From: Candidatus Magasanikiibacteriota bacterium | GTDB lineage: Bacteria; Patescibacteriota; Patescibacteriia; Magasanikbacterales; UBA922 | NCBI GenBank assembly: GCA_018650645.1 | Contig: JABIFP010000020.1 | Coordinates: 8,385 to 72,384 of the forward strand | Length of the DNA stretch: 64,000 nucleotides | Reading direction: 5' to 3' | Shown here: piece by piece, positions 1 to 64,000 of the stretch | How positions within the stretch are numbered: the stretch's first letter is position 1 | Layout of the letters: each line of letters opens with the position of its first letter | Notes under the pieces: model-generated | Seen by the model: the letters and a program-made list of their open reading frames with translations, nothing else | The model's database searches: none | What the model was told of the DNA's origin: nothing | Translations under genes and position numbers: made by a program

Positions 1-919
1 ATTTTTCATTCAAGTTACACGCTCGTTCAAGAAGACGTGAATGCAAGTAGAATACATCTCCAGGATACGCTTCTCGACCCGGTGGTCGTCTTAAAAGCAG
101 CGACATCTCTCGATACGCCCAAGCTTGCTTTGTAAGATCATCGTAAATTACTAAAACATCTTTTCCCTTGTCTGCAAAATATTCTGCAATTGTTACACCA
201 GCATATGGTGCAAGGTAACTCATTGGTGCAGGTTCTGATGCACCAGCAGAAACTACTGTAGTGTATTCCATTGCTCCTGCTTCTTGCAGTTTAGCAACAA
301 TTCTGGCAACCTTTGATTCTTTCTGCCCAATAGCTACGTATACACAGATCATGTCTTGTCCTTTTTGATTCAAAATTGCATCGATTGCAACCGCGGTCTT
401 TCCTGTCTGACGGTCACCAATAATAAGCTCACGCTGCCCACGTCCAATTGGAATAAGTGCATCAATGGCCTTAATACCAGTTTGCATTGGTCGGTTTACC
501 GGTTCACGTGTCATTACACCAGGAGCAACGCGTTCAATTGGATATGTCTCTTTTGTTTTAATTTCTCCTTTTCCATCGATTGATTTACCAAGCGCATTCA
601 CTACGCGTCCAACCATGCCTTCTCCAACAGGGATAGACATAATTTTTCCGGTTCGCTTTACCGTATCTCCTTCTTTAATCTGTCTTGATTCTCCTAAAAT
701 AATAGCACCAACTGTTTCTTCTTCAAGATTCAGGGCAAGTCCCATTGTTCCGTCTTCAAATTCAAGCATTTCTTGCGCCTGACATGCTTCTAGTCCAATC
801 ATGCGCGCAATTCCGTCACCAACTTCAATAACAGTTCCAACTTCTGTGACGTCAGCTCCTTTTTTAAATCCGTCGATATTTTTTTTCAGTGATGCAATCA
901 CTTGATCTGTATAACTCAT
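1..919 (-). CDS. atpA: ATP synthase F1 alpha subunit, N-terminal part; gene continues past the window start
   Basis: Minus-strand translation from the ATG at 917-919 reads [20 protein letters not shown]... with a P-loop GDRQTGKT and the alpha-subunit hallmark motifs. It is the last gene of an atp operon. Confidence 0.9.
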
Positions 920-950
920 ATGCAGTGTGTTGTTTTATGAAGATTTGAAT

Positions 951-1334
951 TTATAGTGTGTGTTTCATTCGACTAAGTTGCGCTTTTACACTCGCGTCCA
1001 GAATTTTATTTCCGGCCTGTGCAACCACTCCCCCGATAATTGCACTGTCCTCAGCAACTGTTGTCTCTACTTTATCACCAAATATTTTTTCAATTTGTGA
1101 CACGAGCTGCTTAGGTGCTTTTCTCGCCGTCGTGATTTTGAGATCCACAATCCCTTGCTGCTTCTTACTATATCTGTCGAATGCTTCTATAATGTATGGC
1201 ATTTTTGAGATAAGCTGTTTCTCTTGAAGCAAATGCATAAACTCTTTCGTTGCCGCATCAAGCTCCTTTCCGCTTTTCCCTTCGGTCACCTCGTAGAGGA
1301 TTTTTCCTAGTTGTTCTGGAATTAATGCTGGCAT
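951..1334 (-). CDS. atpH: ATP synthase delta (OSCP) subunit, short form (127 aa)
   Basis: Sits between atpF and atpA in the canonical operon order and has OSCP-like helical composition. It is shorter than typical delta subunits. Confidence 0.7.
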   Translation of the reverse strand: MPALIPEQLGKILYEVTEGKSGKELDAATKEFMHLLQEKQLISKMPYIIEAFDRYSKKQQGIVDLKITTARKAPKQLVSQIEKIFGDKVETTVAEDSAIIGGVVAQAGNKILDASVKAQLSRMKHTL

Positions 1335-1336
1335 AA

Positions 1337-1846
1337 TTATGCTTTAAGTGATCCAAGAATTTCTTGAATGTATGTTTCATCTTTTTTTCCATCCATTCTT
1401 TCTCCAAGAACTTTTTCTACTGCTAATACAACCAATTCAACTGTTTCCTTTCGGAGCGTATCTTTCATGTCTTGCTTATCAATATCGATATTCTTTTTTG
1501 CCTGTGCAATAAGTGATTCGATTTCTGTCTTCGCTTTATTTTTCATGTCTTCAGCCACCTGCTTAGAATCGTCATGTGACTGCTCTACTACTTTATTTGC
1601 AGCTACTTTTGCTTCGTCAATGATTCCTTGCGCTTTCTGCTCTGCCATTTGCAATTCAGATTGAGATTTTTTGTAGTTATCCATTCCTTCTTTCATTTTC
1701 TCTTGGCGCTCATTAATCACTTTCATGATTGGCCCAAAGGCATACCTTTTCAGTACCCAATAAATGATAAGGAAGTTAATAAGGTTAAATAACCCCATTC
1801 TCCAGTCAAACCCGATTTTTCCTAATGTTTCTAAAATAAATTCCAT
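1337..1846 (-). CDS. atpF: ATP synthase F0 subunit b
   Basis: N-terminal transmembrane helix followed by a long charged helix (KAQGIIDEAK...), in operon context. Confidence 0.85.
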   Translation of the reverse strand: MEFILETLGKIGFDWRMGLFNLINFLIIYWVLKRYAFGPIMKVINERQEKMKEGMDNYKKSQSELQMAEQKAQGIIDEAKVAANKVVEQSHDDSKQVAEDMKNKAKTEIESLIAQAKKNIDIDKQDMKDTLRKETVELVVLAVEKVLGERMDGKKDETYIQEILGSLKA

Positions 1847-1925
1847 ATATTTTTCTTTTCTTCTGATAAGAGAGGGTCTGTAGAGCGTTGCTCCACAGAG
1901 CTCCCCCTACAAGAGGGCATGCTTA

Positions 1926-2147
1926 CTATACAATGAAGAAAGCAACCAATGCGTAGATCGCAGTAGATTCTGCAAGTGCTACACCAATGAACATCTTTGT
2001 GAAGAGGTTTCCTTCGAGCTTTGGATTTCTTCCAATAGCTTCGATAGTCTTACCAATGAGGTATCCTTCACCAATACCTGAACCACCCATTGTTACGGTA
2101 CAAAGACCTTTCGCAATAAGTCGTGCTGAGTCTACATCTAATTCCAT
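1926..2147 (-). CDS. atpE: ATP synthase F0 subunit c (73 aa)
   Basis: Two-helix proteolipid with a GxGxGxG motif and a conserved acidic residue in helix 2 (ALAESTAIY). Confidence 0.9.
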   Translation of the reverse strand: MELDVDSARLIAKGLCTVTMGGSGIGEGYLIGKTIEAIGRNPKLEGNLFTKMFIGVALAESTAIYALVAFFIV

Positions 2148-2176
2148 ACGCGTATGGTTATCAATAACTAAGTAAA

Positions 2177-2968
2177 TTATTCTTCAACTTCTTCTGGCTT
2201 CGTCACAGCTAGCGAGTAATACGCAGCAGTTAGCGCCCCAAACACCATCGCTTGTAACACGGCAACAAATAAGTTGAAACCGAGCCACACTGATGGAACT
2301 ACGAGCGCGAACGCACCAAGTAATACTCCTGCCATGATTTCTCCGGCATACATATTTCCAAACAAACGAAGTGAGAGTGAAAACACTTTCGCTAATTCGG
2401 CAATGATGTCGAATAAACCAAGAATAAAGTCAATCAGGCCAAGGAAGCCTTTACCGATTCCTTGACGGAAACCAGTAAAGACACCCTTTATCTTAAAGAA
2501 TTTTCCAAGATGCCCAAAGAAGCCCACCGTTTGCATACTTGCATACTGCGTCAGCAAGATAATACCTAAGGCGACACTAAAGGTCATATTGAAATCATTT
2601 GTTGGGGTTCGGAACATAGTCACTCCATCGTAGGTAAACGATGTTACTCCCGGAAAGAGTGCCATGACGTTTGAGAAACCAAAAAAAACAAAAATGGTAC
2701 CAATAAGTGGCAACATTTTCTTTCCTGTTTCTTTTGAGTTTAAAATTTGTGATGTCAATCCGTAAAATCCTTCGATTGCAACTTCTACAGCAGTCTGAAA
2801 CTTGCTTGGGACGAGCTTTGCTTTTTTACGTACAACCACGGCAAGCACTGTCAAAATTATAGTAGCAATAATTCCCAGTAACATTGCGTTGCTGATTGGC
2901 ATACCAAAAATCTCAAAAAGTGTTTCTGGTTTTACTGGAGCTGGATCAGATGAGTATTGAAACCACAT
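2177..2968 (-). CDS. atpB: ATP synthase F0 subunit a
   Basis: Multi-pass membrane protein with the LSLRLFGNMYAGE motif characteristic of subunit a. Confidence 0.9.
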   Translation of the reverse strand: MWFQYSSDPAPVKPETLFEIFGMPISNAMLLGIIATIILTVLAVVVRKKAKLVPSKFQTAVEVAIEGFYGLTSQILNSKETGKKMLPLIGTIFVFFGFSNVMALFPGVTSFTYDGVTMFRTPTNDFNMTFSVALGIILLTQYASMQTVGFFGHLGKFFKIKGVFTGFRQGIGKGFLGLIDFILGLFDIIAELAKVFSLSLRLFGNMYAGEIMAGVLLGAFALVVPSVWLGFNLFVAVLQAMVFGALTAAYYSLAVTKPEEVEE

Positions 2969-2971
2969 ATA

Positions 2972-3259
2972 CTATTTTTTTTCGTTTAAGAGTTCGTCTT
3001 CCCTTGCGTCTAGCGCACGGAAGTCCTTTGCTAGCTTTCTATACATTTGGATAATGATAACCCAAGACGTAATAAATCCAAGTCCTCCCATGGCAATTGA
3101 CCCAAACGGCCGCATGTCATATGTCTGATCCAAATATGCTCCAGCAAAATAGGCCACAAATGCAGGAACACCAAATACGACGACCACTTGGAGCATCATA
3201 ATGAATGTTTTGTGCATGAGCGCTTCTTTTTTTGCTCTGACCTTATCTAGCTCTGACAT
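2972..3259 (-). CDS. small membrane protein upstream of atpB, AtpI/AtpZ-like
   Basis: 95 aa with two predicted transmembrane helices, immediately upstream of atpB as the first gene of the atp operon. Confidence 0.4.
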   Translation of the reverse strand: MSELDKVRAKKEALMHKTFIMMLQVVVVFGVPAFVAYFAGAYLDQTYDMRPFGSIAMGGLGFITSWVIIIQMYRKLAKDFRALDAREDELLNEKK

Positions 3260-3451
3260 AAATAGGAAAATGAAAACGCGATTATTATAGAGGATTTTGG
3301 CTGTGGAGTCAACAGGTGTTTTGCTTTTGCCATGTTAATAACTTTTGCTAAGCTTAGCCAAATATTGAATTTGATGCAGATTGGCAGGCCGCTGTCAAGT
3401 GTCATATCTATTGACATATCTGATTGATGTTGTTCTCACGTTTTTTTGTAC

Positions 3452-3478
3452 AAAAAAATCGCCCTAAAGCGATTTTTC
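3452..3478. terminator. intrinsic terminator hairpin (AATCGC/GCGATT) flanked by A- and T-runs
   Basis: The stem-loop lies directly after the stop codon (3487) of the minus-strand gene, and poly-A/poly-T runs flank it on both sides. Confidence 0.5.
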
Positions 3479-3486
3479 TGCTGCAT

Positions 3487-3870
3487 TTAGGCAACAAACC
3501 CAAAGTACGCAAATACGAGTCCAAGAATCCAGCACATTGGTGTGACCATTTTTTTGATATTTTCTGCCTTGAGAAACCCTTTGAACATCCCCATTGAATT
3601 TGGAAATGCGAGCAAAAAGACACCTTTAACGAGTGCGAGCCACCCAAGAAGTGTTACAAGCACCGTCCAGTCCCGTTCCCACATGTTGTGGTTAGTGACT
3701 AAGAGCATACCCAAGATCAGTGACATCATGCCTCCAAGGAGCTTAAAGGCTGAATTCTCGATCATCTTACCAAGTTCCTGCTTATAGTACCCAGGACTTA
3801 GCGACATACCTACGGCCATTGATAGGTACGCTACTGCAGCAATTCTTGCTACAAGAAGTGAAGTATCCAT
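3487..3870 (-). CDS. hypothetical integral membrane protein (127 aa, four predicted TM helices)
   Basis: Hydrophobic helices span the ORF. There is a clean terminator downstream and no recognizable motif. Confidence 0.5.
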   Translation of the reverse strand: MDTSLLVARIAAVAYLSMAVGMSLSPGYYKQELGKMIENSAFKLLGGMMSLILGMLLVTNHNMWERDWTVLVTLLGWLALVKGVFLLAFPNSMGMFKGFLKAENIKKMVTPMCWILGLVFAYFGFVA

Positions 3871-3924
3871 ACGACATTGCGTTATGGTGAATGATGGGTA
3901 TAGTATAGCACTTTTTTGCGCAAA

Positions 3925-5406
3925 TTACGCTAGCTTTTCCCACTCTTCTGCCCCCGCCACAAACTCACTCTTAATTTGCTCAAAGTATGCACTTGCACTT
4001 TCATAATCATTTTGCACTTTTCCATCTAAAATTGCTTCTTCAATAGCTTTTTTAATTTTTCCAATTGTTGGACCTGGCTTTAACCCACACTCTTCAATAA
4101 TTTCTTCTCCGCGTACAGGCGATTGGAATGCTCGGAGTTCATCTTTTTCTCTAATTTCTGCAATACGTTTTTCTAACTCATCATAATTTTTGAGTCGTTT
4201 TACTTTTTTCTTTTGATTCCCCGTTGTAATATCTGCGCGGCACAGTGTCAGTAAGTCATCCAAAGAATCACCTTGGTTTACAAACAGACGGCGAACAGCA
4301 CTATCTGTTACGCCATTATCCATTAATGCGATTGGCTGCAAATGCCATCGCACCAATTCACTTACAAAATGCGTATCATTTTTACTAAACCGAAGTTTAC
4401 GCATAATGTCTTTACACATTTTACGCCCTAAATGTTCATGCATATCAAACGTCCAACCTCTTCCCTCTGCAAACTTTTTTGTTGGTGGTTTTGCAATATC
4501 ATGCATAAGCCCCGCAAAACAAAGAAGTGCGTTTCCTCCCTGCTGTGCTATACCATCTACTACCGCAAAGGTGTGTGACAGATTATCTTTATGAGTGTAT
4601 CCAGCAACTTCTTCTACACCTGCTAGCTCTGTCACTTCTGGCAAACACTGATCCATGAGTTTTGCACCATGCATAAGCCATAGCCCAATTGACGGTACTT
4701 TTGCACCCATAAGCTTCATAAGTTCCTCCTGCACACGTTCTGCAGACACAATAGAAAGCCGTTCACGATTTTTATGCATTGAAAGCAGTACTGATTCTTC
4801 AATTGAAAAATCGAGCTGCGCTGCAAAGCGAGCCGCGCGAAGCATGCGCAGTGGATCGTCAAAAAATGTCTCATCCGGATCAAGCGGTGTAATAAGTTTT
4901 TTGTTTATAATTGCTTCCTTACCATTATACGGATCAACCACGTCACCTAGTGACCCATCTGGATGTACTTTCTGCGCCATTGCATTACACGTAAAATCTC
5001 TTCGTGAAAGATCTTGCTCGATTGTCGCAGGTTCTACTACAGGCTTCCGTGATTCACTTCTATACGATTCACTTCGGGCGCCTGCAAATTCCACTTCAAA
5101 AAGTACCTTTGTTTTTTCTCCTTCTGCCTCTTCTATATATACGTATCTTGCTGTATCGAAGTCTTCAAACTCGATGAGTCTTCCCTGCTCTTCTCCTTCA
5201 TACGCCAAATATGCCCTTGCAAATTCAAGTCCACTGCCGGCTACCACTACATCAATATCTTTCTTTTGATTTCTGCCCATAATGGCATCTCGAACAAATC
5301 CACCAACAACATACGCCTCAGTTTGCTGAGCGCTACTAATTTTTCCGATTGTGCTTAAAATATGTGCGTCATTCATAGTGCTGCGACTGTACACTAAAAT
5401 AGCCAA
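3925..5406 (-). CDS. cca: tRNA nucleotidyltransferase (CCA-adding) / poly(A) polymerase family protein with HD domain
   Basis: GGFVRD...DIDV nucleotidyltransferase head, an RRDFTCNAMA motif and a C-terminal HD (HDIAKP) domain. The true start may be the internal Met at about 5376, because the annotated 5' end overlaps uppP. Confidence 0.8.
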   Translation of the reverse strand: MAILVYSRSTMNDAHILSTIGKISSAQQTEAYVVGGFVRDAIMGRNQKKDIDVVVAGSGLEFARAYLAYEGEEQGRLIEFEDFDTARYVYIEEAEGEKTKVLFEVEFAGARSESYRSESRKPVVEPATIEQDLSRRDFTCNAMAQKVHPDGSLGDVVDPYNGKEAIINKKLITPLDPDETFFDDPLRMLRAARFAAQLDFSIEESVLLSMHKNRERLSIVSAERVQEELMKLMGAKVPSIGLWLMHGAKLMDQCLPEVTELAGVEEVAGYTHKDNLSHTFAVVDGIAQQGGNALLCFAGLMHDIAKPPTKKFAEGRGWTFDMHEHLGRKMCKDIMRKLRFSKNDTHFVSELVRWHLQPIALMDNGVTDSAVRRLFVNQGDSLDDLLTLCRADITTGNQKKKVKRLKNYDELEKRIAEIREKDELRAFQSPVRGEEIIEECGLKPGPTIGKIKKAIEEAILDGKVQNDYESASAYFEQIKSEFVAGAEEWEKLA

Positions 5407-6182
5407 AGAATCAAGATACCAATTAATACTCTATATACGGCAAATGGCATAAAGCCTCGTTTTTCTACAAGCTTCATCAGAAATGAAATAGCTGCATATC
5501 CACTCAAAGCAGCTGCAATTGCGCCAGCAAGGAGCATTCCGAGGTGCTCAATAGCTACACCAGAGGTAGCGGCTTCCAAAATTTTCATAACTCCTGCTGC
5601 AGCAATCACCGGCACACTCATTAAAAAAGAAAACTCTGCGGCCTGCTTTCTAGACACTCCTGCAAATAATCCTGCTGTCATGGTAATTCCTGATCTACTT
5701 GTTCCTGGAATAAGCGCGAGTGCTTGTGCACAGGCAATGAAAAATCCTTTTTTTGCGGTAACTTCTTTTCCTTGTCTGCCTTGCTGCAATTTGTCTGCAA
5801 GCGCCAGCATTATTCCCCAAAAAATAAGTGAATATGCCACTATCGAGGGGTCTCTTAGTGTGGACTCAATTGAATCGCCAAATAATACCCCAATAATCCC
5901 CGCTGGAATTATTGAAAGCGCAATAATCCATGCCATTTTTGTTTGCAGATTATTTTGCTGCGTTGGTTTAAATACTGCTTTAATATATTGCAAAAGTGTT
6001 GTACGAAAAAACCACACAACGGCAACAAGTGTTCCCATGTGAACAACAACATCAAACAAAAGCCCTTGATCTGCCCAACCAAATAGTTTTGGTAAAAAAA
6101 TTAAATGTCCTGATGAAGAAACTGGGAGAAACTCTGTAATTCCCTGAACAATTCCTAAAATAATTCCTTGTAATAGTTCCAT
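5394..6182 (-). CDS. uppP: undecaprenyl-diphosphatase (BacA/UppP)
   Basis: The N-terminus GITEFLPVSSSGHL is the UppP signature. The protein is multi-pass membrane. Confidence 0.9.
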   Translation of the reverse strand: MELLQGIILGIVQGITEFLPVSSSGHLIFLPKLFGWADQGLLFDVVVHMGTLVAVVWFFRTTLLQYIKAVFKPTQQNNLQTKMAWIIALSIIPAGIIGVLFGDSIESTLRDPSIVAYSLIFWGIMLALADKLQQGRQGKEVTAKKGFFIACAQALALIPGTSRSGITMTAGLFAGVSRKQAAEFSFLMSVPVIAAAGVMKILEAATSGVAIEHLGMLLAGAIAAALSGYAAISFLMKLVEKRGFMPFAVYRVLIGILILWLF

Positions 6183-6253
6183 AGAATCCTATTGTATCAT
6201 ATTGGCTCTTGACGACCTATAGCCACTATTATAGTGTATACACATAGTCCTGA

Positions 6254-6565
6254 ATGAATCTTTGGAGTGACCACGTGGATAGATTTTTCGTTCCGCTTTG
6301 TTTTGGTGCGATCACCGCTGTTATTGCTTTTACGATGTGGATTGGTGATACCAGTACACCCGTTCCCAAAAAAATGGTGAGCGAGGCGCTAGCAAACGCT
6401 ACTTGCAAAATCGACAATGCGGTACCCGCAGGTACCTGCAAGATTGACTGCGAGCTAGATGAGGCGCTGGCCCAACAGCATCAAAAGAAGCGCATTACGG
6501 TGACTGGAAGAACGTGCTTCAAGCTGAAAAGTCGGCTACATGCCGCATCAGCAGACGCTCAGTAG
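6254..6565 (+). CDS. hypothetical small membrane-anchored protein in a GC-rich islet
   Basis: One N-terminal TM helix and an internal near-duplicate peptide (ATCKIDNAVPAGTCKIDCELD). It is followed by two hairpins, one with a T-run. Coding status is uncertain. Confidence 0.25.
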   Translation: MNLWSDHVDRFFVPLCFGAITAVIAFTMWIGDTSTPVPKKMVSEALANATCKIDNAVPAGTCKIDCELDEALAQQHQKKRITVTGRTCFKLKSRLHAASADAQ

Positions 6566-6583
6566 CCGAGACAATCCATCGCC

Positions 6584-6641
6584 GCGGCGCTCTCACATAG
6601 AGCGCCGCATTTTCAATATTACGCATTATGCGTTTTTTTTA
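6584..6641 (+). terminator. tandem hairpins (GCGGCGCTCT/AGAGCGCCGC, then ACGCAT/ATGCGT plus T8)
   Basis: A perfect 10-bp stem-loop is followed by a second hairpin that ends in eight T. Confidence 0.5.
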
Positions 6642-6658
6642 TCCACTGCTATTAATAG

Positions 6659-6687
6659 TTGACAAAAACACTAATCTGCGCTAGTAT
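6659..6687 (+). promoter_or_regulatory. sigma70-like promoter: TTGACA, 17-bp spacer, TAGTAT
   Basis: Consensus -35 and a good -10 lie about 45 nt upstream of the AAGGAGG ribosome-binding site and the ATG of the response-regulator gene. Confidence 0.45.
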
Positions 6688-6730
6688 TAGTTAATTCACC
6701 CAGACAGAAAATACAAACCAAGGAGGTTTC

Positions 6731-7174
6731 ATGGACGGGGAATTGCGGGTTTTGATCGTAGATGACGATGCGCCAGTGCTCACGTCACTTGAGCGAGGAT
6801 TTCGGTCCTTCGTGCGTAAAGCTGATGGTGAGCTTGTCATCACAGCTGTCCGCGCCAGAGATGGCAAGGAGGCTCTCGAGCAGCTCACCTCATCGCGCTT
6901 CGACATCATGATCACCGATGTCGACATGCCCACCATGAATGGAATTGAGCTGCTGAAGCGAGTCTTTAACGGCGAGCGAGATCACATACCGCCGATCATC
7001 CACGCATGGACCGGTGGCAATCACAACCGGCTGCAGGAACTGGAGAATCCTGCAAACAACTGTGGCGCCGCCTACACCCATGGCGTGAAGGAAGAACTGG
7101 TTCAGCGGGTACGAGAGCTGGCCAACAAGGCCATCGCTTTCAAAGAAAGCAAGGAGAAGCAAGAGGCCGCCTAG
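6731..7174 (+). CDS. stand-alone response-regulator receiver (REC) domain protein (CheY-like, no output domain)
   Basis: Carries LIVDDD...DIMITDVDMPTMNGIELLK, the REC acidic pocket and phospho-acceptor Asp. It has a strong Shine-Dalgarno sequence and is GC-rich relative to its neighbours. Confidence 0.8.
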   Translation: MDGELRVLIVDDDAPVLTSLERGFRSFVRKADGELVITAVRARDGKEALEQLTSSRFDIMITDVDMPTMNGIELLKRVFNGERDHIPPIIHAWTGGNHNRLQELENPANNCGAAYTHGVKEELVQRVRELANKAIAFKESKEKQEAA

Positions 7175-7206
7175 ACCACCCTGGTCTAGGCGGCCGCAAA
7201 CACAAA

Positions 7207-7233
7207 GACGGCCTTCGGGCCGTCCTTTCTTAT
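7207..7233 (+). terminator. intrinsic terminator (GACGGCC ttcg GGCCGTC plus T-run)
   Basis: A GC-rich 7-bp stem with a UUCG loop is followed by CTTTCTTATTTT, immediately 3' of the REC gene. Confidence 0.6.
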
Positions 7234-7234
7234 T

Positions 7235-8419
7235 TTAGAACTGCTGCGCAATGCTCACACCCATTCCACCTAGTAAAAGAAGGAGTAATACTATACTAAG
7301 CACCTTTACACTCACTGCGCGCGAGGGCTTCATATATACATCTCCTATATGCAGTGCTTTGATAAATATAAGCACCACCAAAATCATTTGAATACTAACA
7401 AGGATTCCCCCAACAGCACCAAGCACACCAATAAAACTCGTTATACCCAGTGTAAACAGTAGCAGTGGCAATCCTAATACAACCACACCACTTACTCTTT
7501 TTGAAAAAGACAAATCCCACTCACATGAATGCTTAAGCGCAAGCCCCACAAGCAAAAAACTCGTTGCCATAGCAATAACAGCAAACGCATTCCCTAAATA
7601 CACCATTTGCGGACCAACCACACTGCCAAGGCCAATGGTTGCAATCTGCGTTGTCTGCCCCCCAGTGACAGAAACAATCATAAACGCAAACAGCGCATAA
7701 AGCACCGTGGTAATTGAACCCGCCAAAATGACAGCCTTTGTAAATTGCTTTTTTTTCTTTGGTAAAAGTGCATGCGCTTCTGGCACTGCCGAGACAGCGC
7801 TAAACGCAAATAAACTCACTCCATACGGAATGGCAAACTTTGCTAAATCATAAAACATCAGATTTTCTACAGAAATATGTGGCGCGCTCACGGCAGACAT
7901 AAAAAATATAATCAAGAGCATGCCAAGACTGAGTACAAGCTCGACTGTCTTCATTGTTTTAATGCCACGCATGACAAGGAGCGAAGCAAAGATCCAGAAC
8001 CCGACTGAAAACACAAATGCACTTCCGCCAAACATCGCCGCCAGTGTTTCACCCACACCAATAATATAAATGAGCATGCCGGAAAGCATCGAGACGTAAA
8101 AGGCAAACATCATGATCACCTCTCCTGTTCTGCCAAGATATGTTCTTGCAAGGCCTACAAGCTGTAATGATTTTCCTGTATGTGCGCAGACTGTTGCTAG
8201 TAGCACATGCATAATCATCATCGCAATTCCAAGCGCAACAATGAGTAACACTCCAGGCAGTACTCCAACTTGCGCAACCGCATATGGAATTCCAAGTACC
8301 CCCGCGCCAATAGTTGCGCTCACAATCAGTGCAACAGCCTGCCACATGGTCAGCTGTTTTCTAAAAAATCCTAAATATTGTTTGACAGGCGTATGCATAA
8401 TGCAGAAAGTATACCACAA
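7235..8419 (-). CDS. amino-acid permease (APC/HAAAP-type transporter)
   Basis: About 11-12 TM helices and an IGAGVLGIPYA motif typical of aromatic and hydroxy amino-acid permeases. Confidence 0.65.
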   Translation of the reverse strand: MWYTFCIMHTPVKQYLGFFRKQLTMWQAVALIVSATIGAGVLGIPYAVAQVGVLPGVLLIVALGIAMMIMHVLLATVCAHTGKSLQLVGLARTYLGRTGEVIMMFAFYVSMLSGMLIYIIGVGETLAAMFGGSAFVFSVGFWIFASLLVMRGIKTMKTVELVLSLGMLLIIFFMSAVSAPHISVENLMFYDLAKFAIPYGVSLFAFSAVSAVPEAHALLPKKKKQFTKAVILAGSITTVLYALFAFMIVSVTGGQTTQIATIGLGSVVGPQMVYLGNAFAVIAMATSFLLVGLALKHSCEWDLSFSKRVSGVVVLGLPLLLFTLGITSFIGVLGAVGGILVSIQMILVVLIFIKALHIGDVYMKPSRAVSVKVLSIVLLLLLLGGMGVSIAQQF

Positions 8420-8451
8420 AAAAAGCAGCGTGAGTGCGCTGCCTTTTTATG

Positions 8452-9039
8452 CTATTGTTTTGAAATGTGAATTTGCAGTAATGTTTGATCTAGTTCTTTT
8501 ATCACATCTGCATTTTCTGCTTGTACAAGATCCTCTCCATCCGTAATCAATCCTGCATCCATATTGCGTCCATTTGCAGTTCTATCCTTATCGTCTGGAA
8601 GCGCAAGATTATTGATCATAATATATGTATCATCTTCCCCAAGGAGTTTTGTGACACCACTCATACCGTACAGAGTGTGATCTGTGTCTTCTTCTGGAAG
8701 TGTGATGATAAATTCTTCAGTATCTCCACTCTTTAGTTTACCCTTTACTACAATTACCTGCGCAACTCCTGGAAGTGCTTCTAAATACGCCTTATACTCT
8801 TCTACATTTCCATCCTCTGCGAGTGATCCGAATTCAGTAGGTGCAATTTTATTCTTATAATTCAAGTTCGCCTCTGCTTTATGAAGCATGTATACTGAAT
8901 CAGATAGTGCTGCATCGGCAGAAACGTTTGATACCGTAACTCTAAACTGATGCTCCCCTAGCGCTTCTGGTGTAGATCCACATCCAGTTAGAGCAAGTAA
9001 AGCCGTTCCAATAAGAAGTCCTTTTGTATATGTATTCAT
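8452..9039 (-). CDS. lipoprotein (lipobox LLALTGC), function unknown
   Basis: A signal peptide is followed by a Cys lipobox when translation starts at the internal Met, so the listed ORF start is likely too long. The mature part is acidic and soluble. Confidence 0.5.
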   Translation of the reverse strand: MNTYTKGLLIGTALLALTGCGSTPEALGEHQFRVTVSNVSADAALSDSVYMLHKAEANLNYKNKIAPTEFGSLAEDGNVEEYKAYLEALPGVAQVIVVKGKLKSGDTEEFIITLPEEDTDHTLYGMSGVTKLLGEDDTYIMINNLALPDDKDRTANGRNMDAGLITDGEDLVQAENADVIKELDQTLLQIHISKQ

Positions 9040-9149
9040 ACTAATATAATCGATTATGTCCATATCATAGCGCAGAGCGCTCCTGTGCGCAAGTGTTCTT
9101 GACAGCATGGCTAAAGCTCGATATACTGTTGGGGCATTCAAATTGAAAT

Positions 9150-9223
9150 GCGCGCCTAGCTCAGTTGGTTAGAGCATCTCGTTTACACCGAGAGGGTCAG
9201 GGGTTCGAATCCCTTGGCGCGCA
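9150..9223 (+). tRNA. tRNA-Val (anticodon TAC)
   Basis: Cloverleaf with GCGCGCC/GGCGCGC acceptor stem, a GCTCAGTTGGTTAGAGC D-arm, anticodon loop TTTACAC and GGTTCGAATCC T-arm. CCA is not encoded. Confidence 0.9.
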
Positions 9224-9259
9224 CGAATGAGACCATCGCTACCGCTCATTTATGACGCA

Positions 9260-9288
9260 AAACACAGCCACTCACGGCTGTGTTTTGG
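9260..9288 (+). terminator. intrinsic terminator after tRNA-Val
   Basis: A CACAGCC/GGCTGTG stem is followed by TTTTGG. Confidence 0.5.
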
Positions 9289-9319
9289 TTTGTACGGCCA
9301 CCTCCAGGTCCCAGCATAA

Positions 9320-9350
9320 TAAAAACAGAGCCTCGCAGCTCTGTTTTTAT
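9320..9350. terminator. bidirectional intrinsic terminator
   Basis: A CAGAGC/GCTCTG stem is flanked by A5 and T5. Confidence 0.5.
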
Positions 9351-9364
9351 TTCTTTACGTAATA

Positions 9365-10108
9365 CTACACTCTCTTTCTCTTCACAAACGCCACTGTTCC
9401 ACCAGCTACGAGTAGTCCAGCAATAAACACTACAATTAGTGTTAAAAGTGACTGACGTTCTTCAGATTCGCGCTTTGCAGATTCAACCTGTTCATCAAAT
9501 GATGTCGTTTTAACCATAGCCTCATCTTGATCTTCTGAATCATCTACCACATTCACTGCAGCTGGTTCTTCCACAGCGTCTTCATTAATCAGTACAGGTT
9601 CTGCAACTACATCCTCGTCCACCGCAACAGCTTCATCGCCGTCTACAGCAGGCTCATCAGCTGGTTCTACCACTGGTTCGTTTGCCTGTGCAGCTTCTTC
9701 TACGGCCTCTTGGTTGTTGTTAATAGCATTTCTAATTGCCTCTAACTGCTCAGGAGTAAGGGCAAGTGCATTATTATCTTCTTCAGCAGCTGCTTCTTCC
9801 TCTGCCGCAGCAGGCTCTTCTAGTAGTTCAACTTCAGCATCATCTCTATCTTCTCCATCAACCAAAATGTCGCTTAAATCCATATCCTGAATACGACTCA
9901 AGTCATCCGCACTAATTACAGGAGACTTCAATAAATCTGCAGAAAGATCTACTGAGAAAGCAAATGGATTTGCAGCAGGAGCGGGTTCCTCGTCTTCAAT
10001 AGGAAGGAAGTCTCCCATTTCTCCACTAAAGCTTTCAGCTAATGTCACTTGCGGCATGAGAAGTGCTAGCGCAAGTAGTAGCATCATTGATACAGAAATG
10101 TTCTTCAT
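9365..10108 (-). CDS. acidic low-complexity secreted protein with C-terminal membrane anchor
   Basis: Signal peptide, long D/E/A-rich low-complexity region, and a C-terminal TM helix followed by KRKRV. Confidence 0.5.
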   Translation of the reverse strand: MKNISVSMMLLLALALLMPQVTLAESFSGEMGDFLPIEDEEPAPAANPFAFSVDLSADLLKSPVISADDLSRIQDMDLSDILVDGEDRDDAEVELLEEPAAAEEEAAAEEDNNALALTPEQLEAIRNAINNNQEAVEEAAQANEPVVEPADEPAVDGDEAVAVDEDVVAEPVLINEDAVEEPAAVNVVDDSEDQDEAMVKTTSFDEQVESAKRESEERQSLLTLIVVFIAGLLVAGGTVAFVKRKRV

Positions 10109-10167
10109 ATGTACTTTCTAAGAATATATGTTCAGTGTAGTATGTATTGGTGCAAAAAGCAACGTCT

Positions 10168-11289
10168 CTATAAAAACAGGAATAAAAGAACTCCAGAACC
10201 ACTAATACCCAGCGTCACTAAACTCAGCCCCGCAATAGCGGCCAAAATATATATACACGCGCGGCCAAGCTGAATCATGATTTCTCTCATAATGATATAT
10301 CCAGCAATATCAGTTTTGTTGGCACGCGTATAAGAAATAACTTCAGTTGGCAGAGTGAGTGTGGTCGTAGCAAGACCATGTGCTGAATCGACTGCATAAA
10401 CCTGTGCAGGTGTACCAACTAATAATCTCCCGATCCAAGTCAATACTGAGAATATTACCCCAAATCGCATTACACGCCGCGGATGCTTATCTGTTAACAT
10501 GCCCACAATCCAAGCCCCAAAGACAGACACAATTATTCCCAGTGAAACAATTGAACCGAGCGCGGTATAACTTGTCACGATTGTTAAGTATACAAACAGT
10601 GGCCAAAGCATTTGTGAACCTGATGCTTGTACTCCATATCCCCAAAAAGCAACTACTTCTCTTTTGAATTTAGGATCAATTTCAGAAAGCTTACAATGTT
10701 TCAGCGGCACCTTTCCATCCTTCGTGAGCAGAAGCGGTATACCAGAGAACACCAAAATCACACTCACCACCAAAAATGTAAATTTAAATCCAATCAACAC
10801 CAGTAAAATCCCCCCAAGGACGGGTCCCGCAGCATGAAAGATAGTAGAGATCACTTTTGCCATGCCTGCGGCCCTACCACTTTGAGTGTTTTTACTGAGT
10901 TTAGAAAAGTCTAGATGATAACCCGTATAATACAGTGCCGTCTGCAACCCACTTATAGCTGCCAATAGTGCTAAATTCAGTGGGGTCAAATCGATTAAGT
11001 ATAATAATATAAAAAATAACACAATAATTGGAGCTGATAGCACCATGCCATGCTTATATCCAAATCGACTACAGAAATGTGCGACAGGCAATACGCACGC
11101 CGCATGGACGAGATTCTTTATTGCAAAAAAGAGGAACACCCAGGTCAGCGTCATCCCCTGTTCTAAAAAGTATATAGGCAAAAAAACGGCAACAATTGAC
11201 AGCGCAAAGTTCCGAACTGCAATACTAATATAGAGCTCATCTAATTCTCTATTTTTAAACAGCCTAATTGTTTCAGAAGGATTCCACAT
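10168..11289 (-). CDS. MFS-type transporter
   Basis: About 12 TM helices in a 6+6 arrangement typical of the major facilitator superfamily. Confidence 0.6.
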   Translation of the reverse strand: MWNPSETIRLFKNRELDELYISIAVRNFALSIVAVFLPIYFLEQGMTLTWVFLFFAIKNLVHAACVLPVAHFCSRFGYKHGMVLSAPIIVLFFILLYLIDLTPLNLALLAAISGLQTALYYTGYHLDFSKLSKNTQSGRAAGMAKVISTIFHAAGPVLGGILLVLIGFKFTFLVVSVILVFSGIPLLLTKDGKVPLKHCKLSEIDPKFKREVVAFWGYGVQASGSQMLWPLFVYLTIVTSYTALGSIVSLGIIVSVFGAWIVGMLTDKHPRRVMRFGVIFSVLTWIGRLLVGTPAQVYAVDSAHGLATTTLTLPTEVISYTRANKTDIAGYIIMREIMIQLGRACIYILAAIAGLSLVTLGISGSGVLLFLFL

Positions 11290-11291
11290 AG

Positions 11292-12284
11292 TTAGTGGGT
11301 CATTGTTTCTTTAGCAATATCCCAATACCGTGCATCGTCATGCTGCGTTCTCATAAATTGCCACCACTCTACTCCCCACAGGTACACCCGCTTTGCACCA
11401 ATTCTATTTGCATAATCGATGTGTTTTTGGAGTCTTTCAGGATTCATTGTAAGTTCCTGCTGCTCTATATCCGTGTTTGTCGGATTCCCGTCAGTAAACC
11501 AGGGTTCACCTTGCAGTTCTGCAATAAAGAAAGTTTCTTTATCAACCCCAGTCAAAAAAGCCTTCCAACGGTATACTGCTGGTGGTAGCCAATCATAATT
11601 AATAATTGTGCCGCCAGGAGTTCTTACAATGCGGTATAGTGTGGTACCAAAATAGTCACCAGCCTTAGCAGCTTTTCTCCAAAGCCCCAATTCCCCACTG
11701 TCAGTAACCAAAATTTTATGCTCTGTGTCTAAGGATTTTACTAGCTCGATTTCTTCATAAATGGCATCCTCAAGATATCCCTCACACTCACCAAACGTAA
11801 AATGAATGAACGCTTCATTTTCTATCTGCCAAAGTTCAAGTGCCTCATGCGTTTTATACCGCTCTACAACCGCTTCCACATAAGAAAGTAGATGCTCTTT
11901 TGAAACTTCTTGCCCATAGTCAAGCCACTGCGGCACATGACACTCTGGCCAGCGCGGTGCTTTTTGCCCAACTACCAACGTTACTTTTGTTCCATGTTTA
12001 GCAGCTTCATCCATCATAAAATCAACCTCAGAAAAATCATACACAAATTTTTCTGGCTCAACCTGCTTCCACATAGCTGCAATTCGCACATACTTTGGTG
12101 ACAGTTCCTCAAGCATCGCGGTATATGCCACTCGCCAATCTAATCCAAGAGAACCTGCGTATTCTTGTGAAAAACTAATCCCATATTCTGGCTCATAATC
12201 TTTACTACTGCGTGACCAAGCAAGGAGATACAGTGCCGCAAGGAGGAGTACTATTGCCCCCAAAATTTTTAGAAATAATTTCAT
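11292..12284 (-). CDS. membrane-anchored glycoside hydrolase (TIM-barrel, GH-A-like)
   Basis: N-terminal anchor, an ENE-containing catalytic-like segment (WQIENEAF) and aromatic-rich sugar-binding style motifs. The family assignment is tentative. Confidence 0.45.
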   Translation of the reverse strand: MKLFLKILGAIVLLLAALYLLAWSRSSKDYEPEYGISFSQEYAGSLGLDWRVAYTAMLEELSPKYVRIAAMWKQVEPEKFVYDFSEVDFMMDEAAKHGTKVTLVVGQKAPRWPECHVPQWLDYGQEVSKEHLLSYVEAVVERYKTHEALELWQIENEAFIHFTFGECEGYLEDAIYEEIELVKSLDTEHKILVTDSGELGLWRKAAKAGDYFGTTLYRIVRTPGGTIINYDWLPPAVYRWKAFLTGVDKETFFIAELQGEPWFTDGNPTNTDIEQQELTMNPERLQKHIDYANRIGAKRVYLWGVEWWQFMRTQHDDARYWDIAKETMTH

Positions 12285-12285
12285 A

Positions 12286-13203
12286 TTACAATACAAATAA
12301 AGCTGATCCAATTACCACGAGTACTATTGCAAATGTCTGCACCCACAGTTCTCTTTTTGTAAAACACTCTTTGAAAATCTTTGGTGTAAATCTGCTTAGC
12401 AAATAAATCATCACAAACATAAGTGCATATTGCACGCCCGTCATTGCAAATACTGGTGTTGTTTTACCAAGCGAGCTAGCATATTGAACAAGTATTACGG
12501 CAACTACACCGATGACTTTATCTAGTGATATAATTGCAACCGTAGAAAGAGTCTGTCGCTCTTGCTTCTTGGTACGTTTTTTCTTTTTTCTTTTTTTAAA
12601 AGATGCACGAACAGACGGAGCAAGCAGTGCAAAAATTGCTACTAATCCAACAAACCCTCTTGTCCACACAAATCCGGTGAAAAAATCATATGCATCGTAT
12701 ACATATTTTGCGCTAACATGAGATAGCCCAAAGAGTACACCAGAAAGGATACCCCACAAAAACCCTTTATGAAATCCTGTGTGCTTTGCCGTTTTTTCAA
12801 ATGAAAGCAAGAATGCCGCAATAATCAAAATCGCCATTCCAAATACTTGCATTTGAGTAAGCGATTCACCAAGAAGCCATGATGAAAATCCAAAAGTAGC
12901 AATAGTCACAACTCCACCAATAAATGGATCTACATGGCTTGCCTCACCAAGCGATACGGCCTCATACATGGTCCACAGCGCAAATCCAAAGGATAACCCT
13001 GAAATAAGTGCCCAGAGCCAATCGATTCCTTGCAATAGCTGCGCGCCAAAGGGAAATGCCAAAAGCGCAGCAAACATAAAAATGGTTGAGTAAAATGCGT
13101 ACACTGCCGGTGTTGATACTGACTTTGTCAGAATCATCTTATCAAGAACAAACACGACCGCGAGTAAAAAATATCCGACAAGAGCAATCCAAAACCACAG
13201 CAT
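12286..13203 (-). CDS. DMT/EamA-like transporter
   Basis: Ten predicted TM helices with a duplicated 5-TM pattern and an internal polybasic loop. Confidence 0.5.
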   Translation of the reverse strand: MLWFWIALVGYFLLAVVFVLDKMILTKSVSTPAVYAFYSTIFMFAALLAFPFGAQLLQGIDWLWALISGLSFGFALWTMYEAVSLGEASHVDPFIGGVVTIATFGFSSWLLGESLTQMQVFGMAILIIAAFLLSFEKTAKHTGFHKGFLWGILSGVLFGLSHVSAKYVYDAYDFFTGFVWTRGFVGLVAIFALLAPSVRASFKKRKKKKRTKKQERQTLSTVAIISLDKVIGVVAVILVQYASSLGKTTPVFAMTGVQYALMFVMIYLLSRFTPKIFKECFTKRELWVQTFAIVLVVIGSALFVL

Positions 13204-13212
13204 ACGTGCAAA

Positions 13213-14577
13213 TTACAATAAATGACCTTCTTCAATTTCGCTTCGCTTTCCTTTTAGAACAATATCTTCTATATGATACGCACCATTTCTTGGCGCATCT
13301 AAATACCCTTCCATTGCCGCTTGCGCAAGCCAACCAGAATCCAGCCAGTCAAAAAGCCATTCATGCGTATATTTTGGATCCTCTTGCTCAACACCCGAGC
13401 CAATATCATGAAGCCACTCTCTGTTAAAATCTTCTTGAGAACCAATTGTTGGTGCCATAATAACCGGAATTCCAAGCGCACTATAAAATGATAGTTCACT
13501 TGGTTTAGTCCAAAGCAAATCCGTTGTTAACATGACTTGGTTAAACTTCTGGAAGTATGCGTATTTTGATTCATCATAAATAATGTTTACGCAACCACCA
13601 TGCGATTTTTCCAAGTGAAGTCGTTTCACTTCTTCTTGAAAGTATCGATATACATCTTGGCGTGAACCAGCAACGAGATTCAAAACAACTTCTTTCTTAT
13701 CAATTTTATCGTGAAGACTTTTTAAAATAGCAATTCCAAGATCTTTTTGCGCACCAGCCCCGCCAACGGCAAACGTAATGGTGAGTGGATGCTTGTACTT
13801 AGGCAAACATTTTTTGTTACCCAAATGATGCGCAATGGTATGATGATACTTTTTATGATACACACCTCTTGGATCAAGATTCTCTAATCTGCACCGCAAT
13901 GTTTCTTTTAAAATTTGTATTGTTTTTTGTGTACCAATATTCTCTTTTGGTAACGGAAACCCCGTCACAAAAATATTCGCTGCTTTTACTCCATAGAGCA
14001 TTAACCGCTCGCGAACACGCTTGTTTGGTGCAAGATACTTAATTTTACTTTTTTTAGGATCCAGAGGTGCCCAGGCTCTACTTATATCCGTATCGGTGCA
14101 AAGGCAATAGATCTCTCCTTTATACCCATGTACCTCTGCCATAAATGCGGTACTAAAAAAAGTAGTAACATATGGCAACGGATCGCTGTTTAGTTTTGTG
14201 ATCAAATCCTTTCCCCAGCCTTTCTGAATCATCTTATAAATCTGCGCGAGCTGCATGATGGGTTTTGAAAGATCTCTCCGGGGATAAAAAGCCTCTATAC
14301 GCTGCAAATAATTCATCAGTTTAAACGCATTTGTTCCAAGAAGTGGAATATTTTTGAATCGAGACACTGTTTCATATAACGAACGACCGCCTTCCCACTT
14401 TCTTCTGTCAGATCGAGGAATTCCTCCGTAGGTATTCGCACTAATAATATGAGACTCCCCCTCTGAAGGAATAAGCGCACAAGGTGATGCCATATCATGA
14501 AGTGGATATGATGCACGCTGATGGCCATAGCCCATATCCACCGTCACTACATACGCTTTTTTATTGTTTGGTTTCAT
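13213..14577 (-). CDS. GT-B glycosyltransferase, MGDG-synthase/UgtP-like
   Basis: N-terminal VVTVDMGYGHQRA (G-rich GxGH loop) and a C-terminal half beginning FAVGGAGAQ, typical of GT28/MGDG-synthase-like enzymes. Confidence 0.4.
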   Translation of the reverse strand: MKPNNKKAYVVTVDMGYGHQRASYPLHDMASPCALIPSEGESHIISANTYGGIPRSDRRKWEGGRSLYETVSRFKNIPLLGTNAFKLMNYLQRIEAFYPRRDLSKPIMQLAQIYKMIQKGWGKDLITKLNSDPLPYVTTFFSTAFMAEVHGYKGEIYCLCTDTDISRAWAPLDPKKSKIKYLAPNKRVRERLMLYGVKAANIFVTGFPLPKENIGTQKTIQILKETLRCRLENLDPRGVYHKKYHHTIAHHLGNKKCLPKYKHPLTITFAVGGAGAQKDLGIAILKSLHDKIDKKEVVLNLVAGSRQDVYRYFQEEVKRLHLEKSHGGCVNIIYDESKYAYFQKFNQVMLTTDLLWTKPSELSFYSALGIPVIMAPTIGSQEDFNREWLHDIGSGVEQEDPKYTHEWLFDWLDSGWLAQAAMEGYLDAPRNGAYHIEDIVLKGKRSEIEEGHLL

Positions 14578-14594
14578 ATGACAGGCAGTTAGAC

Positions 14595-16226
14595 TTAGGT
14601 AATGGCCGCTTTGATAAATGCAGCAAATAATGGATGCGGTGACATTGGGCGAGATTTAAACTCTGGATGGAATTGCACACCAACAAAGAATGGATGCTTT
14701 TCAAGCTCTACAATCTCAACCAAATCTTCTTTTTTGTTTACACCCGAAATTTTCAGTCCAGCCTTATCGATTTGCTCTTTGTAATCATTGTTAAATTCGT
14801 ATCGGTGTCTATGTCTTTCTGAAATCGCGTTTTGTCCATATGCTTTTTTAGCAACAGACCCTTTTTTCAAATCACAATCGTACGCTCCTAATCTCATTGT
14901 ACCACCATATCTATCATTTGTAATATTCTTACGCTGATTTGGATTTACGTGAATCACAGGATGTACCGTTGCATCATCTACTTCAACTGTATGCGCTTCA
15001 GGTTTTTTTAGCACATTTCTTACAAATTCAATACACGCTAATTGCATGCCATAACAAATTCCCAAATACGGAATATTTTTTTCACGTGCGTATTTTATTG
15101 TTGAAATAATTCCTTCAATCCCTCTGGTTCCAAATCCACCTGGCACTAAAATACCATCATAGTCTGAAAGTGTTTTCAATTTGGCTGGATTATTTTCAAA
15201 ATCCTCTGAATCAATCCAAACTAATTTTGGTTTTGCGCCATTTGCCCATGATGCATGCTTCAGCGCTTCAATAACAGAGATATAACTGTCTGAAAGTGTA
15301 TATTCGCCGGTACCAAAGTATTTTCCAACCACTCCAATTTTCACTTCCTTTTTTGCACTTGAAATCTTTTTATTCAGTTTTAGCCATGGAGTTAAGTCTG
15401 ATTTCCTGCTACTCATGCCGAGTAGCTTTAAAAGCTTATTTCCGATTTGCTGATCATCCATCTTTTGAGGAATCTCATAGATAGACTCAACATCAGGAGC
15501 CGAAATACACATTTCTTTTGATACTCCACAAAATCTTGCTAATTTTTCTCTTCTTGGTGTATCTAGCTCATATTCTCCTCTGGCTACAATCATGTCTGCA
15601 TTAATACCTGTGTGATTTAATGCGCGCGCAGCATGTTGTGTTGGCTTTGTTTTCATTTCACCGATATGTTTTGGAACTGGTAAATAACTAACCAAAACAA
15701 CCGCAACATCTTGCGGGTTCTTTAACTTGAGTTCTCTGATTGCCTCAAGAAACAAAATATTTTCGTACTCACCTACTGTTCCTCCAATTTCCATGATGGT
15801 AATATCCGCATCATGCAATTTTCTTGCAACGTTAATGCGTCTAATGATCTCTTCAGGAATATGTGGCACAACCTGCACACATCTTCCTTTATATTTCATT
15901 GACCGCTCATTTTCAATGACACTCTGATATACACGCCCTGTTGTCATGTAATTGGTGCTGGTCAAATCGATTTCTAAAAAGCGTTCATAATTCCCCATGT
16001 CTTGATCCGTCTCGTCTCCGTCATCAGTTACAAATACCTCTCCGTGTTCAATCGGATTCATGGTACCAGCATCGACGTTTACATACGGATCAGCTTTCAA
16101 TGCCGTAGCTTTATATCCCTTTGATCTCATGATGGCCCCAATCGAGGCGCTGGTTACTCCTTTTCCCACTCCACTTAGTACTCCCCCCACAACAAAGATA
16201 AACTTTGGGCGCAATTTTTTTGCCAT
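14595..16226 (-). CDS. pyrG: CTP synthase
   Basis: The N-terminal synthetase domain VVGGVLSGVGKG and a C-terminal glutamine amidotransferase with its GICYGMQ motif. Length is 543 aa. Confidence 0.95.
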   Translation of the reverse strand: MAKKLRPKFIFVVGGVLSGVGKGVTSASIGAIMRSKGYKATALKADPYVNVDAGTMNPIEHGEVFVTDDGDETDQDMGNYERFLEIDLTSTNYMTTGRVYQSVIENERSMKYKGRCVQVVPHIPEEIIRRINVARKLHDADITIMEIGGTVGEYENILFLEAIRELKLKNPQDVAVVLVSYLPVPKHIGEMKTKPTQHAARALNHTGINADMIVARGEYELDTPRREKLARFCGVSKEMCISAPDVESIYEIPQKMDDQQIGNKLLKLLGMSSRKSDLTPWLKLNKKISSAKKEVKIGVVGKYFGTGEYTLSDSYISVIEALKHASWANGAKPKLVWIDSEDFENNPAKLKTLSDYDGILVPGGFGTRGIEGIISTIKYAREKNIPYLGICYGMQLACIEFVRNVLKKPEAHTVEVDDATVHPVIHVNPNQRKNITNDRYGGTMRLGAYDCDLKKGSVAKKAYGQNAISERHRHRYEFNNDYKEQIDKAGLKISGVNKKEDLVEIVELEKHPFFVGVQFHPEFKSRPMSPHPLFAAFIKAAIT

Positions 16227-16285
16227 ACATCAGGTTTAGACAAGATTATACTGACAAGAGTATAGCACATTGAACAAATTCTGTT

Positions 16286-16315
16286 TATGGAAAAGCCCGG
16301 CTCTGAAGCCGGGCT
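16286..16315 (-). terminator. intrinsic terminator for the GC-rich minus-strand islet gene
   Basis: An AGCCCGGC/GCCGGGCT stem is followed on the minus strand by TTTTCC. Confidence 0.4.
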
Positions 16316-16338
16316 GTGTGGGGCGCCTGCGCGCGCGT

Positions 16339-16632
16339 TCATTGTTTGAACGCGTACGCAATTGAGAACGCGGCCATCGCCACGAAGATGACAGGGAACC
16401 AGACAAACCGGTACTTGTCGACCGGGTCAATCACCCAGTGATCGAACCATGTTTTCGGATTTGGACGCTTATTTTCCACAGATCCTCCCTTATGTGGTAC
16501 AGCAGTAATATCACATCTACAAAAAAATGCAACCCTATTCCTTATCTCATCCTGAACAACCACAACTGAAAGTTTGGGGCGTTGAAGGATCCTTCGATGC
16601 CCCGGCTGCGCCGAGGTTACTCTGGATGACAT
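16339..16632 (-). CDS. hypothetical small tail-anchored membrane protein in a GC-rich islet
   Basis: A basic N-terminus and a single C-terminal TM helix (FVWFPVIFVAMAAFSIAYAF) in a roughly 60% GC segment. Start is set at the internal ATG. Coding status is tentative. Confidence 0.3.
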   Translation of the reverse strand: MSSRVTSAQPGHRRILQRPKLSVVVVQDEIRNRVAFFCRCDITAVPHKGGSVENKRPNPKTWFDHWVIDPVDKYRFVWFPVIFVAMAAFSIAYAFKQ

Positions 16633-16707
16633 TTTTTCTTGCGACCTGCCTAACGGCCTGGCTACCTGCAAACGGCAGGCAGGCTCTGAATGGTCCAGTT
16701 TGCAACC

Positions 16708-17154
16708 CTACGCCGAAACGGTCACCTTCACAGCAACCCGCACACCACTACTCAAAACAAGAGTCGGTTTATACGATCCGACCTCTTTCATACCACCTAC
16801 CGACTCAACTTTTTTAATAGTCACGCTCCCAAGCGTATCAGCAAGGGCTGCCTGCAGATCTGATGCCGTTATAGCAGCATACAGCTTTCCACCCTCATTT
16901 GCCGTCCTCTGGAGCTTCACATGCACTGAAGCTAGCCGTTTTTCCACAGTTTTCTTCTCTTTTGACTGCCGTTTCTTCAGTTTTTCTTGCTTTTGCTTCA
17001 TTGCGGCAATTTTAGCCACTTTTCGGGCTGCTGCGACCGTAGCGAGGCCCTTTTTTATCAAAAAATTGTTCGCATATCCGTCAGATACATCGATTACCTC
17101 CCCCTTCTTTCCTTTTCCAGCCACATCGGCCAATAAAATTACTTGCATAGACAC
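16708..17154 (-). CDS. rplI: 50S ribosomal protein L9
   Basis: N-terminus [31 protein letters not shown] matches the L9 N-domain, and the C-domain is also present. Confidence 0.9.
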
Positions 17155-17209
17155 TTGATTTAATTCGAGTTTTAGGCTATATTAAGCGCATTCAACCAAT
17201 CATCACATT

Positions 17210-18076
17210 ATGAAATCAGGTCTTGTTGTCCTTGTTGGACGATCAAATGTCGGAAAATCGACACTCATGAACACGTTAGTCGGCACAAAAATTGCTGCCA
17301 CTTCTTTTCGGGCGCAATTAACCCGTCACATTATCCATGGTGTCATGAATAATCCAGAAGGGCAAGCAGTCTTTGTTGACACCCCCGGTATTTTCAAAGA
17401 TAAACGAAGCGAGCTGACTGCAAAATTAACACGAAAAGCGCAAGCAGCTGTTGTTGATATTGATGTCATTGTATACGTCGTAGACCCAACCCGTGAAATT
17501 GGTACAGAGGAGCGAGCGGTATTTGGTATGATCCGATACATTAATAAACCAAAAATCATGGTTATTAATAAATCAGATCTTCATTATGATGATAAAAAAC
17601 ACTACGCAGAATATGAAAAGTGGGCTGATGAGTTTGATGAAGTGTTCCACTTGTCTGCTCTTAAAGGATCTCACATTACCCCACTCAAAAATGCCGTCAT
17701 CGATTTTCTTCCAGAAGGTGAACAGCTGTATCCAGACGATCAGCTGACAAATATTGATAACTATTTCTGGATTGCTGAACTTATCCGTGAAAAAATCTTT
17801 AGTGTATTAGACAAAGAACTTCCATACTCAGTATCTGTAGAGGTAGACAATGTAGAAGATAAACCAGAACGAGATGGAAAACCACGCACAATGGTCATTA
17901 AAGCGCGCATCCTTACAGATGAAGAGCGCTACAAAAAGATGATTATTGGAAAACGTGGAATGAAGATTAAAGAAATTGGACTTATCTCTAGAAAAGAATT
18001 AGAGCAATCAACCGGCACAAAAGTATATCTAGAATTGGAAGTAGAAGTTGATAAGCATTGGGTAGAACGATTGTAA
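17210..18076 (+). CDS. era: GTPase Era
   Basis: G1 motif GRSNVGKST, G3 DTPG, G4 NKSD and a C-terminal KH domain. Confidence 0.9.
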   Translation: MKSGLVVLVGRSNVGKSTLMNTLVGTKIAATSFRAQLTRHIIHGVMNNPEGQAVFVDTPGIFKDKRSELTAKLTRKAQAAVVDIDVIVYVVDPTREIGTEERAVFGMIRYINKPKIMVINKSDLHYDDKKHYAEYEKWADEFDEVFHLSALKGSHITPLKNAVIDFLPEGEQLYPDDQLTNIDNYFWIAELIREKIFSVLDKELPYSVSVEVDNVEDKPERDGKPRTMVIKARILTDEERYKKMIIGKRGMKIKEIGLISRKELEQSTGTKVYLELEVEVDKHWVERL

Positions 18077-18086
18077 CAAAAAATGA

Positions 18087-18108
18087 AAGCCGCATCATGC
18101 GGCTTTTT
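18087..18108 (+). terminator. intrinsic terminator after era
   Basis: GCCGCA tca TGCGGC followed by T5. Confidence 0.6.
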
Positions 18109-18154
18109 GAATACCACAGACTTATGATACCCTACCTGCACTTAACTATAGTAT

Positions 18155-18835
18155 ATGAGTCAGGAACCCTTTGGAGGAGATAAAAAAGTTGGCCCAGCAT
18201 CAATTTTTGGACCACTTGAACGACGTGCAATCGACTGGACAGTTCCAAAACTCCCAAAATGGATGACAAGCGCAAGACTGACCATGACCACCGTGCTTTG
18301 GAGCCTTATGATAGTATTAGGAAGTTTCCTTGCCGAGCATATGAATATTCATTGGTTGTGGCTTGTTTCAGCAACGATTCTTATGCAATATATAACAGAT
18401 TCATTAGACGGCTCATTGGGAAAATATAGAGGAGAAGGTCTTGTGAGATGGGGTTACTATATGGATCATTTTTTGGATTATATATTCCTCTGTTCGATTA
18501 TTGTTGGATACGGCTTTTTCCTTCCTGATGATCAGAAATATTTATTATTTTTTGTTTTTGCCCTGCTCACAGCATTTATGGTTAACGCCTTCCTAGCAAT
18601 GGCAGCAACAAATAAATTTAGAATCACGCACATGGGCATTGGGCCAACAGAAATTCGATTGCTATTCATTGTTATCAATACCCTTATCATGTTATTTGGA
18701 AAAACGCATGTCGCCTTCTTACTTCCATATGTATTAGGACTTTCTTTGCTTGGACTTTTGTATCTTGTCTACACCACGCAAAAAGAAATATGGGCAATGG
18801 ATATGCAGGTGCTTAAAACAAAAAAAGACCTCTAA
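18155..18835 (+). CDS. CDP-alcohol phosphatidyltransferase family membrane protein
   Basis: D(x2)DG(x2)GR-like motif ITDSLDGSLGKYRGEG...DHFLD embedded in a multi-pass membrane protein. Confidence 0.7.
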   Translation: MSQEPFGGDKKVGPASIFGPLERRAIDWTVPKLPKWMTSARLTMTTVLWSLMIVLGSFLAEHMNIHWLWLVSATILMQYITDSLDGSLGKYRGEGLVRWGYYMDHFLDYIFLCSIIVGYGFFLPDDQKYLLFFVFALLTAFMVNAFLAMAATNKFRITHMGIGPTEIRLLFIVINTLIMLFGKTHVAFLLPYVLGLSLLGLLYLVYTTQKEIWAMDMQVLKTKKDL

Positions 18836-18843
18836 AGTCTCCT

Positions 18844-18872
18844 GAGCAGGTGGGTTTCCCCACCTGCTCTTT
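18844..18872. terminator. GC-rich hairpin (GAGCAGGTGGG/CCCACCTGCTC), putative terminator
   Basis: An 11-bp perfect stem lies between convergent genes, but the T-run is weak. Confidence 0.4.
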
Positions 18873-18891
18873 GGTTGCTGCATGTGTTCAC

Positions 18892-19425
18892 TCAATGGCG
18901 GAGCCCCGAAATTGGCCGCATGGTCTTGTTCACCGGATCGATGATCCACCCCGTAGCAAAAGGGAGCGTCTCTTCGAACCGGATGTCTTGCGGCATATTC
19001 AAGGCACGAAGCATGTAAATGATGAGCCACGCGCCGATGCTTCCGTGCATCACGAGTACCCGCAGACACTGGTGGGACTGCGAATCAGCAACGAAGCTCT
19101 TTGCATAGCGCTTCAGCAACTCATTGCTGGGCCCATCACCCGATGTCTCGTTCAACTGAGCATCAGCTGAGCAAGCTGGAGTTCCCTCAAGCGCAGACGC
19201 AAGTGCGTTCCGGCTGTGGAGCACATGCGGTGTGCTTGCCGACATCAGCATGATCTCATTGCATCTGCCCAGCTGCTCTGAAATACATACCCCGAGATTG
19301 CGCATCTGCTCCTCCCCCGCAGGAAGCAGATGGCAATTAATGTCCCGCGCGCCATGCCGCACCACTATAATGCAGCCCTTCAGGCTTTGCCCAGCCTGAG
19401 TATTAATCTCCTGTTCAGCAACCAT
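18892..19425 (-). CDS. histidine phosphatase superfamily protein, SixA-like phosphohistidine phosphatase, in a GC-rich islet
   Basis: The RHG catalytic motif in IIVVRHGARD and a second His motif (VMHGS) late in the protein. GGGAGGG Shine-Dalgarno before the ATG. Confidence 0.55.
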   Translation of the reverse strand: MVAEQEINTQAGQSLKGCIIVVRHGARDINCHLLPAGEEQMRNLGVCISEQLGRCNEIMLMSASTPHVLHSRNALASALEGTPACSADAQLNETSGDGPSNELLKRYAKSFVADSQSHQCLRVLVMHGSIGAWLIIYMLRALNMPQDIRFEETLPFATGWIIDPVNKTMRPISGLRH

Positions 19426-19477
19426 TGAACCCTCCCGTTGATGTGTGCTATCTTAACTTTACTTATGAATAGAAAAC

Positions 19478-20848
19478 ATGTCAAATATGATTCACCTATA
19501 TAATAGCTTAAGTAAGCAAAAAATCGCTTTTACTCCCCTTCATGCTGATGAGGTTGGCCTGTATAGCTGCGGCCCTACGGTCTACCACTATGCTCATATT
19601 GGGAACCTCAGATCGTATATATTTCAGGATGTGTTGAAACGTACACTCAGAGCAAATGGGTACAAAGTGCGCCATGTCATGAATATTACTGATGTTGGCC
19701 ATCTCACTGATGACGGCGATGATGGAGAAGATAAAATGGAAAAAGGTTCGGCCAGAGAAGGAAAAACCGCCTGGGATGTTGCGCAGTTTTACACTGATGC
19801 ATTTTATGCTGATATTGCACAATTGAATATTATTGAACCAACAATTTGGTCTAAAGCAACTGATCACATTCCCGAGCAGATTGCGATGGTAGAAAAGCTC
19901 ACTGAAAAAGGACATACCTACCAAACAGAGGACGGTATTTATTTTGACACCACATCGATTGATGATTACGGAAAGTTAGTTGATGTAGATAAACAGGAGT
20001 TGCAAGCTGGCGTACGCGTTGACATGGGAGGAAAAAAGAATCCGCATGATTTTGCACTCTGGAAATTTACTCGAGCAGGAGAAACCCGACAGATGGAATG
20101 GGATGCGTTTATGAGAAAAGGATTTCCCGGTTGGCACATTGAATGTAGTGCCATGGCGCAAAAGTATTTAGGCGATCAGTTTGATATTCACTGCGGTGGA
20201 ATTGATCATAAACCTGTACACCACACAAATGAAATTGCACAAACTGAAGCTTCAACTGGCAAAAAACCGTCAGTGCAGGTTTGGATGCATAATGAATTTT
20301 TAGTGCTTCAAGGCGAAGAAAAAATGTCGAAATCTGGTGATAATTTTATGACACTTTCAAAGATTACGGAAGATGGCATTCCTCCACTGGCGTATCGATA
20401 TTATTTGCTCCAGGCACATTATAGAAAGCAACTTGCCTATTCAACAGAAGCATTGCAGGGAGCAGCGCAAGGACTAAAAACGCTGAAGCGTCTTGTTGCG
20501 GCGATTCCTGACCGTTCCCCAGGCGATTTAACTGTTACTGAAGCGTTTATGCAAGCTGTGAATGATGATCTCAATACTCCAGAGGCACTTGCAGTCCTTT
20601 TTACGGCATTAAAGCGGGGATCAGTGAGCAAAGAGCAAGTCATGCAGTTTGATAAAATATTGGGACTTGATTTGTTAAAGCAATCGATTGTTAATATTCC
20701 CGATGACGTGCAAGTACTTGTAGATAAGCGAGCTGCCGCAAGAACAAAAAAAGACTTCGCTCTCTCTGACGCACTTAGAGATGAAATTGCAACTCACGGA
20801 TTTTCTGTGAAAGATGGAAGTAACGGCCAAGAAATAACACCTGCATAA
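19478..20848 (+). CDS. cysS: cysteinyl-tRNA synthetase
   Basis: HIGH-class motif (HIGN), KMSKS, Zn-binding Cys residues and a DALR-like C-terminus. Length is 456 aa. Confidence 0.95.
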   Translation: MSNMIHLYNSLSKQKIAFTPLHADEVGLYSCGPTVYHYAHIGNLRSYIFQDVLKRTLRANGYKVRHVMNITDVGHLTDDGDDGEDKMEKGSAREGKTAWDVAQFYTDAFYADIAQLNIIEPTIWSKATDHIPEQIAMVEKLTEKGHTYQTEDGIYFDTTSIDDYGKLVDVDKQELQAGVRVDMGGKKNPHDFALWKFTRAGETRQMEWDAFMRKGFPGWHIECSAMAQKYLGDQFDIHCGGIDHKPVHHTNEIAQTEASTGKKPSVQVWMHNEFLVLQGEEKMSKSGDNFMTLSKITEDGIPPLAYRYYLLQAHYRKQLAYSTEALQGAAQGLKTLKRLVAAIPDRSPGDLTVTEAFMQAVNDDLNTPEALAVLFTALKRGSVSKEQVMQFDKILGLDLLKQSIVNIPDDVQVLVDKRAAARTKKDFALSDALRDEIATHGFSVKDGSNGQEITPA

Positions 20849-20849
20849 T

Positions 20850-21338
20850 ATGGCAATCTATACCGACGTTTATAATAATCCACATGAAAAGCCAGAAAAC
20901 ACACCTATTGTGTGGCGGCCTTCAGCGTATACGCTTATTGTAGAAGATGGAAAACTCCTTATGATTCAGCCTTCTTGGCACAAGCAATGGGAGTTACCTG
21001 GCGGTGGTGTAGAAAAAGAAGAACTACTACATGAAGGAGGTGTCAGAGAAACACTTGAAGAAACCGGCTACACGGTAACTATTGATAACATTGAACCTTT
21101 TTTTGTAGAAAGCTGCAGATTCTATATTGATCTGATTACTAAAAACACCTTCTGCAACTCGATTAAAGCATTTTACCTTGCAACTCGCACAGACGATGCA
21201 CAGCAGGAATTACACCAGAATCCTCACGGAATTAATGAAACAGAACAAATGAAATGGATCCCACTCACGGAACTTACTGATAAAATTGTACTGCACGCAC
21301 ACTGGCCAGCAGTGAAAAAACTTCTTGAAAAAAAGTAA
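20850..21338 (+). CDS. NUDIX hydrolase
   Basis: Nudix box GGGVEKEELLHEGGVRETLEETGY. The start codon is 1 nt after the cysS stop. Confidence 0.8.
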   Translation: MAIYTDVYNNPHEKPENTPIVWRPSAYTLIVEDGKLLMIQPSWHKQWELPGGGVEKEELLHEGGVRETLEETGYTVTIDNIEPFFVESCRFYIDLITKNTFCNSIKAFYLATRTDDAQQELHQNPHGINETEQMKWIPLTELTDKIVLHAHWPAVKKLLEKK

Positions 21339-21339
21339 T

Positions 21340-21549
21340 ATGCCGTACAAACACTACAAAGGACATCTCTACGAGATTGTTACAGAAGGAACACACAGCG
21401 AATCGCATGAAGAAATGGTTGTGTACCGTTCACTGGAACAAAACGGCCCGTACCCAACAGGAACCATATGGGTGAGGCCAAAGGAAATGTTTTTTGAGGA
21501 GGTTGAGGTGGATGGTGAGAAAAAGAAGCGCTTTACTCGAATAGATTAG
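21340..21549 (+). CDS. DUF1653-like small protein
   Basis: HYKGHLYEIV...VYRSLEQ...WVRPKEMF pattern typical of DUF1653. The likely start is the internal Met just after the NUDIX stop. Confidence 0.55.
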   Translation: MPYKHYKGHLYEIVTEGTHSESHEEMVVYRSLEQNGPYPTGTIWVRPKEMFFEEVEVDGEKKKRFTRID

Positions 21550-21555
21550 AAAAAT

Positions 21556-21760
21556 AATTACAAGCCATCTGACGAGTGAGACATGAAGCGGGTAATGTCC
21601 GAATGTCCCGTAGGGCAAGAGCAGCTGTTTGAGCACTGAAAAGTGCGAGTCCTGCGAGTGAATGAAAGACACTGCCCGGTGAATGCAAGTGAGGAAGCGG
21701 CGAAAAAGTTTTGGTTACCTTTTGCTTCAAAAGGTAAGGATATAGAATAACAATTGAGCC
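21556..21760 (+). ncRNA. candidate structured RNA / unusually GC-rich ORF-free segment (strand uncertain)
   Basis: A GNRA-capped hairpin GCACT-GAAA-AGTGC (21633-21646), a tandem AATGTCCG/AATGTCCC repeat, repeated GTGA(A/G)TG motifs, and higher GC than the flanks. No convincing ORF. Confidence 0.2.
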
Positions 21761-21761
21761 T

Positions 21762-21791
21762 AAAAAAAGCGCTTTACGCGCTTCTTTTTTT
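21762..21791. terminator. bidirectional intrinsic terminator at the ribH 3' end
   Basis: A7, then AGCGC tttac GCGCT, then a T-run. It overlaps the ribH stop codon. Confidence 0.55.
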
Positions 21792-22251
21792 ATCCCTTCA
21801 TCATACTCGCCATCTCCACCGCAGAAAACCCCCATCCCCTGCCGTGATTATGCTCACCAACAGATCTACTATGTGCCTGCTCTTCGGTTGCGGTATTAAG
21901 CACGCCATATATAACCGGAATATTTGTATCGAGTTGTAATCGCATAAGTCCCTGCGTTACCGCTTCCGAAATATATTCAAAATGGAGCGTCTCGCCTTTA
22001 ATCAGAGTACCAATACAAACAACTGCATCTACTTTTTTACTTTCAATAAGATACTTTCCACCAAGCACTACTTCATATGCGCCAGGGACTTCCTGAACAA
22101 TTGTATCTTCTGCAGCAACACCACATTCCTTTAGCGCTTCTAACACACCATCTCTAATAGCATACGTATATTCACTATTCCAGCGTGCAACAACAATACC
22201 AATCCGTAAACCGGTTCCGTTAACTCCTTCAAATGAGATTCCTTTCCCCAT
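21790..22251 (-). CDS. ribH: 6,7-dimethyl-8-ribityllumazine synthase
   Basis: RIGIVVARWN and the lumazine synthase fold motifs. Length is 153 aa. Confidence 0.9.
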   Translation of the reverse strand: MGKGISFEGVNGTGLRIGIVVARWNSEYTYAIRDGVLEALKECGVAAEDTIVQEVPGAYEVVLGGKYLIESKKVDAVVCIGTLIKGETLHFEYISEAVTQGLMRLQLDTNIPVIYGVLNTATEEQAHSRSVGEHNHGRGWGFSAVEMASMMKG

Positions 22252-22259
22252 AGTAGCGC

Positions 22260-22880
22260 TTAAATCTTATTTCTATCTTTCATTACCCTCTCTACTGTTT
22301 CTACCACGACCTGTGTCATTGGGTCAAGCTCAATATTTACGTAATCACCAACCTTCATATCGCCAAAAGTAGTGATGTCTAGCGTTTCTGGAATCAGGTA
22401 CACACTAAACGTACCCTCTGGTGTAGGATCCACAACTGTCAGCGAACAACCATTCACACCAATAAATCCCTTATGAAAAATATACTTCATTGCTTCCGTA
22501 TTTTGAAGTGTAAACGTCAATACAGCATTATTCTCTGGTTTTTTCAGGTCACTTAGCGTTGCCATTGTGTATACATGCCCACTCATTGTGTGACCACCAA
22601 TCTCATCGCCTGCTTTTGCACTGCGTTCAATATTTACAAAGTCACCAGCTCGTTTTGTACCAAGTGTGGTTTTTTCTAACGTTTCTGTCATTGCATCAAA
22701 TACAACAAGCCCTTCTTCTTCCCTAACCACTGTCATACAAACACCATCAAGCGATACACTCATTCCATGCGCAATATTCTGACGCTGCGCCTCATTGATT
22801 GCAACAAAAAAAGTCCACAATCCCTTTTGCTTATCAATCCTCCCAATCTCTGCCTTGCTTTGAACAATTCCTGTATACAT
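22260..22880 (-). CDS. ribE: riboflavin synthase alpha chain
   Basis: N-terminus MYTGIV and the duplicated lumazine-binding half-barrels. Confidence 0.85.
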   Translation of the reverse strand: MYTGIVQSKAEIGRIDKQKGLWTFFVAINEAQRQNIAHGMSVSLDGVCMTVVREEEGLVVFDAMTETLEKTTLGTKRAGDFVNIERSAKAGDEIGGHTMSGHVYTMATLSDLKKPENNAVLTFTLQNTEAMKYIFHKGFIGVNGCSLTVVDPTPEGTFSVYLIPETLDITTFGDMKVGDYVNIELDPMTQVVVETVERVMKDRNKI

Positions 22881-22889
22881 ATGAGTTGA

Positions 22890-23237
22890 TTATTTGCGCA
22901 ATGCCGTACGACACCTGTCAACATCGTCTGCGATTTTTTGCTTGAGCTCTTCCATACTACTTATTGGTTCATACTTACTCACCTGCATCAGCAACGTGAC
23001 CTCCATATTGGCACCATATAAATCAATATCATCTATATCAAGAAGATGTACCTCCACTTTGTTTTTCTTCCAATTTATGAGACATGCTGCCTTATATTCT
23101 TTTCCTAATACTCGTGCGGTCCCTGCATAAATCCCTTCAGAAACGCCCGTTTTCTTTACTGGAATATCAATATTCGCCGTGGGGAAACCTAATGTTTTTC
23201 CCCGTCCATCTCCGTGAATAACTGTCCCCTCAAACAT
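22890..23237 (-). CDS. monofunctional riboflavin kinase (kinase domain only, no FAD synthetase half)
   Basis: GDGRGKTLGFPTANI motif. At 115 aa it covers only the C-terminal RibF module. Confidence 0.75.
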   Translation of the reverse strand: MFEGTVIHGDGRGKTLGFPTANIDIPVKKTGVSEGIYAGTARVLGKEYKAACLINWKKNKVEVHLLDIDDIDLYGANMEVTLLMQVSKYEPISSMEELKQKIADDVDRCRTALRK

Positions 23238-23240
23238 ATT

Positions 23241-24479
23241 CTATGGTGTTAGTAATAATTTTACCGCTTCCTCGATATCTGGATCAATAATTTCACCAGA
23301 ACTATCTTTCTCTAAATTTTCAAAATCAACTTCATTAATATGATCTGGCGTAATTCCACTTCCATCAATCCCAGTGCCATTTGGCGTAAACCATTTTGCA
23401 ATGGTTAATTTAATTGCAGATCCATCTGGCAATACTTCAAATGTTTGCACAGATCCTTTTCCATACGTTTGCCGACCAAATATTGTTCCCGCTCCATGAT
23501 CCTTCAGCGCTCCTGCTACAATCTCTGAACCAGATGCTGTTCCTTCATCAACTAATACCACTGTTGGCACGCCAACGAGCCTGTGTGGCCCCTGAGACAC
23601 ATGTGTTCTCTCTACGCCATTTCTTCCCTTTTCTTCTACAATTACCTCTCCCTCAGGAATCCATTCGCTAGCAACGAGCACCGACATGTTTAATAGTCCA
23701 CCCGGATTTGATCGCATGTCTAAAATAATACCGTCTACATCCCACTCAATGATTTTTTTCACTTCCTTATTGAACGCACCGAGCGTATCTTCATTAAAAT
23801 AACTTACACGCAAATATGCCAAATTATCATCTCGCTGCTCCGCGAGTACAGTTGGTACAGAAATAACATCTCGAATAATTGGAATTTCAACCGGTTCAAA
23901 TGATTCATTCCGAAGAACTGTCAGCGTAACAGTAGTCCCCTGCTCACCACGAATTTTAGTCACCGCAGCACTCAGCGTTGTACCAATAGTCTCATCCCCA
24001 TCAATCGCAACAATAATGTCTTTGGGTCTAAGCCCTGCCGTTTCAGCAGGAGACGACGGAAGCGGTGCAATGACCGTTAACAAATCTTCTCTAATACCAA
24101 TTTCTGCTCCAATGCCTTTAAATTCTCCGCTAATATTTTCTGTAAATGCTTTTGCTTCAACTGGAGGAAAATAGACTGAATGCGGATCATCTAGCCCAGA
24201 TACAAGTCCTTCAAGCGATTTATAAAACAAATCAGGATCGCTCACTCCTTCAGTCACGTATCTTTCGTGAATCATGTCCCAAATATCCCAGTACTGATCA
24301 AAACTCACTTCATCTGATCGAGTTCTTTGATATAAATCGACTATTTTTGCCACTTCAACAATACCATCTTCATTTTTCATTGAAGAAGTGATCGCAGATG
24401 ACGTTCCAATCATGTATCCTGCCCCGAATACGAATACTACAAGCAGGAGTTTGAGAATGACTTTTGACCCTTTTTTCAT
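23241..24479 (-). CDS. ctpA: S41 family C-terminal processing peptidase with PDZ domain
   Basis: N-terminal anchor, a PDZ segment (GIGAEIG...) and a tail-specific protease core with Ser/Lys dyad context. Confidence 0.85.
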   Translation of the reverse strand: MKKGSKVILKLLLVVFVFGAGYMIGTSSAITSSMKNEDGIVEVAKIVDLYQRTRSDEVSFDQYWDIWDMIHERYVTEGVSDPDLFYKSLEGLVSGLDDPHSVYFPPVEAKAFTENISGEFKGIGAEIGIREDLLTVIAPLPSSPAETAGLRPKDIIVAIDGDETIGTTLSAAVTKIRGEQGTTVTLTVLRNESFEPVEIPIIRDVISVPTVLAEQRDDNLAYLRVSYFNEDTLGAFNKEVKKIIEWDVDGIILDMRSNPGGLLNMSVLVASEWIPEGEVIVEEKGRNGVERTHVSQGPHRLVGVPTVVLVDEGTASGSEIVAGALKDHGAGTIFGRQTYGKGSVQTFEVLPDGSAIKLTIAKWFTPNGTGIDGSGITPDHINEVDFENLEKDSSGEIIDPDIEEAVKLLLTP

Positions 24480-24485
24480 AGAAAA

Positions 24486-25784
24486 TTATTCTTCTAGACG
24501 CTCAATTTTTGCGCCAACCGCGGTAAGCCGCTCAACGATTCCTTCGTATGCGCGCTCAATTGGGTAAATGTTTCTTAATGTGCTGGTTCCCTTTGCTGCA
24601 ATCATCGCAATCAGTACGGCCATTGCTGGGCGAATTGCATATGGCGCAACCACTTCATTTCCAACCAGCTCTTCTGGCCCTTGTACAAGTACTCTATGCG
24701 GATCCATGAGAATAACTTTAGCGCCAAGCTTGGTCAATTCAGTATAATAGATTGCACGGTTTTCATATACCCAATCATGTACCAGTGTTTGTCCCTTTGC
24801 CTGAGTCAGCATTGGTAAGAATAGTGGTAACGCATCAATATTAAGCCCTGGAAACGGCCGGCAAGAAAGTTTATCTGGAAGTGCGGTAAGTTCTGACGGC
24901 ACAACTTCAATATCCGCAAGACGGAAATATCCGTTTGTACTCATGCGTTCATTCGTAAGCGTAAACTGCTGCCCCATGAGGCGCATCTTTTCCATTTCTA
25001 ATTCTAAAAAGTCGAGTGGGCATCGCTCAATCACGAGTGGTGACTTTGTTGTAACGGCGAGTGAAATCCATGCCATAGCATCGACTGGATCTGGCATTGC
25101 TGCGTAGGTAATATCGTTAAGCTGCTCTACTCCTGTGATTTTGAGAGTAGTCGTTCCAATTCCTTCGATTTTTGCACCAGCATCTACTAAAAAGTGACAT
25201 AAGTCTTGCACCATGTAGTTTGCTGAAGCAAATTTAATTGTTGTTTCTCCTGAAGCGAGTACCGCTCCTAAAATAGCATTCTCTGTTGCCGTATCTCCTG
25301 ATTCATCCATGATAATAATTCCGCCAGTAAGTTTTGTTGCATCAACTTCATAGGTTTCTTCAGTAGATTCTACTGCAATACCAAGTTTTTGTAGTGCCAA
25401 CATGTGCGGACGAATCGTTCGCTTACCTAATTTACAACCGGCACTTTTGTATAATGTAAATTGCTTTTCTCTTGCCGCCAGTGCTCCCATCAATAATAAT
25501 GAAATACGCATTCTTCCACACGCTTCTTGATCAATACCCGCGATATTTATGTCAGTTGCATCAACAACCAGCGTGTTATGATCTTCCCAGCTTATTTTTA
25601 CTTCTATCGATTCAAATAATTCAAGCAGCCGCTCTAATTCTTCAATATGTGCGACTTGCGTAAATGTTGTTTTACCGCGTACCATAAGAGCACCACAAAG
25701 AAGTGCTATTGGAGCATTCTTTCCAGAAGTCGTTCTAATGGATCCTGAGAGTGGATGTCCCCCTTCTACCTTATAATACGCCAT
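24486..25784 (-). CDS. murA: UDP-N-acetylglucosamine 1-carboxyvinyltransferase
   Basis: EPSP-synthase fold repeats and MurA-like N-terminus MAYYKVEGGHPLSGSIRTTSGKNA. Confidence 0.9.
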   Translation of the reverse strand: MAYYKVEGGHPLSGSIRTTSGKNAPIALLCGALMVRGKTTFTQVAHIEELERLLELFESIEVKISWEDHNTLVVDATDINIAGIDQEACGRMRISLLLMGALAAREKQFTLYKSAGCKLGKRTIRPHMLALQKLGIAVESTEETYEVDATKLTGGIIIMDESGDTATENAILGAVLASGETTIKFASANYMVQDLCHFLVDAGAKIEGIGTTTLKITGVEQLNDITYAAMPDPVDAMAWISLAVTTKSPLVIERCPLDFLELEMEKMRLMGQQFTLTNERMSTNGYFRLADIEVVPSELTALPDKLSCRPFPGLNIDALPLFLPMLTQAKGQTLVHDWVYENRAIYYTELTKLGAKVILMDPHRVLVQGPEELVGNEVVAPYAIRPAMAVLIAMIAAKGTSTLRNIYPIERAYEGIVERLTAVGAKIERLEE

Positions 25785-25855
25785 AAAATTGCTTGTAAAA
25801 GTAAGCGAAATGCGATAGTATTGTACATAAGTAAGCCAAAAAACGCAACTCCTTT

Positions 25856-27184
25856 ATGTATAGACAACCATACCATATTTCCCGCGGCGTTCGCATCACA
25901 ATTATGCTTTCGCTCATAAGTGCATTTTTAATTTCAGCACCTCTTTTGATCGCATACACCTCTGGATACAGATATTCGTTTGATGAAGGGCTTATTAGTA
26001 AGGGATCACTCTCTGTTACAGCCAAACCGATTGATGCCACCATTTTTGTAAATAATATTGCTATTGATCAAGAAGGCGGGCTTGAGAATAGAGACAAAGC
26101 GGCCATTAGCATGGATACACTAGCTGCTGGTATGTATGACGTTCGTATTGAGCGAGATGGATACCTTCCTTTTGAAAAAACAATCGATGTTCGAAGTAAT
26201 GAAGCCTCTTATGTCCGAGATCTTACTCTTTTTATAGATACGCAATTTGAACAAGTAGAAGACGTGTCTTCTTACGATTACGTACAGCTCACCAAACAGG
26301 CTCCAGCACTTCTTCTGCAAGAAGGAGCGACGTGGCACACGAAGTTGCCTGGGCAGGGTGCGTCGCACAGACAAGGAAAGTTTGCTGACCCTGTGATTTT
26401 ACACACACACCCATCACTGCAAGCAGCCGTGCTGTTAGATACCAGCAATGCACCGTCTTCTACGCGAGCAGTAGTTGCCGGGTTTAACGGATTGCAACCA
26501 ACCGCATATACCATTCCGACAGCACTTACAGATACTGCTGATGTCCATTGGAGCGGCAATAGTGACACACTCTATGTACGTGCAAGTTCAACAGTATATG
26601 CAATTTCTCATGATTCATTTACGCAAGTTGGTGTGACAACAGCAACTGAGTGGTTTGTTGATGTGAATAACGTACTCTGGGAGCAGCAAGAGCGCACACT
26701 GGTGCAGACTAAAGACAAAGAGACAACTCGATTTTTACCAAGCACAACAGTACAACCAATTGATGTAAACGAAGCACGCGTTATTTTACAGGGCGCGAAA
26801 AGTGTTTATGTAAGTTTGCATACTGCGTCAGAACAAATCACACAAATTCCCACGCAAGGGCTCTTGTTTGATGCCGATAAAAACTTGTGGTACACCTGGA
26901 GCGAATTTGAGGTATTTTCAATCGATGGAAATGGAACCATTAAACCACTCTACAGATCTTCTCAAGAAATTCATGACATTGCCATTTTAGATGAGTACGG
27001 AGTGATTGGGATTGCTTCTGCGAATGGCGTAAGTGCCTTTCATACTAGATACCTCACTTCTCATACACTCATTAGTGGGCAAAGCGTATCAATGATCAGC
27101 GCTGACATTGCAGGTAGAGTACTCTATGCAATTGAGGAAAATGCAGAACAAGGAACCAAGTCACTCATAAAAAGAAGATACTAA
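25856..27184 (+). CDS. membrane-anchored PEGA-domain protein
   Basis: N-terminal TM helix, a PEGA-like beta segment (YDVRIERDGYLPFEKTIDV), and beta-propeller-like repeats C-terminally. The start is probably an internal Met near 25904. Confidence 0.5.
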   Translation: MYRQPYHISRGVRITIMLSLISAFLISAPLLIAYTSGYRYSFDEGLISKGSLSVTAKPIDATIFVNNIAIDQEGGLENRDKAAISMDTLAAGMYDVRIERDGYLPFEKTIDVRSNEASYVRDLTLFIDTQFEQVEDVSSYDYVQLTKQAPALLLQEGATWHTKLPGQGASHRQGKFADPVILHTHPSLQAAVLLDTSNAPSSTRAVVAGFNGLQPTAYTIPTALTDTADVHWSGNSDTLYVRASSTVYAISHDSFTQVGVTTATEWFVDVNNVLWEQQERTLVQTKDKETTRFLPSTTVQPIDVNEARVILQGAKSVYVSLHTASEQITQIPTQGLLFDADKNLWYTWSEFEVFSIDGNGTIKPLYRSSQEIHDIAILDEYGVIGIASANGVSAFHTRYLTSHTLISGQSVSMISADIAGRVLYAIEENAEQGTKSLIKRRY

Positions 27185-27213
27185 CAAAAAAAGAGGCTGT
27201 TGCCTCTTTTTTT
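27185..27213. terminator. bidirectional intrinsic terminator (A7, AGAGGC tgtt GCCTCT, T6)
   Basis: Perfect hairpin between the convergent PEGA-domain gene and leuS. Confidence 0.6.
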
Positions 27214-27223
27214 GTTTGCTGAT

Positions 27224-30200
27224 TTATACAACAATATTCACAATTCTTCCTGGAATATATATCTGTTTCTTTGGCTCTTTCCCGTCAATAAAGCGTTGCA
27301 CATTCTCTTCTGCATGTGCAGCCTCAAATGCTTGCGCTTCTGTTGCATCAGCTGGCAACGTAATGGTTCCGCGCAATTTTCCGTTTACTTGTACAGCTAC
27401 GGTTAGCGTGTCTTCTACTAATTTTGATTCGTCATATGCTGGCCACTCTGCCAGTGTTGCAGACCCTTCTTTACCAAGCACTTCCCACAGCTCTTCTGCC
27501 ATATGCGGTGCATATGGTGCTAGGATACTTACAAATGTGGCAAAATCATCTTTTGCAATTTGCGTTTCTTTAGTAAATGCATTTGCACATTCCATCATTG
27601 CTGCAATTGCTGTGTTAAATTGCAACTCGGCAGTATCCCCTGTTACCTTTTTAATTGTCTTATGCAGTATACGATTCATTTCTTCTGTACCCGTTTCGGC
27701 AAGCTTTTCTTGCAGCTTCCACACTTTTTCTAGAAATCTTCTTACTCCTTTTACTCCACCGGTGTTCCAGGCTTTTGCCTGATCTAGTGGCCCCATGAAC
27801 ATTTCATACATGCGGACAGTATCTGCTCCGTATTCATTCACCACATCTGTTGGGTTAATCACATTCCCCCACCGCTTACTCATTTTTCTCCCATCTTCAC
27901 CGGAAATAAGTCCCTGATGACGGTTTACTTTAAACGGCTCATCAAAATCGATAAGTCCTTCATCAAAAAGCACCTTTGTGAAGAATCGTGAATACAGGAG
28001 ATGTCCGTTTACATGTTCTTCACCACCCAAGTAGAAATCGATTGGCATCCATTTTTTGAGCTGTTCTTTTGAAGCAAACGCCTCATCATTTTTTGGATCT
28101 AAGTATCTGAAGAAGTACCAGCTAGAACACATAAACGTGTCGAGTGTATCTACCTCTCTCTTCCATCCTTTTCCGTATTTTTCTTCTACCCCATCTTGGA
28201 ATGATGGTGAGTAGTTGAGTGGTGATTGTCCTGTTGGTTTGAAGTCAACATCGTCTGGAAGGATGACTGGGAGGTCTTGTATTGTTAGTGGCCGAAGCCC
28301 AGAAATGAGCGCTTCATCAAGGATGACTTGTTCCTCATTACCATCAAAATGTGGTTTATTTGATTGCGCATAGACCAGCCGAGCATCCAAATCTGTTGCC
28401 ATTTTTTCTAAGTGTTCTTTTTTTATAATTGGGAATGCATTATCTCCAATTATTGTAATTTCAGAACACAACGCTTTTACTTTTTCTGTATCAAACTCCC
28501 ACGTTGTACTGTCTTCTACAACTGTTCTTTTTTTGTCATTGAATTCTGGAACATATACGGGATCCACAAAACACAGCTTTGCAATATTTTTTCCAGATTG
28601 TTCTAACATTCTGAGAGCCACTGCTGCACCGTGACTTTGAGAAACAATAACCGTATTCTCATCAAGTGTAACTTGCTCTAGTGCAAATGTAGCCTGTTCA
28701 TCTGCTTTTGGTTTTTCTGTATTTGGAAGGTCAAATGCCTTGACTATATGACCCTGCAATTCAAGTTCTTGTTTCAACCATGGCCAGAAAATAGCTTCTT
28801 TACCAGAACCGTATCCATGCAAACATACATACAACCTTTTTTTGTTTTTTTCTTCTTCATTTGAAATAACTGGAATTGGCGCACCCCAAAATCGTTGTCT
28901 TGAAACTGACCAATCGCGGAGTTTGTATTGTGTTTTCTTTTTACCAATGTTTTTTTCTTCAAGCCATTCGAACATTCTTGTTTTTGCTTCTTGTGTTGTT
29001 AGATCATTGAGGAATTCCGAGTTTACGACAACACCTTCCCCACTATATGTGCTTGCTTCCACAAACATATTCCATGCAAGAGCGTGTGGATCCCAATTAA
29101 TATCTGTCGCAACCTTTTTCTTATCTTGCCAATACATTTCATGCCTGCCCTCATCAACTTCACATGAGACACGCTCCTCATCTGTCAGCTGTACATGAAA
29201 CCAAACAGAACCTGTTATTTGGTTCTTATTCTTAGTAATGCGATATCCCTGAGCATTAAAATGTTCAATAAATCGGGACCTAATGACATAATTCACATAT
29301 CCACTTTCCTCTTTTATTTCTTTTGTAAGAGCTTCTTCAATACTTTCACCTTCTTCTACACCCCCACCAACAAAATGTACACCGTCGACATCTCTCAAAA
29401 GTAGAAATTTTCCACCATCAGAATTTTCAATGATTACATCTATACATCTACGATTAAGTGTCTCGACTCCATCTTTCATCGCTTTCTTTCCTGTAAAAGC
29501 TACTGACGGAGCAACAACCTGTCTAATCTCCAACCCAAACTTCTTCGCAAACGCAAAGTCCCTCTCATCATGCGCCGGAACGGCCATGATTGCTCCGGTT
29601 CCGTATGTTGCAAGCACGTAATCAGCAATCCAAACGGGAACTTCTTCCCCATTAGCTGGATTTATCGCTTTTACTCCTTTTAGTTCTACTCCTGTTTTTT
29701 CTTGATCTACTTGTCTATCTAAATTCGATTTCTTTTCCGTTGCATGAACATATGCCTGCACTTCATCCCAATTTTTAATTGTTTCTTGCAAGCCCTGTAC
29801 CAAAGCATGTTCTGGCGCAAGTACCATATAGGTTGCTCCAAAAAGCGTATCTGGTCGTGTAGTAAATACGGTAATGTTTTCTTCAGTATCTTTCACGCTA
29901 AACTGCACCTCAGCTCCTTCGCTTCTTCCAATCCAATTTCTTTGCCGAGTAATTGTTTCCTGTGGCCAATCGACTTTATCAAGGTCGTCAATCAACCTAT
30001 CTGCGTAATCTGTTATTTTTAAATACCATTGCTCCATTTCTTTTTGCAAAACTGGAGTATCACAACGTTCACAAGCACCTTCTACAATTTGTGCATTCGC
30101 CAACACTGTTTTACAACTATCACACCAATTCACTGCCTGATTTTTTCTATACGCAAGTCCTCTTTTATACATCAAAAGGAAAAACCACTGTGTCCATTTA

Positions 30201-30601
30201 TAATAATCAGCATTATGTGATCCTACTTCTCTCTCCCAATCGACTGAAATACCGAGCTGCTTAATTTGACTGCGGAAGTTTTCAATTGCCTTATCTGTAT
30301 TAATCCGCGGATGCACATTTGTTTTAATCGCATAATTTTCTGCAGGGAGTCCAAAAGAATCCCACCCAATCGCTTGAAGTACCTTTTTTCCTGTCATTCT
30401 CTGATACCGCGCAAAAATATCACATGCGGTGTATACCTCTGCATGTCCAACATGAAGCCCACTCCCAGAAGGATACGGAAGTTGCGGCAGTATATACATC
30501 TTATTTTCTGACGTTGCGTCTACCGGTGTCTTATAGAGCTTCTGCTCTTCCCAACGTGCTTGCCACTTCTTTTCGATTTCCTTCGGATTATATTGACTCA
30601 T
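27224..30601 (-). CDS. leuS: leucyl-tRNA synthetase, 1125 aa, with two inserted extra domains (NUDIX and alpha/beta serine hydrolase)
   Basis: Full class-I LeuRS framework: HVGH, CP1 editing domain (TTRPDTLFGATY...AHDERDFAFAKKFGL), KMSKR and a C-terminal anticodon-binding region. About 330 extra residues make up two inserted modules. Confidence 0.9.
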   Translation of the reverse strand: MSQYNPKEIEKKWQARWEEQKLYKTPVDATSENKMYILPQLPYPSGSGLHVGHAEVYTACDIFARYQRMTGKKVLQAIGWDSFGLPAENYAIKTNVHPRINTDKAIENFRSQIKQLGISVDWEREVGSHNADYYKWTQWFFLLMYKRGLAYRKNQAVNWCDSCKTVLANAQIVEGACERCDTPVLQKEMEQWYLKITDYADRLIDDLDKVDWPQETITRQRNWIGRSEGAEVQFSVKDTEENITVFTTRPDTLFGATYMVLAPEHALVQGLQETIKNWDEVQAYVHATEKKSNLDRQVDQEKTGVELKGVKAINPANGEEVPVWIADYVLATYGTGAIMAVPAHDERDFAFAKKFGLEIRQVVAPSVAFTGKKAMKDGVETLNRRCIDVIIENSDGGKFLLLRDVDGVHFVGGGVEEGESIEEALTKEIKEESGYVNYVIRSRFIEHFNAQGYRITKNKNQITGSVWFHVQLTDEERVSCEVDEGRHEMYWQDKKKVATDINWDPHALAWNMFVEASTYSGEGVVVNSEFLNDLTTQEAKTRMFEWLEEKNIGKKKTQYKLRDWSVSRQRFWGAPIPVISNEEEKNKKRLYVCLHGYGSGKEAIFWPWLKQELELQGHIVKAFDLPNTEKPKADEQATFALEQVTLDENTVIVSQSHGAAVALRMLEQSGKNIAKLCFVDPVYVPEFNDKKRTVVEDSTTWEFDTEKVKALCSEITIIGDNAFPIIKKEHLEKMATDLDARLVYAQSNKPHFDGNEEQVILDEALISGLRPLTIQDLPVILPDDVDFKPTGQSPLNYSPSFQDGVEEKYGKGWKREVDTLDTFMCSSWYFFRYLDPKNDEAFASKEQLKKWMPIDFYLGGEEHVNGHLLYSRFFTKVLFDEGLIDFDEPFKVNRHQGLISGEDGRKMSKRWGNVINPTDVVNEYGADTVRMYEMFMGPLDQAKAWNTGGVKGVRRFLEKVWKLQEKLAETGTEEMNRILHKTIKKVTGDTAELQFNTAIAAMMECANAFTKETQIAKDDFATFVSILAPYAPHMAEELWEVLGKEGSATLAEWPAYDESKLVEDTLTVAVQVNGKLRGTITLPADATEAQAFEAAHAEENVQRFIDGKEPKKQIYIPGRIVNIVV
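28307..28849 (-). other. alpha/beta serine hydrolase (PF06821/YdeN/RBBP9-like) domain inserted in LeuRS (residues about 585-765)
   Basis: LYVCLHGYGSGKEAIFWPWLKQEL N-terminus typical of the Ser_hydrolase family, and a nucleophile elbow VSQSHGAA. Inserted after DWSVSRQRFWGAPIP and before the KMSKS half. Confidence 0.6.
29042..29479 (-). other. NUDIX hydrolase domain inserted in LeuRS (residues about 375-520)
   Basis: Nudix box GGGVEEGESIEEALTKEIKEESGY (Gx5Ex7[KR]ExxEExGY) located between the CP1 editing domain and the ...VVVNSEFLNDL segment. Confidence 0.7.
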
Positions 30602-30674
30602 ATCTTTGCGAATTGAATATAGGCTTATTTTAGCGGATTTGAGGGATTTTGCAACTTATCAACGTCCCTTGCCC

Positions 30675-30703
30675 TTGACAAAGAGCAAATAGTGTGCTAA
30701 TTT
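30675..30703 (+). promoter_or_regulatory. sigma70-like promoter TTGACA, 17-bp spacer, TAATTT at the left edge of a GC-rich islet
   Basis: Consensus -35 embedded in CCCTTGCCCTTGACA. Same spacing as the other islets. Confidence 0.4.
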
Positions 30704-30921
30704 CAACCGTCTGTGTGAACTGCAATAATCGCTATTGCGCTCACACAAACACCTGTATGATGATCATACCCCAACATTTATGGCCTGAATAGACTGCATG
30801 CAATATGTAATTTACTCTGACCATAAATGAAAGGTAAATTGATGCGACATACAATGGGCTAGAGCCCACACGATGAGATGAGGTGAACAGTCAGCCTCTC
30901 TCCTCCTCACCTGCAGTCTTT

Positions 30922-30975
30922 CGCCCGGTCATTCTGACCACGCGGCGAAGGCTGCGTGATTGGAATGACCGGGCG
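30922..30975 (+). repeat. perfect 13-bp inverted repeat (CGCCCGGTCATTC ... GAATGACCGGGCG) in the leader of the CSD-like gene
   Basis: Arms at 30922-30934 and 30963-30975 separated by 28 nt, just upstream of the Shine-Dalgarno sequence and ATG at 31004. Confidence 0.5.
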
Positions 30976-31003
30976 AAGGAACGCCCGGCGAACGGAGGAC
31001 GAG

Positions 31004-31576
31004 ATGGCTGAGAAGATGAACAGAGGATGGGTGACACGGTACAACCGGGAACGCCGATTCGGCTTCGCGGAGGTGCATGTGGATGGCGTTCGTGAAAGCG
31101 TGTTCCTTCACATGGACCAATGCCGGAAGCTGGCTGGCGTCCCGGAGAACCCGCACTTCACCCTCAGAGAAGACAACCAGGAGCCCAGGACCTGCGGGCG
31201 CGATTCCTACAGCATCCGTCTCCACTTGGAGCGGACGTACAAGGGGTTGCGTGCCAAGACGTGGGGCTACTGGTTCTGGTACCATGACCTGGCCAGCAAC
31301 GGCTTCTTCGACCCCGTCATCAAGATGCGGGTCGAGAGAAAGAGCTACGCGGACCGTGCGTTCCGCGTCCAGCAGCAGATGACGGTCATCTCCGTCCAGC
31401 TGGACATCGACACGCTCGTGGTGACCAAAGTTGAAGGCGGTGTAATCCGCCTGAAGCTGCCCAACCGCGTGCAGCAGGAGAGCCTGAGGCGCGAGGAGGG
31501 CTGCCACCCGTTGGCGTTCAGCTACGAAAACGTCGAAGCTGAGTGCGACGAGCGCATGGTCTTTTTGACCAGATAA
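31004..31576 (+). CDS. cold-shock-domain-like protein with C-terminal domain of unknown function, in a GC-rich islet
   Basis: GGAGGA Shine-Dalgarno sequence and ATG. The N-terminus GWVTRYNRERRFGFAEVHVDGVRESVFLHMDQ resembles a CSD (RNP1-like FGFA). The rest is unknown. About 60% GC. Confidence 0.5.
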   Translation: MAEKMNRGWVTRYNRERRFGFAEVHVDGVRESVFLHMDQCRKLAGVPENPHFTLREDNQEPRTCGRDSYSIRLHLERTYKGLRAKTWGYWFWYHDLASNGFFDPVIKMRVERKSYADRAFRVQQQMTVISVQLDIDTLVVTKVEGGVIRLKLPNRVQQESLRREEGCHPLAFSYENVEAECDERMVFLTR

Positions 31577-31880
31577 ACCTGAAAGGAGAACTTCCAGAGT
31601 GGCGATTCTGGACAGCGATTGACGGCCTGACTCCTCACCGAGTCAGGCTATAACGACATAGCGGCCTCAACACGCCGCACAACAGCCGCAAGGCTGAAGA
31701 GAGATGAAGATCTCCGGCAGACGCCAAGTCAGTCATGGGCAAACATGACAAGACGGCAGTCTCCAAAGACTAAAGGGAGGGATTGGGACCCGCACGCACC
31801 GAAGCCGCGCAAGCCGCTGACGTTCACGATGTGGTCCCAACCTCAATTAATTGCACAATGTGTTGTGCGCTTTGAGAGGA

Positions 31881-31915
31881 AAAAAAAAGAACCCGAATAA
31901 ACGGGTTCTTTTTTT
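31881..31915. terminator. bidirectional intrinsic terminator (A8, GAACCCG aataaa CGGGTTC, T7)
   Basis: Perfect 7-bp stem flanked by homopolymer runs between the CSD-like gene and gdh. Confidence 0.65.
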
Positions 31916-31920
31916 ACTGC

Positions 31921-33144
31921 TTACTTCATCGCCTCACTCACCCGCTCAATAGCTTTTACAAACGCAGCCGTTCGCATATCAATACTATGCTGTTCTTTTG
32001 TTTCCCAAATTTCTGTAAACGCACTCACCATAATTTTTTCTAGCTTGGTAAGAACATCTTCTTCACTCCAGTGCTCACCTTTCACATTCTGATCCCATTC
32101 AAAATAGCTTACTGTTACCCCACCAGCATTCGCTAGTACATCTGGTACAACGACAATTCCCTTTTCTTTCAAAATTTCATCTGCTTCTGGAGTAGTAGGC
32201 CCGTTTGCTAATTCTACAACCGCTTTTGCTTGTACACCTGCTGCATTTTCCGCAGTAATCACATTTTCTAATGCAGCTGGCACCAAAATGTCTACATCGA
32301 GATGCAAAATTTCATCATTTGATATTGCTTCTGTTCCAGGTGCGCCAGAAACACTCCTTGTCTCTGCTTTATGCGCTTCAACAGCGGCAACATCCAGCCC
32401 TTCCCGGTTCATTGCTCCTCCTTTTGAGTCTGTAACAGCAACAATTTTATATCCAAGCCCTGACAGAATTTTTGCCATGTGTGAACCAGCATTTCCAAAT
32501 CCTTGCACAGCCACTGTTGTCTCTTCTGGCTGCAATCCTAATTTTTTGGCTAATTCAATGGTGCAATACACACCACCTTGCGCAGTAGAGTAGCTTCGCG
32601 CTTCTGACCCGCCATTTTCAATCGATTTTCCTGTAATCACTCCCGGATCTTCATGCCCAACCAGCTTTTCATATTCGTCACGCATCCACCCCATAATTTG
32701 CGGTGTGGTGTATACATCTGGTGCTGGTACATCTTTATCAGAACCGATATTTCTCCAAACCCCTTGCACGTACCCACGCGAAAGTCGTTCTATCTCTCCC
32801 TCAGACAATTCCTTTGGATTTACAATTACTCCCCCTTTTCCACCACCCATTGGAATGTTCACAGCAGCACACTTTACCATCATCCAGAAAGAAAGCGCTT
32901 TCACTTCATCTTCACTCACGTTCCAGTGGTATCTGATCCCACCTTTATACACCCCAAGAGCGTTGTTAAATTGGCTTCTAAAGCCTTGAAACACCTTTAC
33001 TGACCCATCATCCATTGTGACTGGAATATTCACATGCACCACTCGGTTAGGATACCGAAGTGTTTCATGCATATTAGGATCTAATTTCATGACCGCCGCA
33101 GCTTTATCAAGCTGACTCATCGCGTTTGTATATGCAGAGCTCAT
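31921..33144 (-). CDS. gdhA: Glu/Leu/Phe/Val dehydrogenase family, glutamate dehydrogenase
   Basis: KGGIRYHW...NIPMGGGKGG active-site and GxGxxG NAD(P)-binding motifs. Confidence 0.9.
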   Translation of the reverse strand: MSSAYTNAMSQLDKAAAVMKLDPNMHETLRYPNRVVHVNIPVTMDDGSVKVFQGFRSQFNNALGVYKGGIRYHWNVSEDEVKALSFWMMVKCAAVNIPMGGGKGGVIVNPKELSEGEIERLSRGYVQGVWRNIGSDKDVPAPDVYTTPQIMGWMRDEYEKLVGHEDPGVITGKSIENGGSEARSYSTAQGGVYCTIELAKKLGLQPEETTVAVQGFGNAGSHMAKILSGLGYKIVAVTDSKGGAMNREGLDVAAVEAHKAETRSVSGAPGTEAISNDEILHLDVDILVPAALENVITAENAAGVQAKAVVELANGPTTPEADEILKEKGIVVVPDVLANAGGVTVSYFEWDQNVKGEHWSEEDVLTKLEKIMVSAFTEIWETKEQHSIDMRTAAFVKAIERVSEAMK

Positions 33145-33212
33145 ATATTTCGTATTAATCGTATTTATCTATATTGCTCCTCCTTTTTGGCTTCGTCAAC
33201 TGTGTACAACAC

Positions 33213-34562
33213 CTATGCTGCCAAATCTGTATCCGTAATACCAAGTCTACTTAGTAACGCGAGATGTTCTGGATTAGACGGGTCGTATTTACCCACACTA
33301 AACTGCATAGCAGCATCAGGATCTTCACCTACTAAATTCCAAATATCGATATTCCCTTCTCTATAAATCATATCTTTTGTAAAACACACTCCTGGAGTTT
33401 TGCCGTCCGTACCTCTAAATACTCGAACAGATCTATTATAGGCAAGCGTATCTGCCTTGCCCGATGCCGCAGCAGGATCCATTCCGCTCAATAATTTTTC
33501 TAAGTACATCTGGGCACGTATAATCTCATATACTTCTCTAAATCCTCGTTTCTGTCCATCAACACCTCTCGCGAGTGCAATGCCCAGATGTCCTGCCATT
33601 CCAGCAAAATCTTGGACATCTCCCGTTACCGCTTGCTCACGCATGGTAGCAACGCCCTCTTCCCCGCGCTCATATCTATCAAGTCCAAGCCCCAAAAGCT
33701 GTAACTTACTGTGTTCTCCATTCACACGCCGCGCAACGTGCGTTCCAATTTCATGTACAATAAGTTGCTGCAATTTCTTTGCGGTCATGCTTCTTCCCTC
33801 TGGAACAACTACTTTTTTTTCTTCTTGATTTACACTAATGCTCGTTTTGCCCGTGTCTACCACTTCCACAGTCCATCCGGTTAGCTCTAAAGAACTCATA
33901 GCCTCCCTAAATACCTCCTGAATTTGACCAGCCTCATACTGTTCTACCTTTGTATCAACAGCCGCCATAGCCTCTGAAAATGCATCCAGCGTTTGCACCT
34001 GCATAGCATCAACGATATTTTGTGTAGGAAGCGCAGCTACATCATGTGCTGAACCTTCCGGAAGAATCTCAATCAATTGCTGCGCTGCCGCAGCGATATC
34101 GGGGTTATCAGAAGAAAGTGCATCATGAGCTTTCTTACTTTCTGTTGCCAGCGTATATCCAAAAACCTGTGCAGAAGGTTCACCATATACAAAAGAGGTG
34201 TATTTCGAAAAGCGCTTCATATTCCCATTCAAGGCAGCCTTCATCATCCGTACTTCTGCAATTTTTTCGTTTATCTTCCATCTGTACGCTTGCTTTACAT
34301 CGGGATTTGGTTCTTTATTTAAAATATCTTTTTTCAATGCGAGTAGGTCATCTTCCTTAGTCTGTAAATCACCCATATTCAATTTAGGGTAATCAAGTGC
34401 GGGTGCATCAATTTCCCCATCCATAAATGCACGCTTCTGCTCTGCTCTGGCTTCTCTATCTCCAGAGAAATATTCGTATGCCTGAAAAGATCCAGCCCCC
34501 TCAAATCGACCATACCACTGTGCATCAAGTGGCTCTTGTTCTCTTCTTCTCATGCCTTCCAT
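33213..34562 (-). CDS. DUF1704/QEGLA-motif-like putative metallo-hydrolase
   Basis: HEIGTHVARR plus ...GEEGVATMREQ, resembling the flavohemoglobin-expression-modulating QEGLA family. The assignment is tentative. Confidence 0.35.
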   Translation of the reverse strand: MEGMRRREQEPLDAQWYGRFEGAGSFQAYEYFSGDREARAEQKRAFMDGEIDAPALDYPKLNMGDLQTKEDDLLALKKDILNKEPNPDVKQAYRWKINEKIAEVRMMKAALNGNMKRFSKYTSFVYGEPSAQVFGYTLATESKKAHDALSSDNPDIAAAAQQLIEILPEGSAHDVAALPTQNIVDAMQVQTLDAFSEAMAAVDTKVEQYEAGQIQEVFREAMSSLELTGWTVEVVDTGKTSISVNQEEKKVVVPEGRSMTAKKLQQLIVHEIGTHVARRVNGEHSKLQLLGLGLDRYERGEEGVATMREQAVTGDVQDFAGMAGHLGIALARGVDGQKRGFREVYEIIRAQMYLEKLLSGMDPAAASGKADTLAYNRSVRVFRGTDGKTPGVCFTKDMIYREGNIDIWNLVGEDPDAAMQFSVGKYDPSNPEHLALLSRLGITDTDLAA

Positions 34563-34611
34563 ATGTTTGCATTATATTACATCGATAATATTGTACCAAA
34601 ATTATCCGCAT

Positions 34612-34640
34612 ATCAAAAGAAGCGCATTCCTGCGCCTCTT
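34612..34640 (-). terminator. intrinsic terminator downstream of trxA
   Basis: Hairpin AGAAGCGCA ttcc TGCGCCTCT with a T-run on the minus strand. Confidence 0.45.
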
Positions 34641-34647
34641 CTTTCTG

Positions 34648-34980
34648 TTATGCACTATGTTTATCAAGCAATTCTTGAATTTTGTCTCTTGGTACGCCAC
34701 CAACAAGGGTGTCTACCACTTTTCCATCCTTGAACATAAGGAAGGTAGGAATACTCATAACCTGATATTCACCAGAAATTGCCTGGTTCTCATCAACATT
34801 CACTTTTCCAATTTTGATTTTAGTTGCGTCGGCAGCTTCTGCAAGCTCGTCTACAATTGGTCCCATCATTTGACAAGGTCCACACCATGGAGCCCAAAAG
34901 TCTACTAATACTGGAACATCTGATTCTAATACTTCTGATTTGAAGTTTGCTTCTGTAAATGCCTGTGCCATACAAAACAA
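34648..34980 (-). CDS. trxA: thioredoxin
   Basis: The WCGPC active site. Length is 110 aa. Confidence 0.9.
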   Translation of the reverse strand: MFCMAQAFTEANFKSEVLESDVPVLVDFWAPWCGPCQMMGPIVDELAEAADATKIKIGKVNVDENQAISGEYQVMSIPTFLMFKDGKVVDTLVGGVPRDKIQELLDKHSA

Positions 34981-35042
34981 GTTATTTTCTAAGTGTCTAT
35001 ATAGTAAATGATTCCCTAATGGGAATCAATACTTGATAAGTT

Positions 35043-37094
35043 TTACTCAGGAACTACAGCCGGTTTTGGTTCTTTCTTTACATCAGAGAGTTTTCTGATT
35101 CGTTTCTCTTCTGTATACGCTTCTAATACATCACCAATTTCAACTTTTACTTTCCCAACAAACTTCATTCCACCTTCACTTCCCGCAGGAATCTTTTTCA
35201 GAAGCTGCTGACCGATTTGTACGGTTTCAGCTTCACCAATTCCCTCTTCTTCTCCTTCTCGTTTTACACGAATTTTACATCCCTTAAGAATTTTTCCTTC
35301 AGTAACAAGTCCACCAATAATCATCCATTTCTTTTCTGTACGGAAAATTCCTTTCACTTCCATCTTTCCAATTTCTTCAATAATAATTTCAAATTCAAGA
35401 AGCGCTTCTAGTTTTTCGTTCACCCAATCGAGCAAATGATAGATAACTTCAAACTTTTCAAAAACCATGTTCTTTTCTCTCATCAACACTTCTGCACTTG
35501 AAGAAGGCTTCACATTGAAACAGAGAATTGTTGCATTTGTTGTTTCTGCCTTTGCTACATCATCTTCTGTCGCATTTCCAAGTCCCTTACCTACAATCCG
35601 TACACCCACATCTTCGTGATGAATTTGATTGAGTGACGCAATGATCGCTTCAAGAGAACCGAGTACATCCGCTTTCAAAATAATGTTGAGTGTTTTTTTC
35701 TTATTTTCTCCATTATCATCAAGTTCAACCATGTGTACTTTTTCAGCACCAGTTTGTTCTGATCGTTTTTGTTTCACATCAATTTTATGCGCCGTTTTTG
35801 CTTGTGAAAGATTCAAAATGTCTCCAACTGATGGTGCGACTTTAAATCCAATAATTTGCGCAGGTGTTGAAGGACCAGCTTCTGGCATTTCAACTCCATG
35901 AAAATCTCTCATGGCACGTACTTTTCCGTAAATTTCATTTCCAAGTACAAGTGGTTCACCTTTTTTGAGTGTTCCACCCTGAATAAGTACAGTAGCTACA
36001 GGACCGATATGTTTATCTACATGAGACTCAATAACAGTTCCTACCGCAGGGACATTCGGATCAGCCATAATGCCATCCTCGTTCATATCTGCAACAAGGA
36101 GAAGCACATCAAGGAGTTTATCAATATGCAATTGTTCCTTTGCTGAAATTTCTACCATTGGTACATCACCACCCCACGCTTCAGGAATCAATCCTTTCTT
36201 TGAAAGCTCAGTCATTGTTTTTTGTACATCTGCAGATTCCTTATCAATCTTATTGATGGCAACAACAATTGGCATACCAACTGCCTTCATAATTTTAATT
36301 ACTTCTTCAGTTTGCGGTTTTACCCCATCGTCTGCTGCAACTACCAAAATAGCAATATCAGCAACTTTTGCACCACGACTTCTCATTACGGTAAACGCTT
36401 GATGCCCCGGAGTATCAATGAATGTGAGTGCTCGTTCACTTTTTGTTTTTGGATCGCGCCAAATTGTTTGGTACGCACCAATGTGCTGCGTAATTCCACC
36501 AGATTCGTCGTCAACAATATTGGTTTGTCTAATGGTATCGAGTAATTTTGTTTTTCCATGATCTACATGTCCCATCACAACAATAACCGGTGCACGTTTA
36601 ATTGCGTCCTCAGATTTTTGTGCATCTTCAATTGCTGAAGAAAGCTCAAGCTCTTTTTCCATGTCTACTTGATCTTCTTCTTTCTGTGATACTGAAAATC
36701 CAAGATCCTCTGCCAAAATAGCAGCCGTATCATAATCGACATCTTGGTTCTGATTTGCAAGTACTCCAGCTTTCATGAGCTCCATGATAACCTGCGTAAC
36801 AGGCATGCTAAGCATTTCTGCCAAATCTCTTACAGAGATAATTGATGGCAATTCAACTGCAAGACCACTCTCTTTTCTCATTTCTCTGTCCTTTCGTTTT
36901 TGCTCTTCTAATTCTTTCAATCGCTTGCTTTCTTGGTCTCTCTTAATCTTAGGCCACATCCGCATGATCTTTTGCGCAACCTTATTATCCACCTTAATCG
37001 CTTTTGCACCTACGTCAAAACCATACTCAGGCAAGATTCGCAGGAGTTCCTTTGGGTGGACACGTAATCTACGTGCTAAGGCGGTTACATTCAT
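35043..37094 (-). CDS. infB: translation initiation factor IF-2
   Basis: G-domain GHVDHGKT, DTPGH, NKID and the C-terminal beta-barrels. Length is 683 aa. Confidence 0.95.
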   Translation of the reverse strand: MNVTALARRLRVHPKELLRILPEYGFDVGAKAIKVDNKVAQKIMRMWPKIKRDQESKRLKELEEQKRKDREMRKESGLAVELPSIISVRDLAEMLSMPVTQVIMELMKAGVLANQNQDVDYDTAAILAEDLGFSVSQKEEDQVDMEKELELSSAIEDAQKSEDAIKRAPVIVVMGHVDHGKTKLLDTIRQTNIVDDESGGITQHIGAYQTIWRDPKTKSERALTFIDTPGHQAFTVMRSRGAKVADIAILVVAADDGVKPQTEEVIKIMKAVGMPIVVAINKIDKESADVQKTMTELSKKGLIPEAWGGDVPMVEISAKEQLHIDKLLDVLLLVADMNEDGIMADPNVPAVGTVIESHVDKHIGPVATVLIQGGTLKKGEPLVLGNEIYGKVRAMRDFHGVEMPEAGPSTPAQIIGFKVAPSVGDILNLSQAKTAHKIDVKQKRSEQTGAEKVHMVELDDNGENKKKTLNIILKADVLGSLEAIIASLNQIHHEDVGVRIVGKGLGNATEDDVAKAETTNATILCFNVKPSSSAEVLMREKNMVFEKFEVIYHLLDWVNEKLEALLEFEIIIEEIGKMEVKGIFRTEKKWMIIGGLVTEGKILKGCKIRVKREGEEEGIGEAETVQIGQQLLKKIPAGSEGGMKFVGKVKVEIGDVLEAYTEEKRIRKLSDVKKEPKPAVVPE

Positions 37095-37124
37095 GGGAGT
37101 AATCGGAGAAATATTAATGTCGGC

Positions 37125-37153
37125 AGTATAGGCAAAAAAGGGAAAAAAGTCAA
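37125..37153 (-). promoter_or_regulatory. sigma70-like promoter for infB (TTGACT, 17-bp spacer, TATACT)
   Basis: Read on the minus strand, TTGACT tttttcccttttttgcc TATACT lies about 30 nt upstream of the infB ATG. Confidence 0.45.
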
Positions 37154-37266
37154 TGGTATTGCTGCCCTAGGAGCCAGAATAAGACCCGTCGGGTGAATCG
37201 CTTGATAAAATCCCCTATTAGGTTCACACTATATGTATGAGTCCTTCTACTCATTAATAATGGTAT

Positions 37267-37716
37267 ATGCAGTATAAACACACACAAATTGGCCATCTTA
37301 TGATTGGTGTCCTTTTGGCTTTGATAGCTTATTTTTCTGTGCTGGTCTATGTTTCTGAATACGATTTGGTGGTAATAATCAGCATGCTTGCGGTCATTGC
37401 TATTCTTTCATCGTTCTTATCACTGACTGTGCAAATAAGCCAGGGCATCCTCAAAATCCGATTTGGCTATGGCATTTTTTCAAAAACATTCAATATTCAA
37501 GACATAGCTTCAGCGCGCGTTGCTGAACATCGCTGGTATTACGGCTGGGGTATTAAATATTGGTGGTGGCCACGCACATGGATTTATTCTGTTTCTGGCA
37601 TGCAATCGATTGAGATAATTTTACAAAACGGCAAACGCTATAGGATTGGTACGGATGAGCCGGAGAAAGTTATTGAGGCGTTGAGGAAAGAACATGTGAA
37701 CATTGTAGTAGAGTAA
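37267..37716 (+). CDS. hypothetical membrane protein (2 TM helices plus a soluble C-terminal domain)
   Basis: Two N-terminal TM helices and a WYYGWGIKYWWWPRTW aromatic segment. No known motif. Confidence 0.45.
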   Translation: MQYKHTQIGHLMIGVLLALIAYFSVLVYVSEYDLVVIISMLAVIAILSSFLSLTVQISQGILKIRFGYGIFSKTFNIQDIASARVAEHRWYYGWGIKYWWWPRTWIYSVSGMQSIEIILQNGKRYRIGTDEPEKVIEALRKEHVNIVVE

Positions 37717-37770
37717 AAAAACACCAAGAGTAAAAGGGCGTTTTATGATATAATATAGCCGAATGCTATT

Positions 37771-40446
37771 TTGATATTTATTATGCTCAAAAAGATCTCT
37801 TTTTTCATACTCTCATTCATTGGGTGTATGATCCTGATAACACCAACGTTTGCGGCGTCTACTTATTTTTCTGATGAATTCGATACCGTTGCGCATGCAG
37901 AACTAAGCACTCGCGTTCCAGACACAGGAACAAGTTGGTCACAACTTATTGATAATGGACGAGACCTCTATGTGCGTTCTTATAATGACCATGTTACTAC
38001 TGAATCGAATGGAAGCAATGTTGGGACACTCTATCAAGCAAATGGAACATATGACAGTGCGGATTACGAAATTCTTGCACGTATTGCTTTTTCTGGTGGA
38101 GACAGTAACTACACCCGTTCATTAGCTGTGCGTATTCAAGATGCTAGCAACATGTATTTGCTTAGAGCAGGATCTGGAGCATCCGGACTTGCCATTTATA
38201 AACGAACAGCAGGTACTTGGAGTTTACTCGGATCTACCAGCTATACGCCAACAGGTGATCTCTCTGTTCCATATAATGATGCCGGAGATATTATTGGACT
38301 GCGTGCTGAAGGAAATGACCTTAGCGCACTTGTAAATGGTACCGTGCAGCTTACGGTTACCGATTCAGATCACACGCTTGCAGGTTCTGCTGGTATTGGT
38401 ACGGGATATGTAAATATCTCAACAGATGATTCTGGAACAGGAGTTGGTATTGATAATGTAATTGTTCAAGATTTAGTTGATGACACAGCGCCAACCGTCT
38501 CATATTATAACCCAGCTGATAATGCTACAGGTGTTTCCGCAACATCTACCTTTGAAATTTCCTTTGATGAAGCGATTGTTACCAGTACTGGAAATATCTA
38601 TCTCTACAAAACAAGTGACGACTCGCTTATTGAAACGATTGATATTGAAAGCGCGCTTGTTACTGCTTCAAGCACTACAGCACTTGTCATTGATCCTGCT
38701 GCTGTGCTGATTAGTCAAACTGAATATTACTTTTTTATTGATGCAACGGCAGTAGATGATACCTCTGCCAATAGCTACGCTGGAATAACAGTAAGCACCA
38801 CATGGAGCTTTACTACAGCCGACACCACTGACCCAACACTGTTATATGTTAATCCGGCAGATAACGCAACGGGAGTTGGTGTTACCTCAACGTTTGAAAT
38901 TGCCTTTGATGAAGCAATCGCCACAAGTACCGGGAACATCTACATATATAAGACAAACGATAACTCACTTATTGAAACAATTGATATTGAGGGAGCACTT
39001 GTTACCGCTTCTAGCACAAACGCTCTCATCATTGACCCCGTAGCGACATTAGACAGCAATACAGAATATTATTTCCTTATTGATATCACTGCAATTGATG
39101 ACAGCGCTGGAAACAGTTATGCCGGAATTGCATTAAGCACTGCATGGAGCTTTACTACAACCGATACCGCGGCACCAACTATTTCTGGTGCATCTCCTAC
39201 CGGCGAGCAAGATGTTGGCACAGCCACCGTTACTGTTTCTGTTACAACAGACGAAGCTGCAACGTGCAAATATGCCGCCAGCGCAGGAGCTGCATTTGCT
39301 GCTAAAACAGTCTTCTCTTCTACCGGAGCAACAAGCCACACCACATCTGTATCTACTGAGGATGACACAAGCTACTCCTATTATGTGAGTTGCCAAGACG
39401 GTTCAACAAATGAGAGTACAGAAACAACTATTACTTTTTCCATTGCGGCTCCAGTAACTGGTGGCGGTGGATCTGCCCCTGCACCGGCTCCTTCTGTTGG
39501 TGTGGGTACGAGTGACGCATTTATTCCAATGGGGACTACAAAAGATATTGGACCTGTATCAGTGGAACCACTCAATATTCTAACGCATATCAACTCCCCT
39601 GCTGAATTTGAAGCCCCGGTAAGTGGTAGTGGTGCAATGCAACCTCATAGTTTTGAAATAACCGATTTTGATCTATTTGAAAACATCATTACATTAAAAA
39701 TTCAATCTGAACCGCAGTTTGTTACACTTTCTTTAAATGAAACGGCATCTGTTGATCTTGATGGAGATGGTATTGCTGATGTGTCACTTACATTTGAAGA
39801 TGTGGTAACAAATCGAGCTGAAATTACATTGCAAGTGCTTACCGAAGAATCAGAACTAACCATACCCGTTGAAGAGCTACCAAGTACACCGGTATCCCCT
39901 ACTCCAGTTGTCCCAAAAGAGCCAGCGGTATTTACTTTTACCAGAAACCTCTCACTTGGCATGCAAGGAACTGATGTACAAGAGCTGCAAAAGTATTTGA
40001 ATACGAAGGGATTCGCCGTTGCACAGGCAGGATACGGATCGGCTGGAAATGAAACAACCTACTTTGGTAATGCTACCAAATCGGCTCTTATCAAATATCA
40101 AACGGAGTACCAATTGCCAGCATACGGATACTTTGGCGATTTAACGCGCACGTTTATCATTAGTGGTGACGAACCACTCGCGATAAAGCAAACTGTACAA
40201 CCCAAAACGACCTGGTTGTTTACAAAAGATTTACGCCTTGGAGATCAAGATAGTGAAGTGCAATTACTGCAGCAATATTTAAATGCTCATGACTATATTG
40301 TCGCTGATAGTGGATACGGCTCGCCAGGAAACGAGACAACCTATTTCGGTGCAGCAACGCAAGCAGCTCTTATCAAGTATCAAGAGCAATACCGTTTGCC
40401 AGCATATGGATACTTTGGGCCGCTGACAAGATCGAGTGTAAAGTAA
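37771..40446 (+). CDS. large secreted cell-surface protein with tandem Ig-like (BIG-type) domains and two C-terminal peptidoglycan-binding domains
   Basis: Signal peptide, two full plus one partial repeat of about 113 aa (PTVSYYNPADNATGV...WSFTT), then two PG_binding_1-like modules (LSLGMQGTDVQELQKYLN... and LRLGDQDSEVQLLQQYLN...). Confidence 0.65.
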   Translation: MIFIMLKKISFFILSFIGCMILITPTFAASTYFSDEFDTVAHAELSTRVPDTGTSWSQLIDNGRDLYVRSYNDHVTTESNGSNVGTLYQANGTYDSADYEILARIAFSGGDSNYTRSLAVRIQDASNMYLLRAGSGASGLAIYKRTAGTWSLLGSTSYTPTGDLSVPYNDAGDIIGLRAEGNDLSALVNGTVQLTVTDSDHTLAGSAGIGTGYVNISTDDSGTGVGIDNVIVQDLVDDTAPTVSYYNPADNATGVSATSTFEISFDEAIVTSTGNIYLYKTSDDSLIETIDIESALVTASSTTALVIDPAAVLISQTEYYFFIDATAVDDTSANSYAGITVSTTWSFTTADTTDPTLLYVNPADNATGVGVTSTFEIAFDEAIATSTGNIYIYKTNDNSLIETIDIEGALVTASSTNALIIDPVATLDSNTEYYFLIDITAIDDSAGNSYAGIALSTAWSFTTTDTAAPTISGASPTGEQDVGTATVTVSVTTDEAATCKYAASAGAAFAAKTVFSSTGATSHTTSVSTEDDTSYSYYVSCQDGSTNESTETTITFSIAAPVTGGGGSAPAPAPSVGVGTSDAFIPMGTTKDIGPVSVEPLNILTHINSPAEFEAPVSGSGAMQPHSFEITDFDLFENIITLKIQSEPQFVTLSLNETASVDLDGDGIADVSLTFEDVVTNRAEITLQVLTEESELTIPVEELPSTPVSPTPVVPKEPAVFTFTRNLSLGMQGTDVQELQKYLNTKGFAVAQAGYGSAGNETTYFGNATKSALIKYQTEYQLPAYGYFGDLTRTFIISGDEPLAIKQTVQPKTTWLFTKDLRLGDQDSEVQLLQQYLNAHDYIVADSGYGSPGNETTYFGAATQAALIKYQEQYRLPAYGYFGPLTRSSVK
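38482..39162 (+). repeat. tandem repeat of about 340 bp, two copies (38482-38820 and 38821-39162), about 85% identical, encoding the Ig-like domains
   Basis: Direct nucleotide and protein repetition within the surface-protein gene. A third partial unit starts at 39163. Confidence 0.7.
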
Positions 40447-40484
40447 CAAAAAAAGACACTGCGCATGGCAGTGTCTTTTTTTTT
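40447..40484. terminator. bidirectional intrinsic terminator (A7, AGACACTGC gcatg GCAGTGTCT, T8)
   Basis: Perfect 9-bp stem between convergent genes. The T-run overlaps the ppa stop. Confidence 0.65.
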
Positions 40485-41001
40485 AATGTTTTTCAGTATA
40501 TAGCGCAACCGATTTATCATACGCTGCCATAGCTGCGGCAGCATCTTCAAATCCATTCACTTCCACCTCTTTGTTTTGCAGTTTCTTGTAATTTTCAAAG
40601 TAATGAGAGATGACTTTCAGTGTATGCGGATTAACATCTGATAAATCCTGCACACCATTCCATCGTGGATCTTCAACTGGCACACCAATTACTTTGTCGT
40701 CAGATTCACCGTCATCAATCATACGCATTACACCAACCGGCCGAACAGCTACCAAAATTCCTGGTAAAAGCGGCTCAGTCGTTAACACAATCATATCAAG
40801 TGCATCACCATCATCCCACAGTGTTTGCGGTACAAATCCATAATCAAACGGATATGGCTGCCCAGTGTGAGCAACTCTATCTAACGCAATCATCCCTGTT
40901 TCTTTATCAATTTCATATTTATTGAGCGATCCTTTTGGAATCTCAATAATCGTATTCATTTTTTCTCTAGTCCCTCTTGGAACATCATGCCACAAGTTCA
41001 T
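40483..41001 (-). CDS. ppa: inorganic pyrophosphatase
   Basis: YPFDYGFVPQTLWDDGDALDMIVL family-I PPase signature (DxDxD). Confidence 0.9.
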   Translation of the reverse strand: MNLWHDVPRGTREKMNTIIEIPKGSLNKYEIDKETGMIALDRVAHTGQPYPFDYGFVPQTLWDDGDALDMIVLTTEPLLPGILVAVRPVGVMRMIDDGESDDKVIGVPVEDPRWNGVQDLSDVNPHTLKVISHYFENYKKLQNKEVEVNGFEDAAAAMAAYDKSVALYTEKH

Positions 41002-41064
41002 AGTAATGGTATTAATTCAATGTACTTAGAATAGCAAAATGATGTAAAAAAGCAACCCTAGCCC

Positions 41065-41093
41065 TTGACTCTTTCCCTTATTTTTGTTATTAA
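41065..41093 (+). promoter_or_regulatory. sigma70-like promoter TTGACT, 17-bp spacer, TATTAA at the left edge of the nhaA islet
   Basis: -35 embedded in CCCTAGCCCTTGACT, nearly identical to the motif at 30666-30680. Confidence 0.35.
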
Positions 41094-41224
41094 AGGTGGA
41101 CGACAGGCCTGGAGGATCTGTTCGATCTTTACAGGCAAGTATACAATTTTTCGGAATGCGCTCGTGTTCCAAACAACAAGTACGTTACAAACTGCGTACA
41201 GGAATGAAAGAGAAGGTGCGATAA

Positions 41225-42514
41225 GTGCTGAAACTGCTAGATTCAACCTTGGGGCTGCTTGGAATAAAGCGGCTCAACAAGATGTTCGCTCACAGCGGGA
41301 TCTTCATGCTCGTCGGATTGGCGTGCACACAAGTTCTCCGCTACACCGCGCCGGAAATGCTCGATGGGATTCTACAAGCAGAGTTCCTGAGCAATCACTA
41401 CTTCGGCCACGATCACGGAGATGGACACTACGTCCTCTCGCTGCCGTTCCTCGTGAACGACTTCTTCATTGCCTTCTTCTTTGGCATTGCCTTCAAGGAG
41501 GTGAAAGAAGCGATCTTCCTGCCGGGCGGCGCCCTCCAGGGTAAAAAGGCATACGTGCCGATCTCTGGAACGCTTGGTGGTGTTCTTGGACCTGCGGGAG
41601 TCTTCCTGCTGGCCGTGGCACTCCTTGGGAAGTGGACGTTGATGTGGCGAGGGTTCGCCATCCCCATGGCGACGGACATCGCGTTCACCTACCTGTTCGC
41701 GAAAATGATCTTCCCGGACGTTCAGCAAGCTGACGGCACAATGAAGAAGCATCGCATGGTCTCATTCGGGCTGGCCCTGGCCATCCTGGATGACCTGATC
41801 GGTATGGCGATGATCGCCTTCTTCTACAACGACGGCATCGACATGTTCTGGCTAGGACTCTTCGGGGCGACGATCCCCCTCGGGATCCTGATGAACCGAC
41901 TGAAGGTGCAAGGCTGGGGCTGGTACATTGTGCTCCTCGGCCTGCCCGGAATCTACTTCTTGTTCCACTCGGGTTTGCACCCGTCGCTGGGACTCGCTGT
42001 AGCGGTTTTCTGCATGCCCACTAAGGGGCGTGACGAAGACGGGATAGTGGCAGAAGGGACAGCGGAAAACGTGCACCATTCGGCTACGGCTGACAGGTAT
42101 GAACATCAGACGGCCGTGCCCGTGGAGTACATCCTTGGCGCGTTCGCCTTTGTGAATGCCGGTGTCAACATGGTGCAGGGCTTCAACACCCTCACCTTCG
42201 TGGTGCTTGGCTCGCTGATTATTGGCAAGGGCCTGTTCATCTGGGCCTTCACACGCATTGCGCAGAGGTTCTGGGAGTTCGAGGCAAGCAGCAGCGAAGT
42301 CATGACCCTGGCACTCGCGGCGGGAATTGGCTTCACGGTCAGTCTCTTCGTTGCCAGCTTGGCATACGCCCCTGGGGCTCTCCAAGATGGCGCAAAGATC
42401 GGTGCAGCGCTCTCGCTCATTGCGGGGCCCATGGCGATGGTCTACGCACGCATGTTCCATGTTGGACGATGGAGTCGGGAAATCGATTCCACGCGGCGCG
42501 CTGTGCTCCAGTAG
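41225..42514 (+). CDS. nhaA: Na+/H+ antiporter NhaA, in a GC-rich islet (about 60% GC)
   Basis: WRGFAIPMATDIAF and LAILDDLIGMAMIAFFY match the NhaA TM4/TM5 signature regions. The start may be the GTG at 41225 or the ATG at 41282. Confidence 0.75.
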   Translation: MLKLLDSTLGLLGIKRLNKMFAHSGIFMLVGLACTQVLRYTAPEMLDGILQAEFLSNHYFGHDHGDGHYVLSLPFLVNDFFIAFFFGIAFKEVKEAIFLPGGALQGKKAYVPISGTLGGVLGPAGVFLLAVALLGKWTLMWRGFAIPMATDIAFTYLFAKMIFPDVQQADGTMKKHRMVSFGLALAILDDLIGMAMIAFFYNDGIDMFWLGLFGATIPLGILMNRLKVQGWGWYIVLLGLPGIYFLFHSGLHPSLGLAVAVFCMPTKGRDEDGIVAEGTAENVHHSATADRYEHQTAVPVEYILGAFAFVNAGVNMVQGFNTLTFVVLGSLIIGKGLFIWAFTRIAQRFWEFEASSSEVMTLALAAGIGFTVSLFVASLAYAPGALQDGAKIGAALSLIAGPMAMVYARMFHVGRWSREIDSTRRAVLQ

Positions 42515-42622
42515 CATTCGCTAGCAGTCGCATCATCCAGCACACGGTGTTAGAGCTACCTACGAGTGCTCTCACCACTCCGCTTCAGCGGGGTGGGTTG
42601 GGAAGAGTGTATACTTGCCCAG

Positions 42623-42676
42623 CAAACAGTTATTTGAAGTAATGTTCAGAACACTGTTTGCTGATTACTTCAAAAT
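42623..42676 (+). repeat. two interleaved inverted repeats (A1 caaacagtt, B1 atttgaagtaat, A2 acactgtttg, B2 attacttcaaaat)
   Basis: The arms occur in the order A1-B1-A2-B2, which gives pseudoknot-like or alternative-hairpin potential. They lie at the junction between the GC-rich nhaA islet and the AT-rich DUF805 gene. Confidence 0.4.
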
Positions 42677-42746
42677 TTATTCGATGATATCTGCGTAGTA
42701 TGCTATACTTTGCGCATATTATAGTTATTATTTTTCACCACACTCT

Positions 42747-43118
42747 ATGGGGCACTTCCTTAACGCAATGAAGAAGTACGCGACATTTTCAGGTCGCGCA
42801 AGACGAGCAGAATATTGGTACTTTGAACTCGTTTTCTGTGTTATTTACTTTGCACTACTCTTTCTTGGACCAAGCGTTCATGAATCATTCATGATTCTTG
42901 CTGGATTCTTTGGACTCGCGATGCTGCTTCCTGCATTAGCTGTTACTGCAAGAAGACTCCATGATGTAGATAAAAGCGGTTGGATGATGCTTATCGGTTT
43001 TGTTCCTATCATTGGACAGATCTGGCTCCTCGTTCTATATGTCACTCCAGGAACACAAGGACCAAACCACTACGGACCAGACCCACTCGCTGGGCCAGGT
43101 GCAGCACCACAAATGTAA
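42747..43118 (+). CDS. DUF805 family inner-membrane protein
   Basis: GRARRAEYWYF...RRLHDVDKSGWMMLIGFVPIIGQIWLLVL matches the conserved DUF805 pattern. Confidence 0.65.
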   Translation: MGHFLNAMKKYATFSGRARRAEYWYFELVFCVIYFALLFLGPSVHESFMILAGFFGLAMLLPALAVTARRLHDVDKSGWMMLIGFVPIIGQIWLLVLYVTPGTQGPNHYGPDPLAGPGAAPQM

Positions 43119-43130
43119 TTATCAAACAAA

Positions 43131-43159
43131 AAACAGCGGCACTTGCCGTTGTTTTTTTT
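43131..43159 (+). terminator. intrinsic terminator (ACAGCGGC actt GCCGTTGT, T7)
   Basis: An 8-bp stem with one GU pair and a T-run between the DUF805 gene and truB. Confidence 0.45.
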
Positions 43160-43186
43160 AGTCATTTACGCTAGTATATCTCTACT

Positions 43187-43885
43187 ATGATACAAGAAGC
43201 CCCTTCGGGATTCCTCCTTATTGATAAACCAACCGATTGGACAAGCCATGATGTTGTTGGGTATCTGCGGGGAGTGACTGGTATTAGAAAAATTGGACAC
43301 GCCGGCACACTTGATCCATTTGCCACAGGGCTTCTTATTGTTGCTGTGAGTAGGGCTGCAACAAAACGAATCGATGAATTTCAGGGCATGACCAAAATAT
43401 ATGAAACGACTCTTCAGTTTGGTTCTTCAAGTGATACGCAGGATTTGACTGGTGTTCTTTCTGAAGTTGCTCCACTAGATGACATAACACTCGATGAATC
43501 CGTAGTACTAAAAACACTTCTAGCGTTTACCGGAACAATTCAGCAGATTCCCCCAATGTATAGCGCAAAAAAAGTTGGTGGCAAGAAATTATACGAACTC
43601 GCCAGAGAAGGAAAAGAAATTGAGCGCCAACCGGTTGAGATTAATATAGATACGCTAGAACTGCTCGGCATTGATACAGAGAAAAAAATGCTATCCCTGC
43701 GCGTTGTCTGTTCAAAGGGAACCTACATCCGCACACTGTGTCATGATATTGGAGCTGCGCTTGGGTTTGGTGGGTATTGTGCTACTCTTAGAAGAACGCA
43801 TATTGGTGAATTTTCTGTAGAACAAGCCGTAGAACCAAAATCTTTAGAAAAAACATCCTGGCAAAAACGATTACTTGCGCTGTAG
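43187..43885 (+). CDS. truB: tRNA pseudouridine-55 synthase
   Basis: GFLLIDKP...HAGTLDPFATGLL catalytic Asp motif. No PUA extension. Confidence 0.9.
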   Translation: MIQEAPSGFLLIDKPTDWTSHDVVGYLRGVTGIRKIGHAGTLDPFATGLLIVAVSRAATKRIDEFQGMTKIYETTLQFGSSSDTQDLTGVLSEVAPLDDITLDESVVLKTLLAFTGTIQQIPPMYSAKKVGGKKLYELAREGKEIERQPVEINIDTLELLGIDTEKKMLSLRVVCSKGTYIRTLCHDIGAALGFGGYCATLRRTHIGEFSVEQAVEPKSLEKTSWQKRLLAL

Positions 43886-43892
43886 TTTGCGT

Positions 43893-43959
43893 GTACTCCG
43901 CTGATACGCAATAGCAAACCGATGTGCCTCATCTCTGAGCGCTATACGCTCTTTTTTAT
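43893..43959 (+). repeat. 67-bp direct-repeat copy A, a duplicate of the uvrC 3' end
   Basis: gtactccgctgatacgcaatagcaaaccgatgtgc...tctgagcgctata.gctcttttttat matches 46998-47064 (the real uvrC C-terminal codons) with about 3 mismatches. Confidence 0.7.
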
Positions 43960-44007
43960 TTATCTCTACTTTGTAGTATACTGAACGCAATATATTTACT
44001 TGTTTCT

Positions 44008-44166
44008 ATGGCATCTATTGCACAACAAATCGCTGATCGAAAAGCACTTTACCGCAAAAACATGGGCCAATTGAAAAAAAGGCGCACGTTACTTCTAAAA
44101 CGATTAGCAAAAAAAATTAGCAGTCATAGTTTGCAAAAAACAAAATCATCTATTGAAAAAATATAA
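44008..44166 (+). CDS. candidate 52-aa basic small protein (not in the 60-aa ORF track)
   Basis: ATG...TAA ORF MASIAQQIADRKALYRKNMGQLKKRRTLLLKRLAKKISSHSLQKTKSSIEKI immediately upstream of the coiled-coil gene. No clear Shine-Dalgarno sequence. Confidence 0.2.
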   Translation: MASIAQQIADRKALYRKNMGQLKKRRTLLLKRLAKKISSHSLQKTKSSIEKI

Positions 44167-44175
44167 CTACTTCTT

Positions 44176-46926
44176 ATGGCCTCACCAGAAGAAAACAGCG
44201 TTCATGAAGCTGAAAAATCAAGAAGTGAAGCTGCTGAAGCTACGCCACAAACCTCAGAGGACTTTCGTGAAGCATTAGCCGCAGACATGGGCGTGACCAC
44301 CCAAACATTTGAGCATCTCAAAACTGATGCTGAGCTAGCAGGACTTACTCCAGAAGAAATTGCGGAGTATGGTGCTGCGCTGGATCAGATTCATGAGCAG
44401 ATGAGAAAAGAGACCGAACGGCTAACTGCAGAGTTAGCGGATCTGCATGAACAGCTAAAGGCAGAAAAAGATGCTGCTGACGCTCTGAAGATACTAGACC
44501 TGGATACATCAGAAACAGAAGCCGGTATCTCAGAAAAAGAAGAGTTAACACGTGAACTTGAGCAAACACTTGAAAAAGCAGCACAAAATGCAGCCAAGGT
44601 AACAGAAAACAAAGAGCGGCTTACCGAAATGGAAAGAGGAAAAGTACGAAATATTGAAAAATTTGCAGAACTTGAGCGCGCTCTGCCACGCGCTGGTATT
44701 GATGGTCCCCAGTTAATCCGAAAAGCGTTAGATGCAGATTTTTTAGAAGACTATGCTGATACCCATATTACTCAGCTAGATGCGTACGCTAAAACACTCA
44801 CAGAAAAAAATAAGGCGGCACTTACAGCCCTGCAAGAGAAACATGCAGCGACAGAAGCAGAACGTGTCCAGAAATTTACGGCTTCTGAAGATGTACAGAA
44901 TTTGAAAAGCGCTCTCAAAGCGAAACAAGAAGCCTTCGCAAAGATGCATGCTCAACTTACGCCAGAGCAAATAGCAGCGGTTGAGACAGCGGTTGCCGCG
45001 CTTCAAAAAAACATTGAAACACAAGAGCAGCAGGAGCTGCAAGCATACAAAGATACACACGCAGCGCCCCTTCAGGCTGCAAAACATGAGGCCTTACGTG
45101 CATTCATTAAAAACACTATTCCCGATTCTGAAATTGAGCGGTTAATTGAGACAGGTGAATTACAATCTGATGAATTAGCGCACAGAATTGGAACACTTAT
45201 GGCCCCAGAAGCCATAGAGAATTTTGATCAAAAAATGGCAGTTTTGCTTCCAGAAAAAGTCATTGAGGGTATTCTAGATCAAATTCCTCCTGGACATTAT
45301 AGGGACTCTAGAACTCCTTACAAAATGTCTCACGTCTTATACAACTATCCTGCATTTTTGGAAGAGAAATTGCGACGATCTGAGGAAGGCAATCGTAGTA
45401 TCCAACAATTTATGGATGCATTTGCGCAATTGAACCAGGAATTCAAAGAGGCTGAAGCGTTGTTGATAGATCTACCCAGCAGAGATCGAATATTGAAAAG
45501 TAATGCATTACTCAAAGAACTATGGCCAAAGCTACATAAAGAGCTACAGGCAGCACATGGTTTATCTAGGGACAATATTCCCAATTTAAACCATTATCTT
45601 GACGGAGATATTGAAAAAGCATGGGAAGAATCCGATTCCGGAGTAGGACCAGCTTACTCAACAAGACAGGTGCAGGCTGAGATAGAACAGGCAATAGCAC
45701 TGGGAGTCAAGGCATATCAGGACCGCTGGTGGCATCCAGAAAAGGATGACAGAAAAAAACTTGCCGAGGCAAATGAGAAACAGCGTTCGGATAGCTATGA
45801 TCCACACTATAACTTAACAACCGTTCAGGAATACGAAGCAGACAGACAAGAGATTGGTAGCATAGACGCTACAATTGATGCTACATTCACCAAGGCAAAT
45901 AAGGTGGCCGCTGAAGCCGCTGCTGCATCGGAGCGAATTCAAACAGAGGGTCGGCAAAAGATGGAAGAAATCACAGCCAAGTTCGCAAAAATTCAAGAAA
46001 AGATGGAGAGCAGTGATACTACTGTTGAAGACATGTATGCGGCCCAAAAATGGATTGAGCATGCAACACGTCAGATAACAGACGATATCAAAAAAGATGA
46101 AATGACTACAAAGCAGGATCTGCTTAAAAAGCATCCTATCATCTCTCAGCATGAGCTACGAACACGTGTAGATGAGCTCATAACATTAGGCAAAAGCACA
46201 AAATCAGAACTTGCCGCTGAATACGAGAGCGAACGGTGGAAAGCAGAGGCCCTTGTGTCTCAAGCATTTCCTCTACTTCCTGAAGATTTTTTTAGCGCAT
46301 TTGATAAAGCCAGTTCCAGTGCGGCTAGAGACGCGAAAGAGAAAATTAAAGAAAGAAACCGGGAAATTGAACGTGATAAGCAAAGAGCTATTGAGGAAAG
46401 TGAACGAAAAGCAAAGCAAGAAGAACGCGATGAAAAGAAGCGAATTTGGAATCAAAATGTCAATCAAAATGAAAAAAAGACACTGCTACATGAAATAAAT
46501 CGCTATTCTTTTTCCCAACAAAGAGATCTCGAGGATTTTAAAGAAAAATATGAACCTAAACTAAAGCGTGCTGCTGATTTTATCTCGAGATTGAAAACCG
46601 CAAAAACTAAATTCTCTTTATTTACTAGAACTATAAACCTCCATGATTTAGGTGGAACTGAGGTGGGTATAACCAAAAAAAATGTCGATGATTTCATCTT
46701 ACGAGCTATACAAAATCAGGCTGCTATCATTGAAGAAATGAAACAAGAGAAAAATGCTGTATTGATTACACGTGACGAACGAGTTAAAAAAACTTTAGAA
46801 CAGACAAAAAATAAGTTCGCATCAGAGGAAGGATACGAAGAAGCAAAAAAGCAAGCGTATGAAAATCACAGGGGTAATAGATCAAGATTGGAGAAAGCTT
46901 TGCTTGAATTTATAGATGCAAATTAA
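44176..46926 (+). CDS. 916-aa highly charged (E/K/A-rich) coiled-coil protein, no TM helix or signal peptide, function unknown
   Basis: Continuous ORF with heptad-like periodicity, no enzymatic motif, flanked by the uvrC-end direct repeats. Confidence 0.55.
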   Translation: MASPEENSVHEAEKSRSEAAEATPQTSEDFREALAADMGVTTQTFEHLKTDAELAGLTPEEIAEYGAALDQIHEQMRKETERLTAELADLHEQLKAEKDAADALKILDLDTSETEAGISEKEELTRELEQTLEKAAQNAAKVTENKERLTEMERGKVRNIEKFAELERALPRAGIDGPQLIRKALDADFLEDYADTHITQLDAYAKTLTEKNKAALTALQEKHAATEAERVQKFTASEDVQNLKSALKAKQEAFAKMHAQLTPEQIAAVETAVAALQKNIETQEQQELQAYKDTHAAPLQAAKHEALRAFIKNTIPDSEIERLIETGELQSDELAHRIGTLMAPEAIENFDQKMAVLLPEKVIEGILDQIPPGHYRDSRTPYKMSHVLYNYPAFLEEKLRRSEEGNRSIQQFMDAFAQLNQEFKEAEALLIDLPSRDRILKSNALLKELWPKLHKELQAAHGLSRDNIPNLNHYLDGDIEKAWEESDSGVGPAYSTRQVQAEIEQAIALGVKAYQDRWWHPEKDDRKKLAEANEKQRSDSYDPHYNLTTVQEYEADRQEIGSIDATIDATFTKANKVAAEAAAASERIQTEGRQKMEEITAKFAKIQEKMESSDTTVEDMYAAQKWIEHATRQITDDIKKDEMTTKQDLLKKHPIISQHELRTRVDELITLGKSTKSELAAEYESERWKAEALVSQAFPLLPEDFFSAFDKASSSAARDAKEKIKERNREIERDKQRAIEESERKAKQEERDEKKRIWNQNVNQNEKKTLLHEINRYSFSQQRDLEDFKEKYEPKLKRAADFISRLKTAKTKFSLFTRTINLHDLGGTEVGITKKNVDDFILRAIQNQAAIIEEMKQEKNAVLITRDERVKKTLEQTKNKFASEEGYEEAKKQAYENHRGNRSRLEKALLEFIDAN

Positions 46927-46950
46927 TAAACCAACCTGTAATTCAATAAT

Positions 46951-46980
46951 AAAAACACCAGACCACTTCTCTGGTGTTTT
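46951..46980. terminator. bidirectional intrinsic terminator (ACACCAG ... CTGGTGT)
   Basis: Hairpin between the coiled-coil gene stop and the uvrC stop, with T-runs on both strands. Confidence 0.5.
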
Positions 46981-48250
46981 ATTTCTTTAATTGCCTTGTA
47001 CTCCGCTGATACGCAATAGCAAACCGATGTGCTTCGTCTCTGAGCGCTATAAGCTCTTTTTTATGAGAAGCGACCCAGGCCACAAAGCTTGGGTTTTTTG
47101 ATCCTAAAACAAACTCATTTTTCTTTCTTTCTGCCCCTTTTGCAATGCCCACAACAGGAATCGCAATACGCAAATATGTGAGCACTTTTTTTGCCCTATT
47201 CACTTGTGGCAATCCCCCATCAACCATCACCACAGCAGGATACTGCCATTCGGGATGCCTAAATCTTCTCAGAAGTACCTCTTCTATGCAATCCACATCG
47301 CTCTGCCCTTCTACCGTCTTGATTTTAAATTTTCTATACTGACTTTTTGCCTGTTCGCCGCCAACTGAGACAACCATAGAACCAACTTTCCCAGTATTAC
47401 CAAGATTTGAAATATCGTACCCTTCCACCCTGAGTTCATGCGCATGTTCTCCCATGTCGTCTTGCACAAAGCTTTTGTTAAGGAGCGCCATATCATGGAT
47501 ACGTTCAAGTGCGTGAAGCTGATTGCGCAAACGTGCAGCTTCTTCAAACTGCTCCTTTTTTGCAGCACCTGCCATACGCTTTTTTATATTGCCTAGCAAT
47601 CGCTTCTTTCCTCCCTTAAGTAATGTGATAAGTGGCATAATAACATCTCGCTTGTATGCTGCAGCAGAAATGTCTCCTGTGCACACACCCAAACACTGCT
47701 TCATTTGCCTATACAAACATGGCCGCTTTGCCTCTGGTTTGCATGTAGAGATGGTAAACAGCCTGCGCAGTAATCTGAGTGCCTGTTTGGTATTAAGCCC
47801 TGGAAACGGACCAAACACATGTGAAAATTGTTTTTGCTGCGTTTTACTCAGCAATTGAAATTGGTGAAAGCGGAACGCCTCAAGCCTGGGGTAGTCATCA
47901 TTAGTAATAACTAAATAATTCCAGCTTTTATTGTCTTTTCCAAGCACATTATATGCTGGCTGATATTTTTTGATCCAATTTGCCTCTGCAATAATCGCTT
48001 CAAGTACTGAATCTGTTTCTTTATATGCTATTTTTGTGACCGTCTGCATCATTTGCTCAATAGGCCGCCTCGTTTTTGGCCCAGTAAAATAGCTCCCCAC
48101 TCGTGAACGTAGTGATGTTGCCTTCCCCACGTAGACAAGCTCTTTTTTTGCATTATAAAAAACATAGATACCTGGTGCATCCGGAAACGTCTTCGCCTTG
48201 TTTTTTAGTGCTTCTTGCGTCATACTCTTATGTACTATAGTAACACGCAC
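46979..48250 (-). CDS. uvrC: excinuclease ABC subunit C, short form lacking the C-terminal (HhH)2 domain
   Basis: GIY-YIG N-terminus (GIYVFYNAKKELVYVGKATSLRSR), a UvrBC-interaction region and an RNase H-like endonuclease domain ending in RDEAHRFAIAYQR. Length is 423 aa. Confidence 0.8.
   Translation of the reverse strand: MRVTIVHKSMTQEALKNKAKTFPDAPGIYVFYNAKKELVYVGKATSLRSRVGSYFTGPKTRRPIEQMMQTVTKIAYKETDSVLEAIIAEANWIKKYQPAYNVLGKDNKSWNYLVITNDDYPRLEAFRFHQFQLLSKTQQKQFSHVFGPFPGLNTKQALRLLRRLFTISTCKPEAKRPCLYRQMKQCLGVCTGDISAAAYKRDVIMPLITLLKGGKKRLLGNIKKRMAGAAKKEQFEEAARLRNQLHALERIHDMALLNKSFVQDDMGEHAHELRVEGYDISNLGNTGKVGSMVVSVGGEQAKSQYRKFKIKTVEGQSDVDCIEEVLLRRFRHPEWQYPAVVMVDGGLPQVNRAKKVLTYLRIAIPVVGIAKGAERKKNEFVLGSKNPSFVAWVASHKKELIALRDEAHRFAIAYQRSTRQLKK
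46998..47064 (+). repeat. 67-bp direct-repeat copy B (the authentic uvrC 3' coding end)
   Basis: Partner of 43893-43959. Confidence 0.7.
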
Positions 48251-48265
48251 TCATAGAAATACAAT

Positions 48266-48820
48266 ATGTTAACGTTTAGACAAGCAATTGAGGCCTTCGA
48301 TACAGAGCGAGCAGGAAACCCTACCTGGAATATTGATAATAAGACAGGCATGCTACTACAGGCGCTTATTACAGAGAACAACTATACGAGTGCGCTTGAA
48401 ATTGGTACCTCTACTGGCTATTCAGCACTGCATATAGCAAATGCGCTTTCACAAACAGATGGATCGCTTGTTACTGTTGAATCACACACTGAGCGATTTA
48501 CTATTGCGAAAGAACGATTTGCATCACTGAGTGATTCAGCGCGCATAACTCAAGTACAAGGTCATGCACCAGAAATACTTGATGAGATCTCTGGCACATT
48601 CGATTTCATCTTTTTAGATGCTACCAAATATGAACATGTCTCTTATGTAGAGGCGCTCAAGTCGCGTCTTAAATCCGGTGGAATGATTGTTTCAGACAAC
48701 ATGCTCTCTCATAAAGAACAAATGCAGCCACTACTGGAATTAATGGAAGCAAACAAATCATTCAGCTGCGAACTATTAGAAATAGGCACAGGCTTGCTGG
48801 TATCAAAAAACGAGGCCTGA
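48266..48820 (+). CDS. class I SAM-dependent O-methyltransferase (family 3, TrmR/YrrM-like)
   Basis: LEIGTSTGYSAL SAM motif I and FDFIFLDA motif. Confidence 0.7.
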   Translation: MLTFRQAIEAFDTERAGNPTWNIDNKTGMLLQALITENNYTSALEIGTSTGYSALHIANALSQTDGSLVTVESHTERFTIAKERFASLSDSARITQVQGHAPEILDEISGTFDFIFLDATKYEHVSYVEALKSRLKSGGMIVSDNMLSHKEQMQPLLELMEANKSFSCELLEIGTGLLVSKNEA

Positions 48821-48838
48821 TAGCCTCGTTTTTTGTTT
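48805..48838. terminator. bidirectional intrinsic terminator (A6, CGAGGC ctgata GCCTCG, T6)
   Basis: Overlaps the methyltransferase stop codon. Member of a recurring terminator family. Confidence 0.6.
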
Positions 48839-48840
48839 GC

Positions 48841-50628
48841 TTATTTTTTTCTTCCTGTTCTCTTTCTGTCTGATTCCGTAAGCGCTTGTTTTCTAATACG
48901 AATGCTTAGCGGAGTGATTTCTAAATACTCATCCTCTGCAATTGTTTCGAGTCCGCGCTCTAACGTAATGTCAATCGGTGGAGTCAAGTTCAGTGCATCA
49001 TCAGCTCCAGAAGAACGCATGTTAGTAAGCTGCTTTCCTTTAATAGGATTTACTGACATATCTTCACCTTTGGCAACATTCCCAATGACCATTCCTTCAT
49101 ACACTTGCACAGTTGGTCCAATGTATAACGCGCCTCTATCTTGCAAATTTGCAAGTGAGTATCCGAGCGCCTTTCCGGCACACATAGAAATCATTGATCC
49201 TACAGATCGTTTTTCAATGGTACCTGAATATTCTCTAAACCCAACAGTACGGCTAGCCATGATTCCTTCTCCCTTTGTGTCCATGATGAATTGCCCTCGG
49301 TATCCAAGAAGTCCACGTGAAGGAATTTCGAAGAGCAATCGATTTTGGCCATTTTCTGAAGTCATGTTTACCATGATTCCCTTTCTTTTTCCCATTTTTT
49401 CAATCACAGTTCCTGAAAATTCTTCTGGCACATCAACTGTTACTTCTTCGTATGGTTCCTGTTTCTTTCCATCTACCTCACGAATAATTACTTGTGGTTG
49501 AGAAACTTGAATTTCAAATCCTTCTCTTCGCATTTGCTCAAGTAAAATTGCAATGTGCAATTCTCCTCTTCCAAATACTTTAAATCGATCATTTTCTGAA
49601 AAATCAACTTGCAATCCAACATTTACTTCCAACTCTTTTTCTAATCTTTCTTTAATTTGTCTTGTTGTTACAAATTTTCCTTCTTTCCCTGCAAACGGTG
49701 AGTTGTTTACTAGAAAATCAATTCCAATCGTCGGCTCATCCACGCGAATAGCAGGTAAAGCTTCTTGATCTGCGTTTTCACAAATTGTTTCTCCAATATC
49801 GATGTCTGCAATTCCAGCAAGCATCACAATGTCTCCTGCCCCAGCTTCTTTCACTTCAATGGTATCGAATCCTTTAAACTGTTGAAGCTTAGTAATTGAA
49901 GCAGTTCGAGTTTCTCCATTTGGTTTTTTTACAATAACTTTTGCTCCAGCTTTTACAACTCCTTCATAAATTCTTCCAATTGCAAGTCGACCAACAAAGT
50001 CGTCGTACCCAAGGTTGAATGGTTGCATTTTAAATGGAACGTCTATTTTACTTTCTGCTGCTGGCACATGCTCCATAATCATATCAAGCAGTGGAGTCAT
50101 GTCCGTCGATTCGTCATTCAATTCTTTCATTGCGATTCCAGCCTTCCCGTTTGAGTAGCAATATGGGAATTCAAGTTGATCAGCATCAGCACCAAGATCA
50201 ATAAAGAGCTCAAGTACCGCGTCATATACATATGCCGGTCTTGCTGCTGGTTTATCGATTTTGTTGAGCACCACAAGAGGTTTCAATCCGAGTTCCAAAC
50301 TCTTTTTCAATACAAATTTTGTTTGTGGCATTGGTCCTTCTTGTGCATCTACTACCAAAATCACCGCATCGATTGAACGAAGGACACGTTCTACCTCTGA
50401 ACCAAAATCAGCATGCCCTGGCGTATCCACGATGTTAATTTTTGTGTCTTTATAATAAAGCGTCGTGTTCTTTGCATAAATAGTAATTCCACGCTCTTGT
50501 TCAAGCGCGTTACTATCCATACTCTTCGCTTCGTCGCTAACCATGCCAGTTTGACGTAAAAGCGCGTCCGTTAGTGTTGTTTTACCATGATCTACATGGG
50601 CGATAATCGCAATATTTCTGATATCCAT
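48841..50628 (-). CDS. typA: translational GTPase TypA/BipA
   Basis: MDIRNIAIIAHVDHGKTTL start, EF-G-like domains and a BipA C-terminal domain. The start is set at the Met preceded by a promoter and Shine-Dalgarno sequence; the ORF track extends 52 codons further upstream. Confidence 0.9.
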   Translation of the reverse strand: MDIRNIAIIAHVDHGKTTLTDALLRQTGMVSDEAKSMDSNALEQERGITIYAKNTTLYYKDTKINIVDTPGHADFGSEVERVLRSIDAVILVVDAQEGPMPQTKFVLKKSLELGLKPLVVLNKIDKPAARPAYVYDAVLELFIDLGADADQLEFPYCYSNGKAGIAMKELNDESTDMTPLLDMIMEHVPAAESKIDVPFKMQPFNLGYDDFVGRLAIGRIYEGVVKAGAKVIVKKPNGETRTASITKLQQFKGFDTIEVKEAGAGDIVMLAGIADIDIGETICENADQEALPAIRVDEPTIGIDFLVNNSPFAGKEGKFVTTRQIKERLEKELEVNVGLQVDFSENDRFKVFGRGELHIAILLEQMRREGFEIQVSQPQVIIREVDGKKQEPYEEVTVDVPEEFSGTVIEKMGKRKGIMVNMTSENGQNRLLFEIPSRGLLGYRGQFIMDTKGEGIMASRTVGFREYSGTIEKRSVGSMISMCAGKALGYSLANLQDRGALYIGPTVQVYEGMVIGNVAKGEDMSVNPIKGKQLTNMRSSGADDALNLTPPIDITLERGLETIAEDEYLEITPLSIRIRKQALTESDRKRTGRKK

Positions 50629-50680
50629 ATGTATGATGAAAGAAAAAGCGCTCACCAATGTGAGGCTTTGTATTGGCGCG

Positions 50681-50709
50681 AGTATACTCCCTAGCGCCAT
50701 TTTTGTCAA
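50681..50709 (-). promoter_or_regulatory. near-consensus sigma70 promoter for typA (TTGACA, 17-bp spacer, TATACT)
   Basis: On the minus strand, TTGACA aaaatggcgctagggag TATACT lies about 50 nt upstream of the typA ATG. Confidence 0.5.
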
Positions 50710-50749
50710 TGTCTGGTTGGCCGCCTTTTCGGGCGGCCAGTGGTTTTCT

Positions 50750-50998
50750 TCATCGGCATACCGAACAGGGATAGGATACCCCAAGCCGGTTCACCCTGCC
50801 GCGCCCACAGCACCTCCAACAATCCGGCCCCTCCCTGGGCTTTTTTTTCTCTGAGGTATCAGGCGTTTTCTCCCTCAGTTCATCACTCGAGAGCTCTTGG
50901 CACGAACACGTATACTCACCGCGCACACCATTCTCCTCTCGGATCCCAACCCCGCTGCCACCACAGCTGCGACATCGAGACGTGTTATATCCACCCAT
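50750..50998 (-). CDS. cysteine-rich small protein with DnaJ-type CxxCxGxG zinc-finger repeats, in a GC-rich islet
   Basis: CRSCGGSG and CWRCCGRG match CxxCxGxG, and additional CxC and CxxC pairs are present. A strong GGAGGTG Shine-Dalgarno sequence precedes the start. About 55% GC. Confidence 0.5.
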   Translation of the reverse strand: MGGYNTSRCRSCGGSGVGIREENGVRGEYTCSCQELSSDELREKTPDTSEKKKPREGPDCWRCCGRGRVNRLGVSYPCSVCR

Positions 50999-51110
50999 GT
51001 AACACCTCCTTTCGGTGTATATAGATTATCTCAAATCCTACGCATTCAGTAAATAGATTGAATTCATGTAAAAAAAACGCTATTATGAACCTATATTATT
51101 AATCACGTTT

Positions 51111-51494
51111 ATGTTCAAAGAATTCAAAAAATTCGCAATCAAAGGAAATGTCATGGATATGGCAGTCGGTATCATTATTGGTGCGGCGTTTGGAAAAATT
51201 GTCAGCTCATTTGTTGCTGATGTTGTCATGCCACCAATTGGGTATATTTTAGGTGGAATCGATTTATCTCATTTACATATTGTACTTAAGGATGCAACAG
51301 AAACAGCCGCAGCCATTACCTGGAATTATGGTGCATTCTTTAATACCATAGTCGATTTTGTCATCATTGCTTTTGCCGTATTTATGATGGTCAAACAAAT
51401 GAATAAATTGCAAAAAAAGGAAGAAGCAAAACCAACAGCACCACCAGAGGATGTATTACTGCTAAGAGAAATTAGAGATGCGCTGAAAAAATAG
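51111..51494 (+). CDS. mscL: large-conductance mechanosensitive channel
   Basis: [30 protein letters not shown] signature N-terminus with two TM helices. Confidence 0.9.
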
Positions 51495-51502
51495 CTCAAA
51501 AC

Positions 51503-51534
51503 AAAAAACGAGGCTGTTGCCTCGTTTTTTGTTT
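51503..51534. terminator. bidirectional intrinsic terminator (A6, CGAGGC tgtt GCCTCG, T6)
   Basis: Same motif family as 27185 and 48805. Confidence 0.6.
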
Positions 51535-52926
51535 CTAAATCACTCGTAGTGTGACGGGCCTAACCATTCCCATAGAACACGATATTTTATATGTTCCCTT
51601 TTTTGGCGAACCAATATCAATAACATTCATTCCAGGTTTGAGCGCTACAAATCCATCAAACAATCCTCGCGATGCGATATAAAGTCCGCATCCTTGCATT
51701 CCCTGATTATCTACCTGAAGCTGCGCCCGCTGATTGGCGTTAATCGTCATACTACCCGTTGGTGTATAGGTAAACCCACTCGCCTTGAGTGAAACCACCT
51801 GAACTCCGTTTTGCGCAGCGGCAACTCCTTCTTCTACTGTTGCCGTGCCTACATCAGATAAACTCTTCCATCCAAGCACATTAAATTGCGCATTGATGTT
51901 GTATACCGCAAATACCACCAGGAGCATTCCCGCCACTAAAGAGAAACGCGCACGCCAATGTGGTTTAGATGATGCTTTTACTCCTGCAACACTAATTGCA
52001 AGAAGTGGAATGACTGTTCCAAGTGCAAACGCAAGCATCATGAGCGCACCGGAAATAACATTCCCGGCGGCTAGCGCAACTCCTTGTACAACAAGTGTAA
52101 ATCCACACGGAAGCAGTACGGTTGCAGCACCTATCGCTGATGGTAAACGAGATCCCTCTTTTGTTCCTGCGGCTTTTACAAATCGCTTGGGCAATGAAAT
52201 TGCAAATCGCTGTGCCCAAGATACGCCCGCCATTTGGAGCCCAATAAGCCCCATAATGACTGAGATCATCACAATAAGCGTGGCATACAGACCGGCCGAA
52301 TTGAATGTTAGGAATGATCCAAATCCACCAAGCACTGCACCAAATATGGTATACGCAAGCAAACGTCCACCATAGAATTGCATGTGCGGCAGTAGTCGCG
52401 CTTTAAGTGACGTAGCACCACCCTGCAATTCATCAAATGATTTACTTAAAGAAAGTACAATTCCTCCAATAAGTGCTGCACAGCTTGATAATCCTGCAAC
52501 AATCCCAAAGACAAAGAATACCGGCAGTGATGAACTATCGTCTAGGCTTATAAATTGCCCTATATTGCTTCTTTCAAGCAGCATTGCGGCATAGAGTACC
52601 ACTACGAAAATAGCCGGCGTAGTAAGCCGTTTTTGAAGCTGTTTCCAATCGACTTTTACTCCTTTTTGTCCTGGCACTGTATAAAGCAATGGTTCTTTCC
52701 CCTTCATTTTTTCTTGCTTTTGCAAAGAAAAGGAATACTTTTCTTTCACAAATAATCGATTTAATGATTCCACGCTTGGTCCTTCTCCCGTTACTTCAAG
52801 TCTCACCGTTCCCTGCGCCATGGAAACATCCGCTGCCGTTACATCCGTTCTTTTTAAGAGCTCTTTTTCTATTATAAGCTCACAGCTGGCACAATGCAGG
52901 CCAATTACATATAATTGTTTCATCAT
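51535..52926 (-). CDS. fusion protein with an N-terminal HMA (CxxC) domain, a DsbD/CcdA-like TM region and a C-terminal cupredoxin-like domain
   Basis: The N-terminal GLHCASCE metal-binding motif and a multi-TM core with LPCGFTLVV. The C-terminal beta-rich domain resembles cupredoxin-type folds. The exact function is unclear. Confidence 0.55.
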   Translation of the reverse strand: MMKQLYVIGLHCASCELIIEKELLKRTDVTAADVSMAQGTVRLEVTGEGPSVESLNRLFVKEKYSFSLQKQEKMKGKEPLLYTVPGQKGVKVDWKQLQKRLTTPAIFVVVLYAAMLLERSNIGQFISLDDSSSLPVFFVFGIVAGLSSCAALIGGIVLSLSKSFDELQGGATSLKARLLPHMQFYGGRLLAYTIFGAVLGGFGSFLTFNSAGLYATLIVMISVIMGLIGLQMAGVSWAQRFAISLPKRFVKAAGTKEGSRLPSAIGAATVLLPCGFTLVVQGVALAAGNVISGALMMLAFALGTVIPLLAISVAGVKASSKPHWRARFSLVAGMLLVVFAVYNINAQFNVLGWKSLSDVGTATVEEGVAAAQNGVQVVSLKASGFTYTPTGSMTINANQRAQLQVDNQGMQGCGLYIASRGLFDGFVALKPGMNVIDIGSPKKGTYKISCSMGMVRPVTLRVI

Positions 52927-52928
52927 AT

Positions 52929-55265
52929 TTATTGTACTAGATTACTGAGCACCACAACTGCGCTAATGGCAATTGCAATGAAAAGAAAAAATCGAACATC
53001 AGAGGCATTTTTGTTCTGCATGGTAAGCGATTTGAGACGAACTGAATTCATCACAACAGAGACTGAGCTAAACGCCATTGCGGCTCCAGCGATAGCCGGA
53101 GAAAGCAGTAGCCCAAAACTGTACAGCACACCTGCCGCAAATGGAATCGCGAGCACGTTGTACCCAAATGCCCAGAACAAATTTTGTTTTATTACACGCA
53201 ATGTCAGTTTTGATAGGCCAATAGTATGCGCTACTTTTTCTACCGATCCTTCAATCAGCACAACATCTCCAGATGCAATAGCTACATCCGTTCCGGTTCC
53301 CATCGCAATTCCTACGTCGCTTGCAGCAAGCGCTGGTGCGTCATTAATTCCATCTCCTACCATGGCAACGGAACCATACACTTTTTGTAGACGCACTATA
53401 TGCTTTGCTTTTTCAGCTGGAAGCACCTCAGCAATAACTGTATCGATTCCTAATTCTTCTGCAACCACAGCTGCACTCGTTTGATTGTCTCCTGTCAGGA
53501 TCGCTGTCTTTACTCCCATTGATTGCAGCTGCGCAATACTCGTTTTGGCAGATGTCTTTGGCGTATCAAACAGCGCAAACGATGCTACATGCATCTTACC
53601 AATAGCCATATGCACAAGTGTTTGCCCTTTTGTTTTTGCAAAGGTGGCGATTTCGCTCACAATATCTATTCCTTTCTCCTTCATAAGTCTTGGATTCCCG
53701 ATTGCAACGCGTTTATTGGCATGCATAGCAACTACACCCATTCCTTCCATGTTTTTGAATCCAGATACCGTTACTTTTTTTGCTCCATCTGTAAACGCGG
53801 CAATAGCATCTGATATAGGATGCTCACTGAGTGATTCAACAGCATGAGCAATAGCGTGTAGCTCTTCTTCTTTTGCATCCTTAGCGAACTGCGCTGCCGT
53901 TACTTTAGGTGTTCCGTTTGTAAGCGTCCCTGTTTTATCAAAGACAACCATGTTTAGTGTGTGTGCATGTGCTAATGCTCGTGCATCTTTAATCAGAATT
54001 CCCTGCCCTGCCGCTTTTCCTGTTCCAACCATAATAGCTGTAGGGGTTGCCAGGCCTAAAGCACATGGGCAAGCAATAATTAACACTGACGTTGCAATAT
54101 AAAATGCGAGTTCTATTGATCCGCTTTGCGCAATAAATGCCCAAAAAACAAATGTCAGAACTGCAATTGCAATAACTACCGGCACAAAGATTCTTGAAAT
54201 TTTATCTGCCAGTTTCTGAATCGGCGCCCGAGAACCCTGCGCTTCTTGTACAAGCAAAATGATTTGTGCAAGTAAAGTATCTTTTCCAACCTTTGTTGCC
54301 TTCATTACAATAGACGAGGTCTTATTAATGGTAGCACCAATAACATCAGCCTTTACCGCTTTACTCACAGGAAGCGATTCGCCCGTTACCATAGATTCAT
54401 CAATCGTCGTTTCTCCTTCCGCAATGACTCCATCCACAGGAATTTTTTCTCCTGGCCGCACACGAATCATGTCGCCAGCTACAACTTCTTCTACCGGCAC
54501 TTGTATTTCTTTCCCATTCTTTATAACACTAGCCGTTTTTGCTCCAAGTGAAAGCAGTGCCTTCATTGCAGCACTCGCTTGCCCTTTTGCTTTCGCTTCC
54601 AAAAGCCTTCCAATCAGAATAAAGAGCACAATAAAGACCGCCGCTTCATAAAAGACATCTACCTTCACACTTCCAAATGCATCCGGGAAAAATGTTACCA
54701 CCGTAGAAAATGCCCACGCAGTAAATGTTCCCATGGCAATAAGTGTATCCATGTTTGCCGCCTTGCCTTTAATCGCTTTAAACGCACTGACAAAGAATGT
54801 TTTTCCTCCAATAAATAAAATTGGGGTTGCAACAAAAAACTGCAACAAGAAAAAGATATTGATCGATCCAGACATGCCGAGTGGTGCGTGTGACATTGGG
54901 GTTCCTGTTACTCCAGCATATAACATGCGAGCCATAATAATGGCAAACGGAATAGCAGCTACCGCAATAACTCTCACACGAGTACGTAATAGTGTATATT
55001 CTTTTGCTTTAAGCGCATCAGCATCATGAGCCGAATTGCTGTTATCTTGTTTAGGAATAACCAGCGTATAATCGCCTACTTCTGCCACATGCGCAGCAAT
55101 TTGTTCTACAGTCAGTTTCGTTTCATCAAACGTAATAAGCATTGATTCTGCAGCATAATTAATGCTCACAGATTGCACGCCGGCAACCTCGGTAAGCGCA
55201 TCTTCAATGCGCGCTTTGCAACTGGCACAGTGCATGCCAACAAGTGGATATGTTTGTTTATTCAT
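52929..55265 (-). CDS. copA: copper-translocating P1B-type ATPase
   Basis: N-terminal GMHCASC HMA domain, CPC transmembrane motif, DKTGTLT phosphorylation site and GDGINDAP. Confidence 0.9.
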
Positions 55266-55301
55266 AAAGTCAATAATAATAAATAGTAGCAGCTACTTCT
55301 A

Positions 55302-55718
55302 CTACCATGACTTTGGATGAAGAATTCCTATACGAAAAAGTTGAGAGAGCCAATTACCTGGAGGGGATGTCGCCAAAAACTTCATGAGGCTCGGTAATTG
55401 CCACTTTCTATAATACAGTTGATTTTTTTGACATGTATACGTGCTTGCAAGAACAAGTAAGAGTAGCGTAAAGAGCTGCACCGTTTGTGCCCCCATCGCT
55501 GTACCAGCATCGTGAAATGCGGCCATAATCTTACCAGGCTGCTCCGAATTACTTTGTGCAATTGTGCAACACGCATGCGCACTCATGTCCATTTGTGAAT
55601 CGCCCATATCCATTGCCATCACATGCCCTGTCATACCCAAACCAACACCGGCACAAGAAAGCGCCAGCATGATTACTATACTCAAAGCTAATAGTCTTTT
55701 CTTCATTCTATGATTCAT
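55302..55718 (-). CDS. Met/His-rich small membrane-anchored protein, putative Cu(I)-binding
   Basis: Signal/anchor, then a MTGHVMAMDMGDSQMDMSAH Met/His cluster and a C-terminal TM helix. First gene of the apparent copper operon. Confidence 0.4.
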   Translation of the reverse strand: MNHRMKKRLLALSIVIMLALSCAGVGLGMTGHVMAMDMGDSQMDMSAHACCTIAQSNSEQPGKIMAAFHDAGTAMGAQTVQLFTLLLLVLASTYTCQKNQLYYRKWQLPSLMKFLATSPPGNWLSQLFRIGILHPKSW

Positions 55719-55792
55719 ATGGACATATCATAGCATGAAGAGAATAAAACAAAAAATGAGGCATATGCCTCATTTTTTGCTTACATTCGTTG

Positions 55793-56803
55793 TTATTGTT
55801 TCACGATTCTGATTCCTGCTCGTTTAGCAGCACTATGGTAGTAGTCATACTTTACCGCGTAGGTAGCATCATCGTATGTGAAATAGTGGGTCTTGCCACT
55901 ATATAGTGTGTATACGTGTGTCTTACCTGCATTGATTCGGTATGATACGTAGTTTTTATTTACACTTTTAAGTTTGATGGTTAATCCACTTTCGTGCCAA
56001 ATGACATCATTTGAACATGCTTCGTAGAGTCCATCATCACCGGCACTATCACCACATGAAAATGTTTGTGATACTACTGGTGTTTTTTTAACCGGTGCTT
56101 TCTTGAACACTGGTTGTTTTTTCTTTGGCGTATATGTGCGTTTCTTTGTAACCACACGCTCACTTGTTTTTGTTTTCACAATGGTAAGTGAATCGAGTTC
56201 TTCAGAAAGCATAGTGTTTCCGTAGTCGATAGAAATTTTCGCCATTGGACGAGCGGTCTTGAACGCAATAAATGCGTAGTCTGTGTTTTTCACGTTTCTT
56301 TGCGTGATAACACCAAGTCGCTTTCCTTTTCTATCATAAGCGCGAATTCGCGCTACAGTATTTCCATTACCATTGGCAATGTGGAATCCAACCATATCTA
56401 CGTCGTCTTTGAAATTCATCCAAAGTGCACGATTTTTACTGGTTTTTGGATATACCGCACTATTGGTAATCGACATACTTCCTGATGCTGCCGGAGCATC
56501 ACCACGATTGTAGTCGTTAATAGTGAAAACTTTTGAACCAGATCCATAGAATTTCACACCATGTGAATTCCAGTATTTGGTTTCGACATTTTCACCTGTG
56601 TAGGTATCTTCAAAATCAATTGAGACACCGCTCATACCGAACAGCGTAGTTGCTGAGACGATACTTACACTATTCATGCCACTTGAGACGTAAGCACGAT
56701 TATTTGTAGAAGAATGAGATGCATGTACAGGATGTACAGCTGTTAGTACCGTAAGAGCCGAAATGGCAATTGCAGTCGCTAACGAGACAAGTCTTTTTTG
56801 CAT
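55793..56803 (-). CDS. secreted hypothetical protein (signal peptide, beta-rich)
   Basis: Cleavable signal peptide and no recognizable motif. Confidence 0.45.
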   Translation of the reverse strand: MQKRLVSLATAIAISALTVLTAVHPVHASHSSTNNRAYVSSGMNSVSIVSATTLFGMSGVSIDFEDTYTGENVETKYWNSHGVKFYGSGSKVFTINDYNRGDAPAASGSMSITNSAVYPKTSKNRALWMNFKDDVDMVGFHIANGNGNTVARIRAYDRKGKRLGVITQRNVKNTDYAFIAFKTARPMAKISIDYGNTMLSEELDSLTIVKTKTSERVVTKKRTYTPKKKQPVFKKAPVKKTPVVSQTFSCGDSAGDDGLYEACSNDVIWHESGLTIKLKSVNKNYVSYRINAGKTHVYTLYSGKTHYFTYDDATYAVKYDYYHSAAKRAGIRIVKQ

Positions 56804-56922
56804 AGCTTTTGTTTAGCTAAATAACGGCGTACTATAACACAAAAAAGCCCTTTTGTCAAGGCTTTTCTGTGTGTTTTGTGTTGTTTTTTGGCTAGGTTGA
56901 GCTATTTCTATGAATAGGCTAA

Positions 56923-57471
56923 TTACTCAATTCGTACTCCATGCAGGAATACCATCAAGTTATCCCAATCGGATAGGTCCATATTCTCCCAACCTGGGAA
57001 AAAGAGGAATCGATGTCCCTTTTGTACTATATATATGTGTGAACTAACATATACATCATTCTCTGACGGATATGGAGAGAGATACGTATAGAGAACGTCA
57101 TAGATATTCTCTTCAATCATGGTAATTTCAATTTCTGCATCATTACTTCCATACCGCTGATCTACCGCCATTTCGATATTCTCGGCAATCTCATAATTGA
57201 TGGTCGTAAATGGAAAGAATTCGTTTGGAATCCCATTTGGCCCATGGATCAATGATGGCGTTGCCTTGAATTCATCTGGAATAAGGTATGAAATACCTTC
57301 CTGCTTAAAATTCTCTTGATGCCACCCTAGTGGGACTTCCCTATTTTTAATTTCTTCCTCTACTACTACAGTCCTTTCAGCCTGATACTGTGCAACACTT
57401 CCTTTTACATAATACCCCGCTCCAAATCCCACCAATACTGCCAAAAGCAGCAAGTATTTTTTACTCTTCAT
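56923..57471 (-). CDS. secreted or anchored hypothetical protein
   Basis: N-terminal hydrophobic anchor and an acidic beta-rich body. Confidence 0.45.
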   Translation of the reverse strand: MKSKKYLLLLAVLVGFGAGYYVKGSVAQYQAERTVVVEEEIKNREVPLGWHQENFKQEGISYLIPDEFKATPSLIHGPNGIPNEFFPFTTINYEIAENIEMAVDQRYGSNDAEIEITMIEENIYDVLYTYLSPYPSENDVYVSSHIYIVQKGHRFLFFPGWENMDLSDWDNLMVFLHGVRIE

Positions 57472-57544
57472 ATATTATAGTTATATAAGTTACATATACT
57501 TAATCCTATATGTGGTTTTTCGTCAAGCGGCTTAGTACATCCAC

Positions 57545-58615
57545 CTACAGCGAATTAGCCACTACCTCTGGCATCTGCTCCACCCGCTCCACCCAAAACG
57601 TCTCTCTACCCAAAATCTGCCCAAACGACGTCTCTACCTGTACTCGATACTTCCCTGCTCGCGGAGATCTATCAAAAGAATACCCGCGGAACCCTTCTTT
57701 TCTGCCTCCATATATAGGATACGTGATTTTCCCATCAGAAACCCAGCTATCAGTCTGCTCATTCCACCTATACCAATGATGCACAATATCTGCTGTCAGC
57801 TTCCCCGGCGCAACTATTGAGGTAAATACATATACTGGACCATTTTGCACATGCACAGTCTTTTTAAATGAAAGCTTCTGCATGAATGACTGCTTTTCTT
57901 CTTGGACGAGGTATGCATTCCCCTGCCGCTCGACGCTGTGATACACGCCGCTATGATATACAGAAAGCGGCACTGGAGGAATCGCATTAGCTAAATACAG
58001 CCCTCCCATACATAAAAATAATATTCCCATTATATACACGATCCCATACTGCACCTGCGCAACTCGCGGTGATCTGTTTCTGAGTAGCCAAATGATAAGC
58101 CACACAAATGCCATGGCGAGCGCACCCGAAACAAAAAACCATGCAGGGTGAATCGATCCAACAAAAAATGGTAGCGCAACTGCTAAACTTAAAAAAACTG
58201 CAATATAGAGTAATGGAAAATGAACAAGTGGCCAAACATACGCATGTGCCAATCGCTCGTTTGATACCATAAGCAGCACTACTAACAGTAACAGCGGCCA
58301 TGAAGCAGAAAGTGCGCTACTAAACGAGTAAAATATAAGTGCCCCACTCAGCAGTGCACCAAAACTAAATTGTAAAAAAAATGGAACCGCTCGTCTGAGC
58401 TTCCCTAGCCGTCCTTCTTCAGCAACCAAATGGATAATACTGATAGCGAGAACAACGATACCTACATGTGCTGTGAGCACCCAAAGTGCACTCGTTAACG
58501 ACACTGTGCGAAATGTAATGATATCAACAATAAACCCAAGCACAAGCATGGCCGGTAAATAATACCGCTCATTTTTTTTGTAATATGCTATGGATTTTTG
58601 GATGGCTTGTTTCAT
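57545..58615 (-). CDS. polytopic membrane protein with a C-terminal soluble beta-domain
   Basis: About 9 TM helices followed by a roughly 140-aa extracytoplasmic domain. No motif recognized. Confidence 0.45.
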   Translation of the reverse strand: MKQAIQKSIAYYKKNERYYLPAMLVLGFIVDIITFRTVSLTSALWVLTAHVGIVVLAISIIHLVAEEGRLGKLRRAVPFFLQFSFGALLSGALIFYSFSSALSASWPLLLLVVLLMVSNERLAHAYVWPLVHFPLLYIAVFLSLAVALPFFVGSIHPAWFFVSGALAMAFVWLIIWLLRNRSPRVAQVQYGIVYIMGILFLCMGGLYLANAIPPVPLSVYHSGVYHSVERQGNAYLVQEEKQSFMQKLSFKKTVHVQNGPVYVFTSIVAPGKLTADIVHHWYRWNEQTDSWVSDGKITYPIYGGRKEGFRGYSFDRSPRAGKYRVQVETSFGQILGRETFWVERVEQMPEVVANSL

Positions 58616-58711
58616 GTATCTATAATAGCATAAAATGAATATTTATTTCTTACCCTTGACATGAGCACTTTTTTTTGGTACATTCTTTTGTCCGCACTAG
58701 AGCGGGCAAGG

Positions 58712-58866
58712 AGAATGCTGATGGGTATCCGATACCCGATGTGTAAGTTCTGTTTTAGCACCACCGGCAAGCATGCGGACGATTGTCCCTTGAAGCAACG
58801 GAAGCCGTCGATCTCTCTGATCCTGACGGTTGGTGCCATTAGTCTTGTCGTGATCAAGCTCGCATA
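58712..58866 (+). CDS. candidate 50-aa zinc-ribbon plus single-TM mini-protein in a GC-rich islet
   Basis: AAGGAG Shine-Dalgarno sequence, ATG, CxxC...HxxxC N-terminus, then a C-terminal TM helix, followed by a strong terminator. Confidence 0.25.
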
Positions 58867-58932
58867 GCGCTAGCTGACACGCACCTTGCACAACTCCGTA
58901 GCCGACTGCGAACACCGCGGTCGGCATTGATT

Positions 58933-58966
58933 AAAAGCACACCAGTTTCCTGGTGTGCTTTTATTT
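58933..58966. terminator. intrinsic terminator hairpin (AGCACACCAG tttc CTGGTGTGCT) with flanking A/T runs
   Basis: Perfect 10-bp stem. Part of the duplicated block next to tRNA-Thr. Confidence 0.6.
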
Positions 58967-58984
58967 GAGCCATCATCGGGAATT

Positions 58985-59131
58985 TCACGTCGGCTTTTCA
59001 GCCTCTCCAATGGGGCTTCCGCCCCCTATGGCGCTCAACTCTTCGGTTTCACTGTTACCCCCACAGCAAAAGTGGGAAACTATCGTTTCCCAAACCCTTC
59101 CCGCTTCAATCTCTTGCAGTAGAGCAAAATC
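58985..59131 (-). pseudogene. degenerate tRNA-Thr-like duplicate (pseudo-tRNA) sharing the terminal 19 nt of tRNA-Thr(GGT)
   Basis: The reverse complement retains GGCTG, CCCGATGATGGCTCA and GCGCCATA acceptor-like pieces, but the D and T stems are disrupted. It is flanked by the 54-bp duplicated block (58931-58984 and 59132-59184). Confidence 0.35.
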
Positions 59132-59167
59132 ATAAAAGCACACTTCTCGTGTGCCTTTATGATTTTG

Positions 59168-59240
59168 AGCCATCATCGGGAATTGAACCCGAGACCTCAG
59201 CCTTACCATGGCTGCGCTCTACCAACTGAGCTATGATGGC
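59168..59240 (-). tRNA. tRNA-Thr (anticodon GGT)
   Basis: Reverse complement GCCATCA-TA-GCTCAGTTGGTAGAGC-G-CAGCC-ATGGTAA-GGCTG-AGGTC-TCGGGTTCAATTCCCGA-TGATGGC-T forms a canonical cloverleaf. Confidence 0.85.
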
Positions 59241-59284
59241 TTGATGTGCCAGCAGTATACACGGCACAAGCTCACTCGTCAATG

Positions 59285-60358
59285 CTACCCCTTCTGCATT
59301 TTCACAACCTGCGTTGGGTATGCAAACTCGATTCCTTTTTTCTTTAACGCCTCATGCAGCTCCATATGAATGTGCTGCCTAATATCCATGTACACGCCAT
59401 AATCTGCCTTTTCTACATGATACACCACCTCAAAGTTTAAGCTTGATTCTCCGTACTCAAAGAAGTGAGCACGGCCAAAAGTTGCCCCTTTTGTTTTATC
59501 AATAATCACCTTTATCATTTCTGGTACTGCAGCAATTTTTGCTTTTGATGTTTCGTATATGATTCCAAAAGTAAATACATCACGTCGACGTTTCATTTTT
59601 TTGTAATTCTGCACAGTAGAAGACGTCAGTTCTCTATTTGGAATAATCAATTCTGATCCCTTTAGTGTTTGCAATCGACTCGTTTTCAGTCCAATATGCT
59701 GTACGGTTCCAGAATTTTCTCCCACAATAATAAAGTCACCAACTTGAAACGGTTTATCAATCAAGAGTGAAAACGAACTAAACAAATCGCCCAAAATATT
59801 TTGAAGCGCAAGCGCAATAGCAATACCACCTATCCCTAAGCTTGCAATAAGTGAGGTAACATTAAAGCCACTGTTTGAAAGAATCAGCAGAATTGCCATA
59901 CCCCAAAGAGCTGCAGAAATAACAACGCGAACAAATCGCAGCATGGTCCCAATTTGTGCAGCCTGCTCCTTATTTTTTTCTTGCTTCTGATGCAGGTACT
60001 GTTCTAGCGCTGCAACGAAAAAAGCATTAATGGCACGTATAATTCCATATGCAATACCTATATACGCAAACCCTTCTAACGTTCGCTCTATCCAGTGCAC
60101 AAGGGCAAGCGGTCTCATTGCTACAAGTATTGCCACACCCAAATAAAACAGTGAACTAAGCTGCCCTATCGCAGTAATAGCCATATCGTCTATATGCGTT
60201 TTTGTATGCGATGCCATTTTATGAATTCTTCCAATGACCACTTTCTTTACAATATGCACCAATAGTAGAACAATACAGAACAATCCGATTGCCTTAGCAT
60301 ATGTAAGAACATCATTACCCCAATACGTATCTGATATGAAAAATGGAGCCTGCCACAT
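59285..60358 (-). CDS. MscS-family mechanosensitive channel
   Basis: Three N-terminal TM helices and the conserved MscS beta-domain (GDFIIVGENSGTVQHIGLKTSRLQT). Confidence 0.8.
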   Translation of the reverse strand: MWQAPFFISDTYWGNDVLTYAKAIGLFCIVLLLVHIVKKVVIGRIHKMASHTKTHIDDMAITAIGQLSSLFYLGVAILVAMRPLALVHWIERTLEGFAYIGIAYGIIRAINAFFVAALEQYLHQKQEKNKEQAAQIGTMLRFVRVVISAALWGMAILLILSNSGFNVTSLIASLGIGGIAIALALQNILGDLFSSFSLLIDKPFQVGDFIIVGENSGTVQHIGLKTSRLQTLKGSELIIPNRELTSSTVQNYKKMKRRRDVFTFGIIYETSKAKIAAVPEMIKVIIDKTKGATFGRAHFFEYGESSLNFEVVYHVEKADYGVYMDIRQHIHMELHEALKKKGIEFAYPTQVVKMQKG

Positions 60359-60479
60359 AATGGATATTTGTTATGATTATGCGAAAATTATACCACAAGC
60401 AAGCAAGGTTTGATATCATTTGCGCCTGTACATATTGCTGTTATACTCAAGAGAGACAACTATTCATTATATACAGGCT

Positions 60480-60935
60480 ATGCAACTCACCGGAAAAAAG
60501 GCACCTGCACTTACATTGCAAGATCAAGATGGCGTTTCTATCTCATTAGCCGATTATTTAGGCAAAAAAGTACTTCTCTATTTTTACCCAAAAGATGACA
60601 CTCCAGGCTGCACAAAAGAAGCCTGTAATTTTAGAGATCGATTAAATGAATTACAACAGCACGGTGTACAAGTACTTGGCGTCAGTAAAGATTCAGTCAC
60701 ATCGCATAAAGCTTTTGCAGACAAATTTCAGTTAAATTTCCCGCTTCTTTCTGACGAATCAACTGATACGATTCAAGCGTATGGTGTATGGAAGGAAAAA
60801 TCGATGTTTGGAAAAACGTATATGGGTATTTCACGCGATTCTTTTTTGATTGATGAAACTGGTGTCGTGCAAAAACACTATCATAAAGTAAAACCTGCAA
60901 AGCATGTAGATGAGGTTATAAAAGACCTTACCTAA
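60480..60935 (+). CDS. bcp: peroxiredoxin Bcp (thiol peroxidase)
   Basis: FYPKDDTPGCTKEAC peroxidatic Cys motif. The start is set at ATG 60480; the ORF track begins at an upstream TTG. Confidence 0.85.
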   Translation: MQLTGKKAPALTLQDQDGVSISLADYLGKKVLLYFYPKDDTPGCTKEACNFRDRLNELQQHGVQVLGVSKDSVTSHKAFADKFQLNFPLLSDESTDTIQAYGVWKEKSMFGKTYMGISRDSFLIDETGVVQKHYHKVKPAKHVDEVIKDLT

Positions 60936-61008
60936 ATAAAAGAAGACACAACCGAAATGTGTCTTCTTTTATTTCCTCCTTTTTACGTTAATTTGCTCGG
61001 ACAGATCA

Positions 61009-61347
61009 CTAGTGCAGCATCCTCTGAACTGTCCTGATAATCTGCCAGCCCTGCGGCTCATTGAAGAGCGCACCTTGCGGATACTCCTCCGCCATGTACA
61101 TCTGGTATAGCGCGCGCTCCAGCGCACTGCGCGAGTCTTCATCACTAACCCACGAAACGACCTGCTCCCTGTTCAAAAAGCTATCGTCGATGATGGCGTG
61201 GCAACCGATCAACCTATCCATCCAAGTTGGAAGCCCTCGCCGCTGACAAGGCACAAACGGCCGTGTCCAGAGCTCGATACGAAACAACTCCCCATTATCG
61301 AGGTCGCCTTCATGCGGTACATACGCGAGTACGAATGCTGCCGCCAT
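61009..61347 (-). CDS. hypothetical protein in a GC-rich islet
   Basis: GGGAGGG Shine-Dalgarno sequence and ATG, preceded by TTGACG, a 17-bp spacer and TAATAT. No known motif. Confidence 0.4.
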   Translation of the reverse strand: MAAAFVLAYVPHEGDLDNGELFRIELWTRPFVPCQRRGLPTWMDRLIGCHAIIDDSFLNREQVVSWVSDEDSRSALERALYQMYMAEEYPQGALFNEPQGWQIIRTVQRMLH

Positions 61348-61404
61348 GTTCCCTCCCTTCATTTCTACATTAGGTATATTACCTTTTTTTTCTTGTTCGT
61401 CAAG

Positions 61405-63231
61405 CTACTTTGAGTCTATATACGTATTTTTAAGAGCATGCGGCCCAACAACATACAGCTCATTCATAGCACGAGTAAGCGCTACATAGAGCATATCCTT
61501 TACCGTCCGCTTTTTTTCCTCCCGCATTTCTTCCGAATACTCGCTCCCAAAGTTTGATAGTAGTTCATGCGTCACGCCAACCAAACATACCGCCTCAAAC
61601 TCCACACCCTGCGCCTCATGAATACTCATAATATGCACATGCTCGCCAGCATTTAGCAGGAGTTTATATATGTTCGCAATGTCCTCTGTAAGGGCTAATA
61701 CGCCGATTCTTCCGGTAGATTCATCAATAATTTGCTGCACCTTGCTGACCTGTGCAGCTACTTCCTCTAAAACAAATTCCTGTACAGGCACCCCTTCTCT
61801 CATCTGCTCTGGAATTGAAACCGTATACCCAGCGTCCTCAATATAGCGCATTATTGCTTTTGTATTTCGGTATACTTTTTGCAGTGCTACCACTCTATCT
61901 TCTTTCACGTCCTCTCTTGCCTCACTCCACTCCCGAATAGTTCCAATTTGTGTTTGCTGCGCCATATCACCGACATACATCACCGCATTATGTTCTGGAT
62001 CAAGCACCGATTTTGCCAAAGCGATCTGCTCTGGTAGGTAATTTTGAAACTCGTCAAAAATGAGCAACGAATATTTCATGGCGAATCGTCCCATCTTTTT
62101 TACTGCAGATCCATCTTTTTGTGTTTTATAATATTCTTGCATGATGGTTAACGCGCCTTCATGCTTTTTTTGTAATATAAGCAATACCGTAATATCAAAT
62201 CGATCTAATTGGTGGAGCTGCTCCTGATCTGTAAGTGCATCAAGTACCTCCTGACCAGCTGTTGCATACACTTGCCGCAGTGCTTCATATGGTTTTTTGT
62301 GCCACGCGAAATTGCGAATCTGCTTGAGTGCCTCTCGTTTTGCAAATTCAATGTTATCTTTTTGCACCTGCGATTTCCCTACTCTATATACAAGTTTGGA
62401 ATCAAGTTCCAGCACTCGCATTGCCCACTGTGCAAACGTCGTAATTTTCACTCCTTTAATCCCAAGTTCAGGAAGTAAATGCGAAAAGTACTCGCGGGTC
62501 CCCTCGTCTTGTACAAACACCAAAATTGACGTTGGTGGGAACTTATCAGACACATCCGGTGATTGGGTCAAATACGCTACTCTATGCAACGCTAGGGTCG
62601 TTTTTCCTGATCCAGCAGGACCCGAAATAACCAGAGGCCCCCTATGATTCGCCCTAATCACCTCGTCTTGTGCTTTTTCCATTTGCGCCACAATTTCTGG
62701 CAAGATGAAGCCTTTCTTCTGATTTGAAAAATATTCTTGATAAATAAGTTGCCTTCCCTCCTGCTCCGATTCCGAAGATAAGAAACGAATAGTAGCCTCC
62801 GTAATCATGTACTGATCCTTCTTCTGCAAATTTCCTGTACGCCTGTCCCCATTCGGTCGCTCATATGAAACTGATCCAGGCTTTTCAAATCGAATTGCTG
62901 ATGCCGGGGTAATCCAAGAATAGATATTATGATCTACAGATGAAAACTTTCCAAAATACATATTGTCATGTTCACCACTTCCAAAATCTACCTGGCAATG
63001 CATAAAATATGGTGACTCTATCATCACCTCTAATTCATTCTGCCGTGCCTTTCCATGTTCAAGTAATTTATGCTGAACAATTTTATTGTCTTCATTGAGT
63101 TTTGGAAGGTCTTCTGCCATCTGTATATTTTGTACAGATAGTTTGGTAAATCGATCAGTGATCGAATCTACCTTTTCTTGCAGGTGCTTTGCGGCCGCTG
63201 CAAACAGTGTGTCTTTTTGTGCTTGATTCAT
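61405..63231 (-). CDS. UvrD/Rep-family (HelD-like) superfamily-1 DNA helicase
   Basis: Walker A GPAGSGKTT, DEFQN motif II and a C-terminal VKGLEFEAVCLVG-type UvrD C-domain motif. Confidence 0.7.
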   Translation of the reverse strand: MNQAQKDTLFAAAAKHLQEKVDSITDRFTKLSVQNIQMAEDLPKLNEDNKIVQHKLLEHGKARQNELEVMIESPYFMHCQVDFGSGEHDNMYFGKFSSVDHNIYSWITPASAIRFEKPGSVSYERPNGDRRTGNLQKKDQYMITEATIRFLSSESEQEGRQLIYQEYFSNQKKGFILPEIVAQMEKAQDEVIRANHRGPLVISGPAGSGKTTLALHRVAYLTQSPDVSDKFPPTSILVFVQDEGTREYFSHLLPELGIKGVKITTFAQWAMRVLELDSKLVYRVGKSQVQKDNIEFAKREALKQIRNFAWHKKPYEALRQVYATAGQEVLDALTDQEQLHQLDRFDITVLLILQKKHEGALTIMQEYYKTQKDGSAVKKMGRFAMKYSLLIFDEFQNYLPEQIALAKSVLDPEHNAVMYVGDMAQQTQIGTIREWSEAREDVKEDRVVALQKVYRNTKAIMRYIEDAGYTVSIPEQMREGVPVQEFVLEEVAAQVSKVQQIIDESTGRIGVLALTEDIANIYKLLLNAGEHVHIMSIHEAQGVEFEAVCLVGVTHELLSNFGSEYSEEMREEKKRTVKDMLYVALTRAMNELYVVGPHALKNTYIDSK

Positions 63232-63245
63232 ACAAACGAGTTAAT

Positions 63246-63305
63246 AAAAAAAACTCCTGAATCATTGGTATGTGTAATAGATACACTCCACCTGTGATTC
63301 AGGAG
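63246..63305 (-). terminator. long-loop hairpin (CTCCTGAATCA ... TGATTCAGGAG) followed on the minus strand by T7, probably terminating the tRNA cluster
   Basis: An 11-bp perfect stem with a 30-nt loop, and a T-run on the minus strand toward helD. Confidence 0.4.
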
Positions 63306-63353
63306 TCTTGCATGACGCGCGCTGTGGAGAAAGCTAATTGTGGGCCGGGGAGG

Positions 63354-63517
63354 CGCTTCGCTATTCGAACGCGCGCTTGCAGCGCTTTGGGAAACTTTCC
63401 AGTTTCCCAACCTTCCACCGCATGTAAGGGGCGCTGCCCCTTACCATCCCGGGTTCGAATCTGATTCAATGGCTGCTATTCTATTCAACAACTGATGCAA
63501 ATTCATCTTTTTCTATT
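63354..63517 (-). pseudogene. degenerate tRNA-Tyr-like duplicate sharing the terminal 16 nt of tRNA-Tyr
   Basis: TTGTGGGCCGGGGAGG at 63338-63353 repeats 63518-63533. The internal ATTCGAAC T-loop remnant is retained, but the stems have decayed. It contains GGGAAAC...GTTTCCC and GTAAGGGGC...GCCCCTTAC hairpins. Confidence 0.35.
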
Positions 63518-63520
63518 TTG

Positions 63521-63602
63521 TGGGCCGGGGAGGATTCGAACCTCCGAAGGCTGAGCCAGTGGATTTACAGTCCACCCCATTTGACCGCTCTGGAACCGAC
63601 CC
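63521..63602 (-). tRNA. tRNA-Tyr (anticodon GTA), long variable arm
   Basis: Reverse complement GGGTCGG-TT-CCAGAGCGGTCAAATGG-G-GTGGA-CTGTAAA-TCCAC-TGGCTCAGCCTTCGG-AGG-TTCGAAT-CCTCC-CCGGCCC-A is very similar in architecture to E. coli tRNA-Tyr. Confidence 0.85.
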
Positions 63603-63632
63603 TTCGTTAAAATGTTGCCGGAGCGAACATCT

Positions 63633-63708
63633 TGGAGCCATCTGCGAGATTCGAACTCGCGACCGACGGTTTACAAAACCGTTGCTCTACCAGCTGAGCT
63701 AAGATGGC
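63633..63708 (-). tRNA. tRNA-Thr (anticodon TGT), CCA encoded
   Basis: Reverse complement GCCATCT-TA-GCTCAGCTGGTAGAGC-A-ACGGT-TTTGTAA-ACCGT-CGGTC-GCGAGTTCGAATCTCGC-AGATGGC-T-CCA. Confidence 0.85.
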
Positions 63709-63720
63709 GTATTGGCGTAA

Positions 63721-64000
63721 TTACGCCAGTTCATCAATTCTTTGTTTGAAAGCAGGTAGCTTTGCATTATCGGGATTCACCATCCGTAGATTGGCAAATG
63801 TCTCTTCTGCGAGCTCCTTGCTGGACACCATTATAGCAAGATCTAAAAGATTGTCAAGATATTTTGTATTTTTAGGTTCAAGCTGAACTGCCTGGGTAGC
63901 AGCCTCTAAAGCAGAGTCGTTTTCCCCAGCTTCTTTAAGCAAATATGCCAATTTATCAAATCGCTGTGGAAGCATATCTGAAATCAGAACTGCTTGCTGC
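63721..64000 (-). CDS. TPR-repeat protein, C-terminal part; gene continues past the window end
   Basis: TPR-like helical repeats (AATQAVQLEPKNTKYLDNL...). The ORF is open at the window edge. Confidence 0.5.
   Translation of the reverse strand, partial: QQAVLISDMLPQRFDKLAYLLKEAGENDSALEAATQAVQLEPKNTKYLDNLLDLAIMVSSKELAEETFANLRMVNPDNAKLPAFKQRIDELA

Follow-up and report, generated by a model that had tools for sequence, protein, structure and literature searches.

GC-rich, Shine-Dalgarno-led single-gene islets in the AT-rich chromosome of a marine Candidatus Magasanikbacteria

Organization of the islets

The window, i.e., the whole stretch of 64,000 nucleotides analyzed here, is part of the chromosome of a marine Candidatus Magasanikbacteria (CPR/Patescibacteria; NCBI MAG) and has a mean GC content of 0.426. 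Windows of 400 nt recovered all eight GC-rich segments located by the initial annotation, with GC contents of 0.57 at 6801-7200 and at 19001-19400, 0.605 at 31001-31400, 0.598 at 42201-42600, 0.53 at 50601-51000, and 0.525 at 61001-61400. tRNA genes account for the GC bump at 63400-63800 and for part of the one at 58990-59240. Gene boundaries were revised for the coding sequences 16339-16479 (minus strand), 31004-31576 (plus), 58721-58867 (plus), and 61009-61347 (minus), and the islets themselves stand. Promoters are given below as -35 box (position), spacer length, and -10 box, and SD stands for Shine-Dalgarno sequence.

6209-6633, plus: islet 1 unit a, promoter TTGACG(6209)-17-TAGTGT
6254-6565, plus: ORF of unit 1a, 103 residues, N-terminal TM, no SD, GC3 only mildly raised (0.51)
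6584-6608 and 6621-6633, plus: hairpins of unit 1a, then a T-run
6659-7234, plus: islet 1 unit b, promoter TTGACA(6659)-17-TAGTAT, SD AAGGAGGT
6731-7174, plus: REC-only response regulator, 147 residues, GC3 0.66
7165-7195 and 7207-7224, plus: hairpins of unit 1b, then a T-run
16290-16535, minus: islet 2, promoter-like box TTGCAT (judged by eye), SD TAAGGGAGGA
16339-16479, minus: 46-residue tail-anchored mini-protein, GTG start, GC3 0.66
about 16294-16317, minus: hairpin of islet 2
18844-19484, minus: islet 3, promoter TTGACA(19484)-17-TAAAGT, SD GGGAGGG
18892-19425, minus: 177-residue RHG-motif (SixA-like) protein, GC3 0.64
18844-18869: bidirectional terminator of islet 3
30655-31915, plus: islet 4, promoter TTGACA(30675)-17-TAATTT, SD GGAGG
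31004-31576, plus: 190-residue orphan, N-terminal CSD-like motif, GC3 0.83
about 31888-31915: terminator of islet 4, common to gdh
41057-42665, plus: islet 5, promoter TTGACT(41064)-17-TATTAA
41225-42514, plus: NhaA Na+/H+ antiporter, GC3 0.74, start possibly at a later ATG
about 42575-42600 and 42620-42663, plus: hairpins of islet 5
50716-51053, minus: islet 6, promoter TTTACT(51053)-17-GATAAT with a TG extension, SD AAGGAGGT
50750-50998, minus: 82-residue CxxC/CxxCxGxG zinc-finger mini-protein, GC3 0.58
50716-50741: GC hairpin of islet 6, immediately preceding the native bipA promoter (TTGACA at 50709)
58656-58984, plus: islet 7, promoter TTGACA(58656)-17-TACATT, SD AAGGAGA
58721-58867, plus: 48-residue zinc-ribbon/TM mini-protein, GC3 0.67
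58932-58963, plus: terminator hairpin of islet 7
58964-58984: 21-nt copy of the tRNA-Thr 3' end, after the islet 7 hairpin
58964-59240, minus: att-like scar, direct repeat TTTGAGCCATCATCGGGAATT at 58964-58984 and 59164-59184, 179-bp spacer of GC 0.49, each copy preceded by a similar hairpin
59167-59240: tRNA-Thr(GGU), its 3' end overlapped by the second copy
60934-61403, minus: islet 8, promoter TTGACG(61403)-16-TAATAT, SD GAAGGGAGGG
61009-61347, minus: 112-residue protein of unknown function, GC3 0.67
60934-60974: bidirectional terminator of islet 8, common to bcp

Each islet is a monocistronic unit within an intergenic slot. Hairpins are present downstream of every unit, beyond the several islets for which terminators had been proposed, and several of them resemble intrinsic terminators or are bidirectional and common to a neighbor. 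The promoter of islet 3 overlaps the start region of CysRS. Islets 4 and 5 begin directly past the -35 boxes of the native leuS (TTGCAA, 30654-30649, minus strand) and ppa (TTGCTT) promoters, respectively; islet 4 has a 5' UTR of ~300 nt containing a hairpin and followed by the SD, and a GC-rich 3' region of ~300 nt, and the 5' UTR of islet 5 spans at least 125 nt. Beyond islet 2, a GC-rich non-coding stretch (16531-16707, GC 0.53) reaches the rplI stop codon. The string GCAAC found at islet edges is no more than the -35 box of the divergent native promoter. Pfam matches bore out the response regulator (PF00072, E = 1e-13) and NhaA (PF06965, E = 3e-45), and the mini-proteins read as first described. 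In the SixA-like protein of islet 3, the RHG motif is present, and the SixA match of its ortholog is weak and sub-threshold.

Base composition, translation starts, and promoters

The GC3 of the 52 native genes is 0.348 ± 0.050 (range, 0.28 to 0.48), and the nine islet ORFs depart from this distribution with z values of 3.3 to 9.7 (Mann-Whitney P = 2e-6), in agreement with the non-native codon usage proposed initially. GC at four-fold sites displays the same contrast, and amino acid usage is GC-shifted in the islets, both for the Arg/Lys ratio and for the Gly/Ala/Arg/Pro share. The enrichment spans the whole transcribed region: the non-coding UTRs share it (GC of 0.44 to 0.56 versus 0.30 to 0.39 in native spacers), and it ends at the promoter. 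Promoter regions of the islets are AT-rich and of the host type and therefore may not have arrived with the genes.

A strong SD precedes eight of the nine islet genes (the exception is ORF 6254-6565) and none of the 52 native genes (P = 3e-9). Within the window, the SD-led class and the GC-rich class overlap exactly. The initial annotation had reported the strong SD before most islet genes but not this contrast with the native genes. The pattern TTGACN-N16-18-TANNNT occurs upstream of six of the nine islet ORFs, as expected from the claim that most have a near-consensus promoter, the promoters of NhaA and of islets 2 and 6 being off this pattern. Such a promoter is not peculiar to islets, since seven native units (tRNA-Val, tRNA-Thr, the tRNA operon, atp, infB, bipA, and 55793-56803) have one of the same type; it is the host's own promoter type. 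Usually equipped with a TTGACN promoter of the host type, always with a GC-rich transcribed region and a hairpin, and of non-native composition, the islets are the discrete, self-contained expression units that they had been taken for.

Slot occupancy in relatives and relationships of NhaA

At the same junctions in related loci, the slots were empty, differently filled, or, for one cassette, occupied in common. Empty slots measured 105 bp between DUF805 and PPase (locus L020), 86 bp between BacA and Aa_trans (L025), and 36 and 116 nt between Era and CysRS (L035 and L030, respectively). The slot between GDH and LeuRS was filled in three ways: by the 190-residue orphan in the window, in L020 by an ECF sigma factor, and in L021 by a 48-residue TM peptide. 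Each of the three exceeds its surroundings in GC content and has, besides a TTGACA promoter, both an SD and a terminator. Between rplI and pyrG, L024 harbored a different 43-residue tail-anchored mini-ORF with an SD and a terminator. In two slots, one protein family recurs in two genomes with an identity of just 27 to 37%, which calls for either very rapid sequence change or more than one capture of that family at a single site. Almost no homologs of the islet proteins were found in 80 related loci. GC3-outlier ORFs were present in 27 of 67 related CPR loci (1.05 Mb), in which SD motifs of at least six bases were 4 to 7 times more frequent in outlier than in native-like ORFs. Comparison of strains revealed no SNPs within the islets, so that nothing points to ongoing hyper-recombination or hypermutation.

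NhaA homologs of native composition reside, as chromosomal copies, in non-CPR genomes of 60% and 72.5% GC. In a neighbor-joining tree with long branches, the NhaA copies of CPR genomes were polyphyletic, scattered among those of 60 to 72% GC non-CPR bacteria; the copies of the window and of L021 were not sisters, and each CPR copy was GC-richer than its own genome. These relationships fit transfer from high-GC donors. The best non-self matches of NhaA among 5.8 billion proteins were 36 to 41% identical, the best match of the islet 4 protein among 1.84 billion representatives was 45% identical over 116 residues, and no islet relatives were found in viral contigs. The high-GC origin proposed initially is consistent with the NhaA relatives, although these searches revealed no donor closer than about 45% identity.

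Origin of the islets

GC-rich stretches within AT-rich contigs are a recognized mark of chimeras, and the source is metagenomic. That fragments of a GC-rich organism were placed in an AT-rich contig by chimeric assembly or binning contamination is nevertheless barely conceivable, and we regard the islets as natural: contigs at least 99.8% identical to the window occur in many ENA, JGI, and Logan samples, the islet junctions recur at 99.8 to 100% identity in independent assemblies of separate samples by different assemblers (ENA megahit, JGI, Logan, SPAdes), two other species carry islets in the same slots, and islet edges coincide with functional promoter and terminator elements. The discrete, cassette-sized units could also be integron-like cassettes or remnants of a tRNA-targeting element, inserted by a recombinase at a recognizable site. 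Next to islet 7, the 3' end of tRNA-Thr recurs as a direct repeat, the textbook form of an att scar, and another strain (L002) has an integrase-bearing element at tRNA-Val; that element, however, is of native GC and lacks SD sites, and seven of the eight islets have no adjacent tRNA gene. An all-versus-all blastn-short comparison revealed no shared sequence among islets above chance, and we found no flanking direct repeats of at least 10 nt or target-site duplications at islets, no attC-like inverted repeats that recur from unit to unit, and no integrase in the gene lists of the window. The units lie scattered, not in arrays, and each has its own promoter; the tRNA-Thr repeat was the only att-like site at islet boundaries. 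These results largely refute site-specific acquisition for seven of the eight islets, and a dedicated cassette-acquisition mechanism, as suggested initially, is highly improbable.

The GC-rich, SD-led units might instead be old residents of Magasanikbacteria genomes whose high GC is actively maintained rather than left over from a donor, through selection for stable or structured mRNAs with an SD-dependent translation route of their own (a translationally distinct stress and signaling regulon) or through GC-biased gene conversion at recombination-prone accessory loci. This origin, which we consider unlikely, is suggested by the His-phosphatase-like cassette of islet 3, orthologous in the closest relative: the proteins are 27% identical (78 to 87% for the flanking neighbors), but the 80 nt comprising the promoter, 5' UTR, and SD are ~80% conserved, and the terminator hairpin is kept. 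Since this cassette predates the split, the islets were acquired independently only in part, as not all are recent or independent. Both copies have a GC3 of 0.59 to 0.64 despite native synonymous sites near saturation (dS of 1.0 to effectively infinite) and native four-fold sites that keep 13% of the signal since the split. Neutral amelioration from a GC4 of 0.9 to 1.0 predicts 0.51 to 0.55, and about 0.62 and 0.59 were observed; at least one islet looks to have been GC-rich for longer than neutral decay predicts, in line with this less ordinary reading, but the excess is ~2 standard errors for one cassette with ~100 four-fold sites. A resident class would also match the enrichment of UTRs up to the promoter, the coincidence of the SD-led and GC-rich classes, a cargo leaning to signaling and stress (REC, SixA-like, ECF sigma, CSD-like, NhaA, DnaJ-type zinc finger), and the lack of donors in very large databases. 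It is opposed by the empty or differently filled slots, the near absence of homologs in related loci, the high-GC non-CPR relatives and non-sister copies of NhaA, the lack of SNPs, and the spread of GC3 from 0.51 to 0.83, as expected for differing ages or donors.

We favor the view that the islets are probably single-gene accessory units, moron-like acquisitions that SD-using bacteria of higher GC passed on horizontally. Against this view stand the failure to find a close donor, the GC excess of islet 3, the host-type promoter regions, the low identity of families that share a slot, and the long branches of the neighbor-joining NhaA tree. The morons reported from phages likewise consist of one ORF flanked by a sigma-70-type promoter and a factor-independent terminator of its own, differ in composition from the surrounding genome, sit between genes adjacent in relatives, and are not needed by neighboring genes; the islets, by contrast, are found among chromosomal housekeeping genes (atp, infB, leuS, pyrG, cysS, bipA) instead of in a phage or prophage, and also differ from native genes in translation start. 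Integron gene cassettes are similarly small, mostly single-gene, and often encode small proteins of unknown function, but the islets have no attC, array, intI, or common Pc. Recently acquired bacterial genes are said to be usually AT-rich, in contrast to the islets. Under the amelioration said to affect foreign genes, GC3 would be graded with age, as observed for newcomer islet 4 (highest, 0.83; absent from both relatives) and shared islet 3 (0.64), although the latter is somewhat GC-richer than the neutral expectation for the elapsed divergence. In Flavobacteria/Bacteroidota, rpsU is reportedly SD-led with the anti-SD sequestered; the window similarly combines non-SD bulk genes with a small strong-SD set, possibly under separate translational control, but in another phylum and with an SD-led set of foreign composition that differs from one relative to another (the 3' end of 16S lies outside the window). 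Horizontally acquired genomic islets and chromosomal integration hotspots, among them the islands and individually transferred genes of Patescibacteria (PMC12455944), also place atypical accessory genes between core genes, with one junction filled differently in related genomes and with phylogenetic incongruence, seen here for NhaA; unlike usual ones, these units are 0.3 to 1.7 kb, with one gene each, eight in 64 kb, GC-rich in an AT-rich host, and devoid of recognizable mobility genes.

Under moron-like acquisition, separate events of differing ages would have brought genes from putative GC-rich, SD-using donors into a host with AT-rich native genes and translation starts devoid of SD, probably as foreign DNA that was taken up and then integrated through illegitimate recombination. 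The units would have settled where native transcription units leave one of the few permissive gaps, often adjoining a divergent native promoter, and may owe their persistence to being complete expression units, each with a host-readable sigma-70-type promoter, an SD that permits translation of a structured GC-rich mRNA, and a neighbor-insulating terminator. Their cargo may have stress or signaling roles. After entry, proteins would diverge fast and base composition would drift slowly toward that of the host, and reuse of the slots would leave relatives with different genes, or very divergent versions of one family, at the same place. Horizontal acquisition at permissive hotspots is an already known kind of event, individually transferred genes and genomic islands being reported to account for up to 13% of Patescibacteria genomes (PMC12455944).

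Base composition and expression signals of the islets

A 400-nt sliding profile of the window, whose overall GC content is 42.6%, rises sharply at every place where the initial annotation had reported a GC-rich segment. These rises correspond to eight islets, all of which sit between native transcription units and none within an operon.

Islets of the window: extent of the GC rise; GC fraction in 400-nt windows; flanking native genes; content
I1: 6201-7400; 0.50-0.57; BacA/Aa_trans; two ORFs, I1a and I1b (REC)
I2: 16001-17000; 0.47-0.51; rplI/pyrG; tail-anchored mini-protein
I3: 18801-19400; 0.54-0.57; CDP-alcohol transferase/CysRS; 177-aa RHG protein
I4: 30801-31800; 0.57-0.605; LeuRS/GDH; 190-aa orphan
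I5: 41201-42600; 0.54-0.60; PPase/DUF805; NhaA
I6: 50601-51000; 0.53; bipA/mscL; zinc-finger mini-protein
I7: 58601-59400; 0.47-0.51; DUF2914/tRNA-Thr; zinc-ribbon/TM mini-protein
I8: 61001-61400; 0.525; bcp/helicase; 112-aa protein

Transfer RNA genes account for part of the bump at 58990-59240 and for a further bump at 63400-63800. The GC content at third codon positions (GC3) was 0.348 ± 0.050 (maximum, 0.48) in the 52 native genes versus 0.51 to 0.83 in the nine islet ORFs (z scores of 3.3 to 9.7; Mann-Whitney P = 2e-6). The windowed and codon-level analyses thus upheld the proposal that islet composition is not native, and the atp genes, rplI and infB were AT-rich, as previously stated. 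In islet genes, GC at four-fold degenerate sites follows GC3, and the encoded proteins favor Arg over Lys and have a raised share of Gly, Ala, Arg and Pro, indicating that the bias is a general compositional one extending beyond codon choice. The GC-rich tract spans the transcribed region, including part of the 5' untranslated region (UTR), the coding sequence, the 3' UTR and the terminator; noncoding GC is 0.44 to 0.56 within these regions versus 0.30 to 0.39 in native spacers. The islet promoters themselves are AT-rich. Two uncharacterized ORFs among the native genes are conserved in the population:
3487-3870, minus strand: 127-aa ORF beside the atp operon, without a Pfam match and with the highest native GC3 (0.48)
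44176-46926, plus strand: 916-aa ORF without any Pfam domain

A strong Shine-Dalgarno (SD) sequence is located 5 to 10 nt upstream of the start codon in eight of the nine islet ORFs, the start codons having been inspected by eye. These sites are AAGGAGGT (twice), TAAGGGAGGA, GGGAGGG, GGAGG, AAGGAGA, GAAGGGAGGG and AGGTG. Even a 5-mer SD core was absent from all native genes of the window (0/52; Fisher P = 3e-9 versus islets). Native starts have AT-rich upstream regions in which a TAnAAT-like hexamer often directly precedes the ATG, as exemplified by the genes at 17210, 27224-30601, 35043-37094 and 40483-41001 (the last three on the minus strand). Judged from these upstream regions, the core genes of this Magasanikbacteria lineage seem to rely on non-SD, possibly short-leader, initiation; the anti-SD of the 16S rRNA lies outside the window.

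The promoter pattern TTGACN-N16-18-TANNNT occurs 17 times in the window, with 6 copies driving islet ORFs and 7 driving native units (tRNA-Val, tRNA-Thr, the tRNA operon, atp, infB, bipA and 55793-56803). The enrichment at islets (6/9 ORFs versus 7/52 native genes; P = 0.002) arises mainly because every islet is its own transcription unit, and the seven native occurrences indicate that the islet promoter is of the host's own consensus type. I2 and I6 have weaker matches to the consensus. A unit composed of an ORF, its own promoter and a terminator hairpin was mapped for all nine ORFs and, as in morons, which are self-contained single-gene phage units, the composition differs from that of adjacent genes (GC3 z scores of 3.3 to 9.7). 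At Rfam gathering thresholds, only four tRNAs were detected in the window, and the long 5' UTRs of I4 and I5 yielded neither a riboswitch nor a leader.

Occupancy of the same slots in related genomes

IF2 and CTP synthase place the contig in Candidatus Magasanikbacteria (CPR, Patescibacteria), and an NCBI metagenome-assembled genome of the same name contains the islet proteins under accessions MBT4153471-503. Assembly chimerism was excluded, since numerous independent assemblies from ENA, JGI and Logan contain contigs that encode REC and IF2 and are at least 99.8% identical to the window. All contigs carrying the exact islet proteins belong to one clonal population (at least 99.8% identity) with few single-nucleotide polymorphisms, all outside the islets, and are therefore uninformative on islet presence or absence. 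Relatives were reached by protein searches and contig look-ups; the sole match returned by the IF2 contig scan, a Lactococcus locus, was spurious. The closest relative was GCA_041294365.1 (loci L020 and L024; IF2 and PyrG 85% and 88% identical, respectively) and a more distant one was GCA_964522435.1 (loci L021 and L025; 67% and 78%). These two other species both have a GC content of about 40 to 42% and GC-rich, SD-led units of their own, bounded by a promoter and a terminator. The slot comparison covers I1 to I5, the islets whose slots are reached by contigs of relatives.

Content of five intergenic slots in the window and in relatives: window; closest relative; more distant relative
DUF805/PPase: NhaA (I5); empty, 105 bp (L020); NhaA beside PPase, GC3 0.70, 37% identical (L021)
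GDH/LeuRS: 190-aa orphan (I4); ECF sigma factor (L020/L024); 48-aa TM peptide (L021/L025)
CysRS/Era: 177-aa RHG protein (I3); 167-aa RHG protein (L020/L024); two unrelated GC-richer ORFs (L021/L025); elsewhere, empty in L035 (36 nt) and L030 (116 nt)
rplI/pyrG: 46-aa tail-anchored protein (I2); different 43-aa tail-anchored protein (L020/L024); empty (L021/L025)
BacA/Aa_trans: I1; not covered (L020/L024); empty, 86 bp (L025)

Comparison at the same junctions, which the initial annotation had called for, thus revealed empty or differently filled slots. I1, I4 and I5 are each missing from at least one relative, and I3 was found only in the closest one. The genes flanking an islet are adjacent in a relative for I1 (L025), I3 (L035 and L030) and I5 (L020), as for a moron-like unit. 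Islet proteins have essentially no homologs among 80 related loci. The I3 genes of the window and of L024 are orthologous: conservation is about 80% across the 80 nt that span the promoter, 5' UTR and SD sequence, and the N terminus and the terminator hairpin are also conserved. The two proteins are only 27 to 29% identical (dN, 0.99), compared with 78% for the adjacent CysRS and 87% for Era (dN, 0.09 to 0.15). A 189-aa gene in the CysRS/Era slot of L025 was discarded as a relative of I3, having no detectable similarity to it.

In a broader set of 67 related CPR loci (1.05 Mb; crude gene calling), ORFs with a GC3 at least 0.2 above the local median were present in 27 loci. SD motifs of at least six bases preceded 21 to 36% of these outlier ORFs versus 5% of native-like ORFs. 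Two further GC-rich tracts were observed in the relatives:
L025, 5400-5700: unit consisting of a promoter (CCCTTGACA), an extended GC-rich leader, an SD sequence (AAAGGAGG), a single His-rich ORF of 8 codons (MKRMHHHM) and hairpins
L024, 16377-18126: 1.7-kb tract of 58 to 63% GC that codes for a 377-aa protein with collagen repeats (SD, AAGGAGG) and contains a 146-aa ORF
The former could be a leader peptide/attenuator or a small RNA. The latter, a larger islet of the same style, occupies the place of tRNA-Val and other genes of the window.

Cargo and genomic sites of the islets

The assignments of REC (I1b) and NhaA (I5) are solid. NhaA is a full-length member of PF06965 (155 bits; cutoff, 23.5) and scores 115 bits against TIGR00773, under the equivalog cutoff of 254; it is thus a divergent member of the family. 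The initial annotation had described I3 as a SixA-like histidine phosphatase, and the RHG catalytic motif is present in both orthologs. The only SixA match is that of the L024 ortholog, which falls below the cutoff (TIGR00249; E = 8e-5; 22.5 bits versus 74.5), and the I3 protein of the window has no match in Pfam or PDB, so that a SixA-like identity is at most a weak assignment from sequence. Similarly, the label "CSD-like" for I4 reflected an N-terminal motif seen by eye, the one basis found for it; sequence searches of Pfam, NCBIfam and PDB returned no match for I1a, I4, I6 or I8, and the AlphaFold single-sequence model of I4 was unusable (pLDDT, 31). I2 and I7 were recognized only as membrane-anchored mini-proteins.

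Several native genes of the window have features of their own:
27224-30601, minus strand: LeuRS of 1,125 aa, exceeding its orthologs of 944 and 966 aa by about 160 to 180 residues, with a NUDIX domain inserted between tRNA-synt_1 segments, as in both relatives
33213-34562, minus strand: 449-aa PF08014 (MATCAP) protein between trx and gdh, conserved in the closest relative (57% identical), its place being taken in L021 by a DUF4349 protein
37771-40446: Big_5/PG_binding_1 protein of 887 to 891 aa, with tandem 342-nt repeats at 38491-39179 (about 71.5% mutual identity)
The MATCAP family is named for the eukaryotic microtubule-associated tyrosine carboxypeptidase. The Big_5/PG_binding_1 gene and an adjacent 149-aa ORF are missing from L020, have native GC and lack an SD sequence; they thus form an accessory class of a different, native-looking type.

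Comparison with the closest relative places the start of I4 directly past the leuS -35 box, which belongs to a divergent promoter, and that of I5 directly past the -35 box of the ppa promoter. The -35 box (TTGACA) of the I3 promoter, at 19484-19479 on the minus strand, overlaps the ATG at which the annotated CysRS begins; judging from orthologs, the true start of CysRS is probably at 19487. In that case, the divergent I3 and native promoters would be interleaved in 61 bp, an arrangement kept in the closest relative. A motif suspected at islet edges (GCAACCCTA, GCCCTTGAC) was not enriched and was explained by the -35 boxes of adjacent native promoters.

Apart from the I7 repeat described below, an all-against-all comparison of the islets revealed no common sequence, flanking direct repeats or common inverted repeat, and hence no attC, att or target-site-duplication signature, which argues against the dedicated cassette-acquisition mechanism initially envisaged. 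The window likewise lacks the organization of integron cassettes, in which each 3' end carries an attC site and the array lies beside intI/attI: the islets are dispersed, each has its own promoter, and the gene lists of the window contain no integrase. The islets do not reside in a phage or prophage, their neighbors being housekeeping genes, and scans of viral contigs with I4, I8 and REC returned no relatives. They work like morons but are not phage morons.

Seven of the eight islets are not at tRNA genes, I7 being the exception. It ends with a 21-nt copy of the 3' end of tRNA-Thr(GGU) (TTTGAGCCATCATCGGGAATT), repeated 200 bp away at the real tRNA; the two copies together span 58964-59184. A similar terminator hairpin precedes each copy, the spacer between them measures only 179 bp and contains no convincing gene, and there is no integrase. 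The repeat looks like an old integration scar, probably left by a decayed integrative element. At tRNA-Val, a contig of the same strain background from another sample diverges from the window just past the tRNA (9150-9291 of the window; 12300-15450 of L002) and carries an element, absent from the window, with genes for a 381-aa tyrosine integrase and an excisionase-like HTH_17 protein, along with small ORFs. This element was rejected as a GC-rich vector, its GC being native-like (0.38 to 0.45) and SD sites being absent.

Origin, age and significance of the islets

According to the best-supported interpretation, single genes of higher-GC, SD-using bacteria were repeatedly captured by horizontal transfer into permissive intergenic slots. 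Composition and the patchy filling of slots support the horizontal transfer proposed in the initial annotation, and the scatter of NhaA would fit it. Genes would be captured singly and repeatedly, few intergenic slots would be permissive enough to receive them, and retention would be limited to units forming complete expression modules, a moron logic operating in the chromosome. The route of entry would probably be uptake of DNA and then illegitimate recombination. A published survey reported that islands and singly transferred genes account for as much as 13% of Patescibacteria genomes; it makes no mention of codon or nucleotide-composition patterns (PMC12455944).

NhaA had no match above 41% identity among 5.8 billion clustered proteins, and I4 had only 12 matches among 1.84 billion representatives, the best being 45% identical over 116 residues. 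Among the NhaA matches, those in two low-GC, apparently CPR-like genomes (L022 and L023) come from genes in which NhaA is GC-richer than its neighbors; L107 (60% GC) and L108 (72.5% GC) are ordinary, metabolically rich high-GC genomes in which NhaA has native composition. In a neighbor-joining tree with long branches (at most 41% identity), the CPR copies are scattered (polyphyletic) among copies from non-CPR genomes of 60 to 72% GC, and the window copy forms an isolated long branch that is not sister to the L021 copy. This topology would fit several independent captures from high-GC bacteria and would argue against simple vertical descent of NhaA at the PPase slot. Orthology of the window and L021 copies received no support from the tree, and the argument that GC-richness had been kept since their common ancestor was therefore dropped.

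The GC3 order fits different ages, with 0.83 for I4, which is missing from both relatives, and 0.64 for the shared I3. Native synonymous sites are near saturation between the window and the closest relative (NG86 dS of 1.0 up to effectively infinite values). Where residues are conserved, identity at four-fold sites is 0.397 versus 0.305 expected at saturation, corresponding to a "memory" of 0.13 since the split, or 0.36 for each lineage. In a simple relaxation model, ancestral entry at a four-fold GC of 0.9 to 1.0 would have decayed to 0.51 to 0.55 by now; the window copy of I3 stands at about 0.62 (GC3 of 0.59 in L024). Being shared and above the model, I3 is old and its amelioration slow at best, which leaves room for active maintenance of its GC content without proving it. 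The islets might accordingly be read as a maintained gene class with its own expression regime: in Magasanikbacteria-type CPR genomes, an AT-rich, non-SD core would coexist with a turnover-prone, GC-rich, SD-led set of individually promoted and terminated genes for signaling, stress and small membrane proteins. This set would form a translationally separate regulon; selection on mRNA or biased gene conversion would keep its GC high, and its composition would not be the fading trace of a donor. Four points speak for such a class, namely, that I3 is old, that GC enrichment spans the whole transcript, that GC-rich and SD-led genes coincide perfectly and that no donors were found, but the I3 excess amounts to only about 2 standard errors over about 100 sites, and we consider this reading unlikely. 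Under the capture interpretation, the islets are real and well-defined units of an already-known kind, namely, horizontally acquired genomic islets or moron-like units, differing from known examples by their unusual host and unusually clean double signature.

The CPR comprises ultra-small, uncultured symbionts whose genomes are reduced and whose gain and expression of new functions are poorly understood. The window has a dense set of about one putatively captured gene per 8 kb, recognizable from sequence by two independent marks, high GC3 and an SD sequence in a non-SD genome. These marks offer a simple flag for acquired genes in such genomes and a lead to donor or host lineages. The cargo, which includes a Na+/H+ antiporter, a response regulator, a putative phosphatase, the sigma factor of a relative, and small membrane and zinc-finger proteins, may bear on adaptation to a partner or to low-oxygen (oxygen-minimum-zone) water. 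If the GC-richness were maintained rather than decaying, these organisms would probably have a second, SD-dependent expression regime.

Follow-up and report, generated by a model that had tools for sequence, protein, structure and literature searches.

A compact gene string opening with cysS

The window, a 64,000-nucleotide stretch of contig JABIFP010000020.1 from a Candidatus Magasanikiibacteriota bacterium, carries on its forward strand a string of three genes that opens with cysS (19478..20848, +), whose 456-residue product is a cysteinyl-tRNA synthetase (CysRS) as judged by ORF coordinates and Pfam matches (tRNA-synt_1e, E=9.7e-92, plus CysS_C and DALR_2). The cysS stop codon (TAA, 20846-20848) is separated by a single spacer base (t, 20849) from the ATG at 20850 of a stand-alone NUDIX hydrolase gene (20850..21338, +; 162 aa; TAA at 21336-21338), and the resulting TAAtATG junction (20846..20852, +), read directly from the DNA, agrees with a preliminary description in which the NUDIX ORF was placed 1 nt after cysS. 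Because an identical second TAAtATG junction (21336..21342, +; also read directly) joins the NUDIX gene to a 69-residue DUF1653 gene (21340..21549, +; Pfam DUF1653, E=3e-24), the last of the string, the unit consists of three genes. The preliminary description had overlooked this second junction.

A terminator-like hairpin with a T-run, found by consensus scan only, lies at 21767..21783 (+) between DUF1653 and the convergent ribH, and on the + strand the scan located no terminator-like hairpin after cysS before 21767. Shared strand, two 1-nt spacers, no internal terminator-like site and retention in relatives together have the make-up of an operon; the tight packing described earlier is thus borne out, and co-transcription of cysS-nudix-DUF1653 is plausible. 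Neither junction has a Shine-Dalgarno sequence, which carries no information, since of 22 genes inspected just 1 has such a site. An Rfam scan of the window returned only tRNAs. By base composition the NUDIX gene is native (GC 40.1% and GC3 33.7%, versus 42.0% and 34.4% for cysS).

In relative L001, whose CysRS and NUDIX proteins are 78% and 62% identical to those of the window, the adjacency and both TAAtATG junctions are kept, with a DUF1653 orthologue directly after NUDIX, and within the species itself the arrangement is seen on at least 24 contigs. Retention of the exact junctions at 62% protein identity suggests that selection acts on coupled expression of the string. Tight spacing (1-10 nt) is, at the same time, a genome-wide habit that also extends to unrelated genes: spacers of 10 nt or less separate 11 of 41 same-strand gene pairs, including flavokinase/S41 peptidase/MurA. 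A 1-nt gene spacing in such compact genomes should accordingly not be taken as functional coupling.

The NUDIX protein and its family

The 162-residue ORF matches Pfam NUDIX (PF00293) with E=1.1e-14 and 55 bits, against a cut-off of 21.1, and its predicted structure is a confident NUDIX alpha/beta/alpha fold (pLDDT 94.7). The Nudix box core, located by regex match, spans G52-G73 (GGVEKEELLHEGGVRETLEETG; 21003..21068, +) and follows the pattern GX5EX7REUXEEXGU as G52-x5-E58-x7-R66-E67-T68-L69-E70-E71-T72-G73-Y74, with T and Y, rather than aliphatic residues, at the U positions; E58, R66, E67, E70 and E71 are intact here and invariant across 70 family members. The start codon at 20850 is supported by the family alignment, in which the N-terminal D6 is conserved in 67 of 70 relatives. 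NUDIX enzymes share a mechanism whereby Mg2+ or Mn2+ bound to the box glutamates drives hydrolysis of nucleoside-diphosphate-X bonds. The protein is a genuine and most likely catalytically active single-domain NUDIX pyrophosphohydrolase, in which E67, E70 and E71 would hold the metal for hydrolysis of such a bond. PADLOC returned just a generic 36-bit match to a candidate defence NUDIX.

A family profile search retrieved 824 relatives at E<=1e-5 whose sources, where named, are mostly Patescibacteria, Saccharibacteria or Uhrbacteria. Against the family profile (alignment A3) the window protein scores 157.7 bits, in the range of members (122.7 or more) and above that of outsiders (83 or less), and it carries all the family marks, namely an N-terminal extension, D6, Y27 and the invariant W136. 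The beta extension together with D6, Y27 and W136 probably shapes the substrate pocket. This delineates a mostly patescibacterial family of stand-alone NUDIX proteins with a D6/Y27/W136 signature.

A metagenome scan with the family alignment used Nudix-box peptides as its patterns and hence picked up generic NUDIX genes at 78 of 80 loci; only L084 and L095 were true members. A Ham1-NUDIX fusion (L083), flanked by LysRS-type and SerRS genes, at first resembled a third aminoacyl-tRNA synthetase (aaRS) context and a hint at NTP sanitation; at 54 bits and without the N-terminal extension, it is not a family member.

Substrate class

The nearest solved structures, 2PQV from S. pneumoniae, 3ID9 and 3SMD from B. 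thuringiensis, 3GRN and 2AZW, share 22-26% identity with the window protein and score well under the family members' minimum; the function of all five is listed as 'Undetermined' in the Nudix clan review (PMC5389931). Scores of the asymmetric Ap4A hydrolase/RppH group (Aquifex aq_158 3I7U, BdRppH 3EES, E. coli RppH, CT771 from Chlamydia and Rv2985 from M. tuberculosis) are indistinguishable from those of NudI, MutT-like, UDP-X and ADPR enzymes, and fold search scores do not part Ap4A hydrolases from MutT, NudI or ADPR enzymes either. Equivalog models stay far below their cut-offs both for RppH (NF001938, 26.9 bits vs 116; NF001937, 19.5 vs 139) and for MutT (TIGR00586, 19.4 bits vs 97.9; NF008044, 22.7 vs 148).

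ADPRases are marked by a Pro in the post-box loop and NADH pyrophosphatases by SQPWPFPQS (PMC5389931); residues 86-96 of the window protein read VESCRFYIDLI, with no Pro, and SQPWPFP occurs nowhere in it. According to the review's account of Dunn 1999, a Tyr about 17 residues after the box correlates with ApnA activity (PMC5389931). The window protein has Y92 about 18 residues past the box, but the family does not conserve this Tyr: 20 of the 70 members share it, and 48 have Phe instead. Y92 is thus an ambiguous marker of an ApnA hydrolase and was not relied on. As a working guess, the substrate is probably a small housekeeping one that falls within the NTP, dinucleoside-polyphosphate or RNA 5'-end class, taken as one broad class.

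A second NUDIX module embedded in LeuRS

A regex search of the window found just two Nudix boxes, the other one lying within leucyl-tRNA synthetase (LeuRS; 27224..30601, -; 1125 aa), where the previously described embedded NUDIX domain proved to be real (Pfam NUDIX, aa 384-497, E=7.9e-11). This module, a comparator outside the string, occupies aa ~382-528 after the CP1 editing domain (29018..29458, -), and in its box (29300-29365) K replaces the canonical R. It resembles the stand-alone enzyme in superfamily, organism and a box of the form GGGVE...EE(T/S)GY, but belongs to a separate family and is devoid of the N-terminal extension. The comparison of the two sequences proposed in the preliminary description aligns them at 32% identity over 68 aa (E=3e-5), in the Nudix-box region only.

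That shared box is what a single origin of the two modules, with the stand-alone NUDIX as recent duplicate or donor of the embedded one, would have in its favour. Beyond the box, the LeuRS module scores 47 bits on the stand-alone profile, where about 20 PDB NUDIX enzymes of diverse substrates match or beat it, and the stand-alone protein scores 46.1 bits on the profile of LeuRS-inserted NUDIX domains (members at least 93.9). Across 70 + 97 domains, cross-family scores (15-67 bits) never overlap those within a family (about 94 or more), and of the 149 proteins closest to the LeuRS module 86 are LeuRS enzymes as well, the stand-alone protein being outside the best 150. By these comparisons the two modules belong to cleanly separate families and are not paralogues; a common origin is highly improbable and already effectively refuted.

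NUDIX insertions were found in at least 86 LeuRS representatives, as one to three copies that lie on either or both sides of the CP1 editing domain. A word-indexed search had given 2 proteins, and the rarity that this implied was discarded when an exhaustive search exposed a limit of sensitivity. We found no paper on the LeuRS-NUDIX architecture. This widespread insertion is the more notable by-product of the analysis and, should the module prove active, would be of consequence for the biology of synthetases.

Gene neighbourhoods in relatives

Beyond the species and L001, the cysS-nudix adjacency did not extend: a search of 1.39 Mb around the cysS genes of 80 further species yielded no NUDIX ORF at distances of up to 10 kb. 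The set includes the nearest Patescibacteria in GTDB and was searched with two NUDIX profile HMMs whose positive controls worked, an earlier strict Nudix-box regex having also given zero. Between 66% and 100% CysRS identity, a single genome was sampled. The placement behind cysS is a quirk of one narrow lineage. In the closest GTDB relatives, cysS is followed by a HIT protein (L003) and a kinase-like protein (L004); the presence of a HIT-family nucleotide hydrolase in the post-cysS slot of L003, the nearest of them, may be a sign of functional substitution as opposed to chance. The HD protein that also follows cysS in L003 is YedJ-like and was rejected as a counterpart of the Ap4A hydrolase YqeK.

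Of eight lineages of the stand-alone family, two have the gene near an aaRS gene, cysS here and the class-II pheT elsewhere, and six do not; the neighbours recorded are cysS, pheT, a PAS histidine kinase, MFS, DUF1653 with a methyltransferase, a TIR protein and an HD protein. The pheS-pheT-NUDIX context, seen in L002, L163, L166 and L168, is loose, with gaps of 83-147 nt or one to three intervening genes, and the stable partners there are dnaE and a pair of small ORFs further downstream of NUDIX. A Pfam scan covering the larger ORFs of the window, out of ~65 in all, identified cysS and leuS as its only aaRS genes, so that a random gene would have a chance of ~6% of abutting one (2 aaRS among ~65 ORFs). 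Two of eight lineages exceed this expectation per lineage (binomial P about 0.08, post hoc), making a real association of the family with aaRS genes possible, albeit weak.

Interpretation of the placement behind cysS

We consider it likely that the gene encodes an active NUDIX enzyme of a mostly patescibacterial family, set in the middle of the cysS-nudix-DUF1653 string by a placement restricted to its lineage, and that the enzyme is no paralogue of the NUDIX module of LeuRS. The enzyme would be expressed as the middle gene of this compact string, its conserved TAAtATG junctions allowing read-through transcription and termination-reinitiation translation. Its spot behind cysS would then reflect an arrangement confined to one lineage whose genome is very compact, and would not be evidence that NUDIX serves CysRS. 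The best reading is a routine one, in which cysS and a housekeeping NUDIX gene share a transcription unit simply for convenience.

The locus could instead reflect coupling to the synthetase, NUDIX being co-expressed with CysRS to clear by-products of aminoacyl-adenylates (Ap4A/Np4N, Np4 RNA caps), and the pheT-linked orthologues and LeuRS-embedded NUDIX answering the same need. Two independent aaRS contexts, Y92 at the position correlated with ApnA activity (PMC5389931), the HIT protein behind cysS in L003 and the wide occurrence of LeuRS-NUDIX fusions speak for such coupling. Against it, six of the eight lineages lack any aaRS gene nearby, pheT is linked only loosely, aaRS classes I and II are mixed, position 92 is mostly Phe, and the LeuRS module comes from a different family. 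Moreover, fold scores do not single out Ap4A hydrolases, RppH equivalog models stay at ~27 bits against cut-offs of at least 116, and the 80 other cysS loci are empty of NUDIX; we judge coupling to CysRS unlikely. The claim in the preliminary description that NUDIX hydrolases are repeatedly coupled to class-I synthetases is not supported by the same evidence, the two modules being of separate families, the other cysS loci having no NUDIX and the second aaRS context involving class-II PheRS, and is further weakened by the genome-wide tight spacing and by the presence of only two of eight lineages near an aaRS. That description would have given up its claim if the two modules were of unrelated subfamilies and the adjacency were absent from every relative; the subfamilies do differ, but the adjacency is kept in a close relative.

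A different partner is suggested by the second junction, in that NUDIX and DUF1653 may form a functional pair merely parked behind cysS in the lineage of the window. In the window and L001 alike, a 1-nt junction of one kind joins DUF1653 to the NUDIX gene, and in the Uhrbacteria contig L171 the orthologues of DUF1653 (47% identical) and NUDIX (36% identical) stand two genes apart, DUF1653 upstream, beside secA instead of cysS; however, a link in two related lineages only could be residual synteny, the other six lineages have no DUF1653 within 4 kb of NUDIX, and DUF1653 is without known function or solved homologue, its literature coming to one incidental paper. Such a pairing appears doubtful, although it could offer a first handle on DUF1653.

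In its broadest form, the synthetase connection would have Patescibacteria systematically tie nucleotide-pyrophosphate hydrolases to aaRS, within LeuRS or by operon behind cysS and pheST, which we regard as very unlikely. If it were true, such ties would serve to break down Ap4A/Np4N or wrongly made adenylates where they arise, and the cysS-adjacent NUDIX would be a trans-acting version of the cis module of LeuRS. Such a systematic tie also counts the HIT protein behind cysS in L003 among its operon links.

A three-gene string behind cysS

On the + strand, cysS (456 aa; 19478-20848; Pfam tRNA-synt_1e, 9.7e-92, with CysS_C and DALR_2) ends in a TAA that we read directly from the sequence at 20846-20848, and a single t separates this stop from the ATG at 20850 of a 162-aa ORF whose own TAA lies at 21336-21338. 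Re-reading of the ORFs and a Pfam NUDIX match (55 bits, E=1.1e-14; cut-off 21.1) show that the NUDIX gene behind cysS had been located and described correctly. The same TAAtATG recurs at 21336-21342 (+), where the NUDIX stop meets the start of a 69-aa DUF1653 gene (21340-21549, +; Pfam 3e-24), and the unit is therefore cysS-nudix-DUF1653. A hairpin scan of the + strand after cysS found no terminator-like hairpin before that at 21767-21783 (+), in the gap ahead of the convergent ribH. On the other side, 52 nt upstream of cysS, a divergent 177-aa ORF (18892-19425, - strand) keeps its position in L001, the corresponding locus of a close relative (GCA_041294365.1).

The window is very compact: greedy ORF calling gives a coding density of ~91%, and neighbours on one strand often lie 1-10 nt apart. 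Of 41 neighbour pairs on the same strand, 11 are separated by at most 10 nt and seven by at most 3 nt. Such pairs include unrelated genes (flavokinase/S41 peptidase, 3 nt; S41 peptidase/MurA-like, 6 nt; MFS/glycosidase, 2 nt), and close packing in this genome does not imply shared function. A Shine-Dalgarno motif precedes just one of 22 gene starts examined in the window; the genome appears to lack such motifs in general, so that their absence at the cysS/NUDIX/DUF1653 junctions is uninformative.

Conservation of the adjacency

The cysS-nudix-DUF1653 arrangement recurs in at least 24 contigs from this species, and DUF1653 is intact also in those where it had escaped gene calling. In L001 the genes are ordered as in the window all the way from pyrG to leuS, and both TAAtATG junctions persist, at 78% identity for CysRS and 62% for NUDIX. 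Persistence of the exact junctions is compatible with selected translational coupling, and would also follow from simple compaction.

Around cysS in GTDB species representatives (80 loci from a CysRS scan, flanks up to 10 kb, 1.39 Mb), tblastn with NUDIX or DUF1653 found nothing, and two NUDIX HMMs, whose positive controls scored 54-169 bits, matched none of the ORFs even at E<=10. The adjacency is thus kept within a narrow clade, comprising the same species and the close relative L001, but not beyond it. The closest GTDB representative, the patescibacterial locus L003 (CysRS 66%), has the order pyrG-rplI-era-x-cysS in common with the window and continues after cysS (11450-12799) with genes for a HIT-family protein (weak resemblance to ATP-adenylyltransferase/HinT), an HD phosphohydrolase resembling YedJ, and a small GNAT; the slot occupied by NUDIX in the window holds here another set of nucleotide-handling genes. 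In L004 (Magasanikiibacteriota, CysRS 57%), a Bud32/RIO-like kinase follows cysS.

The stand-alone NUDIX protein

The protein, deposited identically as a NUDIX hydrolase from a Candidatus Magasanikbacteria MAG, carries the Nudix box G52-x5-E58-x7-R66-E67-T-L-E70-E71-T-G73-Y74 with all catalytic positions intact. A profile search recovered 824 relatives at E<=1e-5, the named sources of which, where names are given, are mostly Patescibacteria, Saccharibacteria or Uhrbacteria. Across a 70-sequence family alignment G51, E58, R66, E67, E70, E71 and W136 are invariant and D6, Y27, G52, G53, E55 and G73 nearly so; the N-terminal extension holding D6 and Y27 is a family signature that generic NUDIX domains lack. 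A confident AlphaFold2 model based on the family alignment (pLDDT 94.7, pTM 0.89) shows the NUDIX sandwich extended by two additional strands at the N terminus. Base composition points to a native gene (GC 40.1%, GC3 33.7%, against 42.0% and 34.4% for cysS), and PADLOC gave only a generic match, of 36 bits, to candidate PDC-S07.

We conclude that the protein is a predicted active NUDIX pyrophosphohydrolase. It approaches none of the curated NCBIfam equivalogs (RppH 26.9 bits against a cut-off of 116; NudI 26.8 against 95; MutT 19-23 against 98-148), and the best PDB matches of the family profile, 2PQV (78.5 bits), 3ID9, 3SMD and 3GRN, are listed together with 2AZW as "Undetermined" in function in a review of the Nudix clan (PMC5389931). 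Foldseek places an Aquifex Ap4A hydrolase on top, with E-values spanning less than 50-fold over the top 50 matches, which also hold RppH, NudI, MutT-like, UDP-X, NADH and geranyl-PP enzymes; fold searches with the model thus do not discriminate among candidate substrates. Of the specificity motifs reported ~17 residues past the Nudix box (a Tyr in enzymes acting on ApnA, a Pro in those acting on ADP-ribose and SQPWPFPQS in those acting on NADH; PMC5389931), the post-box loop of the window protein contains neither the Pro nor the NADH motif and has Y92, a position that is Phe in 48 and Tyr in 20 of the 70 aligned sequences, so that an ApnA-type Tyr is not general in the family. The most likely substrate class, we infer, is a small NTP, NpnN or RNA 5'-end.

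NUDIX modules within LeuRS

The window contains exactly two Nudix boxes by regex scan, and Pfam scans of its larger ORFs identify cysS and leuS as its only aaRS genes. The second box belongs to LeuRS (1125 aa; 27224-30601, -; TIGR00396, 945 bits), in which an embedded NUDIX domain was confirmed at aa 384-497 (Pfam, 7.9e-11; within the module at ~29018-29458, -), directly after the CP1 editing domain. A second insert (aa ~585-790; ~28232-28849, -), with a weak Abhydrolase_6 match, resembles an alpha/beta "serine hydrolase" (LHGYGSG ... SQSHGA) and sits between the catalytic core and a region that is a short linker in other bacteria.

When the LeuRS module was used as query in an exhaustive HMMER search, 266 representatives were returned at E<=1e-3. 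LeuRS sequence is present in 86 of the best 149 of these, a set in which 43 proteins reach 700 aa and 42 of those are LeuRS. Each of nine long matches checked with Pfam proved to be a LeuRS, its NUDIX stretches lying before CP1, after it or on both sides. Among the 86, 78 carry one NUDIX domain, six carry two and two carry three, and the full R-E-x-x-E-E box is kept in 67 of 97 modules. The hydrolase insert is matched in 12 other NUDIX-bearing LeuRS; one of these, P0154, gives PF06821 Ser_hydrolase. The LeuRS of L001 (944 aa, ~180 aa shorter than that of the window) carries NUDIX, with no hydrolase-family match listed. NUDIX in LeuRS is not peculiar to this organism, and the LeuRS-NUDIX (± serine-hydrolase) architecture, on which full-text literature searches found no paper, is widespread and merits separate attention.

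Is NUDIX coupled to class-I synthetases?

The preliminary description had read the two occurrences as a repeated coupling of NUDIX to class-I aaRS and the cysS pair as likely co-transcribed. Co-transcription is plausible, and the adjacency persists in a close relative; repeated coupling is unsupported, both by the relationship of the two modules and by the genomic contexts of the stand-alone family. BLASTP aligns the two window modules at 32% identity over 68 aa round the box (E=3e-5). The LeuRS module reaches 47.3 bits against the stand-alone profile, a value equalled or exceeded by ~20 PDB NUDIX enzymes of diverse functions, and its match starts at profile position 32, so that it lacks the N-terminal extension. 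On the stand-alone profile all 70 stand-alone members reach 122.7 bits or more, and on the LeuRS-type profile none of them exceeds 54.6; the 97 LeuRS modules score at least 93.9 on the latter and at most 67.1 on the former. The sets do not overlap, the cross-family scores being the informative ones because each profile was built from sequences that it scores and within-family scores are circular. The two modules thus fall into separate families and are related at superfamily level only.

Eight bona fide lineages of the stand-alone family were examined, each scoring at least 120 bits on its profile. An aaRS lies near in two: cysS, in cysS-NUDIX-DUF1653 of the window and L001, and, loosely, the class II pheT, in pheS-pheT-NUDIX-two small ORFs-dnaE (L002, L163, L166/L167, L168), where pheT and NUDIX lie 83-147 nt apart or, in L166 and L168, are parted by one to three genes. 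None is near in the other six, in which NUDIX lies near a PAS histidine kinase with restriction-modification or helicase genes upstream (L164/L165, L169, L172), before an MFS transporter (L170), within secA-DUF1653-methyltransferase-NUDIX-S51 peptidase-HAD (L171, Uhrbacteria), beside DUF3850 with Ham1 three genes upstream (L173), after a TIR-domain protein (L084), or in NUDIX-HD protein-x-second NUDIX (L095). At ~6% chance abutment (two aaRS among ~65 ORFs in the window), two or more of eight has a post hoc probability of ~0.08; the count is not evidence for coupling, and leaves room for a weak NUDIX-aaRS association.

The pheT-associated loci (~4001-5500 in each) belong to one Patescibacteria clade; their two small ORFs, of ~110 and ~150 aa and without Pfam match, adjoin NUDIX even where genes part it from pheT. 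Some family members have defence-type neighbours: the TIR-domain protein in L084 (1425-2907), type I restriction HsdR and a YgjP-like protein in L164 (59-4471), and an AlwI-type restriction enzyme with two methyltransferases in L172 (1-4492).

Proximity of DUF1653 to NUDIX recurs in two patescibacterial classes and likewise deserves separate attention. DUF1653 directly follows NUDIX in the window and L001 (6491-6697), and in L171 (3059-3295) it lies two genes before the orthologous NUDIX, with cysS not nearby; the NUDIX-DUF1653 link may therefore predate the cysS link.

Other ORFs of the window

At the thresholds used, Pfam matched nothing in four sizeable ORFs, namely the 177-aa ORF upstream of cysS and ORFs of 916 aa (44176-46926, +), 442 aa (25856-27184, +) and 336 aa (55793-56803, -). 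A 449-aa ORF (33213-34562, -) matches the MATCAP family (E=2.4e-27), named for a microtubule-associated tyrosine carboxypeptidase, a surprising family name in a patescibacterial genome.

Follow-up and report, generated by a model that had tools for sequence, protein, structure and literature searches.

How do two further catalytic domains come to lie within the chain of an aminoacyl-tRNA synthetase, and what could they contribute there? This question is raised by a gene for leucyl-tRNA synthetase (LeuRS) in a 64,000-nucleotide stretch of DNA (the window) from Candidatus Magasanikbacteria, a group of ultra-small Patescibacteria. The original prediction had described its product as a complete LeuRS with an inserted Nudix hydrolase and an inserted serine hydrolase of the PF06821 type, and had called this architecture very unusual. 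That holds for aminoacyl-tRNA synthetases in general, but not for the LeuRS of Patescibacteria, in which the architecture is common. The main point, absent from that first reading, is that the inserts are variable and exchangeable and occur at several sites. We found no description of such LeuRS cassettes, or of an accessory activity of this kind, in the literature.

A complete LeuRS with two nested domains

The gene, leuS, is a single, uninterrupted open reading frame on the minus strand (27224..30601), on which all its features given below lie; it starts with ATG and encodes 1125 amino acids (aa), as predicted. The protein scores 945 bits with the NCBIfam model leuS_bact (TIGR00396; cutoff 548.4), and T. 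thermophilus LeuRS (1h3n) aligns with it in four collinear blocks (E 7.8e-212) that leave aa 365-517 and 581-767 unaligned. Read from its N-terminus, this bacterial-type LeuRS begins with the first half of the catalytic (Rossmann) domain (aa 1-225, 29927..30601; Pfam tRNA-synt_1 at aa 12-224), which contains HVGH (aa 50-53, nt 30443-30454), and continues with the first part of the CP1 editing domain (aa 226-364, 29510..29926; Pfam tRNA-synt_1_2 at aa 221-368), with the T-rich motif TTRPDT (aa 247-252) and GTGAIMAVPAHDERD (D345; AHDERD at aa 343-348). Beyond the first insert, aa 518-580 (28862..29050), which align with residues 376-438 of T. thermophilus LeuRS, complete CP1 and lead back into the core of the catalytic domain, closing with SRQRFWGAPIP (aa 567-577). 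Beyond the second, aa 768-1125 (27227..28300) comprise the second catalytic half with KMSKR (aa 906-910, nt 27872-27886), the anticodon-binding domain (Pfam Anticodon_1, aa 976-1087) and the C-terminal domain. The motifs of the two inserts are likewise all present, namely a Nudix box (aa 413-435), LHGYG (aa 594-598) and SQSHG (aa 654-658).

H50, G52 and H53 are invariant among 116 homologues; in the editing motifs of the homologues, T247-T252 hardly vary and D345 does not vary at all, and almost all of residues 563-577 are invariant as well. The synthetic site (HVGH, KMSKR) and the CP1 editing site of this LeuRS are both intact. With canonical bacterial LeuRS (E. coli 4aq7/5on2; T. thermophilus 1h3n/2bte) it shares about 30% identity, the class Ia core with its HIGH and KMSKS motifs, CP1 with the T-rich and GTG...HD motifs, and the anticodon-binding and C-terminal domains. 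The two nested catalytic domains add about 340 aa to its length, and unlike the canonical enzymes it has neither the leucine-specific domain nor the ZN2 cysteines: in the 1h3n alignment, the last segment matches residues 443-577 and 637-876 of the T. thermophilus enzyme and leaves 577-637 unmatched. The AlphaFold2 model of the full-length protein (mean pLDDT 91.5) shows both inserts as confident, compact domains, with means of 10-residue blocks mostly above 90; it superimposes on canonical LeuRS with TMt values of 0.79-0.85, the higher one for the E. coli enzyme.

One rival reading takes the open reading frame for a chimeric assembly, or for a read-through of separate genes. We found no support for this artefact, apart from a somewhat lower GC3 in aa 365-767 than in the rest of the gene, and in practice it is refuted. 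The exact protein (MBT4153494.1, Ca. Magasanikbacteria) is present on six contigs, the longest of 407 kb, and is recorded in four source collections (NCBI, JGI, Logan and ENA), and is therefore no chimera. More than 20 homologues from independent assemblies carry both inserts and, together with dozens of single-insert homologues, share their boundaries; these agree with the predicted ones within about 10 codons. The LeuRS segments that border the inserts align collinearly with solved structures of LeuRS and fold as a normal LeuRS, and leuS occupies the same place in which related genomes have it. We therefore consider the architecture, a LeuRS whose loops harbour two self-contained hydrolase domains, near certain.

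A Nudix domain within the editing domain

The first insert, at site 1, is a Nudix hydrolase domain (aa 365-517, 29051..29509). Pfam NUDIX matches aa 384-497 with 42.5 bits (gathering threshold 21.1), in line with the domain expected at residues 375-520 or so. Its position had been given as after the editing domain; instead, the domain is nested inside CP1, since the match to tRNA-synt_1_2 halts at profile position 145 of 185, ahead of the insert. The Nudix box (nt 29297-29365) reads GGVEEGESIEEALTKEIKEESGY, and the great majority of Nudix-type inserts at this site retain a box with REx2EE. A profile of these inserts matches the E. faecalis protein 2azw at 6.8e-15, and the domain modelled alone (pLDDT 96.6) superimposes on 2azw with TM scores of 0.79/0.83. 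It shares the fold and all catalytic glutamates with small single-domain Nudix hydrolases (2azw, 3i7u, NudB, NudI, RppH), but differs from them in being nested in CP1 and in having a lysine, K427, where the consensus of the box has arginine.

According to the original prediction, this domain could be an Ap4A/ApnA hydrolase that clears the dinucleoside polyphosphates made by the synthetase. The retained glutamates would suit this activity, and the nearest relatives include the Ap4A/Ap6A hydrolases Aquifex 3i7u (TM 0.69/0.78, rmsd 2.7), lupin 1f3y, T. thermophilus Ndx1 and Chlamydia CT771. However, 2azw, an uncharacterized MutT/nudix protein, is closer, NudB, NudI, RppH and MutT score similarly, and the consensus of the inserts has no conserved subfamily signature beyond the Nudix box. 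Moreover, other folds replace the Nudix domain at site 1, and in an operon described below the equivalent slot is filled by a Ham1/ITPase-type enzyme and not by an ApnA hydrolase. We consider the assignment rather unlikely. A free NUDIX gene had also been noted in the window (20850-21338), and it does exist, starting 2 nt past the stop codon of cysS; it is 32% identical to the insert over 68 aa, with little similarity beyond the region of the Nudix box.

A serine hydrolase within the catalytic core

The second insert, at site 2, is an α/β serine hydrolase of the YdeN/RBBP9 type (SH; aa 581-767, 28301..28861), which begins three residues past SRQRFWGAPIP, within the catalytic core. The Pfam scan of the full-length protein does not report the expected family, PF06821, and yields only Abhydrolase_6 with 19.4 bits, below threshold, but the isolated insert scores 33.6 bits with PF06821 (gathering threshold 22). 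The insert alone matches YdeN (1uxo) with an E-value of 3.9e-10 and RBBP9 with 1.5e-6; for a profile of 26 SH inserts, these values are 3.8e-24 and 7.7e-16. As in B. subtilis YdeN, human RBBP9 (2qs9/9fcr) and ML-005, members of the same family, the domain is a minimal, lid-less α/β hydrolase of about 180 aa, in which the HG oxyanion-hole motif (aa 595-596), the nucleophilic serine of the elbow (S656, nt 28634-28636) and the C-terminal histidine (H751, nt 28349-28351) align and are invariant: H595, S656 and H751 are kept in 64/64 SH inserts. Unlike these relatives, it is nested within another enzyme, and its nucleophile elbow reads SQSHG rather than AHSLG.

The catalytic acid co-varies with subtype. 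In subtype A, to which the LeuRS of the window belongs, position 723, that of the canonical acid (D138 of RBBP9), is non-acidic save for two glutamates, and is replaced by D720 (nt 28442-28444), three residues earlier, and D680 (nt 28562-28564), after strand 6; D680 and D/E720 are present in all 52 inserts of this subtype. Inserts of subtype B keep the canonical acid, D723, and neither 680 nor 720 is acidic. In the model, where the insert reaches pLDDT values of 93-98, DSSP shows S656 following strand 650-655, D720 closing strand 712-720 and H751 following strand 741-745, so that the predicted order S656-D720-H751 is the canonical one of α/β hydrolases. Because their catalytic residues are kept across dozens of diverged homologues, the Nudix and SH domains are both most likely active enzymes.

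As to chemistry, ML-005, a homologue of YdeN, is an esterase that acts on soluble short esters and depends on all three residues of its triad (PMC6119806), and RBBP9 forms acyl-enzymes with a single Leu/Ile, Met, Phe, Tyr or Trp and removes such single hydrophobic aminoacyl groups, with a requirement for a free α-amine (PMC8866121). The positions of the hydrophobic cage of RBBP9 are hydrophobic in subtype A (F687 and I726, each in 50/52), and D689, found in 50 of the 52, falls in the loop that bears the amine-binding E108 of RBBP9.

The inserts are exchangeable cassettes

A search of related genomes for LeuRS with and without inserts found both: orthologous, syntenic leuS genes have none, one or both of the inserts, and some related LeuRS have methyltransferase, HAD or GNAT domains. 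SH has entered LeuRS at no fewer than four different sites: site 0 (aa 236-242, immediately ahead of TTRPDT) and sites 1, 2 and 3. Site 2 hosts two distinct SH lineages, and site 1 at least four unrelated folds, including, besides Nudix, methyltransferase, HAD and unknown domains; one LeuRS (P0198) bears GNAT together with SH. On the tree of the LeuRS core, this patchy distribution requires at least 27 state changes per insert, and the presence of Nudix is independent of that of SH (Fisher p = 0.70). Sequence identities of cassette and core are uncorrelated (Spearman 0.11 for Nudix, 0.00 for SH); in the extreme, alleles that are about 100% identical outside the cassette have SH cassettes that are only 23% identical. 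Nudix and SH, then, are optional accessory cassettes, and alleles that otherwise are identical show them replaced by distant homologues. This exchangeability, with the genetic tie to LeuRS described below, points to an accessory activity.

Such a pattern could also arise if the domains had no functional link to leucylation. They would then be housekeeping enzymes in permissive loops of essential, well-expressed genes of tiny genomes, gaining co-expression or a selfish safe haven, and homologous recombination across conserved flanking motifs would shuffle them. We regard this as unlikely, albeit a serious contender. It fits the diversity of folds at site 1, the independence of the two inserts, the lack of correlation with the core, the lower GC3 of the insert block (0.26 versus 0.34 in the core, p = 0.005) and the near-invariant LeuRS motifs that border both sites, as well as the presence of the same SH clade within UvrA, SecA, EngA, TsaD, AlaRS and ValRS. 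It fits less well with the repeated, independent entries of SH into LeuRS at different sites, and the scan of the full-length protein found no mobility gene or intein signature. There is also a strong bias towards LeuRS, which hosts 110 of the 206 SH domains examined with a profile that was itself built from LeuRS inserts, against seven in the six other named hosts.

Free-standing SH genes precede leuS

The genomic context of SH speaks against chance lodging, too. At four loci, a free-standing SH gene precedes leuS by 0-36 nt in the same orientation, and in a fifth case (L088) an operon has the order SH-SH-YbaK-like deacylase-Ham1-like NTP pyrophosphatase-LeuRS of the archaeal type. Thus, in each of the five cases in which the gene downstream of a free-standing SH gene could be identified, SH is directly upstream of leuS; these SH genes belong to a clade that also contains LeuRS-nested copies. 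Their partners are LeuRS of the bacterial type and also of the archaeal type, the latter in two cases, one confirmed and one probable, and these two types are too different to share recombination arms. On this evidence, SH is genetically tied to LeuRS: when it is not nested, its closest free-standing copies come right before leuS.

One conceivable reason for the tie is substrate supply, with SH acting as an aminopeptidase that frees N-terminal leucine or other hydrophobic residues from scavenged peptides and feeds them to the LeuRS of an auxotroph. Patescibacteria are generally auxotrophic. RBBP9 acts as an aminopeptidase on hydrophobic residues at the N-terminus (PMC8866121), and SH is found fused with Peptidase_S51 (P0208) and with S9/S33-type peptidase domains. 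Nevertheless, physical coupling would bring little gain, because free amino acids diffuse, and neither the association of SH with NTP pyrophosphatases and a YbaK-like deacylase, nor the choice of LeuRS in particular, nor the ready loss and swapping of the trait would be explained. We consider this role very improbable.

Possible roles at the synthetase

We lean, tentatively and at less than even confidence, towards SH as an aminoacyl-ester or aminoacyl-adenylate hydrolase coupled to LeuRS, accompanied by the Nudix domain as a nucleotide pyrophosphatase. By analogy with RBBP9, S656 of the cassette, acting in cis, would serve as the nucleophile towards the carbonyl of a hydrophobic aminoacyl group with a free α-amine that is made at, or released from, LeuRS. 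Mis-acylated tRNA(Leu) is one candidate substrate and non-cognate aminoacyl-adenylate that has escaped is another, and the outcome would be an extra, dispensable clean-up step alongside CP1. The Nudix cassette may hydrolyze a nucleotide-pyrophosphate side product, ApnA being one candidate, or a non-canonical NTP; in the L088 operon, the Ham1-type enzyme takes its equivalent place. The original prediction of a deacylating or trans-editing module thereby gains indirect support from the chemistry of RBBP9, the free SH genes adjacent to leuS and the operon with YbaK, while its substrates stay putative.

Several observations count against this mechanism. With CP1 intact in every homologue, there is no editing gap to fill; UvrA, SecA and EngA, which host the same SH clade, handle no aminoacyl esters; and the many state changes and cassette swaps resemble a conflict or accessory trait more than quality control. 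The acceptance of methyltransferase, HAD and unknown domains at site 1 counts against LeuRS-specific chemistry there, our searches found neither a close free-standing relative of the Nudix insert nor a leuS-neighbourhood signal for it, and the two inserts occur independently of each other. Furthermore, the LeuRS of the window deviates at both active sites (K427; SQSHG).

Another reading is that of an antidote acting in cis. The cassettes could shield LeuRS from natural leucyl-adenylate mimics, i.e. Trojan-horse synthetase inhibitors, by cleaving or modifying the aminoacyl-nucleotide at the target enzyme: SH would cut the aminoacyl-nucleotide bond like MccF and MccG, GNAT variants would acetylate the α-amine like MccE, and the nucleotide part would be the target of the Nudix, HAD and methyltransferase variants. 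Precedents are established, as the microcin C immunity enzymes MccE2 (GNAT), MccF (serine carboxypeptidase), MccG (S51 peptidase) and MccH, small hydrolases or acetyltransferases, detoxify aminoacyl-nucleotide inhibitors, and many of them are stand-alone and patchily distributed (PMC9239234). The alternative cassettes (GNAT with SH, methyltransferase, HAD) match this enzyme logic, as does the SH-Peptidase_S51 fusion; NCBIfam already has an 'exception' model for a GNAT-bearing IleRS; agrocin 84/TM84 targets LeuRS (PDB 3zgz); and patchiness, non-correlation with the core and swaps between nearly identical alleles are typical of arms-race traits. Yet the Mcc enzymes act on a known inhibitor and are not fused to the target synthetase, whereas these cassettes are fused, and neither an inhibitor nor a biosynthetic gene cluster has been linked with these organisms. 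Family-profile scans of the protein detected no homology of the inserts to MccF, MccG, MccE or MccH, and PADLOC gave just a generic Nudix-box match. Protection would also leave the YbaK-like and Ham1-like enzymes of the operon without an obvious role, and SH in UvrA, SecA and EngA unaccounted for. We judge it improbable, if well short of negligible.

For an aminoacyl hydrolase coupled to LeuRS, the closest parallels are the ProRS INS domain and free YbaK, AlaX, and IleRS-GNAT (NCBIfam NF040702), in which a hydrolase or transferase module that acts on aminoacyl compounds is likewise fused or adjacent to its synthetase; YbaK-type genes, like SH, switch between a free and an inserted state. LysRS-MprF (LysX) is another synthetase with an additional catalytic module. 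By comparison, the α/β hydrolase and Nudix folds lie outside the known editing folds of aminoacyl-tRNA synthetases, and unlike the modules of ProRS, AlaX and IleRS-GNAT, they are optional, occupy several sites and are exchanged between alleles.

A leucyl-tRNA synthetase with two nested domains

Positions 27224..30601 on the reverse strand of the window form a single ORF with an ATG start, which encodes a leucyl-tRNA synthetase (LeuRS) of 1125 residues, referred to as the query in the following. It scores 945 bits against the NCBIfam model TIGR00396 (leuS_bact; cutoff 548.4), with three matched stretches and inserts between them, and its alignment with T. thermophilus LeuRS (Tt; 1h3n, E 7.8e-212) consists of four collinear blocks, in which residues 1-364, 518-580, 768-899 and 906-1125 correspond to Tt 1-363, 376-438, 443-577 and 637-876, respectively. 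Because residues 365-517 and 581-767 fall outside these blocks, they have no counterpart in LeuRS; conversely, the query lacks the leucine-specific domain (Tt 577-637). The class I motifs HVGH (50-53) and KMSKR (906-910) are invariant or nearly invariant among 116 homologues. The CP1 editing domain (PF13603, 209.5 bits; TTRPDT at 247-252) is likewise intact across the homologues, with T247-T252 nearly invariant and D345, the Asp of the GTG...HD motif, invariant. No second LeuRS was found within the 64-kb window, and the synteny of the query with orthologues that have no insert or Nudix alone suggests that it is the housekeeping leuS copy. Upstream of the gene, a search with Rfam revealed neither a T-box nor any other leader.

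Every motif that the original prediction had quoted from this protein lies where it had been placed, and both proposed inserts could be traced, with one amendment. The first (residues 365-517, site 1) is a Nudix domain, which Pfam recognizes at residues 384-497 (PF00293, 42.5 bits; gathering threshold 21.1). Rather than following the editing domain, as had been thought, it is nested inside CP1, since the Pfam model of the LeuRS editing domain halts before it, at profile position 145 of 185. The second (residues 581-767, site 2) had been assigned to the YdeN/RBBP9-type serine hydrolases (PF06821; SH in the following). This assignment holds for the isolated insert, which reaches 33.6 bits (threshold 22), whereas a Pfam scan of the full-length query does not report PF06821. 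The isolated insert also matches B. subtilis YdeN (3.9e-10) and human RBBP9 (1.5e-6), as does a profile built from 26 inserts (3.8e-24 and 7.7e-16); a word-index search with the second insert alone returned no matches.

The concern that so unusual a protein might stem from a chimeric assembly, raised with the original prediction, is dispelled by the occurrence of the identical 1125-residue protein on six contigs of up to 407 kb across four source collections (NCBI, JGI, Logan and ENA); the protein is therefore real. It is deposited as MBT4153494.1, 'class I tRNA ligase family protein [Candidatus Magasanikbacteria bacterium]'. An intein or other self-splicing element could be dismissed because Pfam finds no Hint or intein match in the ORF, and a mobile element because the ORF has no endonuclease or transposase matches. 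The insert junctions read PVIS/NEEE, ALIS/GLRP, QVVA/PSVA and VEAS/TYSG. In an AlphaFold2 model based on 116 homologues (mean pLDDT 91.5, pTM 0.84), both inserts fold confidently: means over blocks of 10 residues are mostly above 90 in the two inserts and reach 93-98 in SH, and the LeuRS part superposes with E. coli LeuRS (TMt 0.85).

The Nudix insert

In the Nudix box of the query (Gx5Ex7REUxEExGU), residues G413, E419, E428, I429, E431, E432, G434 and Y435 are present, and K427 replaces the Arg at position 15. This Arg is found in every other matched homologue box, the query alone having Lys, and the box with its RE..EE core is retained by the large majority of Nudix-type inserts at site 1. 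Modelled alone, the insert adopts a Nudix fold (pLDDT 96.6), with the box on the helix formed by insert residues 57-69. Its nearest structural neighbour is an uncharacterized E. faecalis protein (2azw; TM 0.79/0.83), followed by a mixture of Ap4A hydrolases, NudB, NudI, RppH, MutT and uncharacterized proteins, from which no substrate can be called.

A search for close free-standing relatives of the insert turned up nothing nearer than distant Nudix proteins, which reach 79 bits at the highest as opposed to 85-150 for nested copies, and gave no signal for a leuS neighbourhood. One apparent free Nudix protein, P0278 (P and L numbers denote homologous proteins and related loci, respectively), is really a fragment of a Nudix-bearing leuS that was shattered by gene calling, probably owing to an alternative genetic code in its lineage. 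At L090 (4167-7132) and L091, gene calling similarly breaks a Nudix-bearing leuS, along with neighbours such as RuvB and AA_kinase, into many short ORFs, which suggests a reassigned stop codon in the lineage rather than pseudogenes.

The window also harbors a free NUDIX gene (20850-21338, forward strand; PF00293, 55 bits). As originally described, it directly follows cysS (19478-20848), starting 2 nt past its stop codon, and thus constitutes a second juxtaposition of an aminoacyl-tRNA synthetase (aaRS) and a Nudix domain in this stretch. We considered it as a specific relative of the LeuRS insert and rejected this, as the two share 32% identity over just 68 residues around the Nudix box; it scores 59 bits against the insert profile versus 55 bits against the generic Pfam model. 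PADLOC returned only a generic Nudix-box match.

The serine hydrolase insert

The active-site elements of SH are readily located in the query: the nucleophile elbow S654-Q-S656-H-G658, H751 and the oxyanion residues H595-G596, of which H595, the nucleophile S656 and H751 are kept in all 64 inserts. According to DSSP on the AlphaFold2 model, S656 follows the strand 650-655, D720 ends the strand 712-720 and H751 follows the strand 741-745, so that the modelled order of strands and residues is that of a standard alpha/beta-hydrolase.

The inserts fall into two subtypes with different acid positions. In subtype A (n = 52), which includes the query, the position aligned with D138 of RBBP9 is non-acidic in 50 sequences and Glu in the other two, with Y, F, H, P or C in 47; the query has F723 there and hence lacks the canonical Asp. 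All 52 sequences instead possess D680, after strand 6, and D/E720, at the end of strand 7, which makes D720 and D680 candidate replacements for the canonical catalytic Asp. In the 12 sequences of subtype B, the canonical Asp is kept and the acids at 680 and 720 are both absent. Judged by these residues and those of the Nudix box, both inserts look catalytically competent, although the query departs from the family norm at both active sites, with K427 in the Nudix box and SQSHG at the SH elbow.

Serine hydrolases inside and upstream of LeuRS

When 1.84 billion representative proteins were searched exhaustively with a profile, 4040 relatives of SH were identified, and about 50 of the best 150 among these are LeuRS. 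The nested copies occupy four sites. Site 0 lies just before TTRPDT (236-242 in query numbering), where SH occurs with or without a Nudix domain at site 1 and sometimes adjacent to a Nudix or GNAT domain; site 1 is used in P0216, site 2 is that of the query and site 3 (around residues 968-976) is used in P0263 from Peregrinibacteria. In a tree of 206 SH domains, subtype A copies from site 2 form one clade, subtype B copies from site 2 form a separate clade beside free-standing proteins, and copies from site 0 are interspersed with free-standing proteins. LeuRS therefore captured SH at least four or five times, a figure to be read as rough like all our neighbour-joining trees and Fitch counts, the weight being put on pairwise mosaics instead of exact numbers of gains and losses.

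Free-standing relatives point to the same partner. At L083, a free SH gene lies 6 nt upstream of a leuS for an insert-less LeuRS of 809 residues; at L087, the distance is 36 nt and the LeuRS has 801 residues; at L096/L097, it is 24 nt and the LeuRS, with 957 residues, already has a Nudix insert. At the P0138 locus, a free SH gene precedes, with no gap, the gene for a 957-residue enzyme whose N-terminus best matches archaeal-type LeuRS. In all four cases, the two genes are on the same strand. The most elaborate arrangement is an operon at L088 (5001-9882), which encodes two SH proteins (182 and 192 residues), a YbaK-like tRNA_edit protein (PF04073, 162 residues), a Ham1-like NTP pyrophosphatase (205 residues) and an archaeal-type LeuRS (883 residues; leuS_arch, 784 bits versus a cutoff of 648.5), packed so tightly that start and stop codons overlap or abut. 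It repeats the theme of aminoacyl hydrolase, nucleotide pyrophosphatase and LeuRS with a non-homologous pyrophosphatase. Overall, the closest free-standing SH genes were directly upstream of leuS in five of five look-ups with an identifiable downstream gene, a ratio that comes without a proper negative control, since three further look-ups (P0129, P0136 and the control P0200) ended on short contigs.

The same SH clade is also nested in UvrA, SecA, EngA/Der, TsaD, AlaRS and ValRS, which keeps alive the reading of SH as a passenger cassette. It is furthermore fused to Peptidase_S51, S9/S33-like hydrolase and glyoxalase domains; these proteins outside LeuRS are P0231/P0270, P0133, P0183, P0173, P0182 and P0185.

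Variation and exchange of the inserts

Among the 120 best LeuRS matches, all from Patescibacteria and mostly Magasanikbacteria by source names, every insert is at one of two shared sites. Site 1 holds nothing (0-30 residues), a Nudix domain, a SAM-methyltransferase (P0050, P0055 and P0111), a HAD domain (P0017) or a domain of about 120 residues without a Pfam match (residues ~365-490; P0025, P0026 and P0029), and site 2 either spans 6 residues or bears SH. Neither insert is found in 31 of these proteins, SH only in 29, Nudix only in 22 and both in 21, in addition to mixed forms; the presence of Nudix and that of SH are independent (Fisher p = 0.70). A Nudix domain at site 1 is also found in LeuRS from Saccharibacteria, Taylorbacteria and other Patescibacteria, and LeuRS from Vogelbacteria has a weak partial Nudix match there. 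Further afield, P0198 has GNAT and SH before CP1. The leuS matches at L052, L068 (Bacteriovorax) and L073 (Paceibacteria) span 3.5-4.5 kb: at L052, an 809-residue LeuRS ORF is followed by a 517-residue ORF into which the match runs, and at L073, leuS is split into four ORFs. Neither SH nor Nudix was detected at L052 and L073.

A syntenic comparison is offered by L094 (LeuRS P0002), which shares the gene order of the window: IF2, thioredoxin, MATCAP-like, GDH, leuS, PEGA, EPSP-synthase-family (PF00275) and S41 peptidase. Its LeuRS has the Nudix domain and lacks SH, and that of the partly syntenic L093 (P0057) has neither insert. Relative to L094, the window shows 83% identity in the LeuRS core and 57-85% in the proteins encoded nearby, but only 35% in the Nudix insert. 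Over all pairs, insert and core identity are uncorrelated (Spearman 0.11 for Nudix and 0.00 for SH). The clearest mosaic is formed by P0049 and P0052: their identity is 100% for alignment positions 1-540, 96% for 541-570 and 96-100% from about 811 on, but 23% for the SH cassettes, one of which belongs to subtype B and the other to subtype A. A second mosaic of this kind is formed by P0040 and P0066. Both insert sites are bordered by near-invariant LeuRS motifs, which could serve as recombination arms. In the query, the block from residue 365 to 767 (window 28301-29509), comprising Nudix, the LeuRS 'mid' segment and SH, has a GC3 of 0.26 versus 0.34 in the remaining gene (p = 0.005), as would fit its acquisition as one recombination tract.

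Significance and proposed function

Aminoacyl-tRNA synthetases are among the best-studied enzymes, and the additions known from them serve editing, tRNA binding or, in eukaryotes, signalling. The repeated and independent nesting of generic hydrolases for small molecules (an alpha/beta hydrolase and a Nudix domain here, GNAT, HAD and methyltransferase domains in other proteins) inside bacterial LeuRS departs from these. In the open-access full-text literature, we found no account of LeuRS, or any aaRS, with a nested Nudix or alpha/beta-hydrolase domain, nor a description of an association between YdeN/RBBP9 and LeuRS. Database names of these proteins are inconsistent ('alpha/beta fold hydrolase', 'class I tRNA ligase family protein', 'hypothetical protein'), and recognizing the architecture would correct them. 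The automatic JGI name 'leucyl-tRNA synthetase/predicted alpha/beta hydrolase family esterase' indicates that annotation pipelines pick up the fusion; we are aware of no interpretation of it so far. The query is a synthetase with an accessory catalytic module, and two of its properties are unusual: alleles that are otherwise identical exchange their cassettes, and an orphan hydrolase family is linked to it in a conserved manner, both as gene neighbour and as fusion partner.

To our knowledge, no cellular role has been assigned to YdeN/RBBP9-type hydrolases in prokaryotes. Single Leu/Ile, Met, Phe, Tyr or Trp residues are captured by RBBP9 as acyl-enzymes, provided that their alpha-amine is free (PMC8866121); the YdeN homologue ML-005 hydrolyzes soluble esters with short chains and depends on its Ser-Asp-His triad (PMC6119806). 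At the level of the alignment, subtype A has conserved hydrophobic residues (F687 and I726) at positions of the hydrophobic cage of RBBP9, and the near-invariant D689 within the loop that bears its amine-binding Glu. Because of this family chemistry, and because of the genetic linkage to LeuRS and a YbaK-type deacylase, we prefer to regard SH as a LeuRS-coupled aminoacyl hydrolase. It would hydrolyze mis-acylated tRNA(Leu) or released aminoacyl-adenylates, and the Nudix or Ham1 partner would clear a nucleotide side product. SH may work like the known trans-editing families without being a member of them, as Pfam and NCBIfam scans show no homology of the query to YbaK/ProX (PF04073), AlaX or DTD. 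Our confidence in this mechanism is at most moderate, given that the intact CP1 leaves no obvious editing deficit, that the patchy occurrence and swapping of the inserts resemble those of a conflict trait, and that K427 and the SQSHG elbow set the query apart from its family.

A serious rival is that the inserts act as an in-cis antidote against leucyl-adenylate mimics. MccE, MccF, MccG and MccH detoxify aminoacyl-nucleotide antibiotics (PMC9239234), and their enzymology is echoed by the alternative cassettes (GNAT, methyltransferase and HAD) together with the fusion of SH to an S51 peptidase. We tentatively put forward a wider proposal, which we consider plausible but less likely than not: YdeN/RBBP9 hydrolases would be dedicated LeuRS partners in ultra-small bacteria and archaea, providing either a new, modular layer for the clean-up of aminoacyl compounds or an antidote of this kind. 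Their hot-swappable catalytic cassettes would enter and leave an essential gene by recombination, in many cases accompanied by an NTP or ApnA pyrophosphatase.

Should the coupling prove functional, a testable cellular role would emerge for the orphan YdeN/RBBP9 hydrolases of prokaryotes, and the fusion would point to a new proofreading or detoxification step, or to resistance located on the drug target itself, LeuRS being a validated target of antibiotics. It would also show that an essential gene can harbor an internal cassette that is exchanged in populations (~100% identity outside, 23% inside), which is unusual population genetics for a core gene of translation.

Other features of the window

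Between leuS and the glutamate dehydrogenase gene lies an island of about 1 kb (30850-31850) with a GC content near 0.60, compared to a background of 0.42. It contains an ORF of 206 residues (30956..31576, forward strand), which has no Pfam or PADLOC match, and an antisense ORF (30929..31507); the equivalent slot of L094 holds a 162-residue Sigma70_r2 gene instead. Finally, positions 33213-34562 on the reverse strand encode a 449-residue protein of the MATCAP family (microtubule-associated tyrosine carboxypeptidase; PF08014, 96 bits), which is conserved in L094.
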